The position numbers were made by a program, and so were the translations under genes. The notes beneath the pieces are model-generated. The model did no database searches. It was not told the DNA's origin and worked only from the letters and a program-made list of their open reading frames with translations. Below are positions 1-64,000 of a stretch of 64,000 nt of DNA, piece after piece. Every line of letters starts with the position of its first letter. The stretch's first letter is position 1. The DNA is from Sedimentisphaerales bacterium (GTDB lineage: Bacteria > Planctomycetota > Phycisphaerae > Sedimentisphaerales > Anaerobacaceae). Location of the stretch: assembly GCA_963708075.1 (NCBI GenBank), contig OY970194.1:4032001-4096000 (forward strand), read 5' to 3'.

Positions 1-581
1 GGCAACTGGTATCGCTGGGGAAAGCCCTCGATCTTATGATAGGCGGGCAGTGGCAGCGTATCCAGATCCAGCAGGTCTTTCTGAAATCCGGAGAACACGA
101 CCCGCCCATTGTCCCGATAGACCAGTCCGGCAATGCCCTGGGGACTGCCATCCGCCTCCATAAGGCTTCGCAGTGGAGTCTCCCCTTCTCCAACGACCAC
201 GGTATCCACCTCGTGGAAGTCCTGGACGATTCTCTCCCGCAAAGCTGAAACGTGCGGTCCCCCAGCGATACAGCAGGTCCCAGGGCTAAGTTCTTTGACC
301 CGGCGAAAGATGCGGGCCGCATCCAGAAAACCCGCCGTCGTGCACGTTGCCCCCACAAACTGTGGATGGTAGCGGCGCATGTAGTCATCGATCGTCTTAT
401 CTGAATCCGGGTGGGCAAAGCAGTCGATGATATCCGCACGGAAGCCGTACTGCTCCACGTACGCTGCGATGCCGGCCAGGCCCAATGGCGGCATCAGGTT
501 GGCCATGCGGGAGATGTCCCGGTCCGCCGCACGTACATCATAGCCCAGCGGGTGAATCAGCAAAATGCGTCGTGTATCCAT
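1..581 (-). CDS. Cobalamin-binding radical SAM protein, N-terminal part (runs off the left edge)
   Basis: Not in the ORF track. Translated by hand from ATG at 581: MDTRRILLIHPLGY...LMPPLGLAGIAAYV...IAGGPHVSAL...VVVGEGETPL...LDLDTLPLPAY. PPLGL, GGPH and GEGE are B12-binding-domain motifs of class B radical SAM enzymes. The CxxxCxxC motif would lie outside the window. Confidence 0.85.
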   Translation of the reverse strand, partial: MDTRRILLIHPLGYDVRAADRDISRMANLMPPLGLAGIAAYVEQYGFRADIIDCFAHPDSDKTIDDYMRRYHPQFVGATCTTAGFLDAARIFRRVKELSPGTCCIAGGPHVSALRERIVQDFHEVDTVVVGEGETPLRSLMEADGSPQGIAGLVYRDNGRVVFSGFQKDLLDLDTLPLPAYHKIEGFPQRYQL

Positions 582-611
582 ACTCAGTCGTCTCCGCCTC
601 GCTGCAATCCA

Positions 612-1974
612 TCAGACTGCATGCGACGGAAAATGAAGCATGCGCTCCCAGAGCAGCCCCTTCCATCCGAAGCCTCGAAGAATCGCCGCCGCGCACTGTC
701 CCTCATGGGGCGGGAAGATCCGATCGCGCCGGCCCGCCCAGGACTCCGTCACCTGCTGCTCCATCCATGCCTTGTCCACTGCCGGAGAAACATAGTAAAC
801 GGGCTCCAACAGCGTGTCTGTCTCCCGCAAAAGATGTTCCGCAATAGCGTGCTTGTGAAGAGGCGTCCCCGGATAGATCCGGATTCCCGAGAAGCCAAAG
901 ACAACGCAACATTCGAGACGAGCGATATTATTGAGCCCGTCCCGAACCGTCGTTGGTGTCTCCTGCGGCCCCCCGAAAATGACAAAATGGGCGGACGCGA
1001 TTTCCATCTGCACGCACATCTGATTCGTCCGCTCGACATCGGCCCATCGGAACGGCTTGCCCATCGCCTCCAACGTGGCGTCCGTCGTGGCATCGGTGCC
1101 AAATTCCACGGCATAGAGAACCGGCTCGCTTGCAGAGCGCCAGGATCTCACGGGTCAGCAGATGAGGCGACATATAGCAAGCCCATTTCACACCAAGCTC
1201 GCGAGCCGCCATTGTCTCGACCAAATCCAGGTACTGTCCCTGAGAGTCGTTGAATATTGAATCGACGAAGAACACGGTATCTACATGAAACTCTCGCTTG
1301 AGCCGTTCCAGATCGGCGATCACCGCCTCAATGTGCCGAGCACGAAACGTCGTGCCCTCCAGTTTCGGATAGGTACAATAGCAGCAATGATAGGGACAGC
1401 CGCGCTTGCTCTGGAGGCCGATGATTCCACTTTTGTCCCAGTAGAACGCTACCAGTGCCGGGTCGAAGCAGGGCGCACGCTGATAGGTTTCGCGTGGTTG
1501 CTGTTGCGTGACGGGCCAGACGGCCGGAAGGGAGCGTCCCTGTGTCACGGCCGCCACGGCATCTACAATCGAGCGTTCCCCCTCTCCCGGCACGGCCATA
1601 TCCGCGCCTACATACTGCCTCACCTCAGGAGGCATCGTCGATACGGCCGCTCCCCCGATAATGACGGGGGCTCGCGTGAAACGCCGTACCGAGGCGACCA
1701 GGTCCTTCGCTTCTTTCAATTCCCAAGCATCCTCGGATCTCACCAAGGAATCGATGCGATCAACATTGCGGATCGACACCGCCACCACCTCCGGGTCGAA
1801 TTCACGGATGGTTTGCCCCAGAAGCTCGGTCTGGCGATCGGCAACCAGCCAGTCGAATTGACGGATCTGATGGCCCGCATCCATCAGGACGCCGGCCACT
1901 GTCGCCATTCCTAAAGGGTAGACCGCGTACGGAGTATCACAGGTATTTGCTGATATGAGAAGGACTCGACTCAT
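612..1974 (-). CDS. Lipid-biosynthesis-type B12-binding radical SAM protein, +1 frameshift at about 1119-1120
   Basis: ORF 928..1974 has YPLGM, GEGE and RGCPYHCCYC (CxxxCxxC). The C-terminus continues in ORF 612..1151. Removing one base in GAGAACC (1116-1122) gives CKRAGLYAVEFGTD. Confidence 0.85.
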
Positions 1975-3242
1975 TTGTCTCCGGATTCCTTGCTTTGAAA
2001 CCGTCTTCTCGTTCGTGGATTGTACCGACGGTAGGTCCCGTCCTCCATTTCGCGCTCGATCACCCGCTGAAACAGCCGTCCCATCCGGAGTTGGTACCCG
2101 GAGTCGGCATAGAAAGTTTTCCAGGCATAGTCATACATCGCCTGCAACTCGTCTACGGACATGCGCTTCGGCCGGAAGACCACCTTGTCGGCGGTGTAAT
2201 CGGCCCAGTTGTTGCTCAAGATCCGCCCTTCTCGCTCCAGTTGCTCGCGAACCGGCGTGTGGGGAAACGGAGTCAGGACCGTGAACTCCGCAACGTCCAA
2301 CCGAATCTCGCACAGAAAATCGACGAGACGCTTGATGGAATCTACGTCATGATCGTCCGTGCCCAGCAGGACCGTGGCTTCCACACCGATCCCGTTGTCC
2401 TGCAGCATGCGAATGCGGTCGCGGATCACATCCGAGGTATCGAATACGGCCTGATACACATACCAGCAACCGGCCTCGGCCGCCAGGCGGACGATCTGCT
2501 CATCGTACAGGATCGGATGCGACACCCATTTCTTCTTCAGCGGCTTGATGGCTTGGAACAGGGACACCAGCCAATCCCGATCTTGCGCGAGAGAATTGTC
2601 AACGATAAAGAGTCGATTATTCTTGATCTGTTCGAACTCCTCGACGACTTTGTCTATCGGACGGGGTCGAAACTGCTTGCCGCCCAGGAAGGCGCTGCAA
2701 CAGGGAAAGCAGTTGAATCGGCAGCCGCGCGAGGCATGCACGAGGTCGACCATTTGGACACCGCGATAGTTGTATAATGCCCGGTCGAGAATATCCCGCC
2801 GGGCCGGCCCGATCCACTCCGTGGGCGGAGGATCGCCCATGAAATCGTACACACGCTTCAGCCGTCCGGCCTTGAGATCGTCGATGACCCGATCAAAACG
2901 CCCTTCGGCTTCTCCCAGGAAGATGGCGTCGGCGTGTTCTGCAACCTCCTCGCTGTGCAGCATCGTGGCAATTCCGCCGAAAATGACGGGCAGGCCTTTC
3001 GATCGAAACGTATCGGCGATCTCGAAGGCCCTTGGAAGCTGGCTCGTCAGCATGACCGAGATCGCCACCAGGTCCACCTCCTCCTCAAAATCGACAGACT
3101 GCACGTTATCGTCTTCGAAGATGATCTCCACGTCGTGCGGCACTGTCGCCGCGAAGACTACCGGCCCGTGGGGCGGCAGATGGAATGGGGTCTGATGCTC
3201 CAGCTTGGGCCACGTCGGATAGATCAGCTTCATCTTTATCAT
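1971..3242 (-). CDS. Cobalamin-dependent radical SAM protein
   Basis: 423 aa. N-terminal B12-like domain (IFGGIAT, LGEAEG), SRGCRFNCFPC, FIVDNS and LTPFPHTP. Overlaps both neighbours by 4 bp. Confidence 0.88.
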   Translation of the reverse strand: MIKMKLIYPTWPKLEHQTPFHLPPHGPVVFAATVPHDVEIIFEDDNVQSVDFEEEVDLVAISVMLTSQLPRAFEIADTFRSKGLPVIFGGIATMLHSEEVAEHADAIFLGEAEGRFDRVIDDLKAGRLKRVYDFMGDPPPTEWIGPARRDILDRALYNYRGVQMVDLVHASRGCRFNCFPCCSAFLGGKQFRPRPIDKVVEEFEQIKNNRLFIVDNSLAQDRDWLVSLFQAIKPLKKKWVSHPILYDEQIVRLAAEAGCWYVYQAVFDTSDVIRDRIRMLQDNGIGVEATVLLGTDDHDVDSIKRLVDFLCEIRLDVAEFTVLTPFPHTPVREQLEREGRILSNNWADYTADKVVFRPKRMSVDELQAMYDYAWKTFYADSGYQLRMGRLFQRVIEREMEDGTYRRYNPRTRRRFQSKESGDK

Positions 3243-3946
3243 TCAGAACCATTCCCATTGCCATGTGTATCGGTCAGGACCTTGCAGGCCAGCCAGACGA
3301 GGTCGGTGGCCTGCTGCGTTCCCCGCGTCAATTCCCGGCCATGCCATTGCCATGAGGCCGCCTCTGAACCTCTGTTCAGCACGAAGAATACTGCCCCGCA
3401 AGGCCCTTCCGGATCGGTGTTCAGCATCTTCGAGTCTACATCGCACCAGCCGGCTACCACTGTCTCACAGAAGCCCCATCGTATCAGATCCAGGGCAGCG
3501 TAAACCCCACCCAGATGTCCGTCTGAATCATCCACGACAAGGCTGGGGCCTGTCAAGCCGAATTGGATGGAGGCTTCGCCAAGCATCGTGCCCGGCAGGG
3601 TGTAGGCAAACAGGTTGGGGCTGGCGAGGGAACCACCTTGGGACGCCACCGTCTCGAAATATGCCAAGTCCGCTTCCTGACAGCCACGCCGTGTGCCTGC
3701 AACCATGCCAATCGTTCGCTTGTGCGTCCACTGATTCAGACCTGCGCTCCTGAGGGCCAGTGCGATCGCCCCAAATCCCGCCTTGGCATAGGAATCGAAC
3801 CGGCCAAATCGGGGGTGCACGACATCCAGGAACAATCTGCTTTTGAGGTTCGGCAGTCGTCCGGACCCGAGCGTGAACATCTCGCCAGGCTGCCCGCTGC
3901 CGACGCCGGAGGGTGTCACCCATCCGATTCCACTGATGTTCACCAT
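3239..3946 (-). CDS. Ketosynthase N-terminal-like protein (chain-length-factor type)
   Basis: MVNISGIGWVTPSG, RFGRFD and ASPNLFAYTLPG. No catalytic Cys/His/His motifs. TGATG coupling to the upstream KS. Confidence 0.8.
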   Translation of the reverse strand: MVNISGIGWVTPSGVGSGQPGEMFTLGSGRLPNLKSRLFLDVVHPRFGRFDSYAKAGFGAIALALRSAGLNQWTHKRTIGMVAGTRRGCQEADLAYFETVASQGGSLASPNLFAYTLPGTMLGEASIQFGLTGPSLVVDDSDGHLGGVYAALDLIRWGFCETVVAGWCDVDSKMLNTDPEGPCGAVFFVLNRGSEAASWQWHGRELTRGTQQATDLVWLACKVLTDTHGNGNGSE

Positions 3947-5076
3947 CACGATTCGGCACTCCTTTGCAGGATCAGGGCCGCATTGACACCGCCGAAACCG
4001 GAGTTCGTAGTCAGCAGATAGTCCCCTGAGAACGGTTGCGCCTGCGCCGATACACGTCCTTGCCCACCCGGCTCCGGGGCCCGCAGGCCTACGGTTGGTG
4101 GGATGCACTGATTCTCCAGGCTGCACAACCCCACTATCGTTTCGATTGCCCCGCAAGCGCCCAGAGTGTGCCCTATGGCCCCTTTGATGGAGTGAAACGG
4201 AGGCAATGAGCCAAAAATCGTGGAAAAGGCGGTCACCTCCATGGCATCGTTGTAGACCGATCCGGTGCCGTGGGCATTGATCGCCGCCACGTCAGACGGC
4301 TTCAACCCGGCCCGCTCCAGTGCCTGGCGGACTGCGAGGATCAGTCCTTCGCCCGTTCTCGACGGCGCGGTGATGTGATGGGCATCGGATGCAATGCCCC
4401 AGCCGACGATCCGGCCGAGGCTTCGGCGTTTGGCCTGTCGGCAAGCCCGTTCACTCATCAACAGCAGGCACGCCGCCCCTTCCCCCAACACCAAACCGTC
4501 GCGGTCTACATCGAAGGGACGACACGCCTGTGCAGACAGAGCCTGCAACGCGGAGAATCCGGAGAAGACAAATTCCGAGACGAGATCCAGCCCACAGACC
4601 AGAACCGACTCGACCTCCCCCTGCTGAATCTGCGAAGCTCCCAGCGCCAGGGCGATCGTCGCGGACGCACAAGCCGCATTGATGTTGCAGCGTCGTCCCT
4701 TCACGCCCAACCGATCCGCCACGAGATCCGCCACTTGACAGCCCAGGACGTGGTCCAGCGCCGTCCTTTGTGTACGAACCGCCCACTCCAACTGGTCGAT
4801 GCCTGCTTTCGTTGTTGCAGTGAACAATGTCGCATCGGCCGGAACCGAAGGGGATTCATCGAACAGCATCTCTATCAGCCCGCCCAACCGCGAGCTGTCC
4901 CTCTCGGCATCCAATGCAGCGATGAAACCGGCCACGCTGGATGTATAGCCCTCCGTGGCGAACCGCCGCACAGGGCCAATGCCCGTGTGGCCTGCCAACA
5001 GGCTGCGCCAAAGAGCCTCTCGTCCCATTCCCAGGGACGTCACGACTCGTGTATCCATTACATGGATCGCACTCAC
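3946..5076 (-). CDS. Beta-ketoacyl-ACP synthase (FabF/FabB family)
   Basis: NAACASA, CRPFD, INAHGTG, KGAIGHTLGA and NSGFGG give a complete C-H-H triad. GTG start overlaps the thioesterase stop. Confidence 0.92.
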   Translation of the reverse strand: MSAIHVMDTRVVTSLGMGREALWRSLLAGHTGIGPVRRFATEGYTSSVAGFIAALDAERDSSRLGGLIEMLFDESPSVPADATLFTATTKAGIDQLEWAVRTQRTALDHVLGCQVADLVADRLGVKGRRCNINAACASATIALALGASQIQQGEVESVLVCGLDLVSEFVFSGFSALQALSAQACRPFDVDRDGLVLGEGAACLLLMSERACRQAKRRSLGRIVGWGIASDAHHITAPSRTGEGLILAVRQALERAGLKPSDVAAINAHGTGSVYNDAMEVTAFSTIFGSLPPFHSIKGAIGHTLGACGAIETIVGLCSLENQCIPPTVGLRAPEPGGQGRVSAQAQPFSGDYLLTTNSGFGGVNAALILQRSAES

Positions 5077-5534
5077 GCCAGTTCCCCTCGCTTCCACTTC
5101 TGCAGGAACTCGGCAAAGAACGGCGGCGGCGTAAGAAGAACGTTCAGGTTGCAGTCCAGCATCATCTGTACCGTGCAGCCTGTACATACAAGTTGGCCGT
5201 GAGCGTTGCGAATCTCGTATTCGAAATTGATGCGTGCGGCGTCCGACCAGTGCAGGACCGCCGTGATGTCCATATCGTCCTCGAACCGCAAGGGACCCAG
5301 GTAGTCGATCTGCATCTGTCGCACCGGAACCGGGATTCGCTCCCGGATGAAATCGCTGTAGCCGATCCCATAGCGATGGCCCAGGGCCACCCGGGCATCT
5401 TCGAAGTAGCTAGGGTAACAGCCATGCCAGACAATCCCCATCGAGTCCACTTCCTCGAATCGGACGCGTCGCTGAACGGTCAGACGAAGCGCCGCCGGCG
5501 CACCGTTGATGGGCGGGAAGTACGGTTTACGCAT
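5073..5534 (-). CDS. Acyl-CoA/ACP thioesterase (4-hydroxybenzoyl-CoA thioesterase-like hot-dog fold)
   Basis: VRFEEVDSMGIVWHGCYPSYFEDAR signature. Confidence 0.88.
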   Translation of the reverse strand: MRKPYFPPINGAPAALRLTVQRRVRFEEVDSMGIVWHGCYPSYFEDARVALGHRYGIGYSDFIRERIPVPVRQMQIDYLGPLRFEDDMDITAVLHWSDAARINFEYEIRNAHGQLVCTGCTVQMMLDCNLNVLLTPPPFFAEFLQKWKRGELA

Positions 5535-5919
5535 GGCCACCTTCCTCAACATCAAACTCCAGTGTGAACACAGCGGCCTTCTCACTGCCTGCCAGCAGCG
5601 TGAAACTGCATCGCAGGCGATCATTCCGCGGCTCTTCCTGCCAGCAGACCGTCACGGGCTGGTCCGGCAGGATGGTTCTGAGAAACTTGCTCCGCTCCAC
5701 CCGTCGAAGGCGCCAGTTGCAGGCGCTGCGAACACACAGAGCACACTGTCCCGTCAACAATTGTACGAATGCCGGCAGGACCGGGTGCCCCGGAAAGTGC
5801 CCCTGGAAGCCGGTGAAGTTTTTGTCAAAGTGAAACACCAACTCATGGCTCCGCCCCCCATCCAGGGTTCGGACCTGCCTGTCTGCACATGCGAGGATCT
5901 CTTCTCGTAACGTTCGCAT
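5527..5919 (-). CDS. 3-hydroxyacyl-ACP dehydratase-like protein (FabZ/ApeI type)
   Basis: FQGHFPGHPVLPA motif and KFLRTILP. GAGGTGG RBS before ATG 5919. Confidence 0.82.
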   Translation of the reverse strand: MRTLREEILACADRQVRTLDGGRSHELVFHFDKNFTGFQGHFPGHPVLPAFVQLLTGQCALCVRSACNWRLRRVERSKFLRTILPDQPVTVCWQEEPRNDRLRCSFTLLAGSEKAAVFTLEFDVEEGGHA

Positions 5920-5926
5920 CGCCACC

Positions 5927-8326
5927 TCAGTTTGCCGGATCATGATTCTGCAGGGCGGGAATCACGAACACGGCACAGACCATAGAAGGAAGAAGGCCCA
6001 GGACAACGGTAATACCCAGTGAGAACATCGCTGGATGATGCGCCAGCGCCAGGGCCCCAAAACTGCTGATCGTGGTCAGGGCCGACGTGACTACCGACCG
6101 CTCGGCCACGCCATCACACTCTTTACAGCGATACAGCATGAATGTCCCATAGTCGATGCTGAGCCCCAGGACGAGCACTCCGGCTGCTATATTGAACAGA
6201 TTCACCCGGATGCCCAGCAATCCCATCAGGGCCAGCATCACGACAACGCCGGTGATCGACGGGAGCAGGCACAAAACCACATGCGTTAGACGCCGCAACG
6301 TCACCGCCAATACAAGCACGACCAGGCTCAGGGCCCCCAGCAAGAAACGGGTGAAATCGCGATGCAGCAACTGTCGAAGCGAGACAGCAAACTGCCTCTG
6401 TGAGACGGCCTGAGCGCCCGGCGGCAGTTCCAAGCCAGACAGGCCCGCAGCCTGATCCGCCTGGTCGCTATCGGAAACCAGGTTGATCAGGCCCAAGCCC
6501 GCCGGCTCCAACAACCACAGCGGCTCCAACAGCGGCCCAGCCGCCTTGCGGAGATCGGCAGGCCCGAAGGGCTCTCTTTCCTGTTCAATCCACTGAAGAA
6601 AGGGTATGAACGCTCCCTGCGAGAAACCCAGCGTTCGCCCGTGAGTATCGAGAGCTTCCTTCAACCGGTCCAAACGCCCTTGCTCGCGCCAGAAACGCTC
6701 CCATCGGACCAGATTGGCCGACTGTGTCGCCCGGCTGGGCAATAGCGGAGCCACGCTCACGAACTCACCCGGCCGCCGATTCGCGGACAACTGCGCATAG
6801 ACCTGCTCATTCGTCCGCAGCGCTGCCTCTTCATCTTCGTCGCGAACGACCACCAAGGCCCGACCCCGGGGATCACCCCATACATCCCGGACGCAGAACT
6901 CGTCCGCCAGAATGTCCTTGGGCATCAACCCAAAGGATCGAAGATCCCCCTCGAATGCCACGCGAAAACACCATGGCACACAGATCAGGATCGCCGCCAG
7001 CCAGGCGCCGATCACCCAACGAGAACGACCGGCCAACACCTGGGGCAACAACAACCAGTGGTCCCGCCGGCTCTGTCCAACCCAATGCGGCAGACATCCC
7101 ACGGCCAGCGCCAGGGCCACTGTCAGCCCTGCAATCGCCAAAACCGCCAATTGACGCTGGATCGGAACGGCGGACCATAAAAGGACGGCAAAGACAACGA
7201 CTGTCGAAGCGAAGGATATAACCATCGGCACCGCCAACCCCGCCATCTCCTCCTGGGGCTTGGCTCCCGGCCTGCGGAGAGCATAGAACACATGGAGCCC
7301 ATAGTCATCGGAGATCCCCAGAAGAACGGCGCCAAACCCCACCACAATAGCCGACAGCGGCGTGAACAGTCCCGCGACCACAAGCACACCTGCCAGGACC
7401 CCCAACGACGGGACGGCAAACACGAATACCGCCCGCCAGTGACGCAGCATGACCAGGAAGATCACGGCCAGACTAAGCGACGAGACCGCAAAAACCACGA
7501 TCAGGTCCCGCTTGATTGCTTTGGCATTGGCAACCGTATAGCGATGGGCACAGACTACATGGGCGAGGATCGTCTCGGGAACCGTCCGCGAGAGCACCTC
7601 GTCGAGATACTGAAGCACCTGCTCGCCACCCTTGGAATCGCCCATGGAGATCGGCGTCTCCGCGACGAGCAGGAGGTGCTTGCCGGTCGGATCGATGAGA
7701 AATCCTTGTTCGACCTGCATGTCGGGGAGCAGGGCCACGGCCCCCAACTTGCGCAGCACCTGGTTGCGAAATCCAAGGGGATCTTTGGCGAGCCATTTTC
7801 TCAACCACAGTCCCTCAGGACCGGCGAGAGCCTGAAGATCGGTCTGGAGCGTCTGAGCCACCTGCGGGGACGCGACTTGGGGCGCCAGGGCTGCCGCGTC
7901 CTCCTCTGTGAACAACTGCGGCATGTGCGCATAAAGCCAATCGATCAGATTGGCCCCCGCCTCCATGGGCAAACCACCGATCACGTTGGAAATCAGCGGT
8001 GGACCCAGCCGCTCTTCCAGAAGCGCCGCCGTCTCCATCAACAGAGAGACCTGCTCAGGCTCCCGGGCTTCCAGATCGATCAGAATGCTCCGCGTGAATG
8101 GCGCCGCTTCCAGCAGCCGATAGCTGGCCACGAACGTTGGATCGCTGTCCGGAAGCATCAGCGTGATGTCCTCCCGCATGGGCGCCCGCGCCACAATCAG
8201 GCCCCCGATCAGGGCCGACACCGCCACCACGGCGGCGTACGCCCATCGATGGCGGGATCCCACTCGATAGATCCCCCGGGCTGTCCGCGCCAACACGTTT
8301 GCTTCCACCTGTCCCAAGCGATCCAC
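5927..8326 (-). CDS. MMPL/RND-family lipid exporter
   Basis: 799 aa with two hydrophobic helix blocks, each carrying an LG(I/L)SxDYG motif, separated by large soluble loops. Confidence 0.85.
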   Translation of the reverse strand: MDRLGQVEANVLARTARGIYRVGSRHRWAYAAVVAVSALIGGLIVARAPMREDITLMLPDSDPTFVASYRLLEAAPFTRSILIDLEAREPEQVSLLMETAALLEERLGPPLISNVIGGLPMEAGANLIDWLYAHMPQLFTEEDAAALAPQVASPQVAQTLQTDLQALAGPEGLWLRKWLAKDPLGFRNQVLRKLGAVALLPDMQVEQGFLIDPTGKHLLLVAETPISMGDSKGGEQVLQYLDEVLSRTVPETILAHVVCAHRYTVANAKAIKRDLIVVFAVSSLSLAVIFLVMLRHWRAVFVFAVPSLGVLAGVLVVAGLFTPLSAIVVGFGAVLLGISDDYGLHVFYALRRPGAKPQEEMAGLAVPMVISFASTVVVFAVLLWSAVPIQRQLAVLAIAGLTVALALAVGCLPHWVGQSRRDHWLLLPQVLAGRSRWVIGAWLAAILICVPWCFRVAFEGDLRSFGLMPKDILADEFCVRDVWGDPRGRALVVVRDEDEEAALRTNEQVYAQLSANRRPGEFVSVAPLLPSRATQSANLVRWERFWREQGRLDRLKEALDTHGRTLGFSQGAFIPFLQWIEQEREPFGPADLRKAAGPLLEPLWLLEPAGLGLINLVSDSDQADQAAGLSGLELPPGAQAVSQRQFAVSLRQLLHRDFTRFLLGALSLVVLVLAVTLRRLTHVVLCLLPSITGVVVMLALMGLLGIRVNLFNIAAGVLVLGLSIDYGTFMLYRCKECDGVAERSVVTSALTTISSFGALALAHHPAMFSLGITVVLGLLPSMVCAVFVIPALQNHDPAN

Positions 8327-8382
8327 CCGTTATCTCAAAGTAATGCACGTCATGGCTACGGTCCTGCGGTCGCGAGGCCTTT

Positions 8383-8823
8383 TCACTTGGCATCCTGTGG
8401 CGCATCGGGCTGCACCCAGATCTTGAGCGTGCCGCCGGCCACGACGGCCTCTCCACACAGCACCTGTCCGTCCACAAAGTAGAAATCCCCGAAAGAGCAG
8501 GACGACTGAATCTTGATCAGGAGCTGCTGTCCTGCCGCCGGAAGGTCCTCGATATGGAAGTTCTGAGCTCCAACAAGATACCCTTTATTCGTGAGCTTAC
8601 CGGCGAGCCGGTCCCGATATCCTTGTGAGGCCGCATAGGTTTGCGCTACCAACTCCAGCAGGGCCGCCGCCTCGATCTTCCCATCCGGACCTATGCCGAC
8701 ATCTCCAACATTCAGAGTCGTCTGTGCCTCGGCGTGGTCATCTTCGACACACAGGAGCCTGTGCACCAGCCGCATAGGCGAACGGTGAAGCATGTACGTC
8801 TCCGTGTCCGCGGGCAAGCTCAT
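8383..8823 (-). CDS. Hot-dog-fold 3-hydroxyacyl-ACP dehydratase (ApeP-like)
   Basis: MLHRSPMRLV, LLELVAQT and GYLVG. Confidence 0.78.
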   Translation of the reverse strand: MSLPADTETYMLHRSPMRLVHRLLCVEDDHAEAQTTLNVGDVGIGPDGKIEAAALLELVAQTYAASQGYRDRLAGKLTNKGYLVGAQNFHIEDLPAAGQQLLIKIQSSCSFGDFYFVDGQVLCGEAVVAGGTLKIWVQPDAPQDAK

Positions 8824-10418
8824 ACCATCGATCCTCCATCGAAGTACACGCTGAGATCATCGAATAATTGACTGGAGAAGAGCAGCTTGCGGAATCTCAT
8901 GAGCTCGTCATGGAAAATCGCTTGATTGTCGTACACCTTGAAGTCCTTTGCGAGCAACTCGTAAACGCGCCGGCACCCGCTCCCAAGGCCGGGGGCATTG
9001 CGGAACGAAAGCGCCTGCATATCTGCGAGCACTTCGACGGTCAGAATATGCTTGGCGTTGCTCACCGCCTTGAACGCCTTTCTTGCCGCTACGGTTCCCA
9101 TGCTCACGACATCCTGGTTCGATGCGTTGCAGGAAATCGACAGCGTTCCCACGGGATTCGCAAGATGCCGATTTTCCGCCGTGGTTGAGGTGGCGACGTA
9201 CTGAGCCCCCATGAATCCCATGGTCAGCCCCGCCTGGCCTGCGATCAACAGCTCAGGCAATCCTTCATTGAGGTGCTTGTCCAGAAGCTTGTTGATCCGC
9301 CGTTCCGAGAGAGTGCTCATCACAGCCACCGCCATGCACAGAGAGTCCATCGCAAACGCTATGCTCTGTCCGTGGAAGTTGCCTCCGTGAATGATCTTCT
9401 CTTTTTCGGGGATGACCACGGGGTTGTCATTGACGGAATTGGCTTCCACGCAAACCGTCCTCGTCATCTGTTCGATCGTCTCCTGGACCGGAGCGAGGAT
9501 CTGGGGCGTGCAGCGAATCGAGTACACATCCTGGACATTGATGTCCGTCTCGAAGGAGACTCCTTCCGCTTTGCCCTGGCGAATACGATCGTGTAATTCG
9601 CTTCGCCGCGTTATGTTTCGTGATCCCTGGTAAAGGTGGCGTATCGTCTCTGCGATGCGCTGCTGCCCCGGATGTGGCTTGACCCGATGCAGATCCTCAT
9701 CGAAGGCATCATCGATACCGCCAAAGATCTCGAGCGCAAAGGCGGCCGTGACGGAACTCAGCGACAGCAGTTTTCTGGCTCCAAACAGTGCAAAGGCCGC
9801 CAGGGCAGTCATGGCGCTGGTGCCATTGATCAGAGCAAGACCTTCCTTGAAACTCAGCCGGAATGGCGTCAGACCCTCTGCTTTCAGGGCCTCTCCAGCA
9901 GTCGTCAACTGCCCTTTGTGAAAGACCGCTCCCTCGCCGATAATCGCCAGGGCCAGGTGGGCAAGATGCACAAGGTCCCCGGAGGCGCCGACGCTTCCAC
10001 ACTCCGGAATATATGGGGCAATACCCGCATTAATCATGTCCCGCATCAGTTCCAGCAGCGTCACTCGCACGCCGCTGTAGCCTTTGACCAGCGTGTTGAG
10101 CCGCACGGCCATAACAGCCTGCGCGATGTAGTACTTCAGAGGATCCCCCAGACCCGCCGCATGGCTGCGGATCAGATTCACCTGCAAATCGCCCAGATCA
10201 TCATCGGCGATGATCTTGTTGCACATGGGACCAAAAGAAGTGTTCACTCCGTAGATGATCCGTCGAGCAGCGACCTCCTGCTCGAGAAATGCCCGGCTTC
10301 GCCGGCATCGGTCCAGGGCCGCGGCATCCAAGGCTACCGCCTTGTCGCCAACGCCGATCGCCACAACATCGTCGATCGTCAGATCATTGCCATTGAGGAC
10401 TACTTCAGGCCGTTTCAT
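8820..10418 (-). CDS. MIO-dependent aromatic amino acid ammonia-lyase (probably Tyr/Phe type)
   Basis: YGVNTSFG, GSVGASGDL (MIO-forming ASG), KEGLALING, QDVYSIRC, HGGNFHG and NQDVVSMG. Confidence 0.92.
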   Translation of the reverse strand: MKRPEVVLNGNDLTIDDVVAIGVGDKAVALDAAALDRCRRSRAFLEQEVAARRIIYGVNTSFGPMCNKIIADDDLGDLQVNLIRSHAAGLGDPLKYYIAQAVMAVRLNTLVKGYSGVRVTLLELMRDMINAGIAPYIPECGSVGASGDLVHLAHLALAIIGEGAVFHKGQLTTAGEALKAEGLTPFRLSFKEGLALINGTSAMTALAAFALFGARKLLSLSSVTAAFALEIFGGIDDAFDEDLHRVKPHPGQQRIAETIRHLYQGSRNITRRSELHDRIRQGKAEGVSFETDINVQDVYSIRCTPQILAPVQETIEQMTRTVCVEANSVNDNPVVIPEKEKIIHGGNFHGQSIAFAMDSLCMAVAVMSTLSERRINKLLDKHLNEGLPELLIAGQAGLTMGFMGAQYVATSTTAENRHLANPVGTLSISCNASNQDVVSMGTVAARKAFKAVSNAKHILTVEVLADMQALSFRNAPGLGSGCRRVYELLAKDFKVYDNQAIFHDELMRFRKLLFSSQLFDDLSVYFDGGSMV

Positions 10419-11763
10419 GACAAACCCGTCCTCTCTCTGGTTCGGTGGTCAAATACGAGCACAGGCTTGCGGCGTCCCTCGATCCTGGTGCGTTTCTGTA
10501 TCTCATCGGCTGGGACAATGGCCACGTCTAATGTCACACGAACCCGTCCCCGAATCCGCTCGGAAATCTCCCGCTCGGTCAGACGGGCCCCATCCTCAAG
10601 TCCAACGGCCACCCGGACGCGATCCGACAACTCATGATCCTCGTACACATCCAGGCAATAATTGCGAATCCCTTCCAGACTCTGCAGGGCGGCAAAGATC
10701 GCCGGAGGGTACAGTGTCGTGCCACGCACTTTGAGCATCTGCGCCTTGCGACCCAGGACCGGCCCGAGTCGATAGGTCTTGCGGCCGCAAGGGCACGCAT
10801 CCGTCAACAGGGCCGCAATATCTCCCGTACTCAATCGCAGCAGGGGCATCCCTGTCACCTGCAGGGGCGTTGCCACGACTTCGCCGGCCTGGCCCGGCGG
10901 GACCGGCTCGCCGGCCTCGTTCAGGATTTCAACGGCAATCAGATCCGGCAAAACATGGCCACCTCCGCGCCCCTGGGCACATTCCGTGAACGATGTGGCC
11001 ATCTCGGTGCTGGCATACGTCCCCAGCACCTGTGCCGACCACAGGTCATGCAAGCGTCGGCCCAGGGCAGACAGTGACAGGTCTTCATCCCGGACCGGCT
11101 CGCCAATACAGATCAGCCTGCCAATCGCCAATCCCGCGGGATTGCCCCCTCGTTCGCGCAGCAGACGCCCCGCCTCCAGGAGCATTGAGGGAACCCCGAT
11201 GATGGCCGTAGGCTTGTGCAACAGGATCGCTTCGGCTACCAGGGAAACACTGCCGGCGCCGCGCGGATCGCCGTGGCTCCGATGCGTCGCAGCCCCTCGA
11301 AATAGGCCAGTCCCGCCATGAAGCAGCGATCCAGGGCGCATGCGATCAGGACCCGGTCCCGGGCCGTGAGACCGGCGGCCAGGAAACACATTTGCTCGTT
11401 GTATGCAAGACGCCGCAGGTCCTTTTCGGTCTGCAGCAGAGCAACGGGTGCTCCTGTCGTGCCGGAGGTCTGGCAAACGTCCACCACCTGACTCTCGGGC
11501 ACACAGAGCAGCTCATCTCCATGTTCCGCCAAGTCCGCCTTGGTGGTCAAGGGTAGACGACGCAAATCCGCTACACACTGAACATCCTGCGGTTTCACGC
11601 CGGCGCGATCGAATCGCTGCCGGTAGAAACGGGAGTGTTCATAGCAGTAATGAACGTGATCGGCCAGAAGCCTATTCGTACACGCGGAGAGCCACTCGAC
11701 GGACTCGAACGACACGTGTCCAGCATCTTTGGGCTCCGGCCGGTCCGTCGATCCCCAATCCAT
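10415..11763 (-). CDS. Phenylacetate-CoA ligase-family aryl-CoA/ACP ligase, -1 frameshift at about 11260
   Basis: N-half has LPLTTKADL and TSGTTG. C-half has IGEP, TYASTE, GMPLLRLSTGD, CPCGR and LKVRGT. One extra G at about 11260 joins them as AIRAGAGSVSL. Confidence 0.85.
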
Positions 11764-11770
11764 GAACTGA

Positions 11771-12583
11771 TCACGACCGATTCCCAGCAAGGCAGGCTCC
11801 CATCAACTGTTTCACGCGTTTTCGCAACTCGATATGTCCTGTCTCGCCTTGAAAGGCCTTCGGCTCGATCGGCTCGAGGCACTCCAGCCGGACGTCGGCA
11901 GGCGACATCCAGCGACGTCCTCGGGGCAGCATCTGGTCGGTCCCTGAGATGCAGATCGGCGCGATGGGAACATTGAACTGCAGCGCCAGCTTGAATGCCC
12001 CGGAATAGAACCGGCCGAGCTGCCCGTCACGACTGCGATGCCCCTGAGGAAACAGCAGGATGGAACGCCCCTCGTCAAAGAGGTACTGCATCCTCTGCAC
12101 GATTTGCTCCCAAGGCAGCTGCTCCACATCCACATATTCCGCCCATCGCATGAATGGCGCGTACCAGGCTAACTTGAAGGGCCAGGATCGCAGGCAAATC
12201 ACCACGTCAAATACCGGCATGGCAGACAAAAAGAAAATGTCGAAAAAGGACAGATGGTTCGCCACGTAGATGTAGGGTCCATTGTGCCGCGAGCAATCGG
12301 TCCCCGTCACCTTGAGACGAATGAAGGGCGATACGATCCATAGCCAGACACGCCCATACATCCAGATGAAATGACGCATGATCTTCGACACCGGCCAACG
12401 CGTCGCCGGTAACCACAGGACCAACAATAACGGAGAAATCGCCAGCGCGATCAGCGTCTCCAGAACCATCAGGACCAGCACCCAGAGGTTCATCAGAACG
12501 ATCGCCAAGAATACGACCTTGGATCGCTGTTGTCCCACTGGAATTGCGTTTTCTGCGCACTTCCCCATGTTCGTACACCCCAC
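11771..12583 (-). CDS. PlsC-family lysophospholipid acyltransferase
   Basis: ANHLSFFD (HX4D), FPQGHRS and FYSGAF, with N-terminal TM helices. Start is uncertain (12583 or 12568). Confidence 0.9.
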   Translation of the reverse strand: MGCTNMGKCAENAIPVGQQRSKVVFLAIVLMNLWVLVLMVLETLIALAISPLLLVLWLPATRWPVSKIMRHFIWMYGRVWLWIVSPFIRLKVTGTDCSRHNGPYIYVANHLSFFDIFFLSAMPVFDVVICLRSWPFKLAWYAPFMRWAEYVDVEQLPWEQIVQRMQYLFDEGRSILLFPQGHRSRDGQLGRFYSGAFKLALQFNVPIAPICISGTDQMLPRGRRWMSPADVRLECLEPIEPKAFQGETGHIELRKRVKQLMGACLAGNRS

Positions 12584-12616
12584 AGGGTTCTTCTATCCCG
12601 CGCTCGTGGCAGGATC

Positions 12617-12886
12617 CTACCCTTTTGCGGAGCCCTCCATCTCCCGCTTCTTCTCGATCACGAGGCGATGCAGATCGCCCAAGGTTCGCACCTCACGGAC
12701 ACGAGGCTCTTCTCGAAGAGTTACCCCGAAGGCCTGCTGCAATACGACGACGACATCAACAAAATCCAAGCTGTCGAAGCCCAGACCTTCCACCAGATGA
12801 GCGTCCGGCGTCATCACGCCGGGGTCCAGCTCGAATTCATTGATAAGACTCCGATTGACTAACTCGATTACCTCGCTATCTGTCAC
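12617..12886 (-). CDS. Acyl carrier protein
   Basis: LGFDSLDFVD phosphopantetheine site. GTG start preceded by AGGAGA. Confidence 0.9.
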   Translation of the reverse strand: MTDSEVIELVNRSLINEFELDPGVMTPDAHLVEGLGFDSLDFVDVVVVLQQAFGVTLREEPRVREVRTLGDLHRLVIEKKREMEGSAKG

Positions 12887-14141
12887 TAATCGATCTCCTG
12901 ATGACCATGGCCGAGTTGACTCCACCCAGCGCAAAATTGTTGGATATCGCCGCCTCAACCTGCCGATGCTCGATGTTCGTCAGGAGGTTCAGGCGGCCGC
13001 ACGTATCATCCGGCCGGTGCAAATTCCGCGTGGGCAGCAGCAGGCCGTGGCGCAGCATCAGGAAGGTGGCGATGATTTCCAGCCCGCCACAGGCGGCCAT
13101 CGTGTGTCCCATATGCCCCTTCAGGCTGCTGACGGGTATGTCACGACCCAACACTCTCTCCACTGCCTCGCACTCAGCCACATCACCCCGGATCGTTCCG
13201 GTGGCGTGTGCATTCAGGTAGCCGATTTGCTCCCGGCAAAGTCCCGATTCCTCCACGGCCGTCTGCATGCACTCCACCATCGATTCGAGCCCAGGATTCG
13301 CCATGTCTTCCGGCGATCCGTTTACAGCGAACCCGCAGATTTCCCCCAGGATGTCCGCCCTCCTGGCACGAGCATGCTCCAGGCTTTCCAGGATCACAAT
13401 GCCTGCCCCTTCGCCGCAGACGATCCCATCGCGGTCCCGATCAAAGGGCCGAGGCGTCATGTCGGGTTGCTCATTGTACGCACGAGACGACGCTTCCAGC
13501 GTGTCAAACACTCCGACAGTCAAGGCGTGAAGCTCGTCCGCCCCTCCGCAGATCATGATATCCTGCTTGCCCAAAGCGATGCTCTCAGCCGCCAATCCGA
13601 CGGCGATCGTCCCGGTTGCACATGCCGCCGATGGGGCCAGGAGCCGGCCGCGAATCCCAAGGACCTGGGCAAGGTTCGATGCACAGGAGTTGTTCATGAT
13701 CTTGAAGAAATGTGTCGATTTGACACCCTCGATACTTCCGTCCTTAAGCACTTCCCCAAACACGTGCTCAATCTCCTGCGTGCTGCCTGTGGTCGAGCCC
13801 ACACACACACCGGCTCGAAGATCCGGCAAAGCCTCAGGTGTCAGTCCGGCCATGCGTATTGCCTCGTGCGCAGCAATGGTGGCGTAGATGGACATCCTGG
13901 ACATATACCTGCGTTTCTTGCGATCAATCCACTGGGCATCCACCTCCGGAACAGTGGCCGCCACGGTCGTGCGCAGCCCCTTTATTTCAGCAAGCATGGG
14001 ACAATGGCGCACGGCCGTTTGTCCCTCCACCAAAGCTTGCCACATGACTGGCACGCCACAGCCAAACGGTGTTACCGCCCCAAGACCCGTGACCACCACC
14101 CGTTGCTGCGCTACATGATTGTCCGTACGTCGTAAGCTCAT
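12876..14141 (-). CDS. Beta-ketoacyl-ACP synthase
   Basis: RVVVTGLG, SAACATG, PRPFD, LNAHATGT, KGHMGHT and NNFALGG. Confidence 0.93.
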   Translation of the reverse strand: MSLRRTDNHVAQQRVVVTGLGAVTPFGCGVPVMWQALVEGQTAVRHCPMLAEIKGLRTTVAATVPEVDAQWIDRKKRRYMSRMSIYATIAAHEAIRMAGLTPEALPDLRAGVCVGSTTGSTQEIEHVFGEVLKDGSIEGVKSTHFFKIMNNSCASNLAQVLGIRGRLLAPSAACATGTIAVGLAAESIALGKQDIMICGGADELHALTVGVFDTLEASSRAYNEQPDMTPRPFDRDRDGIVCGEGAGIVILESLEHARARRADILGEICGFAVNGSPEDMANPGLESMVECMQTAVEESGLCREQIGYLNAHATGTIRGDVAECEAVERVLGRDIPVSSLKGHMGHTMAACGGLEIIATFLMLRHGLLLPTRNLHRPDDTCGRLNLLTNIEHRQVEAAISNNFALGGVNSAMVIRRSISDR

Positions 14142-15571
14142 CAGACTATGCAACTCTCCGTGAGAAAACTGGCGCACAAGGCCCCCAACACACCGGGTGC
14201 AGCCACCGCCTGACCGGACAGATACAACCCCTTTGCCGACGTTCGGGGCAACAGGGGCATGTCCACCATCCGGTGCTTGATCCCGTATAACCCGCCTTCA
14301 GGACTGCTGAGCCTGTCCCGGAACGTAAAGGGTGTAGCCATATCCAACGGCTCAAAACTGCCCAGCACATCATGGGCACAACTGGACAGACGGTTCGTAA
14401 GACGGTCAGTCAATCTCATTTTCCAGTCCTGGTAACCTTCAGGTCGCCCACACCTGCCGCTATCGCCATTGCCAGGCACGTCTGCAAGACTCGCCGGGCA
14501 GATCACCGACACAGCGTTCGTCCCCGCGGAAGAACTGACAAACAAGGGACGTTCTTCCACGGGCAGGCACATCCAATTGCCGATCTGCGGCTCGGTGGCA
14601 AGAATCAGATTGCCCGCAAAAGCTGTGGATTGACATTGCCCGTACAGAACTACGGCCGACGGCGTCTCCTCAAGACTGCGGACCCGCTTCCGATAGGCCG
14701 GAGAAAACGCGTTCGGCGGCACCATCTCCAGCATGAGTCTCGGATGCGCCGTATGGATGCACCTGCCACCAGACAGCCTCTCACCCGTTGCCAACTCCAC
14801 GGCAGTGAACTCACCTTCCTCATTCAGACAGATGCGAGAAACCTCCCGGCTGCACAACAACTCCACCTGTGCATCACTCAACGCCTTCTCAAAGGCGTCC
14901 ACCCAAACCCGGCCCCCACCCCTGATCAGATGGGTGGATTCATAGTAGGAGCCTGCAACCTGGCTGTGGAACAGCAGGGAGGTCTCCTTCGCGACAGTCC
15001 CATAGAGGATCCCGTGAGAACTTAGAAGGCCTTGGAGCACTGGATTGCCGGTGCAGCGGTCGAGCGCCTGCTGAAGATCGCATCCCCCGCTCATGAAGAG
15101 CGCACCGAGATTCCTGCCGCGGTCCCGCATGAACGTCGTCCGACTTTGTTCCGACAGCAGCCGTACTTCCGCCAGGAAGGATCTTAACCCCTGGCAATCC
15201 ACTGGAAAAACACGGCACAGATCCCGTTCCAGCATCTCCCAACCCTGAGGAAAGGAGAAATCAAACGCCGGTTTCGAAAACCGGACATGATCGACCGTGT
15301 CCGGAGTGTGCGTGGCGCCGGCCATCTGGTCAGCAAGTCCCAACTCACAGAGCAGCCAGTGCAGGAGGCCATCATGCCCCATCGAGCTGGCATAATGGAA
15401 GCCGGAATCCATGTAGGTGCCCCGTCGGGAGAAACCACGCAGCGTCGGCGACAGGTGCGGGGATCGCTCGGCAACAGCTACTCGCTCACCTCTGCGAGCG
15501 CGCAACAGAGCGCAAGCCAGTCCGGCCACTCCCCCACCAATGATGATCGTATCGTACATGGGAGTTGCCAT
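14141..15571 (-). CDS. Phytoene desaturase-family FAD-dependent oxidoreductase
   Basis: IIIGGGVAGL dinucleotide motif, MDSGFHY, ATPFTF...GGLYG and GLYLSGQ...PGVLG. Confidence 0.85.
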   Translation of the reverse strand: MATPMYDTIIIGGGVAGLACALLRARRGERVAVAERSPHLSPTLRGFSRRGTYMDSGFHYASSMGHDGLLHWLLCELGLADQMAGATHTPDTVDHVRFSKPAFDFSFPQGWEMLERDLCRVFPVDCQGLRSFLAEVRLLSEQSRTTFMRDRGRNLGALFMSGGCDLQQALDRCTGNPVLQGLLSSHGILYGTVAKETSLLFHSQVAGSYYESTHLIRGGGRVWVDAFEKALSDAQVELLCSREVSRICLNEEGEFTAVELATGERLSGGRCIHTAHPRLMLEMVPPNAFSPAYRKRVRSLEETPSAVVLYGQCQSTAFAGNLILATEPQIGNWMCLPVEERPLFVSSSAGTNAVSVICPASLADVPGNGDSGRCGRPEGYQDWKMRLTDRLTNRLSSCAHDVLGSFEPLDMATPFTFRDRLSSPEGGLYGIKHRMVDMPLLPRTSAKGLYLSGQAVAAPGVLGALCASFLTESCIV

Positions 15572-15697
15572 GGATACCAACCTTGCGACACGAGCATATC
15601 GCCACCATACACGTCTCTGGGGAAAGGGCAATCAAACTCGCACTTCCCATAGAGCCACCAGCCTTTTGTCTGTATTCCGTTTCCGGCCTACCGCCAT

Positions 15698-15727
15698 AGC
15701 TTATAGCCTGCTGCCTGATCCCTGCAA
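15698..15727 (-). promoter_or_regulatory. Possible internal sigma70 promoter upstream of the desaturase
   Basis: Minus strand TTGCAG-N16-TATAAG (or N18-TAAGCT) in the roughly 200-bp gap. Confidence 0.35.
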
Positions 15728-15774
15728 GGAATATTTTCGGTCTAGCGTGAGGTGCCCATCATTCTTTCTATTCC

Positions 15775-16806
15775 TCAAGACCCGTGCTCCGTTGTGCGTA
15801 AAGCGAGAACCTCCTTCGGGGAGGACGCCTGCGTATGGTCGCAGAAGAAGTCCCAGATGACCTGGGATACCTCGAATGTCCGAAGCGGATGATCCTGCGG
15901 CAGTCGCGCGATGTTGCGCATGCCCGGCCATGCATGTTCCCAATCATCCAGGATGTGAAGAACGGCCCATGTGCCGCCTGCATCATCCCGCCAAGCCATG
16001 ATGCGTTGCCCCCCTTGCGGGTCATCGCGGACTTCCGGTACAGACGCGCACCCACAGTATCGAGCCCAGAGTCTGACCGACTCGACCACTGAGACATACC
16101 GCCGTCCGCCACTGCGAAGCCCGGGTCCACCCTTAAATGGAACGCTCCTGTCTTCCCGGCCATGAACTGCAATCAGAGGCACCGGGAGTTCCGGCGGTCC
16201 TATCCGGCGTGTAGCTCCCTTCCGGCCTTTTGAACTGCCTATTGAGCCGGCGACGATGCCGACCCCTGCGATGGATTCACAATTCTCCGAGGCAAAACGA
16301 TAGGCGAGCATCGCACCGTTGGAATGGCCAACGACGTAGATGCGCTGCTGATCGATGTGGAGTTCGTTCGAAACGTCGCGAATCACACAGCGCAGGAACT
16401 CTGAATCATCTACGTGATCCATTTCTGCCAGCCCGCAGCAGTGTCCTGCATTCCAGTGCTGCAGAAATCCAAAGAGACCGATTCCGTTGGGATAAGCGAC
16501 CACGAAGCCTTCGCGATCAGCGAGAGCACTATACCCCGATCCTGCCTCCATAGCCTTCGCTGTGCTAAAAGCACCGTGAAGCACGAGGACCAGAGGCCAA
16601 GCCTTTCGCTTGTCGTAGTTCTGAGGAACATGCAGCAAGTAGTCTCGGGCGGACAAGCCGTAATGAAGCCGGGTTGCTCGATAGTACGTACTTGGCGGCG
16701 AAGTCCTGCAGCCGGGCAATATAGCAAGGGCCCCCGCGCAGATCAACATGACATGACAGGGTGAAACTCGTCCGATGTCGTCCATAGCGTCCCCCCGCTG
16801 AGGCAA
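15775..16806 (-). CDS. PHB depolymerase/LpqC-family alpha/beta esterase, probable lipoprotein
   Basis: PLVLVLHG, VVAYPNG, WNAGHCCG, GHSNG nucleophile elbow, HGREDRSVP and HAWPG. LPGC lipobox. Confidence 0.85.
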   Translation of the reverse strand: MPQRGDAMDDIGRVSPCHVMLICAGALAILPGCRTSPPSTYYRATRLHYGLSARDYLLHVPQNYDKRKAWPLVLVLHGAFSTAKAMEAGSGYSALADREGFVVAYPNGIGLFGFLQHWNAGHCCGLAEMDHVDDSEFLRCVIRDVSNELHIDQQRIYVVGHSNGAMLAYRFASENCESIAGVGIVAGSIGSSKGRKGATRRIGPPELPVPLIAVHGREDRSVPFKGGPGLRSGGRRYVSVVESVRLWARYCGCASVPEVRDDPQGGQRIMAWRDDAGGTWAVLHILDDWEHAWPGMRNIARLPQDHPLRTFEVSQVIWDFFCDHTQASSPKEVLALRTTEHGS

Positions 16807-16905
16807 TATTCATCCCCAATCGATCGATCACGAGCGACAGTACGGCCGAGGGAAGAGCGCGTGCGGAAATGCAGCAATTGGTGGATTCCGCGATCAGGAG
16901 TGTGC

Positions 16906-18129
16906 TTACGGGCGAAGCCGCAGAGCCAGACAGGAATTGGTGCCGCCAAATCCAGCCGAGTTGCACAGGACGATGCGGGGCGGGCTATCGAGCCGGTCGG
17001 TCAGGATCCGCAGTTTCTCACTGTATTGGTCAGGCCGCTCGAAGTTGACGTTAGCTGCTGTGAACCCGTTTTCCGCCATCAAAACGCAATACACGGCCTG
17101 AGCGGCGCCGGCCATCCACAGTTCATGCCCAACCATGCCCTTGAGCGAGGCCACCGGCGGACGGCAGGTATCCCCGAAGAGACGGTGGATTCCAATGGCT
17201 TCCACGCCATCTCCGACCGGGGTCCCCGTCGCGTGGGCGCAGACATAACTTACGTCCTCGATTGGGATTCCGGCCTCTCGCACGGCCAGCGTCATCGCCC
17301 GAAACAATCCATCTTCGCAGGGAACCGAGATGTTGGAGCCATCTGAGGAAAAACCATAGCCCAAGACTTCGCCCAGAATAGGAGCTTGACGCTCCTGGGC
17401 CAGGTCGTATCGCTCCAGGACCAGAGCTGCGGCCCCACCGCTGGGAACTAAGCCATCCCGACCTGCATCGAAGGGCCGGCACGCTTGGTGCGGCTCAGAA
17501 GTGTGCGTGGAGAATGCGTCGAGCGCGTCAAAGCTGCACATGGACTGCCAGTTCAGTTCTTGCGCTCCACCACATATGACCCGGTCCTGCCGTCCCAGAC
17601 GTATCAAATCCGCCGCCTGGCCAATAGCATGACCGCCGCTGCTGCATGCGGCACTGAGGGTCCAACAGGCGCCCCGGGTCTTGAACAGGGCAGTCAGATT
17701 CATGGTGATGTTGGAGACCATGGAGCAGAAGACATGGCCGCTGCCTATGACGCTGGTGGTGCGGTGCTGCCTGACAAGATCCACCTGGTCAATCGCGGCC
17801 AGGCAACTGGAGTCGCATCCGAACACCATGCCTGTGCGGTCGTTTTGGAGTTCCTCCGGGTCCAGTCGCGCGTCGCGGACCGCGTCTGCAGCCGCCGCAT
17901 ACGCCTGAACGGCGAAATCCGTCATCGTTCTTCTCGCCTTGCGGTTCAGATAGCGCGTGGCGTCAAAACCCGCAATACGTGTCGTTAGCGGACTGCGAAA
18001 ACCCAAGGCCACTCGCTCGGGGTCGATCTCTACCGCGGATTCACCACGATAGAGTTTTCGGGCGACCGTTTCTCTGTCTGTTCCCAGACAGGAGATAATC
18101 CCGACCCCAGTGATGGCGACTCGGTTCAT
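16906..18129 (-). CDS. Beta-ketoacyl-ACP synthase (FabB-like)
   Basis: MNRVAITGVG, SAACSSG, CAHATGT, GHELWMAG and NSAGFGG. Confidence 0.93.
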   Translation of the reverse strand: MNRVAITGVGIISCLGTDRETVARKLYRGESAVEIDPERVALGFRSPLTTRIAGFDATRYLNRKARRTMTDFAVQAYAAAADAVRDARLDPEELQNDRTGMVFGCDSSCLAAIDQVDLVRQHRTTSVIGSGHVFCSMVSNITMNLTALFKTRGACWTLSAACSSGGHAIGQAADLIRLGRQDRVICGGAQELNWQSMCSFDALDAFSTHTSEPHQACRPFDAGRDGLVPSGGAAALVLERYDLAQERQAPILGEVLGYGFSSDGSNISVPCEDGLFRAMTLAVREAGIPIEDVSYVCAHATGTPVGDGVEAIGIHRLFGDTCRPPVASLKGMVGHELWMAGAAQAVYCVLMAENGFTAANVNFERPDQYSEKLRILTDRLDSPPRIVLCNSAGFGGTNSCLALRLRP

Positions 18130-18170
18130 CTTCACCTCATGACTGTGTTCGCGATTGTGATGGATCGTCG

Positions 18171-18902
18171 CTACATGTAGATCCCGCCGTTGACGCTCAG
18201 GACCTGCCCTGTGATGTACGACGCATCCTCGGAGCACAGGAAGGCCACAACAGCCGCAACTTCTTCACATGTACCGAAGCGGTGCATGGGAATCACCTTG
18301 AGCAAATCGGCCTTTGGCAGATCCTTGGTCATATCCGTCTCAATGAAACCGGGAGAAACCGCGTTGACCAGGACACCACTGCGGGCGACCTCCTTGGCCA
18401 GGGCACGAGTCGCGCCGATCAGACCTGCCTTGGCGGCGGAGTAGTTCACCTGCCCCGGCATGCCGGTCTGGCCGGAGGTCGATACGATGTTGATGATGCG
18501 GCCCCGCTTCTTCTGCATCATCAGGCCTACCACGCGGCTGGTCACATGATAGAAACCATCCAAGCTGACACTGAGCACGTCCTTCCAGTTCTCCTTCGAC
18601 ATCCAGAACAGCAGGCCGTCGCGGTTGATGCCGGAGTTGTTCACCAGCACATATGGACACTGCTCCCCGAGCATTTTCTCCAACGCCTCCTTGGTAGCCC
18701 GCTCGTCGGACACGTCAAACGGCAGAAGTGTGCAATCGCGTCCGGCTTCCCGAACCCGGGCGGCCACGGCCTCGGCGGCCTCGTGATTGCTCTTGTAGTT
18801 CAGCCATATCTCATAGCCATCCCTGGCCAGACGAACAGCAATGGCCGCACCAATGCCTCTGGATGCGCCCGTAATCAAAGCGATACCCTGACCGCTTGCC
18901 AT
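18171..18902 (-). CDS. fabG: 3-oxoacyl-ACP reductase
   Basis: TGASRGIG, VNNSG, NYSAAKAG (YxxxK), PGFIETDM and YITGQVLSVNGG. Confidence 0.95.
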   Translation of the reverse strand: MASGQGIALITGASRGIGAAIAVRLARDGYEIWLNYKSNHEAAEAVAARVREAGRDCTLLPFDVSDERATKEALEKMLGEQCPYVLVNNSGINRDGLLFWMSKENWKDVLSVSLDGFYHVTSRVVGLMMQKKRGRIINIVSTSGQTGMPGQVNYSAAKAGLIGATRALAKEVARSGVLVNAVSPGFIETDMTKDLPKADLLKVIPMHRFGTCEEVAAVVAFLCSEDASYITGQVLSVNGGIYM

Positions 18903-18986
18903 GAAGCCTCCCGAATGGGCCATTTCATCTTCTATTCCACAGGGTCGATCGTATATGCCACAGGCAGACCCGCCATCAGACTCTCT

Positions 18987-19014
18987 AAGATAGCCAAGAC
19001 GATTTCACTGTCAA
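18987..19014 (-). promoter_or_regulatory. Sigma70-like promoter for the leftward operon
   Basis: Minus strand TTGACA-N16-TATCTT, about 85 bp upstream of fabG. Confidence 0.5.
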
Positions 19015-19109
19015 CACCTTTTGAAGGACATCGCAAAGGTACATGAGGGCAAATGGGGTCTCGACGAAGACGTCCTCGGAAGGCCATGATCATGCTAATT
19101 CAGTGCATA

Positions 19110-19124
19110 TCTGACAAAGTCAGA
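19110..19124. promoter_or_regulatory. Palindrome in the divergent intergenic region, possible operator
   Basis: TCTGAC-AAA-GTCAGA, perfect 6-bp arms. Confidence 0.3.
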
Positions 19125-19263
19125 CTATACAGCACCCCGTCGTCTCTGGTAAGCTGCGTTCATGTGATTAGGTCGGCCCTGCTGGATAATCTCAGCACCG
19201 CTCGTGCGTGAGGAATGCACCGGTTGGACTCCGGCCAGTTGATCGTCAGGAGAATTGTTTCTC

Positions 19264-19518
19264 ATGGATATCAAACAGAGACTCAAGCAAGTCATTGTGG
19301 AAGACTTGAATCTTGAGGAAACAACACCCGAGCAAATTCGTGACGATGCGGCCCTGTTTGGAGAAGGGATCGGGCTGGACTCGCTCGATGCGGTAGAACT
19401 GGTGGTTGTTGTAAAGAGGCATTTCGGAGTCGAAATCAAAGACATGACGGAAGGCCGCACGGCATTTGCCTCGATCAGTTCGCTGGCAAAATTCATTGAG
19501 GAACGTATGACGCGATGA
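19264..19518 (+). CDS. Acyl carrier protein (aryl-polyene type)
   Basis: LFGEGIGLDSLDAVEL, preceded by an AGGAGA RBS. Confidence 0.92.
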   Translation: MDIKQRLKQVIVEDLNLEETTPEQIRDDAALFGEGIGLDSLDAVELVVVVKRHFGVEIKDMTEGRTAFASISSLAKFIEERMTR

Positions 19519-20702
19519 TGCAGAGCGACGAGGCGGTTCCCATCACCGGTCTGGGTTGTCTTTGCGCTGCCGGAAGATCGGTCGCGAGACTCACGGAGGC
19601 GCTGTTCGCCGGACGTCGTTGCGTTGCCTGGCGGCAGGTTCGCGGAAACAGTTACCCCGTGTTCCAGTTAGATAGCCATTCTGTTCCTGCCGGGTACTAC
19701 GAGGAGGCCGAGTGCGAGCGGTGCGGCCGACTGGCCATAGCGGCTGCCGACGAGGCACTCACCCATGCCGGTCTGACCGGCGAGCATCTCCAACGCCGTC
19801 GGGTGGGGGTCTGCCTGGGCACCACGGTTGGCAGTGCGATGAATAATGAGACGTTCTACCGCGATTTCCGTGCAGGCCGCATGCCGGGAATTGAGCCGAT
19901 ACGTCGCTATCTGCGGGCCAACCCGGCAATGATGCTCGCACAAGCGTTTGGCCTGACCGGACCATGCCAGACAATCACCAATGCCTGCTCCTCCGGCGGC
20001 GTAGCCATCGGACATGCCGCCCAGTGGGTGCGAGCCGGTCTGTGTGATGTGGCGATTGCCGGCGGAGCCGATATGCTCTGTAACGTCATTCATGCCGGCT
20101 TTCTCTCATTGTTGGTTACAGACACGGAGCCCTGCCGACCGTTTGACCGAAACCGTCGCGGTTTGAATCTCGGCGAAGGGGCCGGCGTCGTCGTACTGGA
20201 GTCAAAACAATCCGTCTGCGAGCGAGACGCTCCGGTCCAGGCGTGGTTGTGCGGGTATGGAAACGCCTCTGATGCGTATCACATTTCTGCGCCGGAGCCC
20301 GGTGGCAGAGGGTTGAGGCGGGCTCTGGAGCAGGCACTGACACAGGCTCATATAGACCCCAAAGATGTCGATTTTATCAACGCCCACGGGACTGCCACGC
20401 CGGAGAACGACCGCGTCGAGGGCCGGCTATTTCCTGATATGTTTCCAGGGGTCCCCTTTGGTTCCACGAAGGGCTTCACCGGTCATACGCTCGGAGCCGC
20501 CGGGGGGATCGAGGCCGTGATCACGATCCTTTGTCTGCGGGAGAAGCGAATCCCGGCGAGCATCGGATTTCACGAGCCGGACCCGGATTTTCTCGGTCAG
20601 CCGGTTGTGGAGAATACGCCGATCGCCGGCCGATATGGACTATCCGACTCCGTTGCGTTTGGCGGGAACAATGTAGCTCTGATTTTTCAGGGGCAATCGT
20701 GA
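19515..20702 (+). CDS. Beta-ketoacyl-ACP synthase
   Basis: NACSSG, CRPFD, INAHGTAT, KGFTGHTLGA and AFGGNN. Confidence 0.92.
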   Translation: MMQSDEAVPITGLGCLCAAGRSVARLTEALFAGRRCVAWRQVRGNSYPVFQLDSHSVPAGYYEEAECERCGRLAIAAADEALTHAGLTGEHLQRRRVGVCLGTTVGSAMNNETFYRDFRAGRMPGIEPIRRYLRANPAMMLAQAFGLTGPCQTITNACSSGGVAIGHAAQWVRAGLCDVAIAGGADMLCNVIHAGFLSLLVTDTEPCRPFDRNRRGLNLGEGAGVVVLESKQSVCERDAPVQAWLCGYGNASDAYHISAPEPGGRGLRRALEQALTQAHIDPKDVDFINAHGTATPENDRVEGRLFPDMFPGVPFGSTKGFTGHTLGAAGGIEAVITILCLREKRIPASIGFHEPDPDFLGQPVVENTPIAGRYGLSDSVAFGGNNVALIFQGQS

Positions 20703-21751
20703 CGGAGCCTCATCCTGCAATTATTGGCATCGGTTTAGTGGGCGGTTTTGGCTTGGGCAAGCAGGCCGCGATCGAAGCGCTTCGCGTGGGAGGCAAGCCC
20801 AACGGAACAGTGCCTGTGATGAGCCCATCGGGACAGCGTCAACTGCCCGCCTACCAGGTGGATACGTCGCCTGTTAGCCGCATCGTTGCTCCTGCGGCTT
20901 TGAGACGCATGAACCGATTTGCCAAAATCGCGGTGCTCGGCGCGTCGCTGGCACTGAAGGATGCCGGCTGGAACATCCCTCTCAAACGCGACGACGTCGG
21001 CTTGGTCATCGCCAGCGGGTACGGGGCATCGAAGAGCACCTTCGACTTCCTGGACAGCATGATCGACGGCGAGGGTCAATTCCCCTCGCCTACCCTCTTC
21101 TCCAACTCCGTTCATTCATCGGCCGCCTCACACCTGAGCATTGTATTGGAGCTGGGTGGACCGTGTCTGACAGTCAGCCAGTTCGAGATGTCGACCATCT
21201 CGGCACTGCTGACGGCGCACCAGTGGCTCCAGGATGGCTGCGTGGAAGCGGTCCTGTTCGGCGCGGTCGATGAGGTCTGCCCTGTCCTGGGGTACTGCTA
21301 CGACTGTTTCTTTGAAGCCAACGCCTGCGGGCCCATGGAGCCTTTTGCCTGGGACAGGCAGACGGCCGTCATGGGAGAAGGGGCGGCGTTCTTGCTGCTG
21401 ACGCGACGAACGGATACCGGCAACGCCTATGGTCACGTCGATGGGCTGGCATGGACCCGGAGTCAGGATGTCACAGTCCCTGAAGACAGCCTCCTGGTAC
21501 TCGGGGCTGACGGCCACACCTGCTGTGCCGCCGACTACCGTCGGTTGTCCGAGGCTGCGGCAACTCAAGCCGCCTACGCCCCGGTGTACGGAAGTCTGCC
21601 TGGGGGACAGGCTTTCGATGTAGCCATAGCGGCGGCCGTGGCCGAGCAGGACTCCAGCGGCAGTCGCATCTGTTCCGCCAAATGCGACGCAAATGGAAAT
21701 TGTGGGGTTATCGAATGCACTTTCGATCCAGGGCATCGTGGGCATGCCTGA
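20699..21751 (+). CDS. Ketosynthase-like chain-length factor
   Basis: LRRMNRF, PSPTLFSNSVH and MGEGAAF. The catalytic Cys position reads SQFEMS and there are no His motifs. GTGA coupling to the KS. Confidence 0.82.
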   Translation: MTEPHPAIIGIGLVGGFGLGKQAAIEALRVGGKPNGTVPVMSPSGQRQLPAYQVDTSPVSRIVAPAALRRMNRFAKIAVLGASLALKDAGWNIPLKRDDVGLVIASGYGASKSTFDFLDSMIDGEGQFPSPTLFSNSVHSSAASHLSIVLELGGPCLTVSQFEMSTISALLTAHQWLQDGCVEAVLFGAVDEVCPVLGYCYDCFFEANACGPMEPFAWDRQTAVMGEGAAFLLLTRRTDTGNAYGHVDGLAWTRSQDVTVPEDSLLVLGADGHTCCAADYRRLSEAAATQAAYAPVYGSLPGGQAFDVAIAAAVAEQDSSGSRICSAKCDANGNCGVIECTFDPGHRGHA

Positions 21752-22320
21752 CAGGCTTGGTCGAGGTGGTTTTGCTGTCGGGACCCGTCCACGCCAGGAC
21801 AGAGGATTCGCTGGGAGAGAACCTGCTGAACGCTCTTCGCGGCCGGGTGCCGCACGAGACGGCGTTAGGGCTGTATGCCGGCACGGCTTACGATTGGTCG
21901 GACATGAGTTTCTGTCTGGCGAGTTGGCAGGCGCTTTTCGACTATGACGAGATCTGGCCACATCCGGCGCCGGAGGGACTGGGCATCCGTGTGGAAGCCG
22001 ATGCAGGGGTCGCCGTCGGAAGCGAGTTCTCAGGCGAACGTCTGATGGCCTCGGGCAACTTCCTGGCCGTCTATGAGTTTGGCTCCCCAAGAACCTCACG
22101 GATTGTCCCCTACGTGGAAGCGGGAATCGGATTGATCTACACCGACTTTCAGCGAGAGGACCAGGGATGGCGTCTCAATTTCAACCCAGTGGCCGGATTC
22201 GGCGTTCGAATGGGATCGAAATTCATCGTGCTTCGCGCCCATCATCTATCCAACGGCGGCCTGGACGATGACAACCGGGGCATCAATTCAGTCGTTCTCG
22301 GATTCGGCATCTATCTGTAA
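21715..22320 (+). CDS. Acyloxyacyl hydrolase / lipid A 3-O-deacylase PagL-family outer-membrane barrel
   Basis: PYVEAGIG, LNFNP and HHLSNGGL..DNRGINS, with alternating beta-strand pattern at the C-terminus. Start is uncertain. Confidence 0.72.
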   Translation: MHFRSRASWACLTGLVEVVLLSGPVHARTEDSLGENLLNALRGRVPHETALGLYAGTAYDWSDMSFCLASWQALFDYDEIWPHPAPEGLGIRVEADAGVAVGSEFSGERLMASGNFLAVYEFGSPRTSRIVPYVEAGIGLIYTDFQREDQGWRLNFNPVAGFGVRMGSKFIVLRAHHLSNGGLDDDNRGINSVVLGFGIYL

Positions 22321-22398
22321 GCCGTCGGTGCCGGTTCTTCCGCTCATCGCAGTTTCGCGGGCGAGAATTCTGTACGTAACAATTATTCCAGGCGGAGA

Positions 22399-22427
22399 TT
22401 GACAAGGCTGTCCAGAGGACCTATGAT
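22399..22427 (+). promoter_or_regulatory. Near-consensus sigma70 promoter
   Basis: TTGACA-N17-TATGAT, 70 bp upstream of ATG 22498. Confidence 0.7.
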
Positions 22428-22497
22428 CCGCTCGTATTCGTAGTCCGCATTCCTGCGAGCGTAGAGGCACAATGAGTAAAGAGAAAGGAGAAAAACT

Positions 22498-23100
22498 ATG
22501 AAGAAACAAGGATTGTTGGCTCTGTTGCTTGGTTCGATCGTTGTCGCGTGCTGCTCCTGTAAGAGCAACGAGGCATCCAGCGCGCCGAGTGATAGTTCAC
22601 AGACTGTGGCTGCCAGGGCAGACACCGACGTCTACAACAAATACAACGTTCATTACATCTCCGAGAAGGGCAAGAACAAAGCCAGTTATGCGAACTGGAC
22701 CGACTGGCCTGGACATGGCATACTGTCCTACAATTCGAAAATCCGCGTCGATTCTCTCGGGAAGACGATTGATCTGGTGGATGTGAGCACAGGCAAAGTC
22801 ATTGAGATGGAGTTCCATTCCGGGCGGATGGGCATGTCCGCCAAAGAGTACGTCGACCTGATCACGTCACCAACACCCGTCAACTATGAAGGCTTGAGCG
22901 ATGTGGATCGCCAGGGGATTCAGGCCGGAAAAGCCATGGTCGGAATGAGTAAACAAGGCGTGTTAGTTGCCCTGGGCTATCCGGCCAAGCATCAAACACC
23001 ATCCATCGATCAGAACCGCTGGGTCTATTGGAAAGGCCGATTTGAAACCTATGCAGTGGAATTCGACAACGGTGGCAAGGTCGCGTCAATCAGGAAGTAA
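22498..23100 (+). CDS. Lipoprotein of unknown function (C-terminal BamE/SmpA-like motif)
   Basis: AAGGAG RBS, signal peptide with Cys, and VGMSKQGVLVALGYP...WVYW. Confidence 0.7.
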   Translation: MKKQGLLALLLGSIVVACCSCKSNEASSAPSDSSQTVAARADTDVYNKYNVHYISEKGKNKASYANWTDWPGHGILSYNSKIRVDSLGKTIDLVDVSTGKVIEMEFHSGRMGMSAKEYVDLITSPTPVNYEGLSDVDRQGIQAGKAMVGMSKQGVLVALGYPAKHQTPSIDQNRWVYWKGRFETYAVEFDNGGKVASIRK

Positions 23101-23113
23101 CTCCGGCATCCGC

Positions 23114-23848
23114 ATGCAATGGGTCTACGCGTCGCTTGTGTCTGCCGTTCTGATCGTCACGTCTCATGCAGGTGCATCGAAGGGCCCGGTCGATTCCCCA
23201 CAGTCGCCGCAACTTCTGCGGCTGCTGCGGGAATCCCGGGCCCCTTATCATACCTTTGCCACTCGATTCCATCAGCGCAAGCATCTGGACATCCTCAATG
23301 TGGACTTGGAATCCGAAGGGATGATTTTCTTTCGCCGGCCGGGCTCGGTGCGCTACGAAATTGTCTCTCCGGTGCGGTCTCTCATGATCTACGATGGGAA
23401 GAAGGTCCGCTGCTATGCATTCAGTGAGGGCAAGTGGAAGTTGCTGAACAACCCCGGCGCCACCGCCATCGGGCAGGTCCTGCGACAGATCGGCCGTTGG
23501 ATTCAGGGGGATTTCGACGCCGACCGCAAGATGTTCGAAATCGGTGTCGTGTCCTCTGAGGATGGTGGCGGCTGCATTCACCTGGTGCCTCGCAGCGAAG
23601 CCCTCATGCAGTTCATTCGACGCATCGAAATATATGTCAGGAAGACCTCGGACGACTACTGGGTGAACAGGATCATTATCCGGGAATCGGAGGCGGACAT
23701 GACAGACATGCGGTTCCGCCAGGAATTGCGCGACCAACCGATTCCTGAAGGCACTTTCTCATCCCCTGAGGCGTCCGATGCATGCCAAGCCATGTTTGTG
23801 CAAGAAAAGAGTCCCGATCCCAATGAAACCGAGAAACCGAAATCGTGA
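23114..23848 (+). CDS. LolA-like periplasmic lipid/lipoprotein carrier
   Basis: Signal peptide, FHQRKHL, SEGMIFFRRPGSVRYE...P and MIYDGKK. Confidence 0.75.
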   Translation: MQWVYASLVSAVLIVTSHAGASKGPVDSPQSPQLLRLLRESRAPYHTFATRFHQRKHLDILNVDLESEGMIFFRRPGSVRYEIVSPVRSLMIYDGKKVRCYAFSEGKWKLLNNPGATAIGQVLRQIGRWIQGDFDADRKMFEIGVVSSEDGGGCIHLVPRSEALMQFIRRIEIYVRKTSDDYWVNRIIIRESEADMTDMRFRQELRDQPIPEGTFSSPEASDACQAMFVQEKSPDPNETEKPKS

Positions 23849-24481
23849 GGAGTGACGCCTGGCTCATTCTGATGGCTCTCTTTCTCGGCGGCTCAGGCTG
23901 TGCATACCAGCAGTCATTCGGAGAGCCGATTGACGATGTGGCCCGTCGAGCGGCTCTGCTCCAGGCATATCCGCGTCCCAATGTCTCCCAGGCAGTCTTC
24001 CGCACCTTGATTCGCTGGGGCAAGCGAGAAGTCTCTCTGACCGAGGTTGTCAAGGCATCTCCCGACGGCGGCCTGTCGGTGGCGGGCATAACGGACATCG
24101 GCAGCACCCTGTACGCGGCTCAGATCGATCCAAATGGGCGAGGGCACATCATTAACAAGTCCATACCCTTCTCGAACCGGTGGCTGCTCGACGGCCTCAT
24201 CGCCGAGTTGCTCATCCCTTGGAATGGGCCGAATGAGAACCTGCCGATTGCACAGACAAGCAGACAACACTTGGGCATTCGTCTGCCAAGAGCAACGCAT
24301 CACCCGCGTGTTCATCTTCGATGGGGCTGGGAGCTGGCAGCAATTCCGCCGGGTCAAAGGCTCTCGCTTACTTAGCCGAGCCTTCCTGGAGTGGGATGGG
24401 CAACCCATTCCAAAGATCATGCGCGTGGACAACACCGCTGAACACTACCAGGTTGTCCGAGAACGAGTCTCAGTCCAGTAG
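23845..24481 (+). CDS. Lipoprotein (DUF3261-like by context), +1 frameshift at about 24238
   Basis: GSGC lipobox. ORFs 23845..24375 and 24134..24481 join by deleting one base, plausibly in GAGAACC (24235-24241). Family call rests on its position after LolA. Confidence 0.55.
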
Positions 24482-24525
24482 GCTGGATTGGCCGCTCATC
24501 CACCTCGGCGTTGCGGACACTCTGT

Positions 24526-25368
24526 CTAAGGGACCGGCTCCTCTTCTGGAAGACGCGCTGCGGCTGTTCGCCCGACGATGTGCCCGATGCCGACACCGCC
24601 AAGATAGACGGGCCAGTACGCACTTGAGAGCACGTATTCTCCCAAATTGCCGCCCACGTACGTGCCATAGGCCGGGTAGAGCAGATGGCAGGCCTGTTTC
24701 TGCTCATCCAGCGGCTTGAAGGTCTCGATGTAACTCAATGCCGTCGAGCTGGCCACCGCCTCATGGTACAAGTTGACGAAAGGAACCATGTACAGGAAGG
24801 CATAGGTTCCCTTGTACCGCTGGCGGGCAAAATCCTGTGCGTGTCCCGCCTCGTGCACAACGATGGGCTTGAGGTCGGAATAGAGGTTAATCGTGTTGGA
24901 ATAGGGATTGTAGTTGTCGCCACCGAAGAAGCGGCCCGGCAATATCGTGTACTGCAACCAGGCCAGGAAGCCAAAGGGGTATCGCCAGACGGGGTGGATG
25001 TTCCTGTTCGAAAACGTTCGACGCCACTCATCTCCCACCGCATAGGCATTGATCCGGATCTTCGTGTCACCCAGCTCGTGCTCCCTGCAAAACTGAACGA
25101 GAGCTTCAACCGTCTCATCGGATATCTGGTGACTGTCCACCTTCCCATTCCAAAGCAGAAGCTTGCTCAAGAGACTCCCCGGCCAGAACCAGTCACTCGC
25201 ATCCAGAAAGCCATTGGGTCTGCCCGCAGCCACGTCGGGCTTGTCCTTGGCACGGGGATAGACGCCCGGATAGCCCGCGGCTGACGTAGGACTGTAAGGA
25301 ACGGTTGCACAGCCGCACGTCAGCGCAAATAGCACGACAGCACAGGACCTGAACAAGAACACTCGCAT
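24526..25368 (-). CDS. Hypothetical lipoprotein with HExxH metallopeptidase-like motif
   Basis: TCGC lipobox, HEAGHAQD and a downstream LYHEA glutamate. Confidence 0.65.
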   Translation of the reverse strand: MRVFLFRSCAVVLFALTCGCATVPYSPTSAAGYPGVYPRAKDKPDVAAGRPNGFLDASDWFWPGSLLSKLLLWNGKVDSHQISDETVEALVQFCREHELGDTKIRINAYAVGDEWRRTFSNRNIHPVWRYPFGFLAWLQYTILPGRFFGGDNYNPYSNTINLYSDLKPIVVHEAGHAQDFARQRYKGTYAFLYMVPFVNLYHEAVASSTALSYIETFKPLDEQKQACHLLYPAYGTYVGGNLGEYVLSSAYWPVYLGGVGIGHIVGRTAAARLPEEEPVP

Positions 25369-25425
25369 AATCCACATTCCCACCGACAACCTCGAATTCG
25401 CCTGTTGAGAACACGGCTGTCTAAG

Positions 25426-25454
25426 AACATATCGTCATCTTGAATCCCCTGCAA
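25426..25454 (-). promoter_or_regulatory. Possible sigma70 promoter
   Basis: Minus strand TTGCAG-N17-TATGTT. Confidence 0.35.
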
Positions 25455-25527
25455 GGAACACCCACAGCGATTACATGGCGGGTGGCAGCTATAGGGCAAT
25501 CCCCTGGGGCTACAAGGGCCTCCCTAC

Positions 25528-26700
25528 GACAACCATCTGCCGACGGTCCACGGCTTCGATGAATTCTTTGGCAACCTTTACCACTTGAATGCCGAGGAAG
25601 AACCGGAGACCTACTACTACCCGAAGGATCCGGAGTTCAAAAAGAAGTATGGCCCGCGCGGGGTACTCCACTGCTGGTCTGACGGCAAGGGCGGACAGAA
25701 GATCGAGGACACCGGCCCGCTGACCAGCAAGCGCATGGAAGCCATCGACGAGGAAATCCACGCGGCGGCGATGGATTTCATGGATCGCATCGCCAAGGCA
25801 AAGAAGCCCTTCTTTATCTGGTATAACAGCACTCGCATGCATGTCTGGACGCGCCTCAAGAAGGAGTCGCAAGGCAAAACCGGCATCGGCCTTTATCCCG
25901 ATGGCATGGTGGAGCACGACGGCTTCGTCGGCGAAGTGCTCAAGAAACTCGACGACCTCGGTCTGGCCGACAACACCATCGTGGTTTACGGCACCGACAA
26001 CGGCGCCGAGACCGCGACGTGGCCGGATGGCGGCATCACCCCGTTCCATGGCGAGAAGGGGACCACCTGGGAAGGCGGCTTCCGCGTGCCCATGCTCGTT
26101 CGCTGGCCACGCGTGATCAAGCCCGGCACCATCATCAACGATATCTTCTCCCAGGAAGACTGGCTGCCGACCCTGCTGGCTGCGGCCGGGGAGCCGAACG
26201 TGGTCGAGAAGCTCAAGCAAGGCTACACGGCCAACGGCAGGACCTTCAAGGTTCACGCCGACGGCTACAACTTCCTGCCCTACTTCAAGGGCGAGGTGAA
26301 GAAAGGTCCCCGCGAGCAAATCCTCTACTTCGGCCAGGGCGGCGAGCTGAATGCTGTGCGCTGGAACGACTGGAAAGTGAACTTCGCCGGGATTGATGGA
26401 AACATCGCGACCGGCAGCCGCAAGGTCACCGGCTGGCCGCTGATCGTGAACCTCCGGGCCGATCCCTACGAAAAGATGCCGTTCGAGTCCAGTATGTATC
26501 TCCGCTGGTATGCGGACAACATCTGGCTGTTCGTGCCCGTGCAGGCCCAGGTGAAGAACTTCCTCCTCTCGATTCCAGAGTATCCGTTCCAGGAAGGCTC
26601 CAGCCTGAACGCAGCGGGGATCAACCACCAGACGCTGAAAGCGGCGGCAGCGCTCAAGCGTTTGCAGGAAATCGAATCACTCGGTTCGCCGACCAACTAA
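25528..26700 (+). pseudogene. Arylsulfatase lacking its N-terminus
   Basis: The frame begins DNHLPTVHGFDEFFGNLYHLNAEEEPE and continues GTDNG, GEKGTTWEGGFRVP and NLRADPYE. There is no signal peptide, no formylglycine CxxxR motif and no room for them upstream. Confidence 0.82.
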
Positions 26701-26744
26701 CCGTCAGGCGTGAGAAAGACGCAGGCCGCACCCGTCCCAGCCGG

Positions 26745-27126
26745 GTGGGGCCCCTATCTCAGCGAGAGGCAATGGGGAACCGTTGGCATGAAGGACAATC
26801 GTTACTACTTCGCCTATACCTTCGACCAGTATCTCTATCAATCGAAAGAGAACCCCAAGGAATGAGTTGGAAAGAAAGGAGATACCCCATCGATGCGGGC
26901 TTTTACGGCTTTCTCCGTACGCAACTGAGTGAATCCCTCGTGTGTCCTTACGCCATCCGGGCCGCATAATGGGTGATTGTGGCACGGCCTGTGGCCGGCA
27001 AGGGACGAGATATGCAGGAGGACTTATGCAAAACGCCGAGCAAGAACGACTGACAGAATCGCGTACAGAAGGAGCACCGTGGACAAAGTGGGGCCCCTAT
27101 CTCAGCGAAAGGCAATGGGGAACCGT
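26745..27126 (+). repeat. 39-bp direct repeat (26745-26783 and 27088-27126)
   Basis: GTGGGGCCCCTATCTCAGCGA(G/A)AGGCAATGGGGAACCGT with one mismatch. The second copy encodes [12 protein letters not shown] of the glucosidase. Confidence 0.92.
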
Positions 27127-29810
27127 GCGCGAGGATTACAGTCTCGACGGTGACGCCTGGAACTATCTCCCCCATGACCAGGCGCGGTCGCGCGCGTACC
27201 ACTGGGGCGAGGACGGGCTGGGGGGAATCTCGGACAATCACCAAGTGCTGTGCTTTGCCCTGGCGCTCTGGAACGGGAAGGACCCGATCCTCAAGGAGCG
27301 AATGTTCGGTCTGACCAACAGCGAGGGAAACCACGGGGAGGACGTGAAAGAATACTACTTCTATCTCGACAGCACGCCCACCCACTCGTACATGAAGTAT
27401 CTCTACAAGTATCCACAGGAGGCCTTTCCCTACGCGGACCTGGTGGCGACCAACCGCCACCGGTCCCGACAGGAGCCGGAGTATGAGCTTCTCGACACGG
27501 GGATCTTCAACGACGACCGGTACTTCGATGTTTTCGTCGAGTACGCCAAGGCGGCTCCCGAGGACATCCTGATTCGGATCACGGTCTGCAATCGCGGTCC
27601 CGAGGCGGCGGCCCTCCAGGTTTTGCCGACACTCTGGTTCCGCAATACCTGGTCCTGGCCCGGCGGCGGCCCACAACCCGTTCTCCGGTCTCTCAAAACG
27701 GCGGGCCACCGAGTCATCCATGCCCATCCCAGCGACCCTCTGTTTCAGGGGTCTATGCCGGACTACACTTTGACTTGTGAGGGCCGGCCGGTGCTGCTTT
27801 TTACTGAGAACGAGACGAATACCGAGCGCATCTTCGGCACCCCCAACCGAAGCCCTTACGTGAAGGACGGTTTCGACAGCTATGTGGTGCACGGCCAGCA
27901 CGCCGCCGTGAATCCGGAACAGACCGGGACCAAGGCGGCGGCCCTGTATCCTCTGAATATCGATGCCGGGGCGACCGCGGTGCTCAAGCTGCGTCTTTCC
28001 CCCGCACCAGCGGAGAGCAGGGAAAAACCCTTCGGGAAGTCCTTCGATGAGATCTTTGAAGCCCGGCAGCATGAAGCGGACCTGTTCTACCAATCGGTGA
28101 CCCCGCCGTCTGCCACGGAAGATGAGGCCCGGGTGATGCGTCAGGCCCTGGCCGGCATGCTCTGGAGCAAGCAATACTACTATTTCGATGCGGACCGGTG
28201 GCTCGATGAACACCAGGCCCATCCGCTCCACGGTCAGACCCGCCAGATGCGAAACCGGGATTGGTTCCACATGGTCAATGACCATATCATCTCCATGCCG
28301 GACAAATGGGAATATCCCTGGTACGCCGCCTGGGACCTGGCTTTCCACGCCATCGCTCTTTCTACGGTGGATCCCGATTTTGCCAAGGCACAACTCAATC
28401 TCATGCTGCGTGAGATCTACCTGCACCCGAGCGGCCAGATCCCGGCCTACGAGTGGAACTTCAGCGACGTCAACCCGCCCGTCCACGCCTGGGCAACCCT
28501 GTTTCTCTACCGGACCGAACAGGCTCTTCGAGGGGAAGGAGACCTCGACTTCCTCAAACGCTCCTTTGCGAAGCTCATGCTGAATTTCACCTGGTGGGTG
28601 AACCGCAAGGACCGGTTCGGCAAGAATGTCTTTGAAGGGGGCTTTCTGGGGCTGGATAACATCGGCGTCTTCGACCGTAGCGCGCCCCTGCCCACGGGTG
28701 GATACCTGGAGCAGGCCGACGGCACCGCCTGGATGGCCCTTTTCTGCCAGAATATGATGGAGTTGAGTGTCGAATTGGCCGGATACGACATCACCTACGA
28801 AGACCTCTGCTACAAGTTTCTGGAGCACTTTCTGTGGATCGCCTCGGCCATGAACCGCACGGGGCAGGGCGGCATGTGGGACGACGAAGACGGCTTCTAC
28901 TACGACATCCTGAGGCTGCCTGACGGGTCGTCGCAGCGGCTCAAAGTCCGCTCCATGGTGGGACTGCTTCCCCTGTGCGCTACGACGGTCATCGAAGAGT
29001 GGCAGAAAGAACAGGTGCCGCACGTGCTGGAGAAAGCTGCGCACGCGCGTCCAGCACATGCCGGAGCTTCTCAAAAGCATCCATGCTGTGGGGCCCGAGC
29101 ATCTCGGGGTCGCGAACCGCACGGTTCTGGCTCTGGTGAACCAGGAGAGGCTCCGCCGGATCCTCACGCGGATGTTGGATGAAAATGAATTCCTCAGCCC
29201 CTATGGCATCCGGGCCCTCTCCCGCTATCACCTGGAGCATCCGTATGTCTTCAACGTCCACGGCGAGGAATTCCGGGTGCAATATCTCCCGGCCGAATCG
29301 GATTCCGGGTTGTTCGGGGGCAACTCCAACTGGCGCGGGCCCGTCTGGATGCCCGTCAATACTCTGATCATCCGGGCCCTTCTTCAATTCTACCTCTATT
29401 ACGGGGACAGTTTCCGGATCGAGTGCCCCACCGGCTCGGGGAGGATGATGAATCTCTTCGAGGTCAGCCGAGACATCGCCCAGCGCCTGACCCGCATCTT
29501 CCTGCGGGATCCCACGGGCCGGCGGCCCGTCTATGGCGGGACCGAGAAATTCCAGACCGATCTTCACTGGATGGACCTGATCCTGTTCTACGAGTTCTTC
29601 CATGGGGACAACGGGGCCGGACTCGGCGCCAGTCACCAGACGGGTTGGACAGGCCTCGTGGCGAAGCTGATCGACCTCTTTGGCCGCATGGACCCGGTGA
29701 AAACCCTGGCGGCCGGCAAACGAGCTGCCTTTGTGAGGCCTCAAGAAGCCGCCACCGGTGAAATGAAACCGGGCTATGAACCCGCGGGCGCAACATCAGC
29801 GGCTCGATAA
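27026..29810 (+). CDS. GH63/MGH1-like glucosidase, +1 frameshift at about 29033-29035
   Basis: [45 protein letters not shown] and [11 protein letters not shown]. Deleting one A gives [14 protein letters not shown]. Confidence 0.85.
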
Positions 29811-29857
29811 GACACCTCGGCGGCCGCGCCATCCGCATCCGGGAAGGGAGGAGCTCG

Positions 29858-30970
29858 ATGGCTCAGATGCAGAACTCTCTTCGGAAGAAGAGAGAATACG
29901 CTTCTTACAAGAGCATCTGGCTTGTCATCGTGGGGCTTCTGTTGGTCGCGGGCTGCACGAGCGTCGGGCCGGGGACCATTGACCGGGACCGCTTTGATTA
30001 CACGACGGCCATGGCAGAGTCCTGGAAAAGCCAGATGCTCCTCAACATCGTGAAGCTGCGCTACAGCGACACCCCGGTCTTTCTCGATGTGCCCTCGGTC
30101 ATCAGCCAGTATGCTATTCAGGGCAGGATCAACCTGGGCGCGGGCTGGAATACCGGCGTCACCGGGGGCGACAGCCAGACGCTGGGAGTCGAGGGCTATT
30201 ACGCCGAACGCCCCACGATCACCTATACGCCTTTGAGCGGGGACAAATTCACCCGGAGCCTCCTGACCCCGATTCCTCCCGCCTCCCTGCTCTTCCTCCT
30301 CCAATCCGGCTGGCCCGTCAAACTGCTTTTCGAGTTGTGCGTCAAATCCATCAACGACATCGACAATAATTCCACGGCCCCGGGATTTGCCCGTCCTCCC
30401 GATCCTCGGTTTCAGGAACTGGTCGAACGGATGGCCCGAATCCAGGGGTCCGGGGCGGTTGGCACACGGCTCGTAAGAAAGGACAAATGGGAGGCGGCCG
30501 TGATGACCTTCCGGCGCAAAGTCAATCCGGACATCGCCCGGGACCTCGCAGCAGCCAGGGAACTGATGGGCATCGATCCGAATGCGACGGAAACCGTGGT
30601 CATCTACGGGTCCGCTCCGACGGCGACCAACGAGATCGCCATCCTGACTCGCTCGATCATGGAAATCATCATCGAGATGGCTTCCCAGATCGACGTGCCG
30701 GAGGAACACGTCGCGGAGGGCCGGACCTATGCGACCTTGCCCCAAGTCGGGTCGGGCGAGGGCCAAGTCCCGCCCTTCAGTCGCGTTCACACCGGCAAGG
30801 AGAAACCAGCGCACGCCTTTGCGGCGATCCGGAATCGTGGCCACTGGTACTGGATTGACGACTGGGACCGTCTTTCGAAAACCCACTTTACATTCCTGAT
30901 GGTGCTCTTCAGTCTGACGGAGACGGGTACGCCGCCGCAGGCGCCCCTGATCACCGTGCCGGTCAATTAG
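29858..30970 (+). CDS. Hypothetical lipoprotein
   Basis: 370 aa, GGAGG RBS, VAGC lipobox, QMLLNIVKLRY and ERPTITYTP. Confidence 0.7.
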   Translation: MAQMQNSLRKKREYASYKSIWLVIVGLLLVAGCTSVGPGTIDRDRFDYTTAMAESWKSQMLLNIVKLRYSDTPVFLDVPSVISQYAIQGRINLGAGWNTGVTGGDSQTLGVEGYYAERPTITYTPLSGDKFTRSLLTPIPPASLLFLLQSGWPVKLLFELCVKSINDIDNNSTAPGFARPPDPRFQELVERMARIQGSGAVGTRLVRKDKWEAAVMTFRRKVNPDIARDLAAARELMGIDPNATETVVIYGSAPTATNEIAILTRSIMEIIIEMASQIDVPEEHVAEGRTYATLPQVGSGEGQVPPFSRVHTGKEKPAHAFAAIRNRGHWYWIDDWDRLSKTHFTFLMVLFSLTETGTPPQAPLITVPVN

Positions 30971-31077
30971 AGGATCGCGGCAAGACTTTGGAAAGCACGA
31001 TGACCTGCAGGACCACGGCCTAGGTCCAGGGAAATCGAAGCCCGGAGAATCAGAGAAGGAAGAAAGGAGAGTGATCC

Positions 31078-31887
31078 ATGCCCAGGGGTTCTCTGCTCGA
31101 CTTGCTTCCGCTCTGGCTGATTTTTGTGGGCACAGCGGCGATGATTCTGCTTTCCATTTATGGTGGGATCTTTCTGGCCCGTTTCTGGAGAAGGCGTTCC
31201 ACTGAGGATCAGACAACGTCGGTCAACGCTGTTGTGGGCGCGACCACCGCTTTGCTCGCGTTCCTTCTGGCATTCACCTTCGGACTGGCGGCATCCCGGT
31301 TCGATGCCAAGCGGGCATTGTTGCTCGATGAAATCAATGCCATTGAAACCGCCTTTCTGCGGACCGGTCTGATTCCGGAACCCCATCGCTCAGAGGTCCG
31401 TGCGCTTTTGAGAGAATATGTCGATGTCCGCGTGGACCTGGCCAGGCATCCGGAGAACCTCGCGCAGGCGATCCAGCAGTCGGAACGACTGCAGGGGCTC
31501 ATGTGGCCGCACGCGGAGGCCCTGGCGGCAGCGGACCTCAAGAACTCGCCCATTGTTTCGCTGTTCGTGGACTCCCTCAACCAGATGTTTGACATGCAGA
31601 CCAAACGCATCACGGTAGGTGTTTTCTACCGGATGCCATCGGTCATGTGGATAGCGCTGTTTGCCCTTATGATCGTCTCCATGCTGGAAGTGGGGTATCT
31701 CCTCGGTATGTCCGACCGCGTGAGCTGGCTGCTGGTTCTTCTGCTTTCCCTGGCTCTCTCAACCGTGATCCTGCTGATTGCCGATCTCGACCGCAGCGGA
31801 GCCAGGGGAGCCAAGCTCATTAAAGTCGAGCTGCAGCCCATGACCGATTTGCAGCAAAGAATCGCGGGGCAGATGAGTGAAGGTTAA
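31078..31887 (+). CDS. Integral membrane protein (DUF4239/bestrophin-like)
   Basis: Four TM segments, LLAFLLAFTF...RFD, EINAIETA and LIADLDR. Confidence 0.65.
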   Translation: MPRGSLLDLLPLWLIFVGTAAMILLSIYGGIFLARFWRRRSTEDQTTSVNAVVGATTALLAFLLAFTFGLAASRFDAKRALLLDEINAIETAFLRTGLIPEPHRSEVRALLREYVDVRVDLARHPENLAQAIQQSERLQGLMWPHAEALAAADLKNSPIVSLFVDSLNQMFDMQTKRITVGVFYRMPSVMWIALFALMIVSMLEVGYLLGMSDRVSWLLVLLLSLALSTVILLIADLDRSGARGAKLIKVELQPMTDLQQRIAGQMSEG

Positions 31888-31924
31888 GCGGATGGGTCCG
31901 CCGGTGCCCGGTTCTCAGGGACCA

Positions 31925-34033
31925 TCATTGAGGGTGAGCGATGCGATGGCCTGCGTTGTCATGCTCCTCGTGTTTGGCGATGAAGAGCACTACGGAATGC
32001 GGCTGGACCGAATAGATCGAGTCCTTTACGACCGGGGCGTCGGCCCAATCACAGATGTCATCGGGCGAATCAAGGAAGGTATCGATGCAACGCCGCCAAG
32101 GCTCGCGCCCCACTTCAACCGGCGGGATCTCGAAATCGAGGGCTTCCCAGTAGGCGTTGGCCATCACGTGAATCATGACCCGTCCCTCAAGTGCGCGGAT
32201 GGTTGCCGAGAGGATGTGAACCTCATTACTCCACTCAGCAGGATACAATGTGACTCCATACCATTGAACCGGTACCTGGCGCAGGAGTTCGTTCAGCGTC
32301 ATGCCAAGTCGATTGGCCGGGAGGTTCCGATTGACGCGCAGCGCAATGAGCATTTGGGTGAATCGCTTCACATCGGCATGCTTGCCGACGAGACTCCAGT
32401 CAAACCAACTGGTCTCGTTGTCCTGACAATACGCGTTATTGTTGCCGCTCTGGGAGCGTCGCACCTCGTCGCCCATCAGGAGCATGGGGGTCCCCGCCGA
32501 AAACAGGGTCAAGGCGAGGAAGTTCTTCACCTGACGGTTGCGCAGCCGTTCCACGTGTGGATCATCCGTGGGACCTTCGACGCCGCAATTCCAACTGCGG
32601 TTATCGTCCGCTCCGTCACGATTGGCTTCCCGATTCGCCTCGTTGTGCTTGTGATTATAGGAGACAACGTCGTTCAGGGTGAAACCATCGTGGCAGGTCA
32701 CGAAGTTGATGCTGACCTCCGGCTCGCGCTGTCTATACTGGTAGATGTCCGGACTGCCCAACAACCGGTGCGCGACAGCCCCGGCCATCCCATTGTCGCC
32801 TTTGACGAATGATCGCACGTCGTCGCGATAACGCCCGTTCCATTCCTTCCAGCTTTCACCGGGGAAACGGCCGACCTGGTAGAGGCCCGCGGCATCCCAG
32901 GCTTCCGCAATCAATTTGACGTTCGCCAGCACCGGATCGGACTCAATGTCCGAGAGAACCGGCGGGGACGGTATGGGGGCACCCTGTTTGTCACGGGAAA
33001 GGATGGACGCCAGGTCGAAGCGAAAACCGTCCACGTGCATCTCGCTGACCCAATAACGAAGACTGTCGAGAATCAGCCGGCGGCAAATCGGCTCGTTGCC
33101 GTTCAGCGTGTTGCCACAGCCCGTGTAGTTGGCATAATGCGCCTGATTGCTCTCAAGAATATAGTAGGTATCATTTGCCAGACCGCGGTAACAAAACGTG
33201 GGGCCATCCTCTCCGCCTTCGGCCGTGTGGTTGTAAACGACGTCCAGGATGACCTCCAAGCCGGCCGCGTGGAGTGCCTTGACCATATCCCGGAATTCAT
33301 CGAGAACCCCGAGCGGATCGCGGCGGGAACTGTATTGCGCATGCGGCGCAAAGAACGAGATGGGGGAATAGCCCCAGTAGTTGGTGAGACCCGGGGGGCA
33401 GTCCTGTTCGTCAAAGGCGTAAACCGGCAGCAGCTCGACCGCGGTCACACCAAGATCATGAAGATAGGGGATTTTTTCAACCAGGCCGGCATAGGTTCCA
33501 CGACGGTCCGGCGCGACGCCGGAAGTGGGATGCTTTGTAAAGCCGCCAATATGCAATTCGTACAAAACGCTCCTGGTAAAGGGTATGCGCAGCGGAACAT
33601 CGTCCCCCCAATCGTAGGCGCCGGAGTCAACAACCACGCTTTTCATTGCCGGGACATGGCTTCTCGGTTTGCGTGCAGCTTGGCGATTGTAGCCGTCCGG
33701 CCGTGCAATGCACTTTCCGTACGGATCAAGGAGCACTTTGACCGGGTTGAATCGATGTCCCTTTTCAGGCTCGAAAGGCCCGTGCACGCGGTAACCGTAC
33801 AGTTGGCCCGCAGTGATACCCGGAACGAGAACATGCCAGTAGTAGTATGTGCGATTCAACTGCGGATCAAGGGGGATCTCGCTTGAAGGCGTCAGATCAT
33901 CGACGTTTTCGAACAGGAGCAACTCCAGCGCCGTGCCGTACCTGGAGAATACGCTGAAATTGACGCCATCCGGGCAAACCGTGGTACCAAGCGGGAAGCT
34001 TCGACCTTGATGATAGCTGGTGATCTGGACCAT
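31925..34033 (-). CDS. glgX: Glycogen debranching enzyme
   Basis: NYWGY, DVVYNH, VDGFRFDLA, IAEAWD and FVTCHDGFTL. Confidence 0.95.
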   Translation of the reverse strand: MVQITSYHQGRSFPLGTTVCPDGVNFSVFSRYGTALELLLFENVDDLTPSSEIPLDPQLNRTYYYWHVLVPGITAGQLYGYRVHGPFEPEKGHRFNPVKVLLDPYGKCIARPDGYNRQAARKPRSHVPAMKSVVVDSGAYDWGDDVPLRIPFTRSVLYELHIGGFTKHPTSGVAPDRRGTYAGLVEKIPYLHDLGVTAVELLPVYAFDEQDCPPGLTNYWGYSPISFFAPHAQYSSRRDPLGVLDEFRDMVKALHAAGLEVILDVVYNHTAEGGEDGPTFCYRGLANDTYYILESNQAHYANYTGCGNTLNGNEPICRRLILDSLRYWVSEMHVDGFRFDLASILSRDKQGAPIPSPPVLSDIESDPVLANVKLIAEAWDAAGLYQVGRFPGESWKEWNGRYRDDVRSFVKGDNGMAGAVAHRLLGSPDIYQYRQREPEVSINFVTCHDGFTLNDVVSYNHKHNEANREANRDGADDNRSWNCGVEGPTDDPHVERLRNRQVKNFLALTLFSAGTPMLLMGDEVRRSQSGNNNAYCQDNETSWFDWSLVGKHADVKRFTQMLIALRVNRNLPANRLGMTLNELLRQVPVQWYGVTLYPAEWSNEVHILSATIRALEGRVMIHVMANAYWEALDFEIPPVEVGREPWRRCIDTFLDSPDDICDWADAPVVKDSIYSVQPHSVVLFIAKHEEHDNAGHRIAHPQ

Positions 34034-34049
34034 AGAGTGAGTCCTCACA

Positions 34050-35732
34050 TTATGAGGTTGCTCCGACTTTTGTCTTGAGCATCCGGTATCGGCGGATCAG
34101 GTTATTCGTCGAACCATCGTGCTTGAGACTGGGGGAGCTCTGGGTATCGAGTTCCGGAATGATGCGCTGGGCGAGCACCTTGCCCAGTTCCACGCCCCAC
34201 TGGTCAAATGAGTCCAGATTCCAGATCACGCCCTGGGTGAAGACATAGTGCTCGTAAAGGGCAATGAGTTTGCCGAGCGTTTCCGGCGTCAATCGCTGGA
34301 CAAGAATCATGTTGGAGGGCCGATTGCCTGGGAAGGACCGATGAGGAACGAGCCAGGCGGGTACGCCTTCGGCCTCCACCTCTTCCCGCGTCTTGCCGAA
34401 GGCCAGCGCCTCCGCCTGAGCAAAAGCATTCGCCAAAAGTATATCGTGATGCCGGCCAAACGGGTGGAGTGGCTCGATGAATGCGATAAAGTCACAAGGG
34501 ATGAGCTTGGTTCCCTGATGAATCAACTGGTAGAAAGAATGCTGACCATTGGTTCCCGGCTCGCCCCAGTAGACAGGACTGGTCTGGTACGCAACTTCGG
34601 TCCCATCGAGCGTGACGTGTTTGCCATTGCTTTCCATGATCAACTGCTGCAGGTATGCGGGGAATCGTTTCAGGTACTGCTCGTACGGCAAAACCGCAAC
34701 AGCCTGTGCGCCGAAGAAATTATTGTACCAGATGCCAAGAAGGGCCATGAGCACCGGCAGGTTGCGCTCGAACGGCGTTGTGCGGAAGTGCTCGTCCATC
34801 TGGTGAAGGCCATCCAGCATGGCGCGGAAGTTGTCCGGGCCAATGGCAAGCATCGTGGAAAGGCCTATCGCCGAATCCATGGAATAGCGCCCACCAACCC
34901 AATCCCAGAACTCGAACATATTGGCGGTATCAATGCCGAATTTCGCCACTTCCACCGCGTTCGTCGACACCGCGACAAAATGTTTGGCGACCGACTTTTC
35001 ATCGCCCCCTAAGCAGGCAAGCAACCATTCGCGGGCCGTGCGCGCATTCGTCATCGTTTCGAGCGTCGTGAAGGTCTTTGAAGAGACGATGAAGAGCGTT
35101 TCCGCGGGATCACAGTCATGCACTGCTTCGGCGAAGTCGGTGCCATCGACGTTGGAGATGAACCTGAAGATTCTACCGCGGTCGCTGTAATTTCTCAGTG
35201 CCTCGTAGGCCATCACCGGCCCAAGGTCGGAGCCCCCGATACCAATGTTGATTATGTTGCGAATGGGCTTGCCGGTATGACCCTTCCATTCGCCACTGCG
35301 GATGCGATTGGAGAAGTCCGTCATCCTATCAAGTACGGCGTGCACCTGCGGCACCACGTTCTGGCCATCCACGATGATGGATGTCCCTCCGGGGGCGCGC
35401 AGGGCCACGTGCAAGACAGCGCGGTTTTCCGTAGTGTTTATCGTTTCACCGTGAAACATCGCGTCAATCCGCTCCCGGAGGCCGGACTGCTCGGCAAGCT
35501 CAATGAGCAATCTGAGGGTTTCATCGGTAATGCGATTCTTAGAGTAATCCAGGTAGATACCCACAGCTTCGACCGTCAGGCGTTCGCCGCGGTCTGGGTC
35601 ATCAGCAAAAAGGTTTCGCAGATGTAATTGGCGGACTTCTCTATAATGGGCTTCGAGGGCCTTCCATGCCTTGCGTCTAGTCAGCGGTGGGATACGTGCT
35701 TTCTTAGTTTTGACGTATGTTGTCATATTCAT
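34050..35732 (-). CDS. pgi: Glucose-6-phosphate isomerase
   Basis: [24 protein letters not shown] and [10 protein letters not shown]. Confidence 0.97.
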
Positions 35733-37399
35733 TACCCTTTTCTCGTATCCACATCAACGGTCCCCAACGCATTGTTTACGATTTGCTGGGCCTCATTGAC
35801 AATGGCATTCAGGTGTGCCTGGCTTTTGAAACTCTCTGCGTAAATCTTGTAGATGTTCTCCGTGCCGGATGGCCTGGCCGCAAACCAGCCGTTGGCGGCC
35901 GTAACCTTCAAGCCGCCGATGGATGCCCCGTTGCCTGGGGCGCGGGTCAGTTTGGCCACTATCTGCTCACCGGCCAGTTTCGATTCCTTGACAGCATCAG
36001 ACGACAGGCTTTGCAGTCTCGCTTTCTGTTCCGGTGTCGCCGGCGCATCGATGCGAGTGTAATAGGGCGTGCCGAACTGGGCGGTGAGTTCGCGATAGTG
36101 TTCGCCCGGGTCTTTTTCTGTGCGAGCGGTGATTTCGGCGGCGAGCAGGTTCATGATTATACCGTCCTTGTCAGTCGTCCACACGGTGCCGTCGCGCCGC
36201 AGGAAACTTGCCCCGGCACTTTCCTCGCCGCCGAAACAATATGAACCGTCAAACAATCCCGGTGTGAACCATTTGAAGCCTACCGGAACTTCAGACAGCT
36301 TGCGGCCGAGCTTTTGCACTACCCGGTCAATAATGCTGCTGCTGACCAGCGTCTTGCCGACGGCGGAGTCCGTGGGCCAGTCGGGACGGTGCGTTAAGAG
36401 GTAGTTTATGGCCACAGCCAGGTAGTGATTTGGATTCATCAGCCCGGCTGACGGCGTGACGATTCCATGCCGGTCCGCATCCGGGTCGTTGGCAAAGGCG
36501 AGTTGGTACTTGTCCTTGAGGCCGACGAGCCGTGCCATCGCGTATGGGCTGGAGCAGTCCATGCGAATCCTGCCGTCGTGGTCGACAGTCATGAACGAGA
36601 AAGTCGGGTCTACTGTCGAATTCACGATGGTAGTATTCAGTTTGTACACGGAGTGTATTTGTTCCCAATAGGGCCCCGATGCACCTCCGAGTGGGTCAAT
36701 ACCAAGTGCGAGGCCGGCGGCACGAATGACTTCCATGTCGACGACGCTCTGCAGATCGTCAACATAGGGCGTGACGAAATCTTCCTGATGAGTGCTCGCC
36801 GCTTTGATGGCCGATGAGAACGGTACACGCTTTATATCCGCATTGCCTTTTCGCAGCAATTCGTTGGCGCGGTCCTGAACCCACGCCGTCACATCGGTGT
36901 CGGCGGGACCGCCATTGGTCGAGTCATACTTGAAGCCGCCATCCTCCGGCGGGTTGTGCGACGGTGTGACTACGATGCCGTCAGCAAGATGCTCTTTGCG
37001 GGCGCGGTTATAAACGAGGATAGCCCACGAGACGACCGGTGTCGGTGTTACACCGTCATTTTGATGGATGAGCGTTTCCACATGGTTGGCCGCCAGCACC
37101 TCCAGAGCGGTACGCTGGGCCGGCCCGGACAATGCGTGTGTGTCCTTACCCATATAGAGCGGACCGTCAACACCCTGGCGGCGCCGATAGTCGCAAATGG
37201 CCTGAGTGATCGCCAGGATGTGGGCTTCAGTAAACGTACCTCGCAGCGATGAGCCTCGATGTCCGCTGGTGCCGAAGCTGACTCGCTGGTTGGCATCCGT
37301 CATGTCCGGCCGACGCTCGTAATAGTCCCGTTCGAGCTGGGACAGGTCAACCAGCATTTCTTTGGGAGCCGCTTTGCCTGCCAGAGGTGAAATTGCCAT
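35732..37399 (-). CDS. pgm: Phosphoglucomutase
   Basis: [20 protein letters not shown] and ARPSGTE. Confidence 0.97.
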
Positions 37400-37517
37400 A
37401 GGTATCCTTTTCTATCTGCCGCTTATCCCGAATAGTACTTCAGTGCCTGCCATCACCAGGGTGCACTGCCGCTGATGCGGCTTTGCCATCATATCCGCGA
37501 TCACAAGGCGGCTCCAT

Positions 37518-38018
37518 TCAATCCGTAAGAAGGTGTGCAGGGACACCCTGTGATTCGTCCACCGGCAGAGGCTCCAACGAGCACTTATCGAGGGCGGTGA
37601 TCTTCTGGACGCGGCGGGTATGCCGGCCACCGTCGAAAGGCGTAGTGAGCCAGACGTCGATGATCTTCATGGCCAGTTCCGCGGGCACCGCTCGGGCGCC
37701 GAGAGAAATGGCGTTGGCATCGTTATGGGCCCGGCCGAGCCTGGCGCCGACCTCGCCCCGGCAGATCACACAGCGGATGCCGCGAACCTTGTTGGCGACG
37801 ATGGCCTCGCCGTTGCCGCTGCCGCCCAGGACGATGGTCCGGTCGCACTCGCCTTTGGCCGTCGCCAGAGCCGCCGGATAGACGAAATCCGGGTAATCGC
37901 ACGGCTCGGCCGAGTACGTCCCGAAGTCCTTGACCTCGTGTCCTTCCTCGATCAGGTACTGCTTGATGCGTTCCTTGAGCTCATACCCGGCGTGATCCGT
38001 ACCCAGTGCAATTCTCAT
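37518..38018 (-). CDS. rpiB: Ribose-5-phosphate isomerase B
   Basis: GTDHAG, DYPD, GSGNGE, HNDAN and GGRH.RRV. Confidence 0.93.
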   Translation of the reverse strand: MRIALGTDHAGYELKERIKQYLIEEGHEVKDFGTYSAEPCDYPDFVYPAALATAKGECDRTIVLGGSGNGEAIVANKVRGIRCVICRGEVGARLGRAHNDANAISLGARAVPAELAMKIIDVWLTTPFDGGRHTRRVQKITALDKCSLEPLPVDESQGVPAHLLTD

Positions 38019-38062
38019 CGTGACTCCTTCAAACCAGTTAGCCGCGCGGCCAAGGTTTGTGT

Positions 38063-40576
38063 TCAGGTTACCGGACACGGCTTTGCATTCCAGACATCCG
38101 ACGCATACTCCGCAATCGTGCGGTCGCTGGAGAACTTGCCGGAGCCGGCAACATTCAGGATGGCCTTGTAAGCCCATCCGTCCGGGTCGGCATACAAATC
38201 ACACAACTGCTGATCCGCCTCGAGATAGGACTTGAGGTCCGCCAGGTGCATGTAGTGGTCACCAAAAGTCAGAAGCGTGTCGTATAATTGAGTGAAAACA
38301 CCCGGTTCATAGCGGCTAAAGTAATTGGATACAATCATATCCAGCGCCTCGCGAGTCTCCGGTTCGTTTTCATAGTGCCAGTAGGGATTGTACCAGCCTC
38401 GGCTATGGGCCACTTGTTCGGCGGTCAGACCAAACAGGAAGAAGTTGTCCTCCCCCGCTTCTTCCGCCATCTCGATGGTAGCGCCATCGCGCGTACCTAT
38501 GGTCAGCGCCCCATTCATCATGAATTTCATATTGCCCGTGCCACTGGCTTCATAGCCTGCGGTCGATATCTGATTGGAGACATCACTGGCGGGAATTAGC
38601 CGTTCTGCCAGAGAAACACGGTAATCCGGCAAAAACATGACTTTGAGCCGACCTTGTACCGCCGGGTCGCCGTCAATGGTGCCTGCCAGATTGTTGATGA
38701 ACTTAATGATGAGTTTGGCCAAGTGATAGGCCGGTGCGGCCTTACCGGCGAAAAAGAAAGTCCGCGGCGCCATATCGAGGTTGGGGTTCTTTCGCAAGCG
38801 GTTGTAAAGCACCACGATGCGCAACGCATTGAGCAACTGTCTCTTGTATTCGTGGATACGCTTGACCTGGGAATCGAAGATGCTGTCCGGATCCACAGTC
38901 TGGCCGGTCGTTGATTTCAGCCAGTCGGCAAATTGAGACTTGGCCTGACGCTTGGCCTGGAGGAAGGCATCGCGAAAACCCTTGTCAGCGGCAAGCGGCT
39001 TGAGTTCGCTCAATTGGTCGAGATCGCTAATCCAGCCATCCCCTATGGCCTCGGTGATAGTACTTGCAAGCACCGGGTTGGCCAGCAGCAGCCACCGTCT
39101 CGGAGTAACGCCGTTGGTCTTGTTGTTGAAACGCTCGGGGAACATCTCCGCCAGGTCTTTGACCGTCGTCGTGCGCAGCAGTTCGGAATGGATGGCAGCC
39201 ACACCGTTCGTGCTGTGCGAACCCACGATGGCCAGATTGGCCATGCGAATCTTACGATGGGCACCTTCCTCAACGAGGCTTACTCTCGCGATGCGTCCGT
39301 CGTCACCGGAGAACCTGGTACGGACCGTATCGAGAAGGCGGCGATTGATCTCGAAGATGATTTCCAAAAGACGCGGCTTCAACATTTCAAACCAGGCGAC
39401 CGGCCATTTTTCGAGAGCTTCAGGCAAAAGTGTGTGGTTCGTGTAGGCCAGGGCCTTTTGTGTAATGTCCCACGCCTGATCCCATCCGAGGTTGGCTTCG
39501 TCAAGCAGAATGCGCATCAATTCAGGGACAGCCATAGATGGGTGCGTATCGTTAAGCTGCATGGCAACCTTCTCGGGAAACTTGCTCCAATCGGCATTGC
39601 TGCGACGGAAACGCCGAACCAGGTCTGCCAGCGAGCAGGCCACAAGAAAATACTCCTGCACAAAGCGCAGTCCCTGTCCCAGACTCGTGGTGTCATCTGG
39701 ATAGAGTACCCGCGTGAGAGATTCTGCGCTAAGGGTTTCCGCCAACGCACCCACGAAATCCCCGCGGCTGAATCTTTGAAAATCGAAGTAATCCGGTGCC
39801 GCGGCGGCCCAAAGGCGAAGGGTGTTGATGGTCTTGCCGCCATAACCGACTACGGGTCGGTCAAACGGGATACCCAGCAGGCTGGATGCCTGGCCTCGTA
39901 CTCCCCGCAAGCTTCCGCCGTGCATCTCAAATGAGCAGTTCAGCTTTACTTCCACCATGTCCTGCAGACGAGCCACTTCCCACGGGTCCGGGCGCCGGAG
40001 CCAGTTGTCCGGCTGTTCCTGCTGCCAGCCGTCCCTGATGGCCTGTTTGAAAATGCCGTATTCGTAACGAAGGCCGTATCCCATAGCCGGCAATTGCATC
40101 GTGGCCATCGAGTCGAGGAAACAAGCCGCCAAACGCCCAAGTCCGCCGTTGCCCAAGCCGGCATCGGGTTCTTGTTCGAGTACTCCGAGCAAATCAATAT
40201 GCTTTTGCTCGACCGTCTGCTGGGCAAGTTGCTCAAGCAAGAGATTGGTGACGTTGTTGGCAAGGGAGCGGCCGATGAGAAACTCCATCGACAGATAGTA
40301 AATGCGTTTGGGGTTCGCACGATCGTACGTCTGCTCCGTGCGCACCCATCGCTGGGAAAGAACATCACGCACGGAACGGGCCAGGGCCTCAAATTGTTCC
40401 CGTCCGCCGGCGGCGTTCAGGTCGATGACATTGTCAAAGATGAAATGCCTTTCATAGAGAGCATTGTCGGTACCTGAAAACTGAATCGGACCGCATCCGT
40501 ATTGTTTCAACAGTTCCGACACGTCCGCTCGCTCCTTGGACGTCGCTGGCGGAGCCGCAATACCTGTTCCACTCAT
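38063..40576 (-). CDS. glgP: Glycogen/alpha-glucan phosphorylase
   Basis: LGNGGLGRLAAC, QLNDTHP, KRIHEYKRQ and EASGTGNMK (PLP lysine). Confidence 0.97.
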   Translation of the reverse strand: MSGTGIAAPPATSKERADVSELLKQYGCGPIQFSGTDNALYERHFIFDNVIDLNAAGGREQFEALARSVRDVLSQRWVRTEQTYDRANPKRIYYLSMEFLIGRSLANNVTNLLLEQLAQQTVEQKHIDLLGVLEQEPDAGLGNGGLGRLAACFLDSMATMQLPAMGYGLRYEYGIFKQAIRDGWQQEQPDNWLRRPDPWEVARLQDMVEVKLNCSFEMHGGSLRGVRGQASSLLGIPFDRPVVGYGGKTINTLRLWAAAAPDYFDFQRFSRGDFVGALAETLSAESLTRVLYPDDTTSLGQGLRFVQEYFLVACSLADLVRRFRRSNADWSKFPEKVAMQLNDTHPSMAVPELMRILLDEANLGWDQAWDITQKALAYTNHTLLPEALEKWPVAWFEMLKPRLLEIIFEINRRLLDTVRTRFSGDDGRIARVSLVEEGAHRKIRMANLAIVGSHSTNGVAAIHSELLRTTTVKDLAEMFPERFNNKTNGVTPRRWLLLANPVLASTITEAIGDGWISDLDQLSELKPLAADKGFRDAFLQAKRQAKSQFADWLKSTTGQTVDPDSIFDSQVKRIHEYKRQLLNALRIVVLYNRLRKNPNLDMAPRTFFFAGKAAPAYHLAKLIIKFINNLAGTIDGDPAVQGRLKVMFLPDYRVSLAERLIPASDVSNQISTAGYEASGTGNMKFMMNGALTIGTRDGATIEMAEEAGEDNFFLFGLTAEQVAHSRGWYNPYWHYENEPETREALDMIVSNYFSRYEPGVFTQLYDTLLTFGDHYMHLADLKSYLEADQQLCDLYADPDGWAYKAILNVAGSGKFSSDRTIAEYASDVWNAKPCPVT

Positions 40577-40658
40577 CTTAATCCCCTTTCGGTTAGATTC
40601 CTTCTTATGATTCCGCGTCACTTGATTTCTAGCGAGCCGGCCGGACTGCTGAATTGAG

Positions 40659-41258
40659 TCATAGGCCCACATGACGAGTCTCATTCCACAGGACAATAGC
40701 CGGCCGGGAAAGGCTTCCTTCATAGCCGAGCGCGCTGAGGCTCGCGGTGCTCAGCTTAAAGGACCTGCTGTTGACTGAAGGCTCGAGCCCTATCCATCGG
40801 GTGGCCAGCACCCGTATGAAATGACCGCTCGAAAACAGCAGCACGCTTCCATTCACCGCGCGCACGCGGCTCACCACGCGGTCAGCACGCGCAGCCACCT
40901 GAGCCGGCGTCTCACCGCCGGGGCAGCCGTCACGGAACAGCAGCCAGCCTGGACGTTCAGCAAGGATTTCCGCGGTGCGGCGTCCTTCATAGTCGCCGTA
41001 GTTCCACTCCACAAGGTCGCGGTCAATTTCCGCAACCGCGCCGAAGCCCGCCAGTTCACAGGTCCGCACCGCGCGCTGTAACGGGCTGGTAAACACCTTG
41101 GCAAAAGCTATCCCTTTGAGCCGCTCTCCGAGCTGCCGCGCATTACGCTCCCCTTGGTCGGTCAGCGGTAGATCGGTAAGTCCCGTGTACTGGCCCGTGA
41201 GACTCCATGCTGTCTCACCATGTCTTGCCAAATAGACAACCGGAAGTTCCTCACCCAC
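40659..41258 (-). CDS. Histidine phosphatase (phosphoglycerate mutase-like) family protein
   Basis: ARHGET, SPLQRA and EWNYGDYEG. Confidence 0.88.
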   Translation of the reverse strand: MGEELPVVYLARHGETAWSLTGQYTGLTDLPLTDQGERNARQLGERLKGIAFAKVFTSPLQRAVRTCELAGFGAVAEIDRDLVEWNYGDYEGRRTAEILAERPGWLLFRDGCPGGETPAQVAARADRVVSRVRAVNGSVLLFSSGHFIRVLATRWIGLEPSVNSRSFKLSTASLSALGYEGSLSRPAIVLWNETRHVGL

Positions 41259-41608
41259 GATATCGCCCTTTCTGCCATAATTCCTTTGGCTGATGCCCGT
41301 CTGCCCCACCCGTGATGCATCAGAGCTGTCTCACTACCGAGCCACTCCTGACCCAAGATATGAGGGGGTGCGAATCGTTTCAATCAGAAAGAGTCCTATT
41401 TTGTGTCGGGATACTGCCCTCGGGGGGCGAAGTTAAACACCTACGGCAAAAGCAGTAATTGCCGGAGTATGCATGCTTGCGCTCGGGCTGTATCGTGTCA
41501 AGAAGTGATCTGCAGAGTAGGCAAGAAGTCACGAAGCGATATGCAACAGCTACTATTTGTGGGTCTTCTGGATCCTATTTAGTAAATGCAGTTTCAAGGA
41601 ATTGTTCA

Positions 41609-42589
41609 ATGGGACTGGTGACAACCAAGAAGATGTTTGAAATGGCCTACAAGCACGGCTATGCCATCGGGGCCTTCAACGTCAATAACATGGAGATTAC
41701 GCAGGGGATCATGTCGGCAGCAGCCGAGGAAGAAGCCCCGGTGATTCTGCAGGTATCTCGCGGGGCGCGGAAATACGCCAGTATGAGATACCTCAGGGGG
41801 ATCATCGATGCCGCCGTGGATGAGAACCCGGACATTCCGATTTGCATGCACCTCGATCACGGCGACACCTTCGAAACATGCAAGCAGTGCGTCGATGATG
41901 GCTTTACATCGGTCATGATTGACGGGTCGCATCATTCGTTCGAGGATAATATCGCGCTGACAAAACGAGTGGTCAAGTACGCCCACGACCACGGCGTGGT
42001 AGTAGAAGCCGAACTGGGGCAGCTTGGCGGCATCGAAGAGGACGTTATCGGGGTCAGTGCCGACGCTATCAGCGAGCACCTGACGGACCCGAATCAGGTG
42101 GCCGAATTCGTCGCCAGGACCGATGTGGATTCGCTGGCCATAGCGATCGGAACAAGCCACGGGGCATACAAATTCAAAACCGAGCCGAAACTGGCCTTTG
42201 ACGTGATCGAGCAGGTTTCAAAGAAACTGCCGGGCTTTCCACTGGTGATGCACGGTTCAAGCAGCGTGCCGAAGGAATACAGGGACCTCATAAACACGTA
42301 TGGCGGCAAGATGCCTGACGCCAAAGGGGTGCCGGAAGACGCGATAAGCAAAGCGGCGCGCATGGCCATCTGCAAGGTCAATTTCGATACGGACCTGAGA
42401 ATGGCAATGACGGCTTCGATTCGGCAGGTACTTTGGGAAAACCCCTCCGAGTTCGATCCGCGCAATTACCTCGGTCCGGCGAGAGACGAGATAAAGACAA
42501 TGATAAAGCGCAGATTCCATGTTCTGGGATGCGCCGGCAAAGCCGCTGAATGCAGCGCACGCCCATCAATGGTCACTGTGCATTCTTAA
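41609..42589 (+). CDS. fba: Class II fructose-1,6-bisphosphate aldolase
   Basis: [26 protein letters not shown] and LVMHGSS. Confidence 0.95.
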
Positions 42590-42617
42590 GTGCAATGTTG
42601 CAGAAAGGGAGACTGTC

Positions 42618-45017
42618 ATGGCTAAGCAAGCAGTGCAAGAAAAGGCAGCGCCTCTGTCTCAGACGGAACTGGAGCAAATGAACGCGTACTGGCGTGCTGC
42701 CAATTACCTCGCGGTCGGACAGATCTATCTGCTGGATAATCCTTTGTTGCGCGAACCGCTCACGCGAGAGCATATAAAGTCCAGACTGCTTGGGCATTGG
42801 GGGACGACGCCCGGGCTGAATTTCATTTACGTCCACCTGAACCGTTTGATCAATAAGTATGATCTCAACGTCATATACGTCGCGGGTCCGGGACACGGCG
42901 GCCCGGCTTTGGTGTCCAACGTCTATCTGGAAGGAACGTACAGCGAGTACTATTCGGATATCCCACAAGATGCAGATGGGATGAGGAAGTTGTTCAGACA
43001 GTTTTCTTTTCCGTACGGGATTCCCAGCCATGTGGCGGCCGAAACGCCGGGGTCAATCCACGAAGGCGGCGAATTAGGTTATGCTGTATCTCACGCATAT
43101 GGTGCGGCCTTTGACAATCCCGACCTGATCGTCGCGTGCGTCGTCGGTGATGGAGAAGCGGAAACCGGGCCCCTGGCGGCAGCCTGGCATTCCAACAAAT
43201 TCCTGAATCCGGCGCGTGACGGCGCCGTGCTTCCCATCCTGCATCTCAATGGATACAAGATCGCTAATCCCACGATCCTGGCGCGAATACCTCACGAAGA
43301 ACTGGAAAGCCTGTTCATCGGCTATGGGTATAAACCCTATTTTGTGGAAGGCTCTGACCCGGAAACGATGCACCAACTGATGGCCGGCACAATGGAAGAC
43401 ATAGTCGCGGAAATTACGTCCATACAGGACGACGCGCGGGTCAGGGGCAAGACGGCGCGTCCTCAATGGCCCATACTCATCCTGAGGTCTCCCAAGGGTT
43501 GGACAGGTCCGAAGGAAGTGGACGGGCTCAAGACGGAAGATTTCTGGCGTTCGCATCAGGTGCCGTTCTCGAAGATGGATGACGATCACATCAAATTGCT
43601 TGAAAACTGGATGAAGAGTTATAAACCTGAGGAATTGTTTGACGCCAATGGGAAACTGATACCGGAACTCGCGGAACTGGCGCCGAAAGGCAAGCGACGA
43701 ATGGGAGACAACCCGCACACGAACGGCGGACAACTGCTGAAAGATCTTCGAATGCCCGATTTCAGGGATTACGCAGTCGAGGTCCCTGCCCCCGGAGAGG
43801 TGATTGGAGAGGCGACTCGCACCATGGGCAAGTTCCTGCGGGACGTCATGAAACTCAATCTGGATGCCGCAAATTTCAGGGTGGTGGGTCCGGATGAGGT
43901 CGCCTCGAACCGGTTGGGAAATCTTTTCGAAGTGACGGACCGCACCTGGATGGAACCGACGATTCCTGAAGACGACCACCTTTCTCCCAACGGCCGAGTG
44001 ATGGAGATCTTGAGTGAGCATACCTGCCAGGGGTGGCTGGAAGGGTACCTGCTCACCGGCCGCCACGGCCTGTTCACGTCCTATGAGGCGTTCATACACC
44101 TGGTGGATTCCATGTTCAATCAGCACGCCAAATGGCTGAAGGTATCGCGAGAGATTCCCTGGCGAAGGGCCATTGCCTCGCTCAATTACCTGCTGTCGTC
44201 TCACGTGTGGCGACAAGACCATAACGGTTTCAGTCATCAGGACCCGGGATTCATCGACCATGTGGTGAATAAGAAGGCGGATATCATCAGGGTGTATTTC
44301 CCGCCGGACGCGAATTGCCTGTTGTCGGTCACCGACCACTGTCTGCGAAGTCGCAACTATGTCAATGTCATCGTCGCCGGCAAACAGCCCCTGCCTCAGT
44401 GGCTGAATATGGACCAGGCGATCAAGCACTGCACGGCGGGCATCGGAATCTGGGAATGGGCCAGTAATGACAAGGGCTCAGAGCCCGATATTGTGATGGC
44501 GTGCTGTGGCGACGCTCCGACCATAGAGACCCTTGCGGCGGTCGATATCCTGAGAAAACACATTCCTCAACTGAAAATCAGAGTGATCAACGTTGTGGAC
44601 CTGATGACCCTTCAGCCCAAAGAGGAACATCCGCACGGTCTGACGGATTTCGACTTTGATTCGTTATTCACGAAGGACAAGCCCATTATCTTCGCCTATC
44701 ATGGCTATCCCTGGCTGATCCACCGTTTAGCGTACCGACGCACCAATCACAAGAATCTGCACGTTCGCGGCTATAAGGAAGAAGGAACCACGACGACTCC
44801 GTTTGACATCATGGTGATGAACGATCTGAGCCGCTTGAATCTCGTCTCCGATGTGATCGACCGGCTTCCACAACTCGGTTCGAGCGCGGCCTACGCCAAA
44901 CAAGCCATCCGCGATAAGCTGATTGACCATAAGGAGTATGTCTCCGAGTATGGTGTAGACATGCCTGAGATACGCGACTGGAAATGGCCCTACGCTACGG
45001 AAGGAGACGCCAGTTAG
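42618..45017 (+). CDS. xfp: Phosphoketolase (XFP family)
   Basis: [29 protein letters not shown] and [12 protein letters not shown]. Confidence 0.96.
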
Positions 45018-45030
45018 TGCGAGAGCCGAC

Positions 45031-46260
45031 ATGAACATATTAGCCATAAACTGCGGTTCGAGCAGCATCAAACTCAGGCTGTTCGATGTCAACCGGGACT
45101 TTCGATTGATCGCCAAAGGGCTGGCGGAGCGCATCGGCCAGGAATCCGGGTCCATTTACCGCATTCTTGAGGACAAACAGGAATTCAGAAGGGAACTGCC
45201 TTTGCCCGACCACCGCGCCGCCATGCACGCGCTGCATCACGCGATGGTCGAGGACGATTCGGATCTCGCGGGAAATGCCGTCGGAATAGATGGTGTAGGG
45301 CATAGAATAGTCCACGGCGGAGAACGATTCAGAAATCCCGTCCTGATCGATGCGGAAGTGATTGACGGCATAAAAGAGGCCGCACGGTTCGCTCCTCTGC
45401 ACTGTCAGCCCAATATCATCGGCATCGAGGTCGCACAGGAGGTGCTGCCGGATATTCCTCATGTGGCTGTCTTTGACACCGCCGCTCATCAGACAATCCC
45501 GCCCAAGGCATTTCTGTACGGCCTTCCGGCAGAGCTCTATGAAAAGTCCAAGATTCGCAAGTACGGTTTTCACGGAATCAATCACAGTTATGTTGCGAAC
45601 GAGGCTGCGCAGATTCTAGGACAACCACTCCCCGACCTCAAAGTCATAACCTGTCATCTGGGCAACGGCTGCTCAATTACAGCCTTTGAACGGGGTAGAA
45701 GCATCGATACTTCCATGGGACTTACACCTTTGGAAGGGCTGATCATGGGGAGTCGATGCGGGGATCTGGACCCCGCCATAGTCCTGTACCTGATTGACGA
45801 ACTGGGTTTAACCACTTCAGAGGTAACGGATTTGCTCAACACCAAGAGCGGCCTGTTAGGGCTCTGCGGCAACAACGATATGCGTGACATCATCGCAATG
45901 GCTGAAAAGGGAGAACTCCGTTCGCAAGTTGCGATCGATGTGTTTGTCTACCGAATCCAGAAGTATATCGGGGCGTATGTCGCAGCGATGAACGGAATTG
46001 ACGTCATCGTGTTTACCGGAGGGATTGGAGAGAACAGTCCGTATATACGACAACGTGTGGCAGCCAATTTGGGATATCTGGGTGTCAGTATAGATCCAGA
46101 GAGGAATGATAACGGTGAGACTGTGTTTTCCTCCGACAATTCATCTGTCGCACTCATGACAATTCCCGCGAATGAAGAAATGGTCATTGCGCAGCAAACA
46201 TATGGCATGCTGACTAGGAGCATGGAGACACTCGTACAGAAGTCGGACGTGACATCATAG
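45031..46260 (+). CDS. ackA: Acetate kinase
   Basis: INCGSSSIK, GHRIVHGG, YGFHG, CHLGNG and FTGGIGENS. Confidence 0.96.
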   Translation: MNILAINCGSSSIKLRLFDVNRDFRLIAKGLAERIGQESGSIYRILEDKQEFRRELPLPDHRAAMHALHHAMVEDDSDLAGNAVGIDGVGHRIVHGGERFRNPVLIDAEVIDGIKEAARFAPLHCQPNIIGIEVAQEVLPDIPHVAVFDTAAHQTIPPKAFLYGLPAELYEKSKIRKYGFHGINHSYVANEAAQILGQPLPDLKVITCHLGNGCSITAFERGRSIDTSMGLTPLEGLIMGSRCGDLDPAIVLYLIDELGLTTSEVTDLLNTKSGLLGLCGNNDMRDIIAMAEKGELRSQVAIDVFVYRIQKYIGAYVAAMNGIDVIVFTGGIGENSPYIRQRVAANLGYLGVSIDPERNDNGETVFSSDNSSVALMTIPANEEMVIAQQTYGMLTRSMETLVQKSDVTS

Positions 46261-46269
46261 GAGCCTCCT

Positions 46270-47295
46270 ATGTCCAAGAAATCATTGATGCGGATTCTTC
46301 TGGTGGTCGTTGTCGTGGGTGTCGCTGCATTCCTTGGCTTTAAGTATTGGAAGGCAAGGCAATCCGCGCTGCCCAAGGGAATTGTCTCGGGTAACGGCCG
46401 GATCGAGGCCAAACTGGTCGATGTCGCCGCCAGGGAACCGCTGAGGGTCAAGGAAATCCTCGTTGACGAAGGCGATCTAGTCCAGCCGGACCAGGTGGTA
46501 GTACAGATGGACACTGTTACTCTTGAGGCCGAACTGGCCGAGGCTCAGCAAAAGGTCGCCGCCGCGAGGGAGGGTGTGGCCGTCGCCAATGCCGCCATTG
46601 TCAAGGTGAAAAGTCAGATCGAACTTGCCAAGATCGAGGTCGAACGCGCCCGAAAGCTCGTCGAGGAACGCGCCGCCTCGCAGCGGGAACTCGATCTCCG
46701 CCAGACGGCCGTACAAACAACCACGGCCGCCCTCGCGGAGGAGGTAGCGAGACTGCAAACCGCTGAGCAAGAGGTCAAAGTCGCACAGGCAAACGTGGCA
46801 ACCATCCAGACCCGCATCGATGACGCGACGCTCAAGTCCCCCGTCCGTGGAAGAGTGCTCTATCGCTTGGCCGAAGTGGGCGAGGTCCTGGCTGCCGGCG
46901 GGAAAGCATTGACGCTGGTGAATCTGCAAGACGTCTACATGGAGATCTTCCTTCCCTCCGAAGAGGCCGCGAGACTTCAGATTGGCTCCGAAGCGAGGAT
47001 TACCCTTGACTATACTCCTCCCAACCGCGCCGCCGCCGGATACGTCAGCTTCGTGTCCCCGGAAGCCCAGTTCACTCCCAAACAGGTCGAGACACGCAGC
47101 GAGCGCAGCAAGCTGATGTTTCGTGTCAAGATCCGGCTGCCGGAAGAGTTGGTCACCTCGTACATCCAGTACATCAAGACAGGCGTCCGAGGCGTCGGGT
47201 ATGTCAAGGTGGATCAATACGCTGTCTGGCCGGACAGGTTGCAGAACCTCTTGGCGCCGTCCCAAGAAGTCGCACGGCAGGATACCCTTAAGTGA
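46270..47295 (+). CDS. HlyD-family periplasmic adaptor (YhiI-like)
   Basis: N-terminal anchor, GNGRIEA, coiled coil and AQFTPKQVET. Confidence 0.9.
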   Translation: MSKKSLMRILLVVVVVGVAAFLGFKYWKARQSALPKGIVSGNGRIEAKLVDVAAREPLRVKEILVDEGDLVQPDQVVVQMDTVTLEAELAEAQQKVAAAREGVAVANAAIVKVKSQIELAKIEVERARKLVEERAASQRELDLRQTAVQTTTAALAEEVARLQTAEQEVKVAQANVATIQTRIDDATLKSPVRGRVLYRLAEVGEVLAAGGKALTLVNLQDVYMEIFLPSEEAARLQIGSEARITLDYTPPNRAAAGYVSFVSPEAQFTPKQVETRSERSKLMFRVKIRLPEELVTSYIQYIKTGVRGVGYVKVDQYAVWPDRLQNLLAPSQEVARQDTLK

Positions 47296-47316
47296 ACGAC
47301 CCAAGGAGGTGTCTTG

Positions 47317-48955
47317 ATGGGCAGCCATAACGATGCAAAGCCAACGATGTCCAGAGAGCCTTTGGCCGTTGCCGGTGTGATTTCACTGCTGAGCGGGGTG
47401 TTGGCGTTGGGCGGGTGTACGGTGGGTCCTGACTTCATGACACCCGAGGCCAGAATCCAGGAAAACTGGAGCGAGGCAGGTGATGCGCGGGTCGTGACTC
47501 AGACCGTAATTGCCAGGGAATGGTGGAGGGCCTTCCATGACCCAACACTCGATGAATTAATACAATCGGCCTACCGGCAGAATTTGCCGCTGCAGATCGC
47601 CGGTTCTCAGAATTCTGGAAGCACGAGCCCGGTTGGGAATTGCCCTTGGCCAGCAGTATCCCCAGCAACAAGAGGTCTTCGGCAGTGCAGCGCAGGTGGG
47701 CCTTAGTCAAAACGCGCCCAACGGCGCCCTGCCCGAGCACAATTATTGGGATTATCAGTTGGGCTTTGATGCGGTCTGGGAATTGGATTTCTGGGGCAAG
47801 TTTCGCAGGGATGTCGAAGCAGCCCAGGCGGACTGGCTGGCCTCGGCGGCCGATTATGATAATGCCCTGGTATCGCTTACCGCGGAAGTCGCCCGCACCT
47901 ATACCGTGGTTCGCACCTCTGAGGTGCTCATCCAAATAACGCTCGCAAACGTCAAGGTGCAGGAGGATGGGCTCGCCATTGCCGAGTCCCGTTTCCGCAA
48001 TGGCGCCACCACGGAACTGGATGTGACACAGGCTCGCACCTTGTTGGAGAGTACCCGGGCTTCCATCCCACGGCTGCAAACCCAACTGCAGCAGGCGCAG
48101 AACGCCTTGAGCACGCTGTTAGGACAGCCGACGGGCGTCGTCCGGGCATTGCTGGATAAACAGAGAGGGATTCCGACGGCACCTGCGCAGGTTGCAGTCA
48201 GCGTTCCGGCTGAACTGCTTCGACGGCGTCCCGATATCCGTAGCGCCGAGCTTTTTGCCGCCGCACAAAGTGCCCGCATTGGCATTGCCAAAGCGGATTT
48301 GTATCCACGTTTCACACTCTTTGGTGAGATCGGGTTTCAAACCAGCAGCCAGGGTGGGGCGCGGTCCAACAATGCTGATGTGGGAAATATATTTGATAGC
48401 GACAGCTTGTTCTATTCCTTTGGCCCGGGATTTCAGTGGCCCATTTTCAATTACGGCCGCATAGAGAATAATGTGCGCGTCCAGGACGCGAGATTTCAGC
48501 AGTTGCTGGTCAATTACCAGGACACCGTTCTCAGGGCGGCCCAGGAAGTGGAAGACGCTCTCATCGGCTTTCTCAACGAACAGGAAGCCAGAGTCTTTGA
48601 CCAAAACGCCGTAAATGCTGCACAGCGGTCGGTGGAGATTGCCTTGGCACAATATCGGGAAGGCGCCGTAGATTATCAGCGGGTACTAGATACGCAACGT
48701 GCCTTATTACTGGAGGAAAGTAATCTGGCCCGGACGTATTCATCCATTGCCACGAATTTGATTGCCCTTTACAAGGCGTTGGGCGGGGGTTGGGAATTGC
48801 GCCAGGGCCAACCCATCGTAGCGGAAAGCACGCAAGCCGAGATGCAACAACGGACCGACTGGGGCCGTTTGTTGCCGCCGCCACCGGCGCCTGAAACCTT
48901 GAACCCGCCACCGCCGGCTCGTGATATACCCATTTTGCAGAAACCTGATTGGTAA
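47317..48955 (+). CDS. Efflux outer-membrane factor lipoprotein (NodT/OprM family), +1 frameshift at about 47604
   Basis: [10 protein letters not shown] lipobox, [16 protein letters not shown] and LYKALGGGW. Deleting one T in GGTTCTC (47602-47608) restores [13 protein letters not shown]. Confidence 0.88.
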
Positions 48956-49053
48956 GTCCGGCAAAGTCTGTCCCGCGTTCGGTGGGAGTGCACGCGTCAC
49001 GTGGTGATTGTATCAAACTACTGCCAAAGAGTGTTGTATGGAAGGCTCAATCC

Positions 49054-51833
49054 ATGCTATCCCCCGCACCTGAATCGGCCGGCACGCCGGTGGTCACGAT
49101 CAAAGACGTCACCCACCGTTATGGGAGCGTTGTGGCGCTCGATGGCATTAGCCTCGATATCCCCAGAGGCCGCATGGTCGGCATCATCGGCCCTGACGGC
49201 GTCGGCAAGTCGACGCTCATGGCCCTGATCGCCGGATCCAAGAAGATGCAGCAGGGGAAAGTGATTGTCCTGGATGGGGACATCGCTGATGCCCGACATC
49301 GAGGCGCCGTATGCCCGCGGATCGCCTACATGCCCCAGGGTTTGGGCAAGAACCTCTACTTGGAACTCAGCGTCCATGAGAACGTCGACTTCATGGCAAG
49401 ACTCTTCGGACTCTCCGCCGCGGAGCGTCCGATCCGCATTAAGGAATTGCTGGATGCCACCGGGCTGGGCCCGTTTCCCGGACGTCCCGCCGGCAAACTC
49501 TCCGGCGGGATGAAACAGAAGGTGGGGCTCTGCGGCGCCTTGGTGCACGAACCGGATCTTCTGGTTCTCGATGAGCCCACCACCGGCGTCGATCCGCTCT
49601 CCCGGCGCCAATTTTGGACGCTCATTGACGATATTCGTGCAGGCCGCCCCAGCATGAGTGTCGTCATTTCCACCGCCTACATGGACGAGGCGCAGCGGTG
49701 GGACTGGATCGTCGCCATGGACGCCGGACGTGTGCTGGCGACGGGAACACCGGCGGAGCTGATGCAGCGGACAGGCACCAAAGATTTGGAGCAATGCTTC
49801 GTCGCCCTGCTGCCGGAGGAAAAACGCGCGGGGCATAAGGAGCTGACCATCCCGCCGCGTACGGCCGCTACATCGGAGATCGCCATCGATGCCAAGGGCC
49901 TGACGAAACGCTTCGGCAGCTTCACCGCAGTCGACCACGTTACGCTGTCGGTCGAGCGCGGCGAGATCTTCGGCTTCCTCGGCTCCAATGGCTGCGGCAA
50001 GTCCACGACCATGAAGATGTTGACGGGACTGCTGCCGCCCACCGAGGGGACCGCGACGCTCTTTGGCCAGTCGGTCGAAGCCGGAAGCCTCGAAGTGCGC
50101 GAGCAGCTCGGCTACATGACCCAGGCGTTCTCCCTCTGGGGGGAACTGACCGTCCGCCAGAACCTGGCCCTGGATGCTCGCCTCTATCACATTCCGCCTG
50201 ATCAGGCGAAAGCACGTCTCGAGGAGCTGGTCGAGAAATTCGGATTGGGTCCCTATCTCGATGCTTTGGCCGAGGATCTGCCGTTGGGGATGCGCCAGCG
50301 ACTTTCGCTGGCGGTCGCCGTTCTGCATGACCCGGAAATGCTGATTCTGGATGAACCCACCTCGGGGGTCGATCCGGTCGCGCGGGACAGTTTCTGGGAA
50401 TTGCTGATCGAGCTTTCGCGCCGGGAGGGCGTGACCATCTTCATCACGACGCACTTCATGAACGAAGGAATGCGCTGTGACCGGATCTCGCTCATGAACG
50501 CGGGCAAGGTGCTGGCGTGTGATGCGCCCAGAAGCTAATCGAAGCGCGTGGCGCCGCCAGCCTGGAGGACGCATTCATCGCTTACATGGAGGATTCGATC
50601 GCCAGTGTCGCGCCCAGCGGCGAAAGAAAGGACAAGGCACCAGCCGACGCCCCCGTAGTGAAACCGGCCGTGCTCCCGTCCCCACCCCCGGCGCAGCACT
50701 CCGGTGGGTTCAGCCTGGGGCGGATGCTCGCCTACACCGCGAACGAAACCATGCAGATCCGTCGCGATCCGGTGCGCTTGGCCTTCGCCTTCATTGGTTC
50801 GTTATTGCTGATGCTCGTCTTCGGCTTTGGAATTACTACCGACGTCGAACACATTCGCTACGCCTCAATCGATCTCGACCAGTCGCCGGAAAGCCGCGCT
50901 TACCTCGAGCAATTCGCCAGCTCGAATCGTTATTTTACCGGTACTCCACCGGTATTTTCCGCCGACGATGCCCTATCGCGACTGCAATCGAATGACATCG
51001 CGCTGGTCCTTGAGATTCCGCCGAGTCTCGGCAGGGATGTCCGCAGGGATTCCAAACCGGATGTCTCGGCGCAAGTGGATGGCGCCAATCCATACCGTGG
51101 CGAAACCATTGCGCAGTATGCCCAAGGTGTCCACAATACCATGCTGCGCGATCCCGCGAGCGGACTATACGCCGGCCCTGAGAAATACACTGCCGACATC
51201 CAGGAGCGGTACATGTACAATCCCACGTTCGAGAGCATCTACTCGATCGTGCCGAGCGTCCCCGCCCTGCTGCTGGTCCTGATCCCGGCGATTCTCATGG
51301 CCGTCAGCGTGGTCCGCGAAAAGGAATTGGGCTCCATCATCAACTTCTATGTCACGCCGACAGGGAGGCTGGAGTACCTCCTGGGAAAACAGATTCCCTA
51401 CATCGTCATCGGCATGCTGAACTATTTCATTCTGGTTGCCATGGCGCTGGTCGTCTTCGGCGTCCCGATCAAGGGAAGCTTTCTGATGTTGACGTTGTGC
51501 ACACTGCTCTACGTTACCGCGACAACCGGCATCGGGTTGGTGACTTCGACCTTCACCAGCAGTCAGGTCGCGGCGGTCTTTGTCACCGCGATCCTGACCA
51601 TTTTGCCGACCACCCAGTTCTCCGGCTTGTTGCAGCCGGTCTCGACACTTCAGGGTCAAGCCCGGCTTATCGGTTCCATCTGGCCGACATCGTATTACAT
51701 GCACTCCAGCGTGGGCGCGTATACCAAGGGGCTCGCACCCGGTCTCATGATGCAGGACATCATCTTTCTGGCCTGTTGTATCCCAATTCTGTTGGCGGTG
51801 GGTGTCATTGGCCTGAGAAAGCAGGAGAAATAG
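49054..51833 (+). CDS. rbbA: Dual-ATPase ABC transporter with fused permease (RbbA/YhiH), -1 frameshift at about 50528
   Basis: [27 protein letters not shown] and two LDEPT motifs, then an ABC-2 membrane domain (VVREKELG). One added base gives [23 protein letters not shown]. Confidence 0.85.
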
Positions 51834-51835
51834 CG

Positions 51836-52960
51836 ATGGGGTCATTCCTGAACGTCTTTTGGCTGGGGCTGAAGGAAATGGCCAGCCTGTTGAGTGATGT
51901 GGTGATGGTCCTGTTCGTCGCCTATGCGTTTACCATGGCGATCTACGTCCAGGCGACAGGGACTTCGACTCAGGTGAACAACGCCTCGATCGCCTTTGTG
52001 GACGAGGACGGGTCGGCCTTGTCCAAAGAACTGATGAATGCTTTCTATCCGCCGTATTTCCAGTTGCCTGAGATCATCGCGGCCACGCAGGTCGACGACG
52101 CGATGGACAAAGGTCAGTTCATGTTCGTCGTGGCGATCCCGCCCCGGTTCGAAGGAGACCTTCGCGCCGGCCGCCGACCGGATCTCCAGGTGAACATCGA
52201 CGCGACCGCAATGCAGCAAGCAGGTATCGGCGCGGGCTACATTAAGAATATCATTAACGATCGTATCGCCAGTTTCTTCACGCGCACGGACGTGATTCCG
52301 CCTCAGCCGATCAACCTGGTCGTTCGCAGACTGTTCAATCCGAACGGAATCTCCGCATGGTTTTCCAGTGTAGTGGCCATCATCAATCAAATCACTCTGC
52401 TGACCGTCGTTTTGACGGGCGCCGCGGTGATCCGCGAACGCGAGCACGGGACGTTGGAACACCTGCTGGTGATGCCACTGTCGGCCTTCGAAATCGCCAT
52501 GGCGAAGGTTTGGGCCAATGGCCTGATCATCCTTATCGCCACGGCGGTTTCGCTTTTCCTGATTGTGAGAATGGTGCTGCAAGTGCCGTTCGCCGGCTCG
52601 ATCCCGCTGTGGTTCGGCGGCGTCGTGCTTTATCTGTTCTTCACGACGGCGCTTGGGATCTTCCTCGGGACGATTTCGCGGTCGATGGCGCAGTTCGCAC
52701 TTTTGATCATTCTGGTAATCCTCGTGCTGATGCTGCTTTCGGGCGGGAATACACCGATCGAGAGCCAGCCGCGATGGCTGCAGTACCTTACGTTCTTCCT
52801 GCCTTCACGGCATTTTGTCAGCTTTTCGCAAGTGATTATTTATCGCGGCGGCGGCCTTAGTGCGGTCTGGCCTAATTTTCTGATGGTCGCTGCAATCGGT
52901 CTTGGGTTCTTCGTGTACAGCCTGGCGCTCTTCCGGAAATCAATCGCGGTAACGAAGTAA
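51836..52960 (+). CDS. ABC-2 type permease (YhhJ-like)
   Basis: IREREHGTLEHLLVMP and LSGGNTPIES. Confidence 0.9.
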   Translation: MGSFLNVFWLGLKEMASLLSDVVMVLFVAYAFTMAIYVQATGTSTQVNNASIAFVDEDGSALSKELMNAFYPPYFQLPEIIAATQVDDAMDKGQFMFVVAIPPRFEGDLRAGRRPDLQVNIDATAMQQAGIGAGYIKNIINDRIASFFTRTDVIPPQPINLVVRRLFNPNGISAWFSSVVAIINQITLLTVVLTGAAVIREREHGTLEHLLVMPLSAFEIAMAKVWANGLIILIATAVSLFLIVRMVLQVPFAGSIPLWFGGVVLYLFFTTALGIFLGTISRSMAQFALLIILVILVLMLLSGGNTPIESQPRWLQYLTFFLPSRHFVSFSQVIIYRGGGLSAVWPNFLMVAAIGLGFFVYSLALFRKSIAVTK

Positions 52961-53054
52961 GTTCCGGGCCTGAGATCCCGATGGCTGAGCGGGACTGTGA
53001 AATTCTGTATCCTGCTTTCACGATTCATGACAGACTCGAATAGGGAAGACACCT

Positions 53055-53903
53055 ATGACACCCATGGCAAAGTCCAAATCAACCAAACAGACAAAACCGA
53101 GGAGAATTCCTGAGCTTACGCCTGATGAATGGGAGTACGGGTGGCAATCCTATTGGAAGAAGGCTGGTTTCACGCCTTATGAACTGCCTCCCGCTGAAAC
53201 GGCGAAGACGAATCCCGAGTATGAGTTCCTGATGACGACCCGCACGGTAGAGCGAGAAACGGAGCGGCTTGCGCGCATTGACGCCGAGTTTGTGCGGGGC
53301 TTCAAGGGATTGGGGAGACTGGGGCCCGCCGTCACGGTGTTCGGCTCCGCCCGATTCAAGCATGACCATCCGTACTACGGACTCGCCCGCCAGGTTGGCC
53401 GCGAACTGGCAAGACGAGGTTTTGCGACGCTTACCGGAGGCGGCCCCGGCATTATGGAGGCGGCCAACCGCGGAGCCCATGAAGCCGGCGGCGTCAGTTA
53501 CGGGCTGAATATCATTCTGCCGCATGAGCAATCCGCCAACCCTTATGTCGATAAGCAGATCGAGTTTCATTACTTCTTCGTCCGAAAAGTGATGCTCGTA
53601 AAATACTCCTGCGCGTATGTGGTGATGCCGGGCGGGTTGGGGACGCTGGATGAACTTTTTGAAGCCGCCACCCTCATCCAGTGCAGAAAAATAGGTCCGT
53701 TCCCGCTGGTGCTCATGGGCACCGAGTTCTGGGACGGCCTGCGCAGCTTCGGACGGTTCATGATGGATCAGGGCGTGTTCAATGCCAACGAACTCGGTTT
53801 CGGACGTATCACGGATTCCCCCGAAGAAGCGGTGGATCTGATCGTACGAAGTCAGCCGCCCGCCGTCCGCGATCGGCTGGTACCCGCCACACCCACAAGA
53901 TAG
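53055..53903 (+). CDS. LOG-family Rossmann-fold nucleotide phosphoribohydrolase-like protein
   Basis: VFGSAR, TGGGPGIMEAAN, YFFVRK and PGGLGTLDE. Confidence 0.9.
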   Translation: MTPMAKSKSTKQTKPRRIPELTPDEWEYGWQSYWKKAGFTPYELPPAETAKTNPEYEFLMTTRTVERETERLARIDAEFVRGFKGLGRLGPAVTVFGSARFKHDHPYYGLARQVGRELARRGFATLTGGGPGIMEAANRGAHEAGGVSYGLNIILPHEQSANPYVDKQIEFHYFFVRKVMLVKYSCAYVVMPGGLGTLDELFEAATLIQCRKIGPFPLVLMGTEFWDGLRSFGRFMMDQGVFNANELGFGRITDSPEEAVDLIVRSQPPAVRDRLVPATPTR

Positions 53904-53962
53904 ATGCCGCGGCACCGGCTTCTTCGGGCAGGAACATCCGGCTCTGTCAAGGAGAGTGTCAT

Positions 53963-55354
53963 ATGAAGATCACGCTCATAGGCGCGTCTGGGGGGGAAGT
54001 AACCGGCTCGGCCTACGTGGTTCAAACCCGAAAGGCTCGTGTCCTTGTGGATTGCGGGCTCTTTCAAGGCAGCAAACGGGCGGAAGCCAAGAATCGTCTG
54101 CCGGTCAGAGCAGGGACCAGGCTCGATGCGGTGGTTATCACGCACGGCCATCTGGACCATACAGGCCGTCTGCCGGTCCTGGCAAAGCTGGGGTATCGCG
54201 GTCCCGTCTTTGCCACCCAGGCTACCCACGAAATGACAAGTCTTGTGCTGCGCGATAGCGCCAAAATCCAGGAACAGGATACCGAGCGGGTAAATAGGAA
54301 ACGGATGCGCGCGGGTCAGCCGCCCATCGAACCGCTCTACACGACGGAAGATGCGGAGGCGATTCTCGGAGCCTTTCAAGCCGTACCCTACCAGGAACCG
54401 GTACCGATCGCGCCCGGTATCAAGGCCAGCTTTGCGGAGGCCGGGCACATGCTCGGCTCCGCCAGCATCCAATTGATTGTCGAAGAAGAGGGCCGGGAAA
54501 AGAAGGTGGTGTTCTCGGGCGACATCGGGCCCATAAGCGCCTCCCTGTTGCGCCGCTTTGAACCCTTTCATACGGCGGATATGGTGTTCATGGAATCGAC
54601 CTACGGCAACCGCGACCATCGTCCGTTTCGCCGCACGGTCGATGAATTTGTGGAGATCATCCAGGCTGCGGCCGCTTCCCGAAGCAAGATCCTGATCCCC
54701 ACATTTGCGGTCGGTCGGGCACAACTGCTTGTCACTCTGCTGAGCTTGATGTTCCGAAAGAAGAAGGTCGAGCCGTTTCCGGTCTTCCTCGACAGCCCGA
54801 TGGCGATCGAGGCGACGCGCATCTACAGCCGACATCCCGAACTCTTCGATGAAGAGATGCGCAAGTACATCGAGGAAAGGCCCCTGCGGGAAGATCTGAA
54901 AACGCTCACCGCCTGCGTGACGGCCGAGCAATCCAAAGCGATCAATGAAACCCCCGGGCCTTGTCTGGTGATGGCCGGGTCCGGGATGTGCAATGCCGGC
55001 CGGATTCTGTATCATTTGAAACAGAACCTCTGGAAGCCGGAGACTTATGTTCTCATGGTTGGGTACCAGGCGCACGGTACAGTGGGACGTCAACTGGTAG
55101 ACGGGGCCACTCACGTGAAGATATTCGGCGAAACGATCGCGGTCAAAGCAACCATACGTAATCTGGGCGGCTTCAGCGCACATGCCGGACAAACCGATCT
55201 GCTGCGCTGGGTCGGTACCGTTGCCTCCAGCAAACCGGTGATAGTATTGACGCATGGTGAAGACCCTCAACGCCGGTCGCTGGCTCAGAGTATCAAGAAA
55301 CAATATCGGCTCAGGACTCTGTTGCCGATGCAGGGAGACACCATCGAGCTGTGA
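53963..55354 (+). CDS. MBL-fold beta-CASP hydrolase (predicted RNase)
   Basis: THGHLDH, AGHMLGS, FSGD, MESTYG, FSAHA and THGE. Confidence 0.92.
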   Translation: MKITLIGASGGEVTGSAYVVQTRKARVLVDCGLFQGSKRAEAKNRLPVRAGTRLDAVVITHGHLDHTGRLPVLAKLGYRGPVFATQATHEMTSLVLRDSAKIQEQDTERVNRKRMRAGQPPIEPLYTTEDAEAILGAFQAVPYQEPVPIAPGIKASFAEAGHMLGSASIQLIVEEEGREKKVVFSGDIGPISASLLRRFEPFHTADMVFMESTYGNRDHRPFRRTVDEFVEIIQAAAASRSKILIPTFAVGRAQLLVTLLSLMFRKKKVEPFPVFLDSPMAIEATRIYSRHPELFDEEMRKYIEERPLREDLKTLTACVTAEQSKAINETPGPCLVMAGSGMCNAGRILYHLKQNLWKPETYVLMVGYQAHGTVGRQLVDGATHVKIFGETIAVKATIRNLGGFSAHAGQTDLLRWVGTVASSKPVIVLTHGEDPQRRSLAQSIKKQYRLRTLLPMQGDTIEL

Positions 55355-55534
55355 GATATTCCCGGGCGTCTGAAATGCCCATCGATCCTCACATCAACGG
55401 ACTTGGCCAAAGCGCATCTTCGCGATCAAGGCTCTCATCTTGGGATTGTTTGATGATGCGCCAGGACCGGTCCGCCGCGGCTCCGATGCTGAGCCTCCTT
55501 CGAGGTCCCAACCGGCACAGACGGCTCTGGGGAG

Positions 55535-55698
55535 TGGACACCTAAATGGACACCTGAATTGGCACCTACGGCTTTCCCCGGAAGTAACCTGAACCAGCGA
55601 CACACGGATTTTCAGTCTGCTGCGCGCAGAACGCAACCCACGCATTTACAAGCACTTACGAGAGAGAGGAAGGCGAGGTGACACCCCAGATGACACCC
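55535..55698. repeat. att-like site: tRNA-Phe fragment flanked by 12-bp-period GACACC repeats
   Basis: TGGACACCT at 55535 and 55547, TGGCACCT at 55560, TGACACCC at 55679 and 55691. Between them, 55590-55617 reads GACTGAAAATCCGTGTGTCGCTGGTTCA on the minus strand (GAA anticodon arm to T loop). Confidence 0.7.
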
Positions 55699-55703
55699 GA
55701 AAT

Positions 55704-56345
55704 TCAGAAACCAGGTGAAGGCGACCTCAGGAACTCCGACCAGCGGGTCTCTCGTGCTCGGTCCGGACCAGGGGTGAAGCCATTTCGCTTGAGGACGTTG
55801 TCGATGGTCGTGTGGCAGATGTTATGCCCCAGGTACTTCAACTGTCCCTTGATCCGCCGCGAGCCCCAGGTTTTATTCTTGCGGGCGATCTGGACGATGA
55901 GCTGCTCTACCTCCTCGGAGATTCGCTTCCTGCCCGGCTTGCTCTTCTTCTTGCTGCCGTCGTACTTGCGGGCAATGAGATTGCGGTGCCAGCGGAGAAT
56001 CGTGTCTGGGGAGAAGACGCCGCAGGCATCGTTCAGGACGGATCGTCCCAAGCGTATGCCCAACCGTGCCAGTCGCATTCGCTTGGTGCCGAGTTTCTCC
56101 CGCAGAATCCTGTTCTCTTCCTTGAGGTACACGATCCCATCCTGCTGATGCCGGTTGATCCATCCCGCCAGCATCATCAAAAGCATGCCCATGAGTTTTA
56201 CTTTCATCACCACTCCACCCTTTTACCTTCCAACCTTCCAGCCGGAGAATCAAGGTGAGTTATTATAGCCGGGATGCTCGGTAAGAGCGACCACTTTGCC
56301 GCCCGCTTCACTGTGCCCATAGGGCCGAGATTTGTTGACGCTACA
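55704..56345 (-). mobile_element. 5' remnant of an integrase-core (IS481-like) transposase element
   Basis: MLAGWINRHQQDGIVYLKEENRILRE, PDTILRWHR, WGSRRIKGQL and WSEFLRS, ending before the DDE core. Candidate left end TGTAGCGTCAACAAATCTC starts at 56345. Confidence 0.78.
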
Positions 56346-56403
56346 ACGAAAACGCACTCGTGTAAACCATGAAGTGGGCCGACAGGGCCGTGTGAGGCGG
56401 GAA

Positions 56404-56432
56404 TTGAGTTTGCGCGGCGGGCGTGGTAGAAT
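56404..56432 (+). promoter_or_regulatory. Sigma70-like promoter of the ABC-F gene
   Basis: TTGAGT-N17-TAGAAT with a TGn extended -10. Confidence 0.45.
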
Positions 56433-56493
56433 GGCGGGGGTATGGTCGCTGACGGAACCCTGGAATCGACATGATGCGGGATTGTTCTATACG

Positions 56494-58389
56494 ATGGCAT
56501 TGGTATCGCTGCAAGAGATCAGTATCGCCTTTGGCGGGCCCCCGCTGCTGGATGGGGTCAGTCTTCAAATCGACAAGCAACAGCGGATCGGTCTGCTGGG
56601 CCGCAATGGGACCGGCAAGTCGACGCTGATGAAAATCCTCGCCGGACAGGTCGTCCCGGATGCGGGGACCGTGCAGGCGGAATCGGGACTGAAGATCGCG
56701 TACTTCTCGCAGACGATCCCGCATGACCTCGATGGCTCGGTCTTCGAGATCATCGCGCGGGGCCTGGGCCAACGCGGCGAGTTGATGGTGCGCTATCATC
56801 GCGAGGAAGCGCGGCTGGCGGCGCATCCCGATCCCGACCACAGCCGGCTTCACCAGTTGCACGAACAACTGGACGCCCATCGTGCGTGGTCGGTGCTCGA
56901 GGAAATCGCGAGCATCACGACACGCATGAGCCTGGACCCCGACGGGGACTATCCTGCCCTTTCGGGCGGTCAGAAGCGGCGTGTGCTGCTGGCGGCGGCG
57001 CTGGTGTGCGAGCCCGACCTGCTCCTGCTGGATGAGCCGACGAACCATTTGGATATCGACTCGATCGCCTGGCTGGAGAGCTATCTGCTCGGGATGGGCA
57101 AGACGTTGCTGTTCGTCACGCACGACCGCATGCTGCTGCGCAGGCTGGCCACGCGGATCATCGAGATCGACCGGGGGCAGTTGTTCGACTGGTCGTGCGA
57201 CTACGACACGTTCCTCGAACGAAAGCAGGCGACGCTCGAGGCGCAGGAGAAGGAGTGGGAACGATTCGACAAGAAGCTGGCCCAGGAAGAGGTCTGGATT
57301 CGCCAGGGAATCAAGGCCCGGCGCCACCGCAACGAAGGGCGCGTGCAGGCCCTGCTGAAGATGCGAGCCGAGCGTCAGGTGCGGCGCGAGAAGCTGGGGA
57401 CCGCCACGTTGAAGCTGGCCGAGGCCCAGAACTCGGGCACGATGGTGCTGGAGGCCAAGGGCGTCGGCTACAGCTACGACAACAAGCCGCTGATCAAGGA
57501 TTTCGACGTGATGGTCGCGCGGGGTGACAAGATCGGCATCATCGGACCCAATGGGTGCGGCAAGACCACGCTGGTTCGGCTGCTGCTGGGCGAGCTGTCG
57601 CCGCAGACGGGCACGGTCCGGCAGGGAACGCAACTGTCGATCACGTACTTCGATCAGTTGCGACGGCAGCTCGACGAGGACAAGAGCGTCTGGGAGAACG
57701 TGCTGCCCAACGGGAGCACCGTGACCATCGACGGCAAGAGCAAGCACATCATCGGCTATCTCCAGGACTTTCTTTTCACGCCGGAGCGGGCCAAGACGCG
57801 CGTCCGCTGCCTCTCCGGCGGGGAACGCAACCGGCTGCTGCTGGCCCAGCTCTTCACCCAACCCGCCAACCTGCTGGTCCTCGACGAGCCAACCAACGAT
57901 CTGGACAGCGAGACGCTGGAACTGCTCGAAGAGCTGCTGGTCAACTTCAAGGGGACCGTGCTGCTGATCTGCCACGATCGGGCGTTTCTCGACAACGTCG
58001 TCACCAGCACATGGGTCTTCACGGGCGACGGCGCGATCGAAGAATACGTCGGCGGCTACAAGGACTGGCGCCGGCAGCAGAGCCAGGAAGCGCCCGAGCC
58101 CGAGACGCCCAAGGTCGACAAGAAGAAGCTCTACAAGGAAGCCCGCAAGGCCAGCCAAACGCGGAAGCTCTCGTTCAAGGAGTCCAGAGAGTTGGAGTCG
58201 CTGCCGGCGCTGATCGAGTCGCTGGAAGGCGAGCTGGAGGTCGTGCACAACCAACTGGCCGATCCGGCGTTCTATCGCAACCGGGACAACGCCATACTCA
58301 TCAAGAAGCGACTGGCCGAGATCGAAGCCCAACACGCCCAAGCCTTCGAGCGCTGGGAGCATCTCGAATCCATCGCCTCGGCGTCCTAA
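56494..58389 (+). CDS. uup: ABC-F family ATPase Uup
   Basis: GRNGTGKS, EEVWIRQGIKARR.RNEGRV linker, GPNGCGKT, LSGGERNRL and C-terminal KLSFKE...RWEHLE. Confidence 0.92.
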   Translation: MALVSLQEISIAFGGPPLLDGVSLQIDKQQRIGLLGRNGTGKSTLMKILAGQVVPDAGTVQAESGLKIAYFSQTIPHDLDGSVFEIIARGLGQRGELMVRYHREEARLAAHPDPDHSRLHQLHEQLDAHRAWSVLEEIASITTRMSLDPDGDYPALSGGQKRRVLLAAALVCEPDLLLLDEPTNHLDIDSIAWLESYLLGMGKTLLFVTHDRMLLRRLATRIIEIDRGQLFDWSCDYDTFLERKQATLEAQEKEWERFDKKLAQEEVWIRQGIKARRHRNEGRVQALLKMRAERQVRREKLGTATLKLAEAQNSGTMVLEAKGVGYSYDNKPLIKDFDVMVARGDKIGIIGPNGCGKTTLVRLLLGELSPQTGTVRQGTQLSITYFDQLRRQLDEDKSVWENVLPNGSTVTIDGKSKHIIGYLQDFLFTPERAKTRVRCLSGGERNRLLLAQLFTQPANLLVLDEPTNDLDSETLELLEELLVNFKGTVLLICHDRAFLDNVVTSTWVFTGDGAIEEYVGGYKDWRRQQSQEAPEPETPKVDKKKLYKEARKASQTRKLSFKESRELESLPALIESLEGELEVVHNQLADPAFYRNRDNAILIKKRLAEIEAQHAQAFERWEHLESIASAS

Positions 58390-58390
58390 G

Positions 58391-58421
58391 AACCTGAACC
58401 AGCGACACACGGGTTTTCAGT
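58391..58421 (-). repeat. tRNA-Phe-derived fragment, copy 2
   Basis: 30 of 31 bp identical to 55586-55616. Starts two bases after the uup stop. TGTTGCGCA is repeated at 58537 and 58549. Confidence 0.8.
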
Positions 58422-59043
58422 TCGGAGCTTGCAATTGTCAGTGCTTGTGCAATAAGGGTTTATGCTTGTAAAATAGAGGCCTATGACGCTGGCCGTAGCG
58501 TGGCAGAAGCGTGCGCGAAGCGCAACCGAAGGTCGTTGTTGCGCATTCTGTTGCGCACCCCGGCTTGGGTTGATCCATTCCATGCATCCTGTTTGGCTCC
58601 GGCTTCGGCGGGGCCTTCGCCTACGCCAAACAGGCGGCGACGTTCGTCGCCGACATCATATAGCCTAAGGAGCTGTCGCTGCTGGCCAGCCTCCCCGACC
58701 TGCCCCTCTGCCGCGGCACCCCCAATACCCCGCACGGCGTCGTCCAGAAGCGTAAACTTATTCGTCCACGTCATCAGATGCCCCTGCGGCAGGGCTCTTA
58801 GAGCCCGCCAAGCTACTGCCAGCAGACGATTTCGCCGTCCTGCCGGCATCATCCAGAGCATTCCTATGGGGTTTACTTTTACCGCCACTCCAAGCTCTCT
58901 AGTCTTGAGCGATCTTTCACAACTGCAGGGCCTTGGTAGTGTAACCACAGTGCCTATGAGAATCGACCGGTTTCCTGTCAATTCAGCCGCCACTGGGCGG
59001 TCCGATGGCCGCTTGACAGGCACAGCCTCTCTGCTCGGAGAGT

Positions 59044-60416
59044 TCAAAGATAGCCGATGCGGTCTTTGAACGTCATTCGCTGCTTGTCGAACATCAGTGT
59101 GACGTGGCCCGCAGGGCCATTGCGATGCTTGGCGATGTCGATCTCGCAGGCCTCGGTGTGCCCATAACTCATGTCCTTGCGACGGTAATAGTCTTCTCGG
59201 AACAGCAGCATGATCACATCGGCGTCCTGGTCGAGGGACCCAAACGCGCGCAGGTCGCTGAGCCGGGGGCATACGTTCTCTCGGCCCTCCGCCTCGGGGC
59301 TCAACTGACTCGCCAAAAGGACCGGCACGTCGGCCGTCTGCGCCATCCTCTTGACCGCCCGACTCAGTTCCGTCGCCAGCTGCCCGAGGTTCTGGTGATT
59401 GTCCTCCGTCATCATCAACTGGAAATAGTCGATGACCACCAGACCGATCTTGTGACGCCGCCCATATTGCTTCAAAAGCATCGCCTGTTCCGTTGGTGTA
59501 TGTCCCCCGCTGGTGAAGAACAAAGGCGGGCTTTGCTTCTCGTATTTGGCCGCGGCGGTGAACAAGGCCTCCTTCTTCTCGATGTCCAGACGAGGATTAT
59601 GCCGGACTTCAGACAGCGGCAGGCCGGCCAGCATGCACAGGGCCCGGTTCCGGAGTTGCGGCACCGTCATCTCCAGACTGATGAACAGAACGCCGGTGCC
59701 GGCCATCGCCGCGTTCAGGGCCATGTGGAGGGCCAGCGAGGTCTTGCCCATGGAGGGACGCGCCCCGATCACTACCAAGTCTCCGGGATAGAAGCCTCGG
59801 ATCTGGTCGTCGATCCCTATAAAGCCGGAGCCCACGCGTCGCGCCGATTCAGCGTGCAACGCGTGGGCATGCTGAACCAGGCCGTCCCCCAAGCCGACGA
59901 GACTCTGGTCGGCTCTCGGCGTGTCCAGTTGTAGGACCCGCTCCGTGATCTGTTTGATCTTCTCGCTGGACGGCCCCGGTTCGCGGGCCATCTTCTCGAT
60001 GTCCGCGCTGAGCAGCAGCAGCGCGCGGTCCTTGCTGCGTTCGAGCACAAGGTCCGCATAGTAAGTGATATCGGGGATCGAGGGACCCAGCTCGGCGATG
60101 TGCTGCAAGTAGGACCAACTGACCTCTACGTCGTCGGCCTTGGTATCCTTGTCGGAATACTTGCCCATGCGCCAAGCTCTTCGCGAAGGGCGGCGGCGTC
60201 GATCTGGCTTTGGTCCGCCATCGAAGGTCTCGTGCACAGAGCCACCAGGGCGTCGTAGATGGTCCGGTGAGCGGGGTAGTAGAAGGCCTCTTCGGTGATC
60301 CGCCCCATGATGCTGCCAATCTGGCGCGGCTCGGACATCATCGCGCTGAGCAGATTGCCTTCCGCGTCTTTATCGGCCGCCAACTCCTTGACGCCACGCC
60401 TTGTCTTTCTTGCCAT
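59044..60416 (-). CDS. DnaB-like helicase paralogue, frameshift at about 60172 and divergent motifs
   Basis: N-domain AEGNLLSAM...FYYPAHRTIY (ORF 60126..60416). ATPase domain GARPSMGKTS, ISLEM, IDYFQLM, LSDLR, QDAD and IAKHRNGP (ORF 59044..60237). Confidence 0.8.
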
Positions 60417-60530
60417 AAGTGGATTTCCTCAGGCTGTATTTCCCCCTTGCACCGTCAAATGGGGTAGGGCATGACGATATTTGCACCCTACGGGCAAAAA
60501 GGCAGATGTAGCCCGCCCAGTGCACCCTTG

Positions 60531-60833
60531 CTATTCATCGTTCTCCATTGGCACTCGGACGCGGTTCACGGTATGCACCTTGCCCGTCTTCTTGGAAAGC
60601 TCCGAGGCCCGTGCCTCCGCCTCAGATTGTCCCTGATATGGGAAAGATGCAACCTCCTTGGAATTCGCGTCAACGACTTTCCAAATGAATTTCATACGCT
60701 TCTGTGTTGGCGAGGTCTTTCTGGAGCCGGACGCCTTTCGGACATCTTTTTTCGGTTCCTTATCCTCGACCTCTATCGAAGCTTCCTCGGCCATCCGTTC
60801 AATTCGTTGCTTATTAGACAGTCGCTTCGCCAT
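60531..60833 (-). CDS. Small charged hypothetical protein
   Basis: MAKRLSNKQRIE...KRMKFIWKVVD...VASFPY..SEAEARASEL. From memory it resembles a conserved planctomycete hypothetical protein; unverified. Confidence 0.6.
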   Translation of the reverse strand: MAKRLSNKQRIERMAEEASIEVEDKEPKKDVRKASGSRKTSPTQKRMKFIWKVVDANSKEVASFPYQGQSEAEARASELSKKTGKVHTVNRVRVPMENDE

Positions 60834-61022
60834 AGGATCATCCATTTCTCAGAGTCGCCTGATAGAACATTTTGCGTACCCATACTACAGGCGGGACTTT
60901 ATCAGATATACCGTGGCTGTGCAAATCCTTTTGACAGCTTCTGGAAGTCAGCCTGCACAAACCATCAAATGGCAGGCAAAGGCCATTCATCGTCTCTTGG
61001 AGTATGCTCCTGGAGGAAATGC

Positions 61023-61213
61023 GTGGTGGAGCGTTGGCGGATGGACTACAATTACTACCGGCCCCACAGTAGCTTGGACTATGCGACCTCGGCAGGCTTT
61101 GCTGGACGGTGTCAGCAGGCCGGTTATATCAGGTCGCATCAGCCGGTGCTCGCTGGAGTGCACGCTTGTGCATTCCTCTCGTAGACACTGGACCCACAAA
61201 AGGGGGCAGACCA
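61023..61213 (+). mobile_element. IS3-family 3' remnant with right end
   Basis: VVERWRMDYNYYRPHSSLDY (OrfB C-terminal signature) followed by ...GGACCCACAAAAGGGGGCAGACCA, ending in CA. Confidence 0.72.
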
Positions 61214-61273
61214 TGATCGATGGCTGTGATGGTATGGGCCCAAAGGAAAGGCTGAAAGAATCTTAAACGGCTG

Positions 61274-61912
61274 ATGACGGATTCAACAATGACAGAGCGG
61301 AATACACCCAAGGAATGTGCCGCGTCTTCTGACACAGCACGGCCTCGGATGACCAAGGAGCAGATCAATGCGCATCCGATTAGAAAATATCAGGGACGCA
61401 TCCATTTGATTCACAGATCCGAACAAATCGAGCAGGCGGTCAGGCAGTTGGAAAAGGAGAAGGTCCTGGGGTTTGACACGGAAACACGGCCCACGTTTCG
61501 AGTGGGGCAGAGCTACCTGCCTGCGGTCCTGCAATTGGTCGGGGAACAAGCGGCCTACATCTTTCAATTGCAGCATTGCCGTTTGTCCAAGGCTTTATGT
61601 CGGCTGCTGGCCAATCCAAAGATCATTAAGGCGGGCGTCGCTTTGGATCGTGATGTGAAGGAATTGAATAAGTTGGCCTCGTTCAAACCTGCGGGATTTG
61701 TGGATGTGGGAGAACTTGCCAAGCAGGCAGGTTGTATGAATCATGGTCTTCGTGGGCTGGCCACGCTGTTGCTGGGATTCCGGGTGTCCAAGAAGTTCCA
61801 GACTTCAAACTGGGCCAACGGAACATTGACTCGTGCGCAGCTCGAATATGCTGCAACGGACGCCTGGGTGGGGCGAGAGCTGTATCAGAAGCTGCAACCG
61901 CTGTTGCCTTGA
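61274..61912 (+). CDS. DEDDy 3'-5' exonuclease (RNase D/WRN-like)
   Basis: LGFDTETRP, LQL, RDVKEL, QTSNW and EYAATDAW. Confidence 0.9.
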   Translation: MTDSTMTERNTPKECAASSDTARPRMTKEQINAHPIRKYQGRIHLIHRSEQIEQAVRQLEKEKVLGFDTETRPTFRVGQSYLPAVLQLVGEQAAYIFQLQHCRLSKALCRLLANPKIIKAGVALDRDVKELNKLASFKPAGFVDVGELAKQAGCMNHGLRGLATLLLGFRVSKKFQTSNWANGTLTRAQLEYAATDAWVGRELYQKLQPLLP

Positions 61913-61982
61913 TCGCCATAACAGGGCCCGATTCATAACGTGGCAGTCAAGATGGCTATTGGCGTATGGTGCAAATATCATC

Positions 61983-62010
61983 CCTGAACCAGCGACACAC
62001 AGATTCTTCA
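61983..62010 (-). repeat. tRNA-Phe-derived fragment, copy 3 (degenerate)
   Basis: CCTGAACCAGCGACACAC (61983-62000) is identical to copies 1 and 2, followed by AGATTCTTCA. Confidence 0.72.
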
Positions 62011-62352
62011 CGATCACATCCTGCTGATGCCGGTTGATCCAGTCAGCCAGCATCATCAAGAGCATGCCCATCGGTTTGACTTTCATCACCATCCGTCCTT
62101 TCACACTCCAACCATCCATCCAGGGAACCAAGACGAGCCATTATAGTGGAAAGCGTTGGTGAGAACGATGGCCTTCGGCAGCTTTTTTCATCCCGTGTGA
62201 AAACAGGATCATCGAACTGCAGCACGAGAGCTGTCACAACAAGATCATCTGCGTTGAGCATTTGCGCGAATCGTCAAAATCCTGCCGCCCCAAGGCTGCG
62301 CGACACCCTGCAATCACTCGTGTTACACATAGATGATCTTGCGCACCATGCG
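62010..62352. mobile_element. Rearranged remnants of the same IS481-like element
   Basis: Minus strand MKVKPMGMLLMMLADWINRHQQDVIV with a leader homologous to 56200-56315. It is back-to-back with plus strand ENRIIELQHE...IICVEHL...CRPKAA, which resembles a degenerate transposase C-terminus. Confidence 0.62.
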
Positions 62353-62508
62353 ACATCTTTTGTGCTTGGCAGCGGGTGCTGGCGGGTCGGTCCACACAAA
62401 GATCAATACGCGTGGATACGTTCTGAAGACATGATTTCCGGGCTGGTAGTGTTTCATTATCCGGCAGATGGATAGGGTGTGGCGTGGTTGTCCTTTTATG
62501 GTTCTCCA

Positions 62509-63105
62509 TCACTTCTGACCGGGTTGCATGAGCCGGGCCCGACGCATCAACTCGCCTGCAATCGCGATGATGCTGATATGGCTGCGCTCGACGTGCAGGG
62601 AGGCCGAGACCTTGTCGGCCACTTCCTTTTCGGCGGCCATGAACTTGCCCGCGGCGTCGGTGAGTCTCCCTGTGACGGAGCACCGGCCGGCCTTGGCCAC
62701 CTGGACCGCTGCGTACTTGAACGTCGGCTGCTTACTGACAGGATCCCAACCGGTGAACGTCAATTCGTTGGCGGCCCGGGCCCGCCCGTCGGGTCCGCCA
62801 TGCTCGGACCCGGGCTCGTCCCAGTAGCCGTAGTGGAATGGAATGAACACGTGGCCGGGGAGGATGTCGCCGATCTGAGCCAGGGCGGTGATCGTGGCCC
62901 GACGGGAAGCAACCTCCACCATGTCACCCTCATGGATGCCCAGCCGTCGCGCATCCTCTTCGTTGATCTGGACAAACGCATCGGGCGCCGCATCGTAAAG
63001 TTCCCGTGATTGACCGGTCTTGGTGCGCGTGTGGAAATGGTACACGATCCGGCCCGTGGTCGCCCAGAACGGATACTTGTCGTCGGGCACTTCAGGGTAA
63101 ACGGT
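62509..63105 (-). pseudogene. C-terminal fragment of a molybdopterin oxidoreductase (nitrate reductase/formate dehydrogenase type)
   Basis: YPFWATTGR..YHFHTRTKTG, VASRR, VFIPFHYG, AANELT and DPVSKQPTFK. The catalytic N-terminal domains are absent. Confidence 0.85.
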
Positions 63106-63131
63106 CAACCAGTCCGTTACCCGGCCCGATA

Positions 63132-63159
63132 AATCGCAAAAACCACGCTTTTTGCGATT
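63132..63159. repeat. Perfect 11-bp inverted repeat
   Basis: AATCGCAAAAA-ccacgc-TTTTTGCGATT, overlapping TTGACA at 63158. Confidence 0.7.
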
Positions 63160-63492
63160 GACAGAGGGTTCCACCCTGCCGGTTTTGACCGAAAGGGATG
63201 CGGGTGGAGACAAAATGGAGACAGAGTGCCCCGGGCTGTCACAAGTAACATTTTGTCTTTCCCTCTGGATGCAACCGTGAACGAACGCAGCGCCACGAAT
63301 GGCTCTGCCACTGGAAACCCGCAACGACAGTCCGCCAAATGTGTGCACTGTTCCACGCGTTGGCCAAGTCGTTGGCGTCCGACAACCTGTGGCCTGCCCT
63401 CGTGTTTCTCACAGCTCTCGTGATTACGGCCAGTCTCAGAGCTGCGGGAAGTCACATCGCCAAGTGGCGACGCGGAAAACGGCGGAGAGCCG

Positions 63493-64000
63493 TTAGATGA
63501 TGGTCACCTGAACGCGGCTTTCGATGATCCCCGCTGCGATGGCGTAGCGCGTGAGCCCCGCGGTGTCGTGGAGGTCCAGCTTGCTCATGAGATGCTGCCG
63601 ATGCTTCTCCACCGTCTTGATGCTGATGCCGAGCTCCCGTGCGACTTGTTTGTTGGCTTTGCCTTCGGCAATCAATTGCAGCACCTCTACTTCGCGTGAA
63701 CTCAAGGCAGTTTGTTTTTTCTTGAGCACTCCGCACCCATCCGGCGACTCCAAAGAAAGACTGTGCAGGCGATTGGCAATGGAGGGACTGAAGAATGTGT
63801 TTCCTTTTTGGACTTCCCGGATCGCCCTGGACAGGAGATCGGCGGACGTTTCTTTGATCAGATATCCCGCCGCGCCCAACAGGACTACTTGCCGGATGTA
63901 CTCGTCGTCACCATGTGCGGAGAGTATGAGCACCCTGGTAGTGGGGACAGCTTTCCGAATTCGTCGGGTGGCTTCCAGACCATTGAGCAGCGGCATCGCG
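63493..64000 (-). CDS. NarL/LuxR-family response regulator (5' end outside the window)
   Basis: MPLLNGLEAT, GAAGYLIK, LSSREVEVLQLIAEG and ISIKTVEKHR. Confidence 0.93.
   Translation of the reverse strand, partial: AMPLLNGLEATRRIRKAVPTTRVLILSAHGDDEYIRQVVLLGAAGYLIKETSADLLSRAIREVQKGNTFFSPSIANRLHSLSLESPDGCGVLKKKQTALSSREVEVLQLIAEGKANKQVARELGISIKTVEKHRQHLMSKLDLHDTAGLTRYAIAAGIIESRVQVTII

Follow-up and report, generated by a model that had tools for sequence, protein, structure and literature searches.

The planctomycete gene cluster described here is a 27-kb cluster of the aryl-polyene/flexirubin pigment-lipid type that carries three vitamin-B12 radical enzymes. It occupies positions 1 to 24,481 of the analysed window (64,000 nucleotides of contig OY970194.1), and reading the contig past the window showed that its operon extends approximately 3 kb beyond the left edge. 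The product is likely a tyrosine-derived, methylated outer-membrane glycolipid and not a ladderane. Based on sequence comparisons, we propose, with a probability of about one half, that a type II polyketide synthase makes a tyrosine-primed, C-methylated aryl polyene, which would be attached to a sugar-phosphoglycerolipid and then carried to the outer membrane.

Gene content and the cluster family

ORF and family searches recovered the complete gene inventory of the initial annotation, each gene in its place. Extension to the left completed RS1 and added a GT2 glycosyltransferase with DUF2062 and an LpxL-type acyltransferase, which together correspond to the two halves of ApeJ. The cluster contains the following genes:

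contig 4029037-4029996 (L003:7037-7996), outside the window, minus: LpxL-type acyltransferase (PF03279)
contig 4029953-4031128 (L003:7953-9128), outside the window, minus: GT2+DUF2062 (PF00535, PF09835)
1..581 in the window, contig 4032581 (start) to 4031142 (end), minus: RS1, B12-binding radical SAM enzyme (PF02310, PF04055)
612..1974, minus: RS2, TsrM-like B12 radical SAM enzyme of the TIGR04072 family, split at ~1119
1971..3242, minus: RS3, B12/radical SAM/DUF4070 protein, conserved marker of the cluster family
3239..3949, minus: CLF1, short ketosynthase (KS) partner, ~236 aa (PF00109)
3946..5187, minus: KS1, catalytic ketosynthase
5073..5534, minus: thioesterase, ApeK-like (PF13279)
5527..5943, minus: DH1, ApeI-like hot-dog dehydratase (PF22818 E 9e-4, under cut-off)
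5927..8326, minus: MMPL/RND exporter, ApeM-like (HAE3/HpnN models 87-89 bits)
8383..8823, minus: DH2, ApeP-like hot-dog dehydratase (32% identity to ApeP, E 9e-9)
8820..10418, minus: MIO aromatic amino-acid lyase, FlxA-like, with tyrosine-type motifs
10415..11790, minus: aryl-CoA ligase, FlxY-like, split at ~11258
11771..12583, minus: PlsC-type acyltransferase, ApeD-like (PF01553)
12617..12958, minus: ACP1, ApeF-like (PF00550)
12876..14177, minus: KS2, ApeR orthologue (41% identity to ApeR)
14141..15571, minus: FAD oxidoreductase of the CrtI/amine-oxidase superfamily (PF01593)
15775..16806, minus: PHB-depolymerase-family esterase, accessory (NF050058 157 bits, cut-off 150)
16906..18129 (or 18237), minus: KS3, orthologue of the KS adjoining the flexirubin lyase and FabG (47% to KSa of L096)
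18171..18923, minus: ketoreductase FabG, FlxB/ApeQ-like (FlxB 331 bits, cut-off 340)
19255..19518, plus: ACP2, ApeE-like (PRK09184 above cut-off)
19515..20702, plus: KS4, ApeO-like polyene-elongating KS (40% to ApeO)
~20699..21751, plus: CLF2, chain-length-factor-type partner (PF13723 above cut-off)
21682..22320, plus: PagL-like outer-membrane beta-barrel acylhydrolase (PF09411 69 bits)
22498..23100, plus: lipoprotein, cluster satellite (lipoprotein clusters at 0.96)
22967..23848, plus: LolA-like chaperone, ApeL-like (PF03548)
23845..24481, plus: LolB/ApeN-like lipoprotein, split into two ORFs

Five junctions in the minus arm are 4-nt overlaps, in keeping with translational coupling. The start of KS1 probably lies downstream of its first ATG. 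The accessory esterase is flanked by gaps of 99-203 nt and was present in two other loci only among those compared; one run contained a 1-nt indel in this gene at 15808.

Counterparts were found here for 18 of the 22 genes of L096, the flexirubin-type reference whose FlxA, FlxB and FlxY pass the NCBIfam cut-offs, and for 12 of the 18 genes of the E. coli CFT073 ape cluster, which agrees with the architecture first assigned. Counterparts of ApeG, ApeH, ApeA and ApeB were not found in the cluster, and a methyltransferase of the ApeB/Flx type was present neither near it nor in any of 80 related loci. ApeJ combines GT2 and acyltransferase in one protein, whereas here they are two separate genes. 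Relatives of RS3 mark 282 genome stretches, the best 80 of which have RS3 identities of 63-88% and provided the 80-locus counts given here, with many loci partial. The gene order is shared over several phyla, and therefore the gene set is not due to chance. The cluster belongs to a conserved and widely distributed family, already noted by Rattray 2009, and is not the one-off hybrid initially envisaged; the kinship with islands of Desulfotalea, Geobacter and anammox bacteria was supported. For no family member did we find a described product, expression data or enzyme data.

In this assembly, breaks interrupt RS2, the ligase gene and the final gene (23845-24481), each of which is one ORF in relatives (211-232 aa for the ApeN-like gene). 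Three frameshifted genes could indicate a decaying copy that makes nothing. However, in two of four runs near-identical contigs built from short reads lack the RS2 break at 1119, one close-strain contig (depth 3.6) lacks the ligase break at 11258, and this assembly contains split genes elsewhere. The breaks in RS2 and the ligase look like assembly indels, and decay is hardly credible.

Ketosynthases and starter unit

The initial count of four complete ketosynthases and two Cys-less partners was correct: the Cys-His-His motifs are intact in KS1-KS4, and both partners (3239-3949 and ~20699-21751) consist of the KS N-terminal domain only. In a tree of 36 sequences, including Ape, Flx and anammox ketosynthases, KS1 clusters with flexirubin KSb (support 0.985), KS2 with ApeR (0.999), KS3 with Flx KSa (1.0), and KS4 with ApeO and Flx KSc (0.86); none groups with FabF2/FabFmut of the anammox ladderane Cluster I. 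CLF1 shares 25% identity with the short partner in L096 and CLF2 23% with the Flx chain length factor, and BLAST gave no match between CLF2 and ApeC. The identities are 38% between ACP1 and ApeF, 44% between ACP2 and ApeE, 33% between DH1 and ApeI, and 33% and 38% between the thioesterase and its ApeK and Flx counterparts. DH2 had no Pfam match. KS2, ACP1 and PlsC (23% to ApeD) are neighbours, resembling the ApeF/ApeD arm that has been suggested to supply the sn-2 chain in aryl polyene lipids (10.1101/2020.12.19.423268), to which we infer that ApeR also belongs. The cluster contains neither an enoyl reductase nor DarB/DarH.

An aromatic starter, as first suggested, is supported by both the lyase and the ligase. 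The lyase contains the ASG triad, Ser-His and NQDVVSM, the last kept in every one of the 19 lyase-bearing loci, and is the sole MIO enzyme of the host. Its HAL-like motif 1 and TAL/PAL-like motif 2 form the pattern described for FlxA, which prefers tyrosine approximately 1000-fold; FlxY prefers 4-coumarate, and lyase specificity is not predictable from sequence by itself (PMC3992019). The ligase halves score 273 and 159 bits on the FlxY model, and an intact relative scores 451 bits (cut-off 520), with PaaK models at 187 or less. The lyase itself scores 479 bits as FlxA (cut-off 700) and 457 as tyrosine aminomutase, TAM (cut-off 501). Among solved relatives, tyrosine aminomutase entries match it best (337 bits), followed by other HAL-/TAL-type entries at 290-306 bits, a ranking that would fit a beta-tyrosine starter and an amino-acyl-primed lipid. 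The score below the TAM cut-off, the FlxY-like partner and the flexirubin-like context speak against an aminomutase, to which we give very little weight.

The starter slot is visible in 30 loci, of which 13 lack both lyase and ligase and six have the ligase only; RS2 was seen in 29 of the 30. Five genomes with lyase-less loci contain no lyase above 39% identity anywhere. Since RS2 and RS3 persist in loci without the lyase, they need not act on the coumarate ring.

B12 radical SAM enzymes and the ladderane question

All three B12/radical SAM genes, the minimum number counted initially, encode CxxxCxxC. The RS2 halves score 338 and 216 bits on TIGR04072 (cut-off 360), and an intact relative scores 576. 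TsrM was the top match of RS2 in profile searches (E 1e-58; next best 8e-34), and the predicted RS2 model superposes on it at TM 0.83 (next 0.70). The equivalent of TsrM Arg69, a residue proposed to favour methyl-cation transfer (PMC9204698), is invariant across 68 sequences. TsrM Glu273 is absent, with Asp-Ser-Ile/Val in its place, and therefore the mechanism may differ. The best-scoring model other than TIGR04072 is BzaD, a predicted sp2 methylase (PMC12931638). Because TsrM is its closest relative and Arg69 is kept, RS2 likely methylates an sp2 carbon, replacing the missing ApeB-type methyltransferase.

The chemistry of RS1 and RS3 is the least supported part of the main reading. RS1 has 34 full-length orthologues (50-87% identity), and its best models, HpnJ (190 bits), BchE (175) and Sden_1168 (172), are all far below cut-off. 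RS3 forms its own clade, separate from the anammox enzymes (support 1.0), and its nearest folds are AprD4, TsrM and MgmA. It carries DUF4070, the domain of HpnP, a hopanoid methylase that acts on sp3 carbon. Both RS3 and RS2 are linked to TE-KS1-CLF1: in 69 of 71 loci the gene immediately upstream of RS3 is CLF1, and in 67 of 73 the gene immediately downstream is RS2. This linkage, DUF4070 and the retention of both enzymes in lyase-less copies would fit radical SAM enzymes and a flavoprotein acting mainly on acyl chains, with the aromatic starter an exchangeable cap and the product a methyl-branched and partly reduced membrane lipid of little or no colour. We consider this possible but unlikely, given the missing enoyl reductase, the clustering of KS4 and KS2 with polyene-cluster enzymes and the resemblance of RS2 to an sp2 methylase.

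The B12 enzymes might instead cyclise or cross-link conjugated chains into ladderane-like or other carbocyclic lipids. The TIGR04072 family of RS2 is shared with an anammox island, the RS1 models HpnJ and BchE are non-methylases, and RS1 has a small Thr at the position occupied by Arg in TsrM and by a bulky residue in TokK. RS3 and the radical SAM enzyme of Cluster I fall within one broad subgroup (28-33% identity), and the best NCBIfam model of KS1 is the cyclising AmcF (241 bits, cut-off 325). However, RS3 is at least as close to generic family members (29-38%), the Cluster I ACP had no match in the window, KS1/CLF1 counterparts also occur in plain flexirubin clusters without a radical SAM gene, and no KS groups with Cluster I. 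The related anammox island was not found in several near-complete anammox-family genomes, and ladderanes were not found in Desulfotalea (PMC2649909). Cyclisation is thus improbable. The ladderane link drawn initially applies to the patchy kuste3335-3352-type cluster (cluster II) and fails for the conserved Cluster I; therefore, of the radical modifications first suggested, methylation has sequence support and cyclisation little.

The flavoprotein and PaaK-like ligase, previously read as ladderane markers, are no such signature because both are ordinary in flexirubin clusters. The FAD oxidoreductase scores 175 bits to the flexirubin-cluster flavoprotein versus 75 bits to that of Cluster I. Its earlier designation as a desaturase is a family label only (best model CrtD, 61 bits versus a cut-off of 550); it could reduce or isomerise instead.

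Proposed biosynthesis, lipid anchor and export

In the proposed pathway, the lyase would convert tyrosine to 4-coumarate, which the FlxY-like ligase would activate. KS4/CLF2, probably aided by KS1/CLF1, would elongate the starter on ACP2 with FabG and DH1/DH2, and the double bonds would remain because an enoyl reductase is absent. RS2 would take the part of E. coli ApeB and methylate an sp2 carbon, in the simplest case at the position ortho to the phenol hydroxyl, and RS3 and RS1 may introduce more methyl groups or make some other radical change to an ACP-bound chain. KS2 and ACP1, perhaps with KS3 and the flavoprotein, would build a second unsaturated acyl chain, loaded by PlsC at sn-2 of a lyso-phospholipid. 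GT2 would attach a sugar, to which the LpxL-type enzyme would transfer the aryl chain. The glycerolipid of the initial annotation is thus kept, but by analogy to aryl polyenes the chain that PlsC would place on glycerol is a second, non-aromatic one, and the aryl chain would go to the sugar.

GT2 (35% to ApeJ, 34% to the flexirubin-cluster GT2) is present in 52 of 80 loci and the LpxL-type acyltransferase (21% and 24%, respectively) in 48. GT2, LpxL-type and PlsC genes are likewise present in flexirubin clusters, which are known to yield a resorcinol ester; the sugar anchor is therefore drawn by analogy. Among possible anchors, lipid A or a lipoprotein has been listed (PMC8253772), and the LpxL-family and PagL-family proteins would suit attachment to lipid A, another envelope glycan or a lipoprotein, remodelled by the PagL-like barrel. 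Such an anchor merits little credence: ApeJ shares the GT2 and acyltransferase make-up, the solved Xenorhabdus aryl polyene product is a GalNAc-phosphoglycerol lipid, and the PagL-like gene adjoins CLF2 in only 8 of 80 loci, many of them partial.

Counterparts of ApeM, ApeL and ApeN are present, in agreement with the outer-membrane export arm recognised initially, and would move the sugar-phosphoglycerolipid outward. The MMPL protein is 21% identical to ApeM and 24% to the Flx exporter over 772 aa, with its Pfam match below cut-off, and the best model of the LolA-like protein is flexirubin LolA2 (75 bits, under cut-off). The satellite lipoprotein occurs in 11 of 80 loci, and a minority of its look-alikes have BamE. 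In look-alike clusters of the ApeN-like gene, 20% of members carry DUF3261, which is no more than a lead.

Gene content, integrity and distribution of the cluster

The cluster consists of two divergent arms with a midpoint at positions 18923-19255 of the window, as determined by ORF calls and family scans. Every gene listed in the initial annotation was found, and recovery of the left flank, which it had proposed, showed that the minus arm continues beyond the window. The genes are arranged in the following order:

Minus strand, within the window: FabG, KS3, esterase, FAD oxidoreductase, KS2, ACP1, PlsC, CoA ligase, MIO lyase
Minus strand, onward from the MIO lyase: DH2, MMPL, DH1, thioesterase, KS1, CLF1 and the B12 radical SAM genes RS3, RS2 and RS1
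Minus strand, beyond the left edge of the window: GT2+DUF2062, then an LpxL-type acyltransferase
Plus strand: ACP2, KS4, CLF2, PagL-like gene, lipoprotein, LolA-like gene, LolB/ApeN-like gene

The Cys-His-His residues are intact in all four KS, and the genes overlap by 4 nt at five junctions. The Rfam search gave no match in the window or in the 20-kb left flank. The host genome is a single 7.5 Mb contig, of which the window covers G000:C1:4032001-4096000, and near-identical DNA is present in freshwater-sediment sequencing runs. Three genes (RS2, the ligase and the last gene of the plus arm) are split in the assembly and are single ORFs in relatives. The extra base at position 1119 that interrupts RS2 is absent from the contigs of two of four runs, one of which is at least 99% alike in 40 of 42 pieces and may be the source sample rather than independent support. 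The ligase is in frame at its break in one contig of a close strain, at a depth of 3.6; the other three runs, the best-matching one included, do not bridge the site. The possibility that these are pseudogenes was largely rejected, since the RS2 break is missing in the short-read contigs and the ligase break in the close-strain contig. We read the splits as assembly indels; the cluster is real and complete, and probably intact.

RS3 has 282 relatives among 375 candidate stretches from the GTDB genome set. The best 80 of these are 63–88% identical and belong to Planctomycetota, Desulfobacterota, Nitrospirota, Lentisphaerae, Verrucomicrobiota and other phyla, and the nearest ones mostly carry the labels Planctomycetota, Phycisphaerae or Pirellulales. 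The host is itself a planctomycete, in the same phylum as the anammox-type family f43. The gene order is conserved among these best 80 loci, many of which are incomplete; CLF1 is present in 75, RS2 in 71, KS1 in 64, GT2 in 52, the LpxL-type acyltransferase in 48 and the lyase in 19 of them. Within the phylum of the host, the cluster is rare: an RS3 orthologue occurs in 3 of 400 other genomes, and TIGR04072, the family of RS2, exceeds its cut-off in 3 of 150 other genomes of the order. This patchiness is the sole hint of transfer of the cluster. Composition gives no significant sign of recent transfer: the cluster has a GC content of 59.1% and the whole genome 60.4%, and 8% of 278 windows of equal size have a lower value than the cluster.

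In the planctomycete genome G153, the cluster is spread over three distant pieces (L149, L150, L151) whose joins interrupt RS2, the ligase and MMPL, which reflects either a rearrangement or a misassembly. A TIGR04072 match was found in a dozen or more genomes of the planctomycete family f63. One of these, L147:12382-13749, stands without other cluster genes in the 40 kb fetched; the TIGR04072 family therefore also occurs alone.

Relation to aryl polyene, flexirubin and ladderane pathways

The cluster was compared with the flexirubin-type cluster of Persicobacter pPP6, in which the FlxA, FlxB and FlxY models exceed their cut-offs, with the ape cluster of E. coli CFT073, and with three FAS clusters of the anammox-family genome G275. 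Counterparts in the window cluster were found for 18 of the 22 flexirubin genes and 12 of the 18 ape genes. The likeness to the flexirubin pathway (flxA-Y of Chitinophaga pinensis, tested on the Persicobacter cluster) includes the lyase, ligase, FabG, three KS, two partners, two ACP, two dehydratases, thioesterase, LpxL-type acyltransferase, GT2-DUF2062, MMPL, PlsC, flavoprotein and LolA. The flexirubin class I methyltransferase, C45 peptidase and polysaccharide deacetylase are absent from the window cluster, which adds an ApeR-type KS2, three B12 radical SAM genes, PagL and an esterase. DarB-family queries of the host genome gave one match of 22–23% and DarH queries none. The resorcinol anchor of flexirubins is therefore probably unavailable to the host, and a canonical flexirubin was rejected as the product.

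Several Desulfobacterota copies of the cluster (L162:3330-9699, L163:1936-7831, L050:19247-20682, L047 and L056) continue with DarH and, in loci that extend far enough, with ABC-transporter-like genes and a StlD/DarB-family KS. In L162 and L163, this resorcinol-type module also contains an ACP and a fourth B12 radical SAM gene. The host of the window cluster lacks the module.

The ape genes with counterparts are ApeO, R, E, F, I, P, Q, M, D, J, K and L, and the last plus-arm gene is a lead only for ApeN. The core set, taken from 10.1101/2020.12.19.423268, is present as KS (ApeO, ApeR), CLF, two ACP, dehydratases (ApeI, ApeP), KR and ApeM, where the CLF is recognized by Pfam PF13723 alone and has no BLAST match to ApeC. 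The anchor genes are represented by PlsC, 23% identical to ApeD, and by GT2 (35%) and the acyltransferase (21%), which match the two halves of ApeJ; ApeJ is one protein, whereas the window cluster encodes two. The starter enzymes differ as well, with ApeH and 4-hydroxybenzoate in the ape pathway and a lyase and a CoA ligase in the window cluster, which in addition contains two more KS, one more partner, the flavoprotein and the three B12 enzymes. ApeB, ApeG, ApeH and ApeA have no counterpart in the cluster; genome-wide, ApeH and ApeG gave no match, and ApeB gave partial matches of at most 27% elsewhere.

A FastTree phylogeny of 36 KS sequences, from which a host FabF that contains an internal stop had been omitted, grouped KS2 with ApeR (support 0.999), KS3 and KS1 each with a flexirubin KS (1.0 and 0.985), and KS4 with ApeO and the third flexirubin KS (0.86). 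None of the window KS grouped with the KS pair of Cluster I (KustE3603-3608), the anammox ladderane candidate, which is described as conserved and highly expressed (10.64898/2026.05.19.726425). The phylogeny against aryl polyene, flexirubin and anammox KS that the initial annotation called for thus places all four enzymes on the Ape/Flx side. KS2 had no blastn match in E. coli genomes. Searches of solved structures were not discriminating for KS4, CLF1 or the flavoprotein; the top match of KS4 was 9S5H, a near-match of the Cluster I KS, with a score of 207.6 versus 207.1 for an ordinary FabF. A cyclising KS pair of the cispentacin type was rejected because KS1 is below the AmcF cut-off, CLF1 has no NCBIfam match, and the same pair occurs in flexirubin clusters. 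Compared with its flexirubin counterpart, the flavoprotein reaches 175 bits, against 75 bits for that of Cluster I; these scores, together with the reported inability of anammox 'desaturases' to substitute for CrtI, leave the label 'desaturase' unproven.

Cluster I shares with the window cluster an ACP, a dehydratase, a KS/CLF-type pair, a CrtI-like flavoprotein and a B12 radical SAM enzyme from the same broad subgroup as RS3, and lacks starter, transfer and export genes altogether. Orthologues of amxFabF2/amxFabFmut are absent among the window KS, which form separate clades in the KS tree; the Cluster I ACP has no match in the window, and that of amxFabZ is marginal (22%, E 0.006). RS3 belongs to a tight family inside a group of 765 representatives (E 1e-30 or better) and is 33% identical to the Cluster I enzyme, compared with 29–38% to unrelated members. 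The two enzymes fall into different clades of a 145-sequence tree, restricted to proteins of 400–520 aa, the deep nodes of which are weakly supported. The ladderane pathway was rejected on the basis of the KS tree, the radical SAM tree and the distribution.

The gene orders of the three G275 clusters match those tabulated for kuste3603-3608, kuste2802-2805 and kuste3335-3352 (PMC4790861). Of these, it is the kuste3335-3352 type of anammox island (cluster II) that has RS2, the ligase, flavoprotein, GT2 and exporter in common with the window cluster. TIGR04072 exceeds its cut-off in 5 genomes of the anammox-type family f43, among 20 listed with any match, and the ligase of the island was found in one of five f43 genomes tested, of which four were 99–100% complete and picked for having no TIGR04072 match above cut-off and one was a positive control. 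Clusters with FASII and radical SAM genes of this kind were described in 2009 from Kuenenia, Desulfotalea, Geobacter and Pelobacter in a report by Rattray, according to which no ladderanes were found in Desulfotalea (PMC2649909), and a Cariaco study describes expressed 'ladderane' clusters, with role unknown, across many non-anammox phyla (PMC9902471). The window cluster has in common with the Rattray islands (Desulfotalea psychrophila, Geobacter, Pelobacter and kuste3335-3352) the TIGR04072 enzyme and a second B12 enzyme, multiple FabF with non-catalytic partners, a PaaK-like ligase, a CrtI-like flavoprotein, GT2, an RND exporter and LolA. It contains the combination that defines them: at least two FASII genes with radical SAM, phytoene-dehydrogenase-like, PaaK-like ligase, glycosyltransferase and membrane protein genes. 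The halves of RS2 cover positions 1-281 and 282-442 of the TIGR04072 model with 338 and 216 bits, and the intact orthologue from the same genus scores 576 bits against a cut-off of 360. The gene order is almost identical to that of many Desulfobacterota and Nitrospirota copies; copies from Geothermobacter (L050), Desulfuromonas (L030) and Pelobacter (L094) were compared, standing in for the Desulfotalea psychrophila and Geobacter clusters. The anammox island differs in lacking the LpxL-type acyltransferase, PagL and the ApeR-type KS, and in having a UbiE-like methyltransferase without counterpart in the window cluster; proteins of the two are 18–42% identical.

Since the KS pair, the ACP and the radical SAM enzyme of Cluster I all lack an orthologue in the window, we file the cluster with the orphan TIGR04072 family, as a pathway working like that of aryl polyenes and flexirubins and not like the ladderane pathway. 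The cluster itself is no surprise: its kind has been on record since 2009, and this copy adds a member with a chemically uncharacterised product. The literature searched, which omits most subscription journals, contained no product of the family or of the anammox island. The kuste3335-3352-type island looks like a sibling in the aryl polyene family with a different starter enzyme; if it is such a patchy sibling, about half of the 34 candidate ladderane genes would be removed.

Cluster I and the kuste2802-2805-type cluster have sister radical SAM enzymes (L137:13566-15026 and L138:7673-9154; support 1.0) and sister KS pairs (0.99 and 1.0), which suggests that one cluster was duplicated. A TIGR04072-like gene scoring 280–340 bits, below the cut-off, is present in most of the listed anammox-family genomes, where it seems more widely kept than cluster II. 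In L130:12329-14828 and L135:9599-12117, it adjoins an ORF of 353–364 aa, type III PKS-like by eye, and these pairs lie outside the known FAS clusters.

Starter unit and B12 radical SAM enzymes

The ASG triad of the lyase is intact, with Ser-His in motif 1 and Gln in motif 2, and its nearest solved relative is a tyrosine aminomutase. The same mixed pattern is described for FlxA, a tyrosine ammonia-lyase, whose partner FlxY activates 4-coumarate (PMC3992019). The lyase matches the FlxA motif pattern and scores 479 against the equivalog cut-off of 700; FlxY is the best model of the ligase, with 451 in an intact relative against a cut-off of 520. As both scores are below the equivalog cut-offs, 4-coumaroyl priming is a likely prediction from the sequence rather than an established one. 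A role of the lyase in histidine catabolism is disfavoured by the Gln-type motif 2 and the operon context.

The starter is modular across the family: among 30 loci with the slot visible, 11 contain lyase and ligase, 6 the ligase only and 13 neither. The position after the ligase holds the MIO lyase in the window cluster and a SPASM radical SAM gene in the anammox island and ligase-only copies. In the three ligase-only loci read, a larger ORF fused to DH2 occupies the place of the lyase (L061:1898-3406, L081:2112-3608 and L094:2126-3625; the anammox cluster II gene is at L128:16249-17355). Both of the ORFs scanned contain a SPASM radical SAM domain (AhbD/NirJ-like), and one of them shares 44% identity with the enzyme that follows the ligase in anammox cluster II. 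The MIO lyase and the SPASM enzyme look interchangeable at the starter slot, which suggests a radical route to the starter unit. In two copies without lyase and ligase (L074:2344-3477 and L085:2418-3551), DH2 is fused to an N-terminal part of about 230 aa; that of L074 keeps the SPASM domain, has no match to the radical SAM core, and is possibly a relic of a SPASM-DH2 fusion.

The E. coli and Persicobacter clusters each contain one ApeB-type methyltransferase, 48% identical to each other, and none of the best 80 of the 282 related loci does. A profile of 68 RS2 sequences matched TsrM, a tryptophan C2 methylase, far ahead of other solved B12 enzymes, and the model of an intact RS2 orthologue (pLDDT 92) overlays TsrM with a TM of 0.83. 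Arg69 on the lower cobalamin face (G/A-x-S/T-x-R), which in TsrM is proposed to favour methyl-cation transfer (PMC9204698), is aligned in 68 of 68 RS2 sequences. RS2 differs from TsrM in being about 120 aa shorter, at about 22% identity, and in lacking the unique-iron ligand Glu273, the place of which is taken by Asp-Ser-Val/Ile in 62 of 64 orthologues (the motif was unmatched in two). After TIGR04072, the best model of RS2 is BzaD (N-terminal half, intact relative), a predicted sp2 methylase (PMC12931638), and RS2 scores below both the TsrM and BzaD cut-offs. The missing ApeB-type methyltransferase, the likeness to TsrM and the BzaD match suggest that RS2 is likely a stand-in for ApeB. Since RS2 is kept in loci where the lyase was not found, it may instead act on a double bond or on a different ring.

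The RS3 model has a pLDDT of 95, and its fold search gave no functional assignment. In the Cys motif of RS3 (window positions about 2696-2723), Pro directly precedes the third cluster Cys in 78 of 78 orthologues, at a position that is usually aromatic in radical SAM motifs, and a fourth Cys follows the motif in 66 of the 78. The nearest models of RS1 are HpnJ, BchE and SD1168, all far below cut-off, and by motif reading it has Thr at the Arg69 position. Full-length copies of RS1 number 34 versus 78 for RS3, a gap explained in part by incomplete loci. RS1 looks optional in the family and is the best candidate for non-methylase chemistry.

Proposed product and genomic surroundings

The ape clusters of Xenorhabdus doucetiae and E. 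coli CFT073 produce aryl polyene lipids, and in the solved lipid the aryl polyene is carried on GalNAc-phosphate-glycerol with a conjugated C26 chain at sn-2; ApeD is proposed to load this chain from ApeF, and ApeJ to transfer the sugar and the aryl polyene (10.1101/2020.12.19.423268). By analogy, KS2-ACP1-PlsC would map onto the job of ApeD and ApeF, and GT2 with the LpxL-type acyltransferase onto that of ApeJ. Export is assigned to ApeM, L and N (PMC8253772), whose counterparts map to MMPL, the LolA-like gene and the last plus-arm gene.

Based on these correspondences, a biosynthetic route can be proposed, to which we give a probability of about one half. A coumaroyl unit would prime an aryl polyene, which RS2 would methylate. 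A sugar would join the aryl polyene to a phosphoglycerolipid carrying a second unsaturated chain, and RS3 and RS1 may modify the lipid further before its export. The main rival, a chain-methylated lipid that is not a pigment, appears unlikely. Still more doubtful is the possibility that RS1 and RS3 are radical cyclases or cross-linkers rather than methylases and form rings within the two conjugated chains of an aryl-polyene-type lipid, or between them; ring formation by the B12 enzymes in general is given about the same low chance, if anything a slightly lower one. If RS1 and RS3 acted in this way, many anaerobes would make carbocyclic outer-membrane lipids of a new class, and the first workable model of B12-radical ring formation on ACP-bound polyenes, a chemistry long proposed for ladderanes, would be available in cultured carriers.

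Finding the product would reveal a lipid encoded in hundreds of bacterial genomes, among them that of the cultured Geothermobacter hydrogeniphilus, whose copy (L050) lacks the lyase. According to a 2026 review, radical SAM modification has been proposed for only two ketoacyl-type lipids, ladderanes and the jawsamycin chain (PMC13459092), and any product of the TIGR04072 cluster family would lengthen this list. The window copy is complete and has the most readable starter (lyase and ligase), so labelled tyrosine and methionine offer a direct route to the product.

Lipoprotein-like genes flank the cluster at G000:C1:4027918-4028598 of the host genome, on the left, and at 24526-25389 of the window, on the right. 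Both recur beside the cluster in relatives and may be its satellites; the left one has a 34% counterpart within an anammox cluster II region, and the right one is 73% identical in L149. Outside the cluster and unrelated to it, positions 25510-31216 of the window hold what by eye are a lipoprotein gene, a gene resembling arylsulfatases and a glucosidase-family gene that is broken into two ORFs (26942-29810). Across the host genome there are 23 matches to the B12 radical SAM model; the genome also contains two heme-copper-oxidase-family loci (G000:C1:7467036-7468394 and 7205179-7206431), so the host may not be a strict anaerobe.
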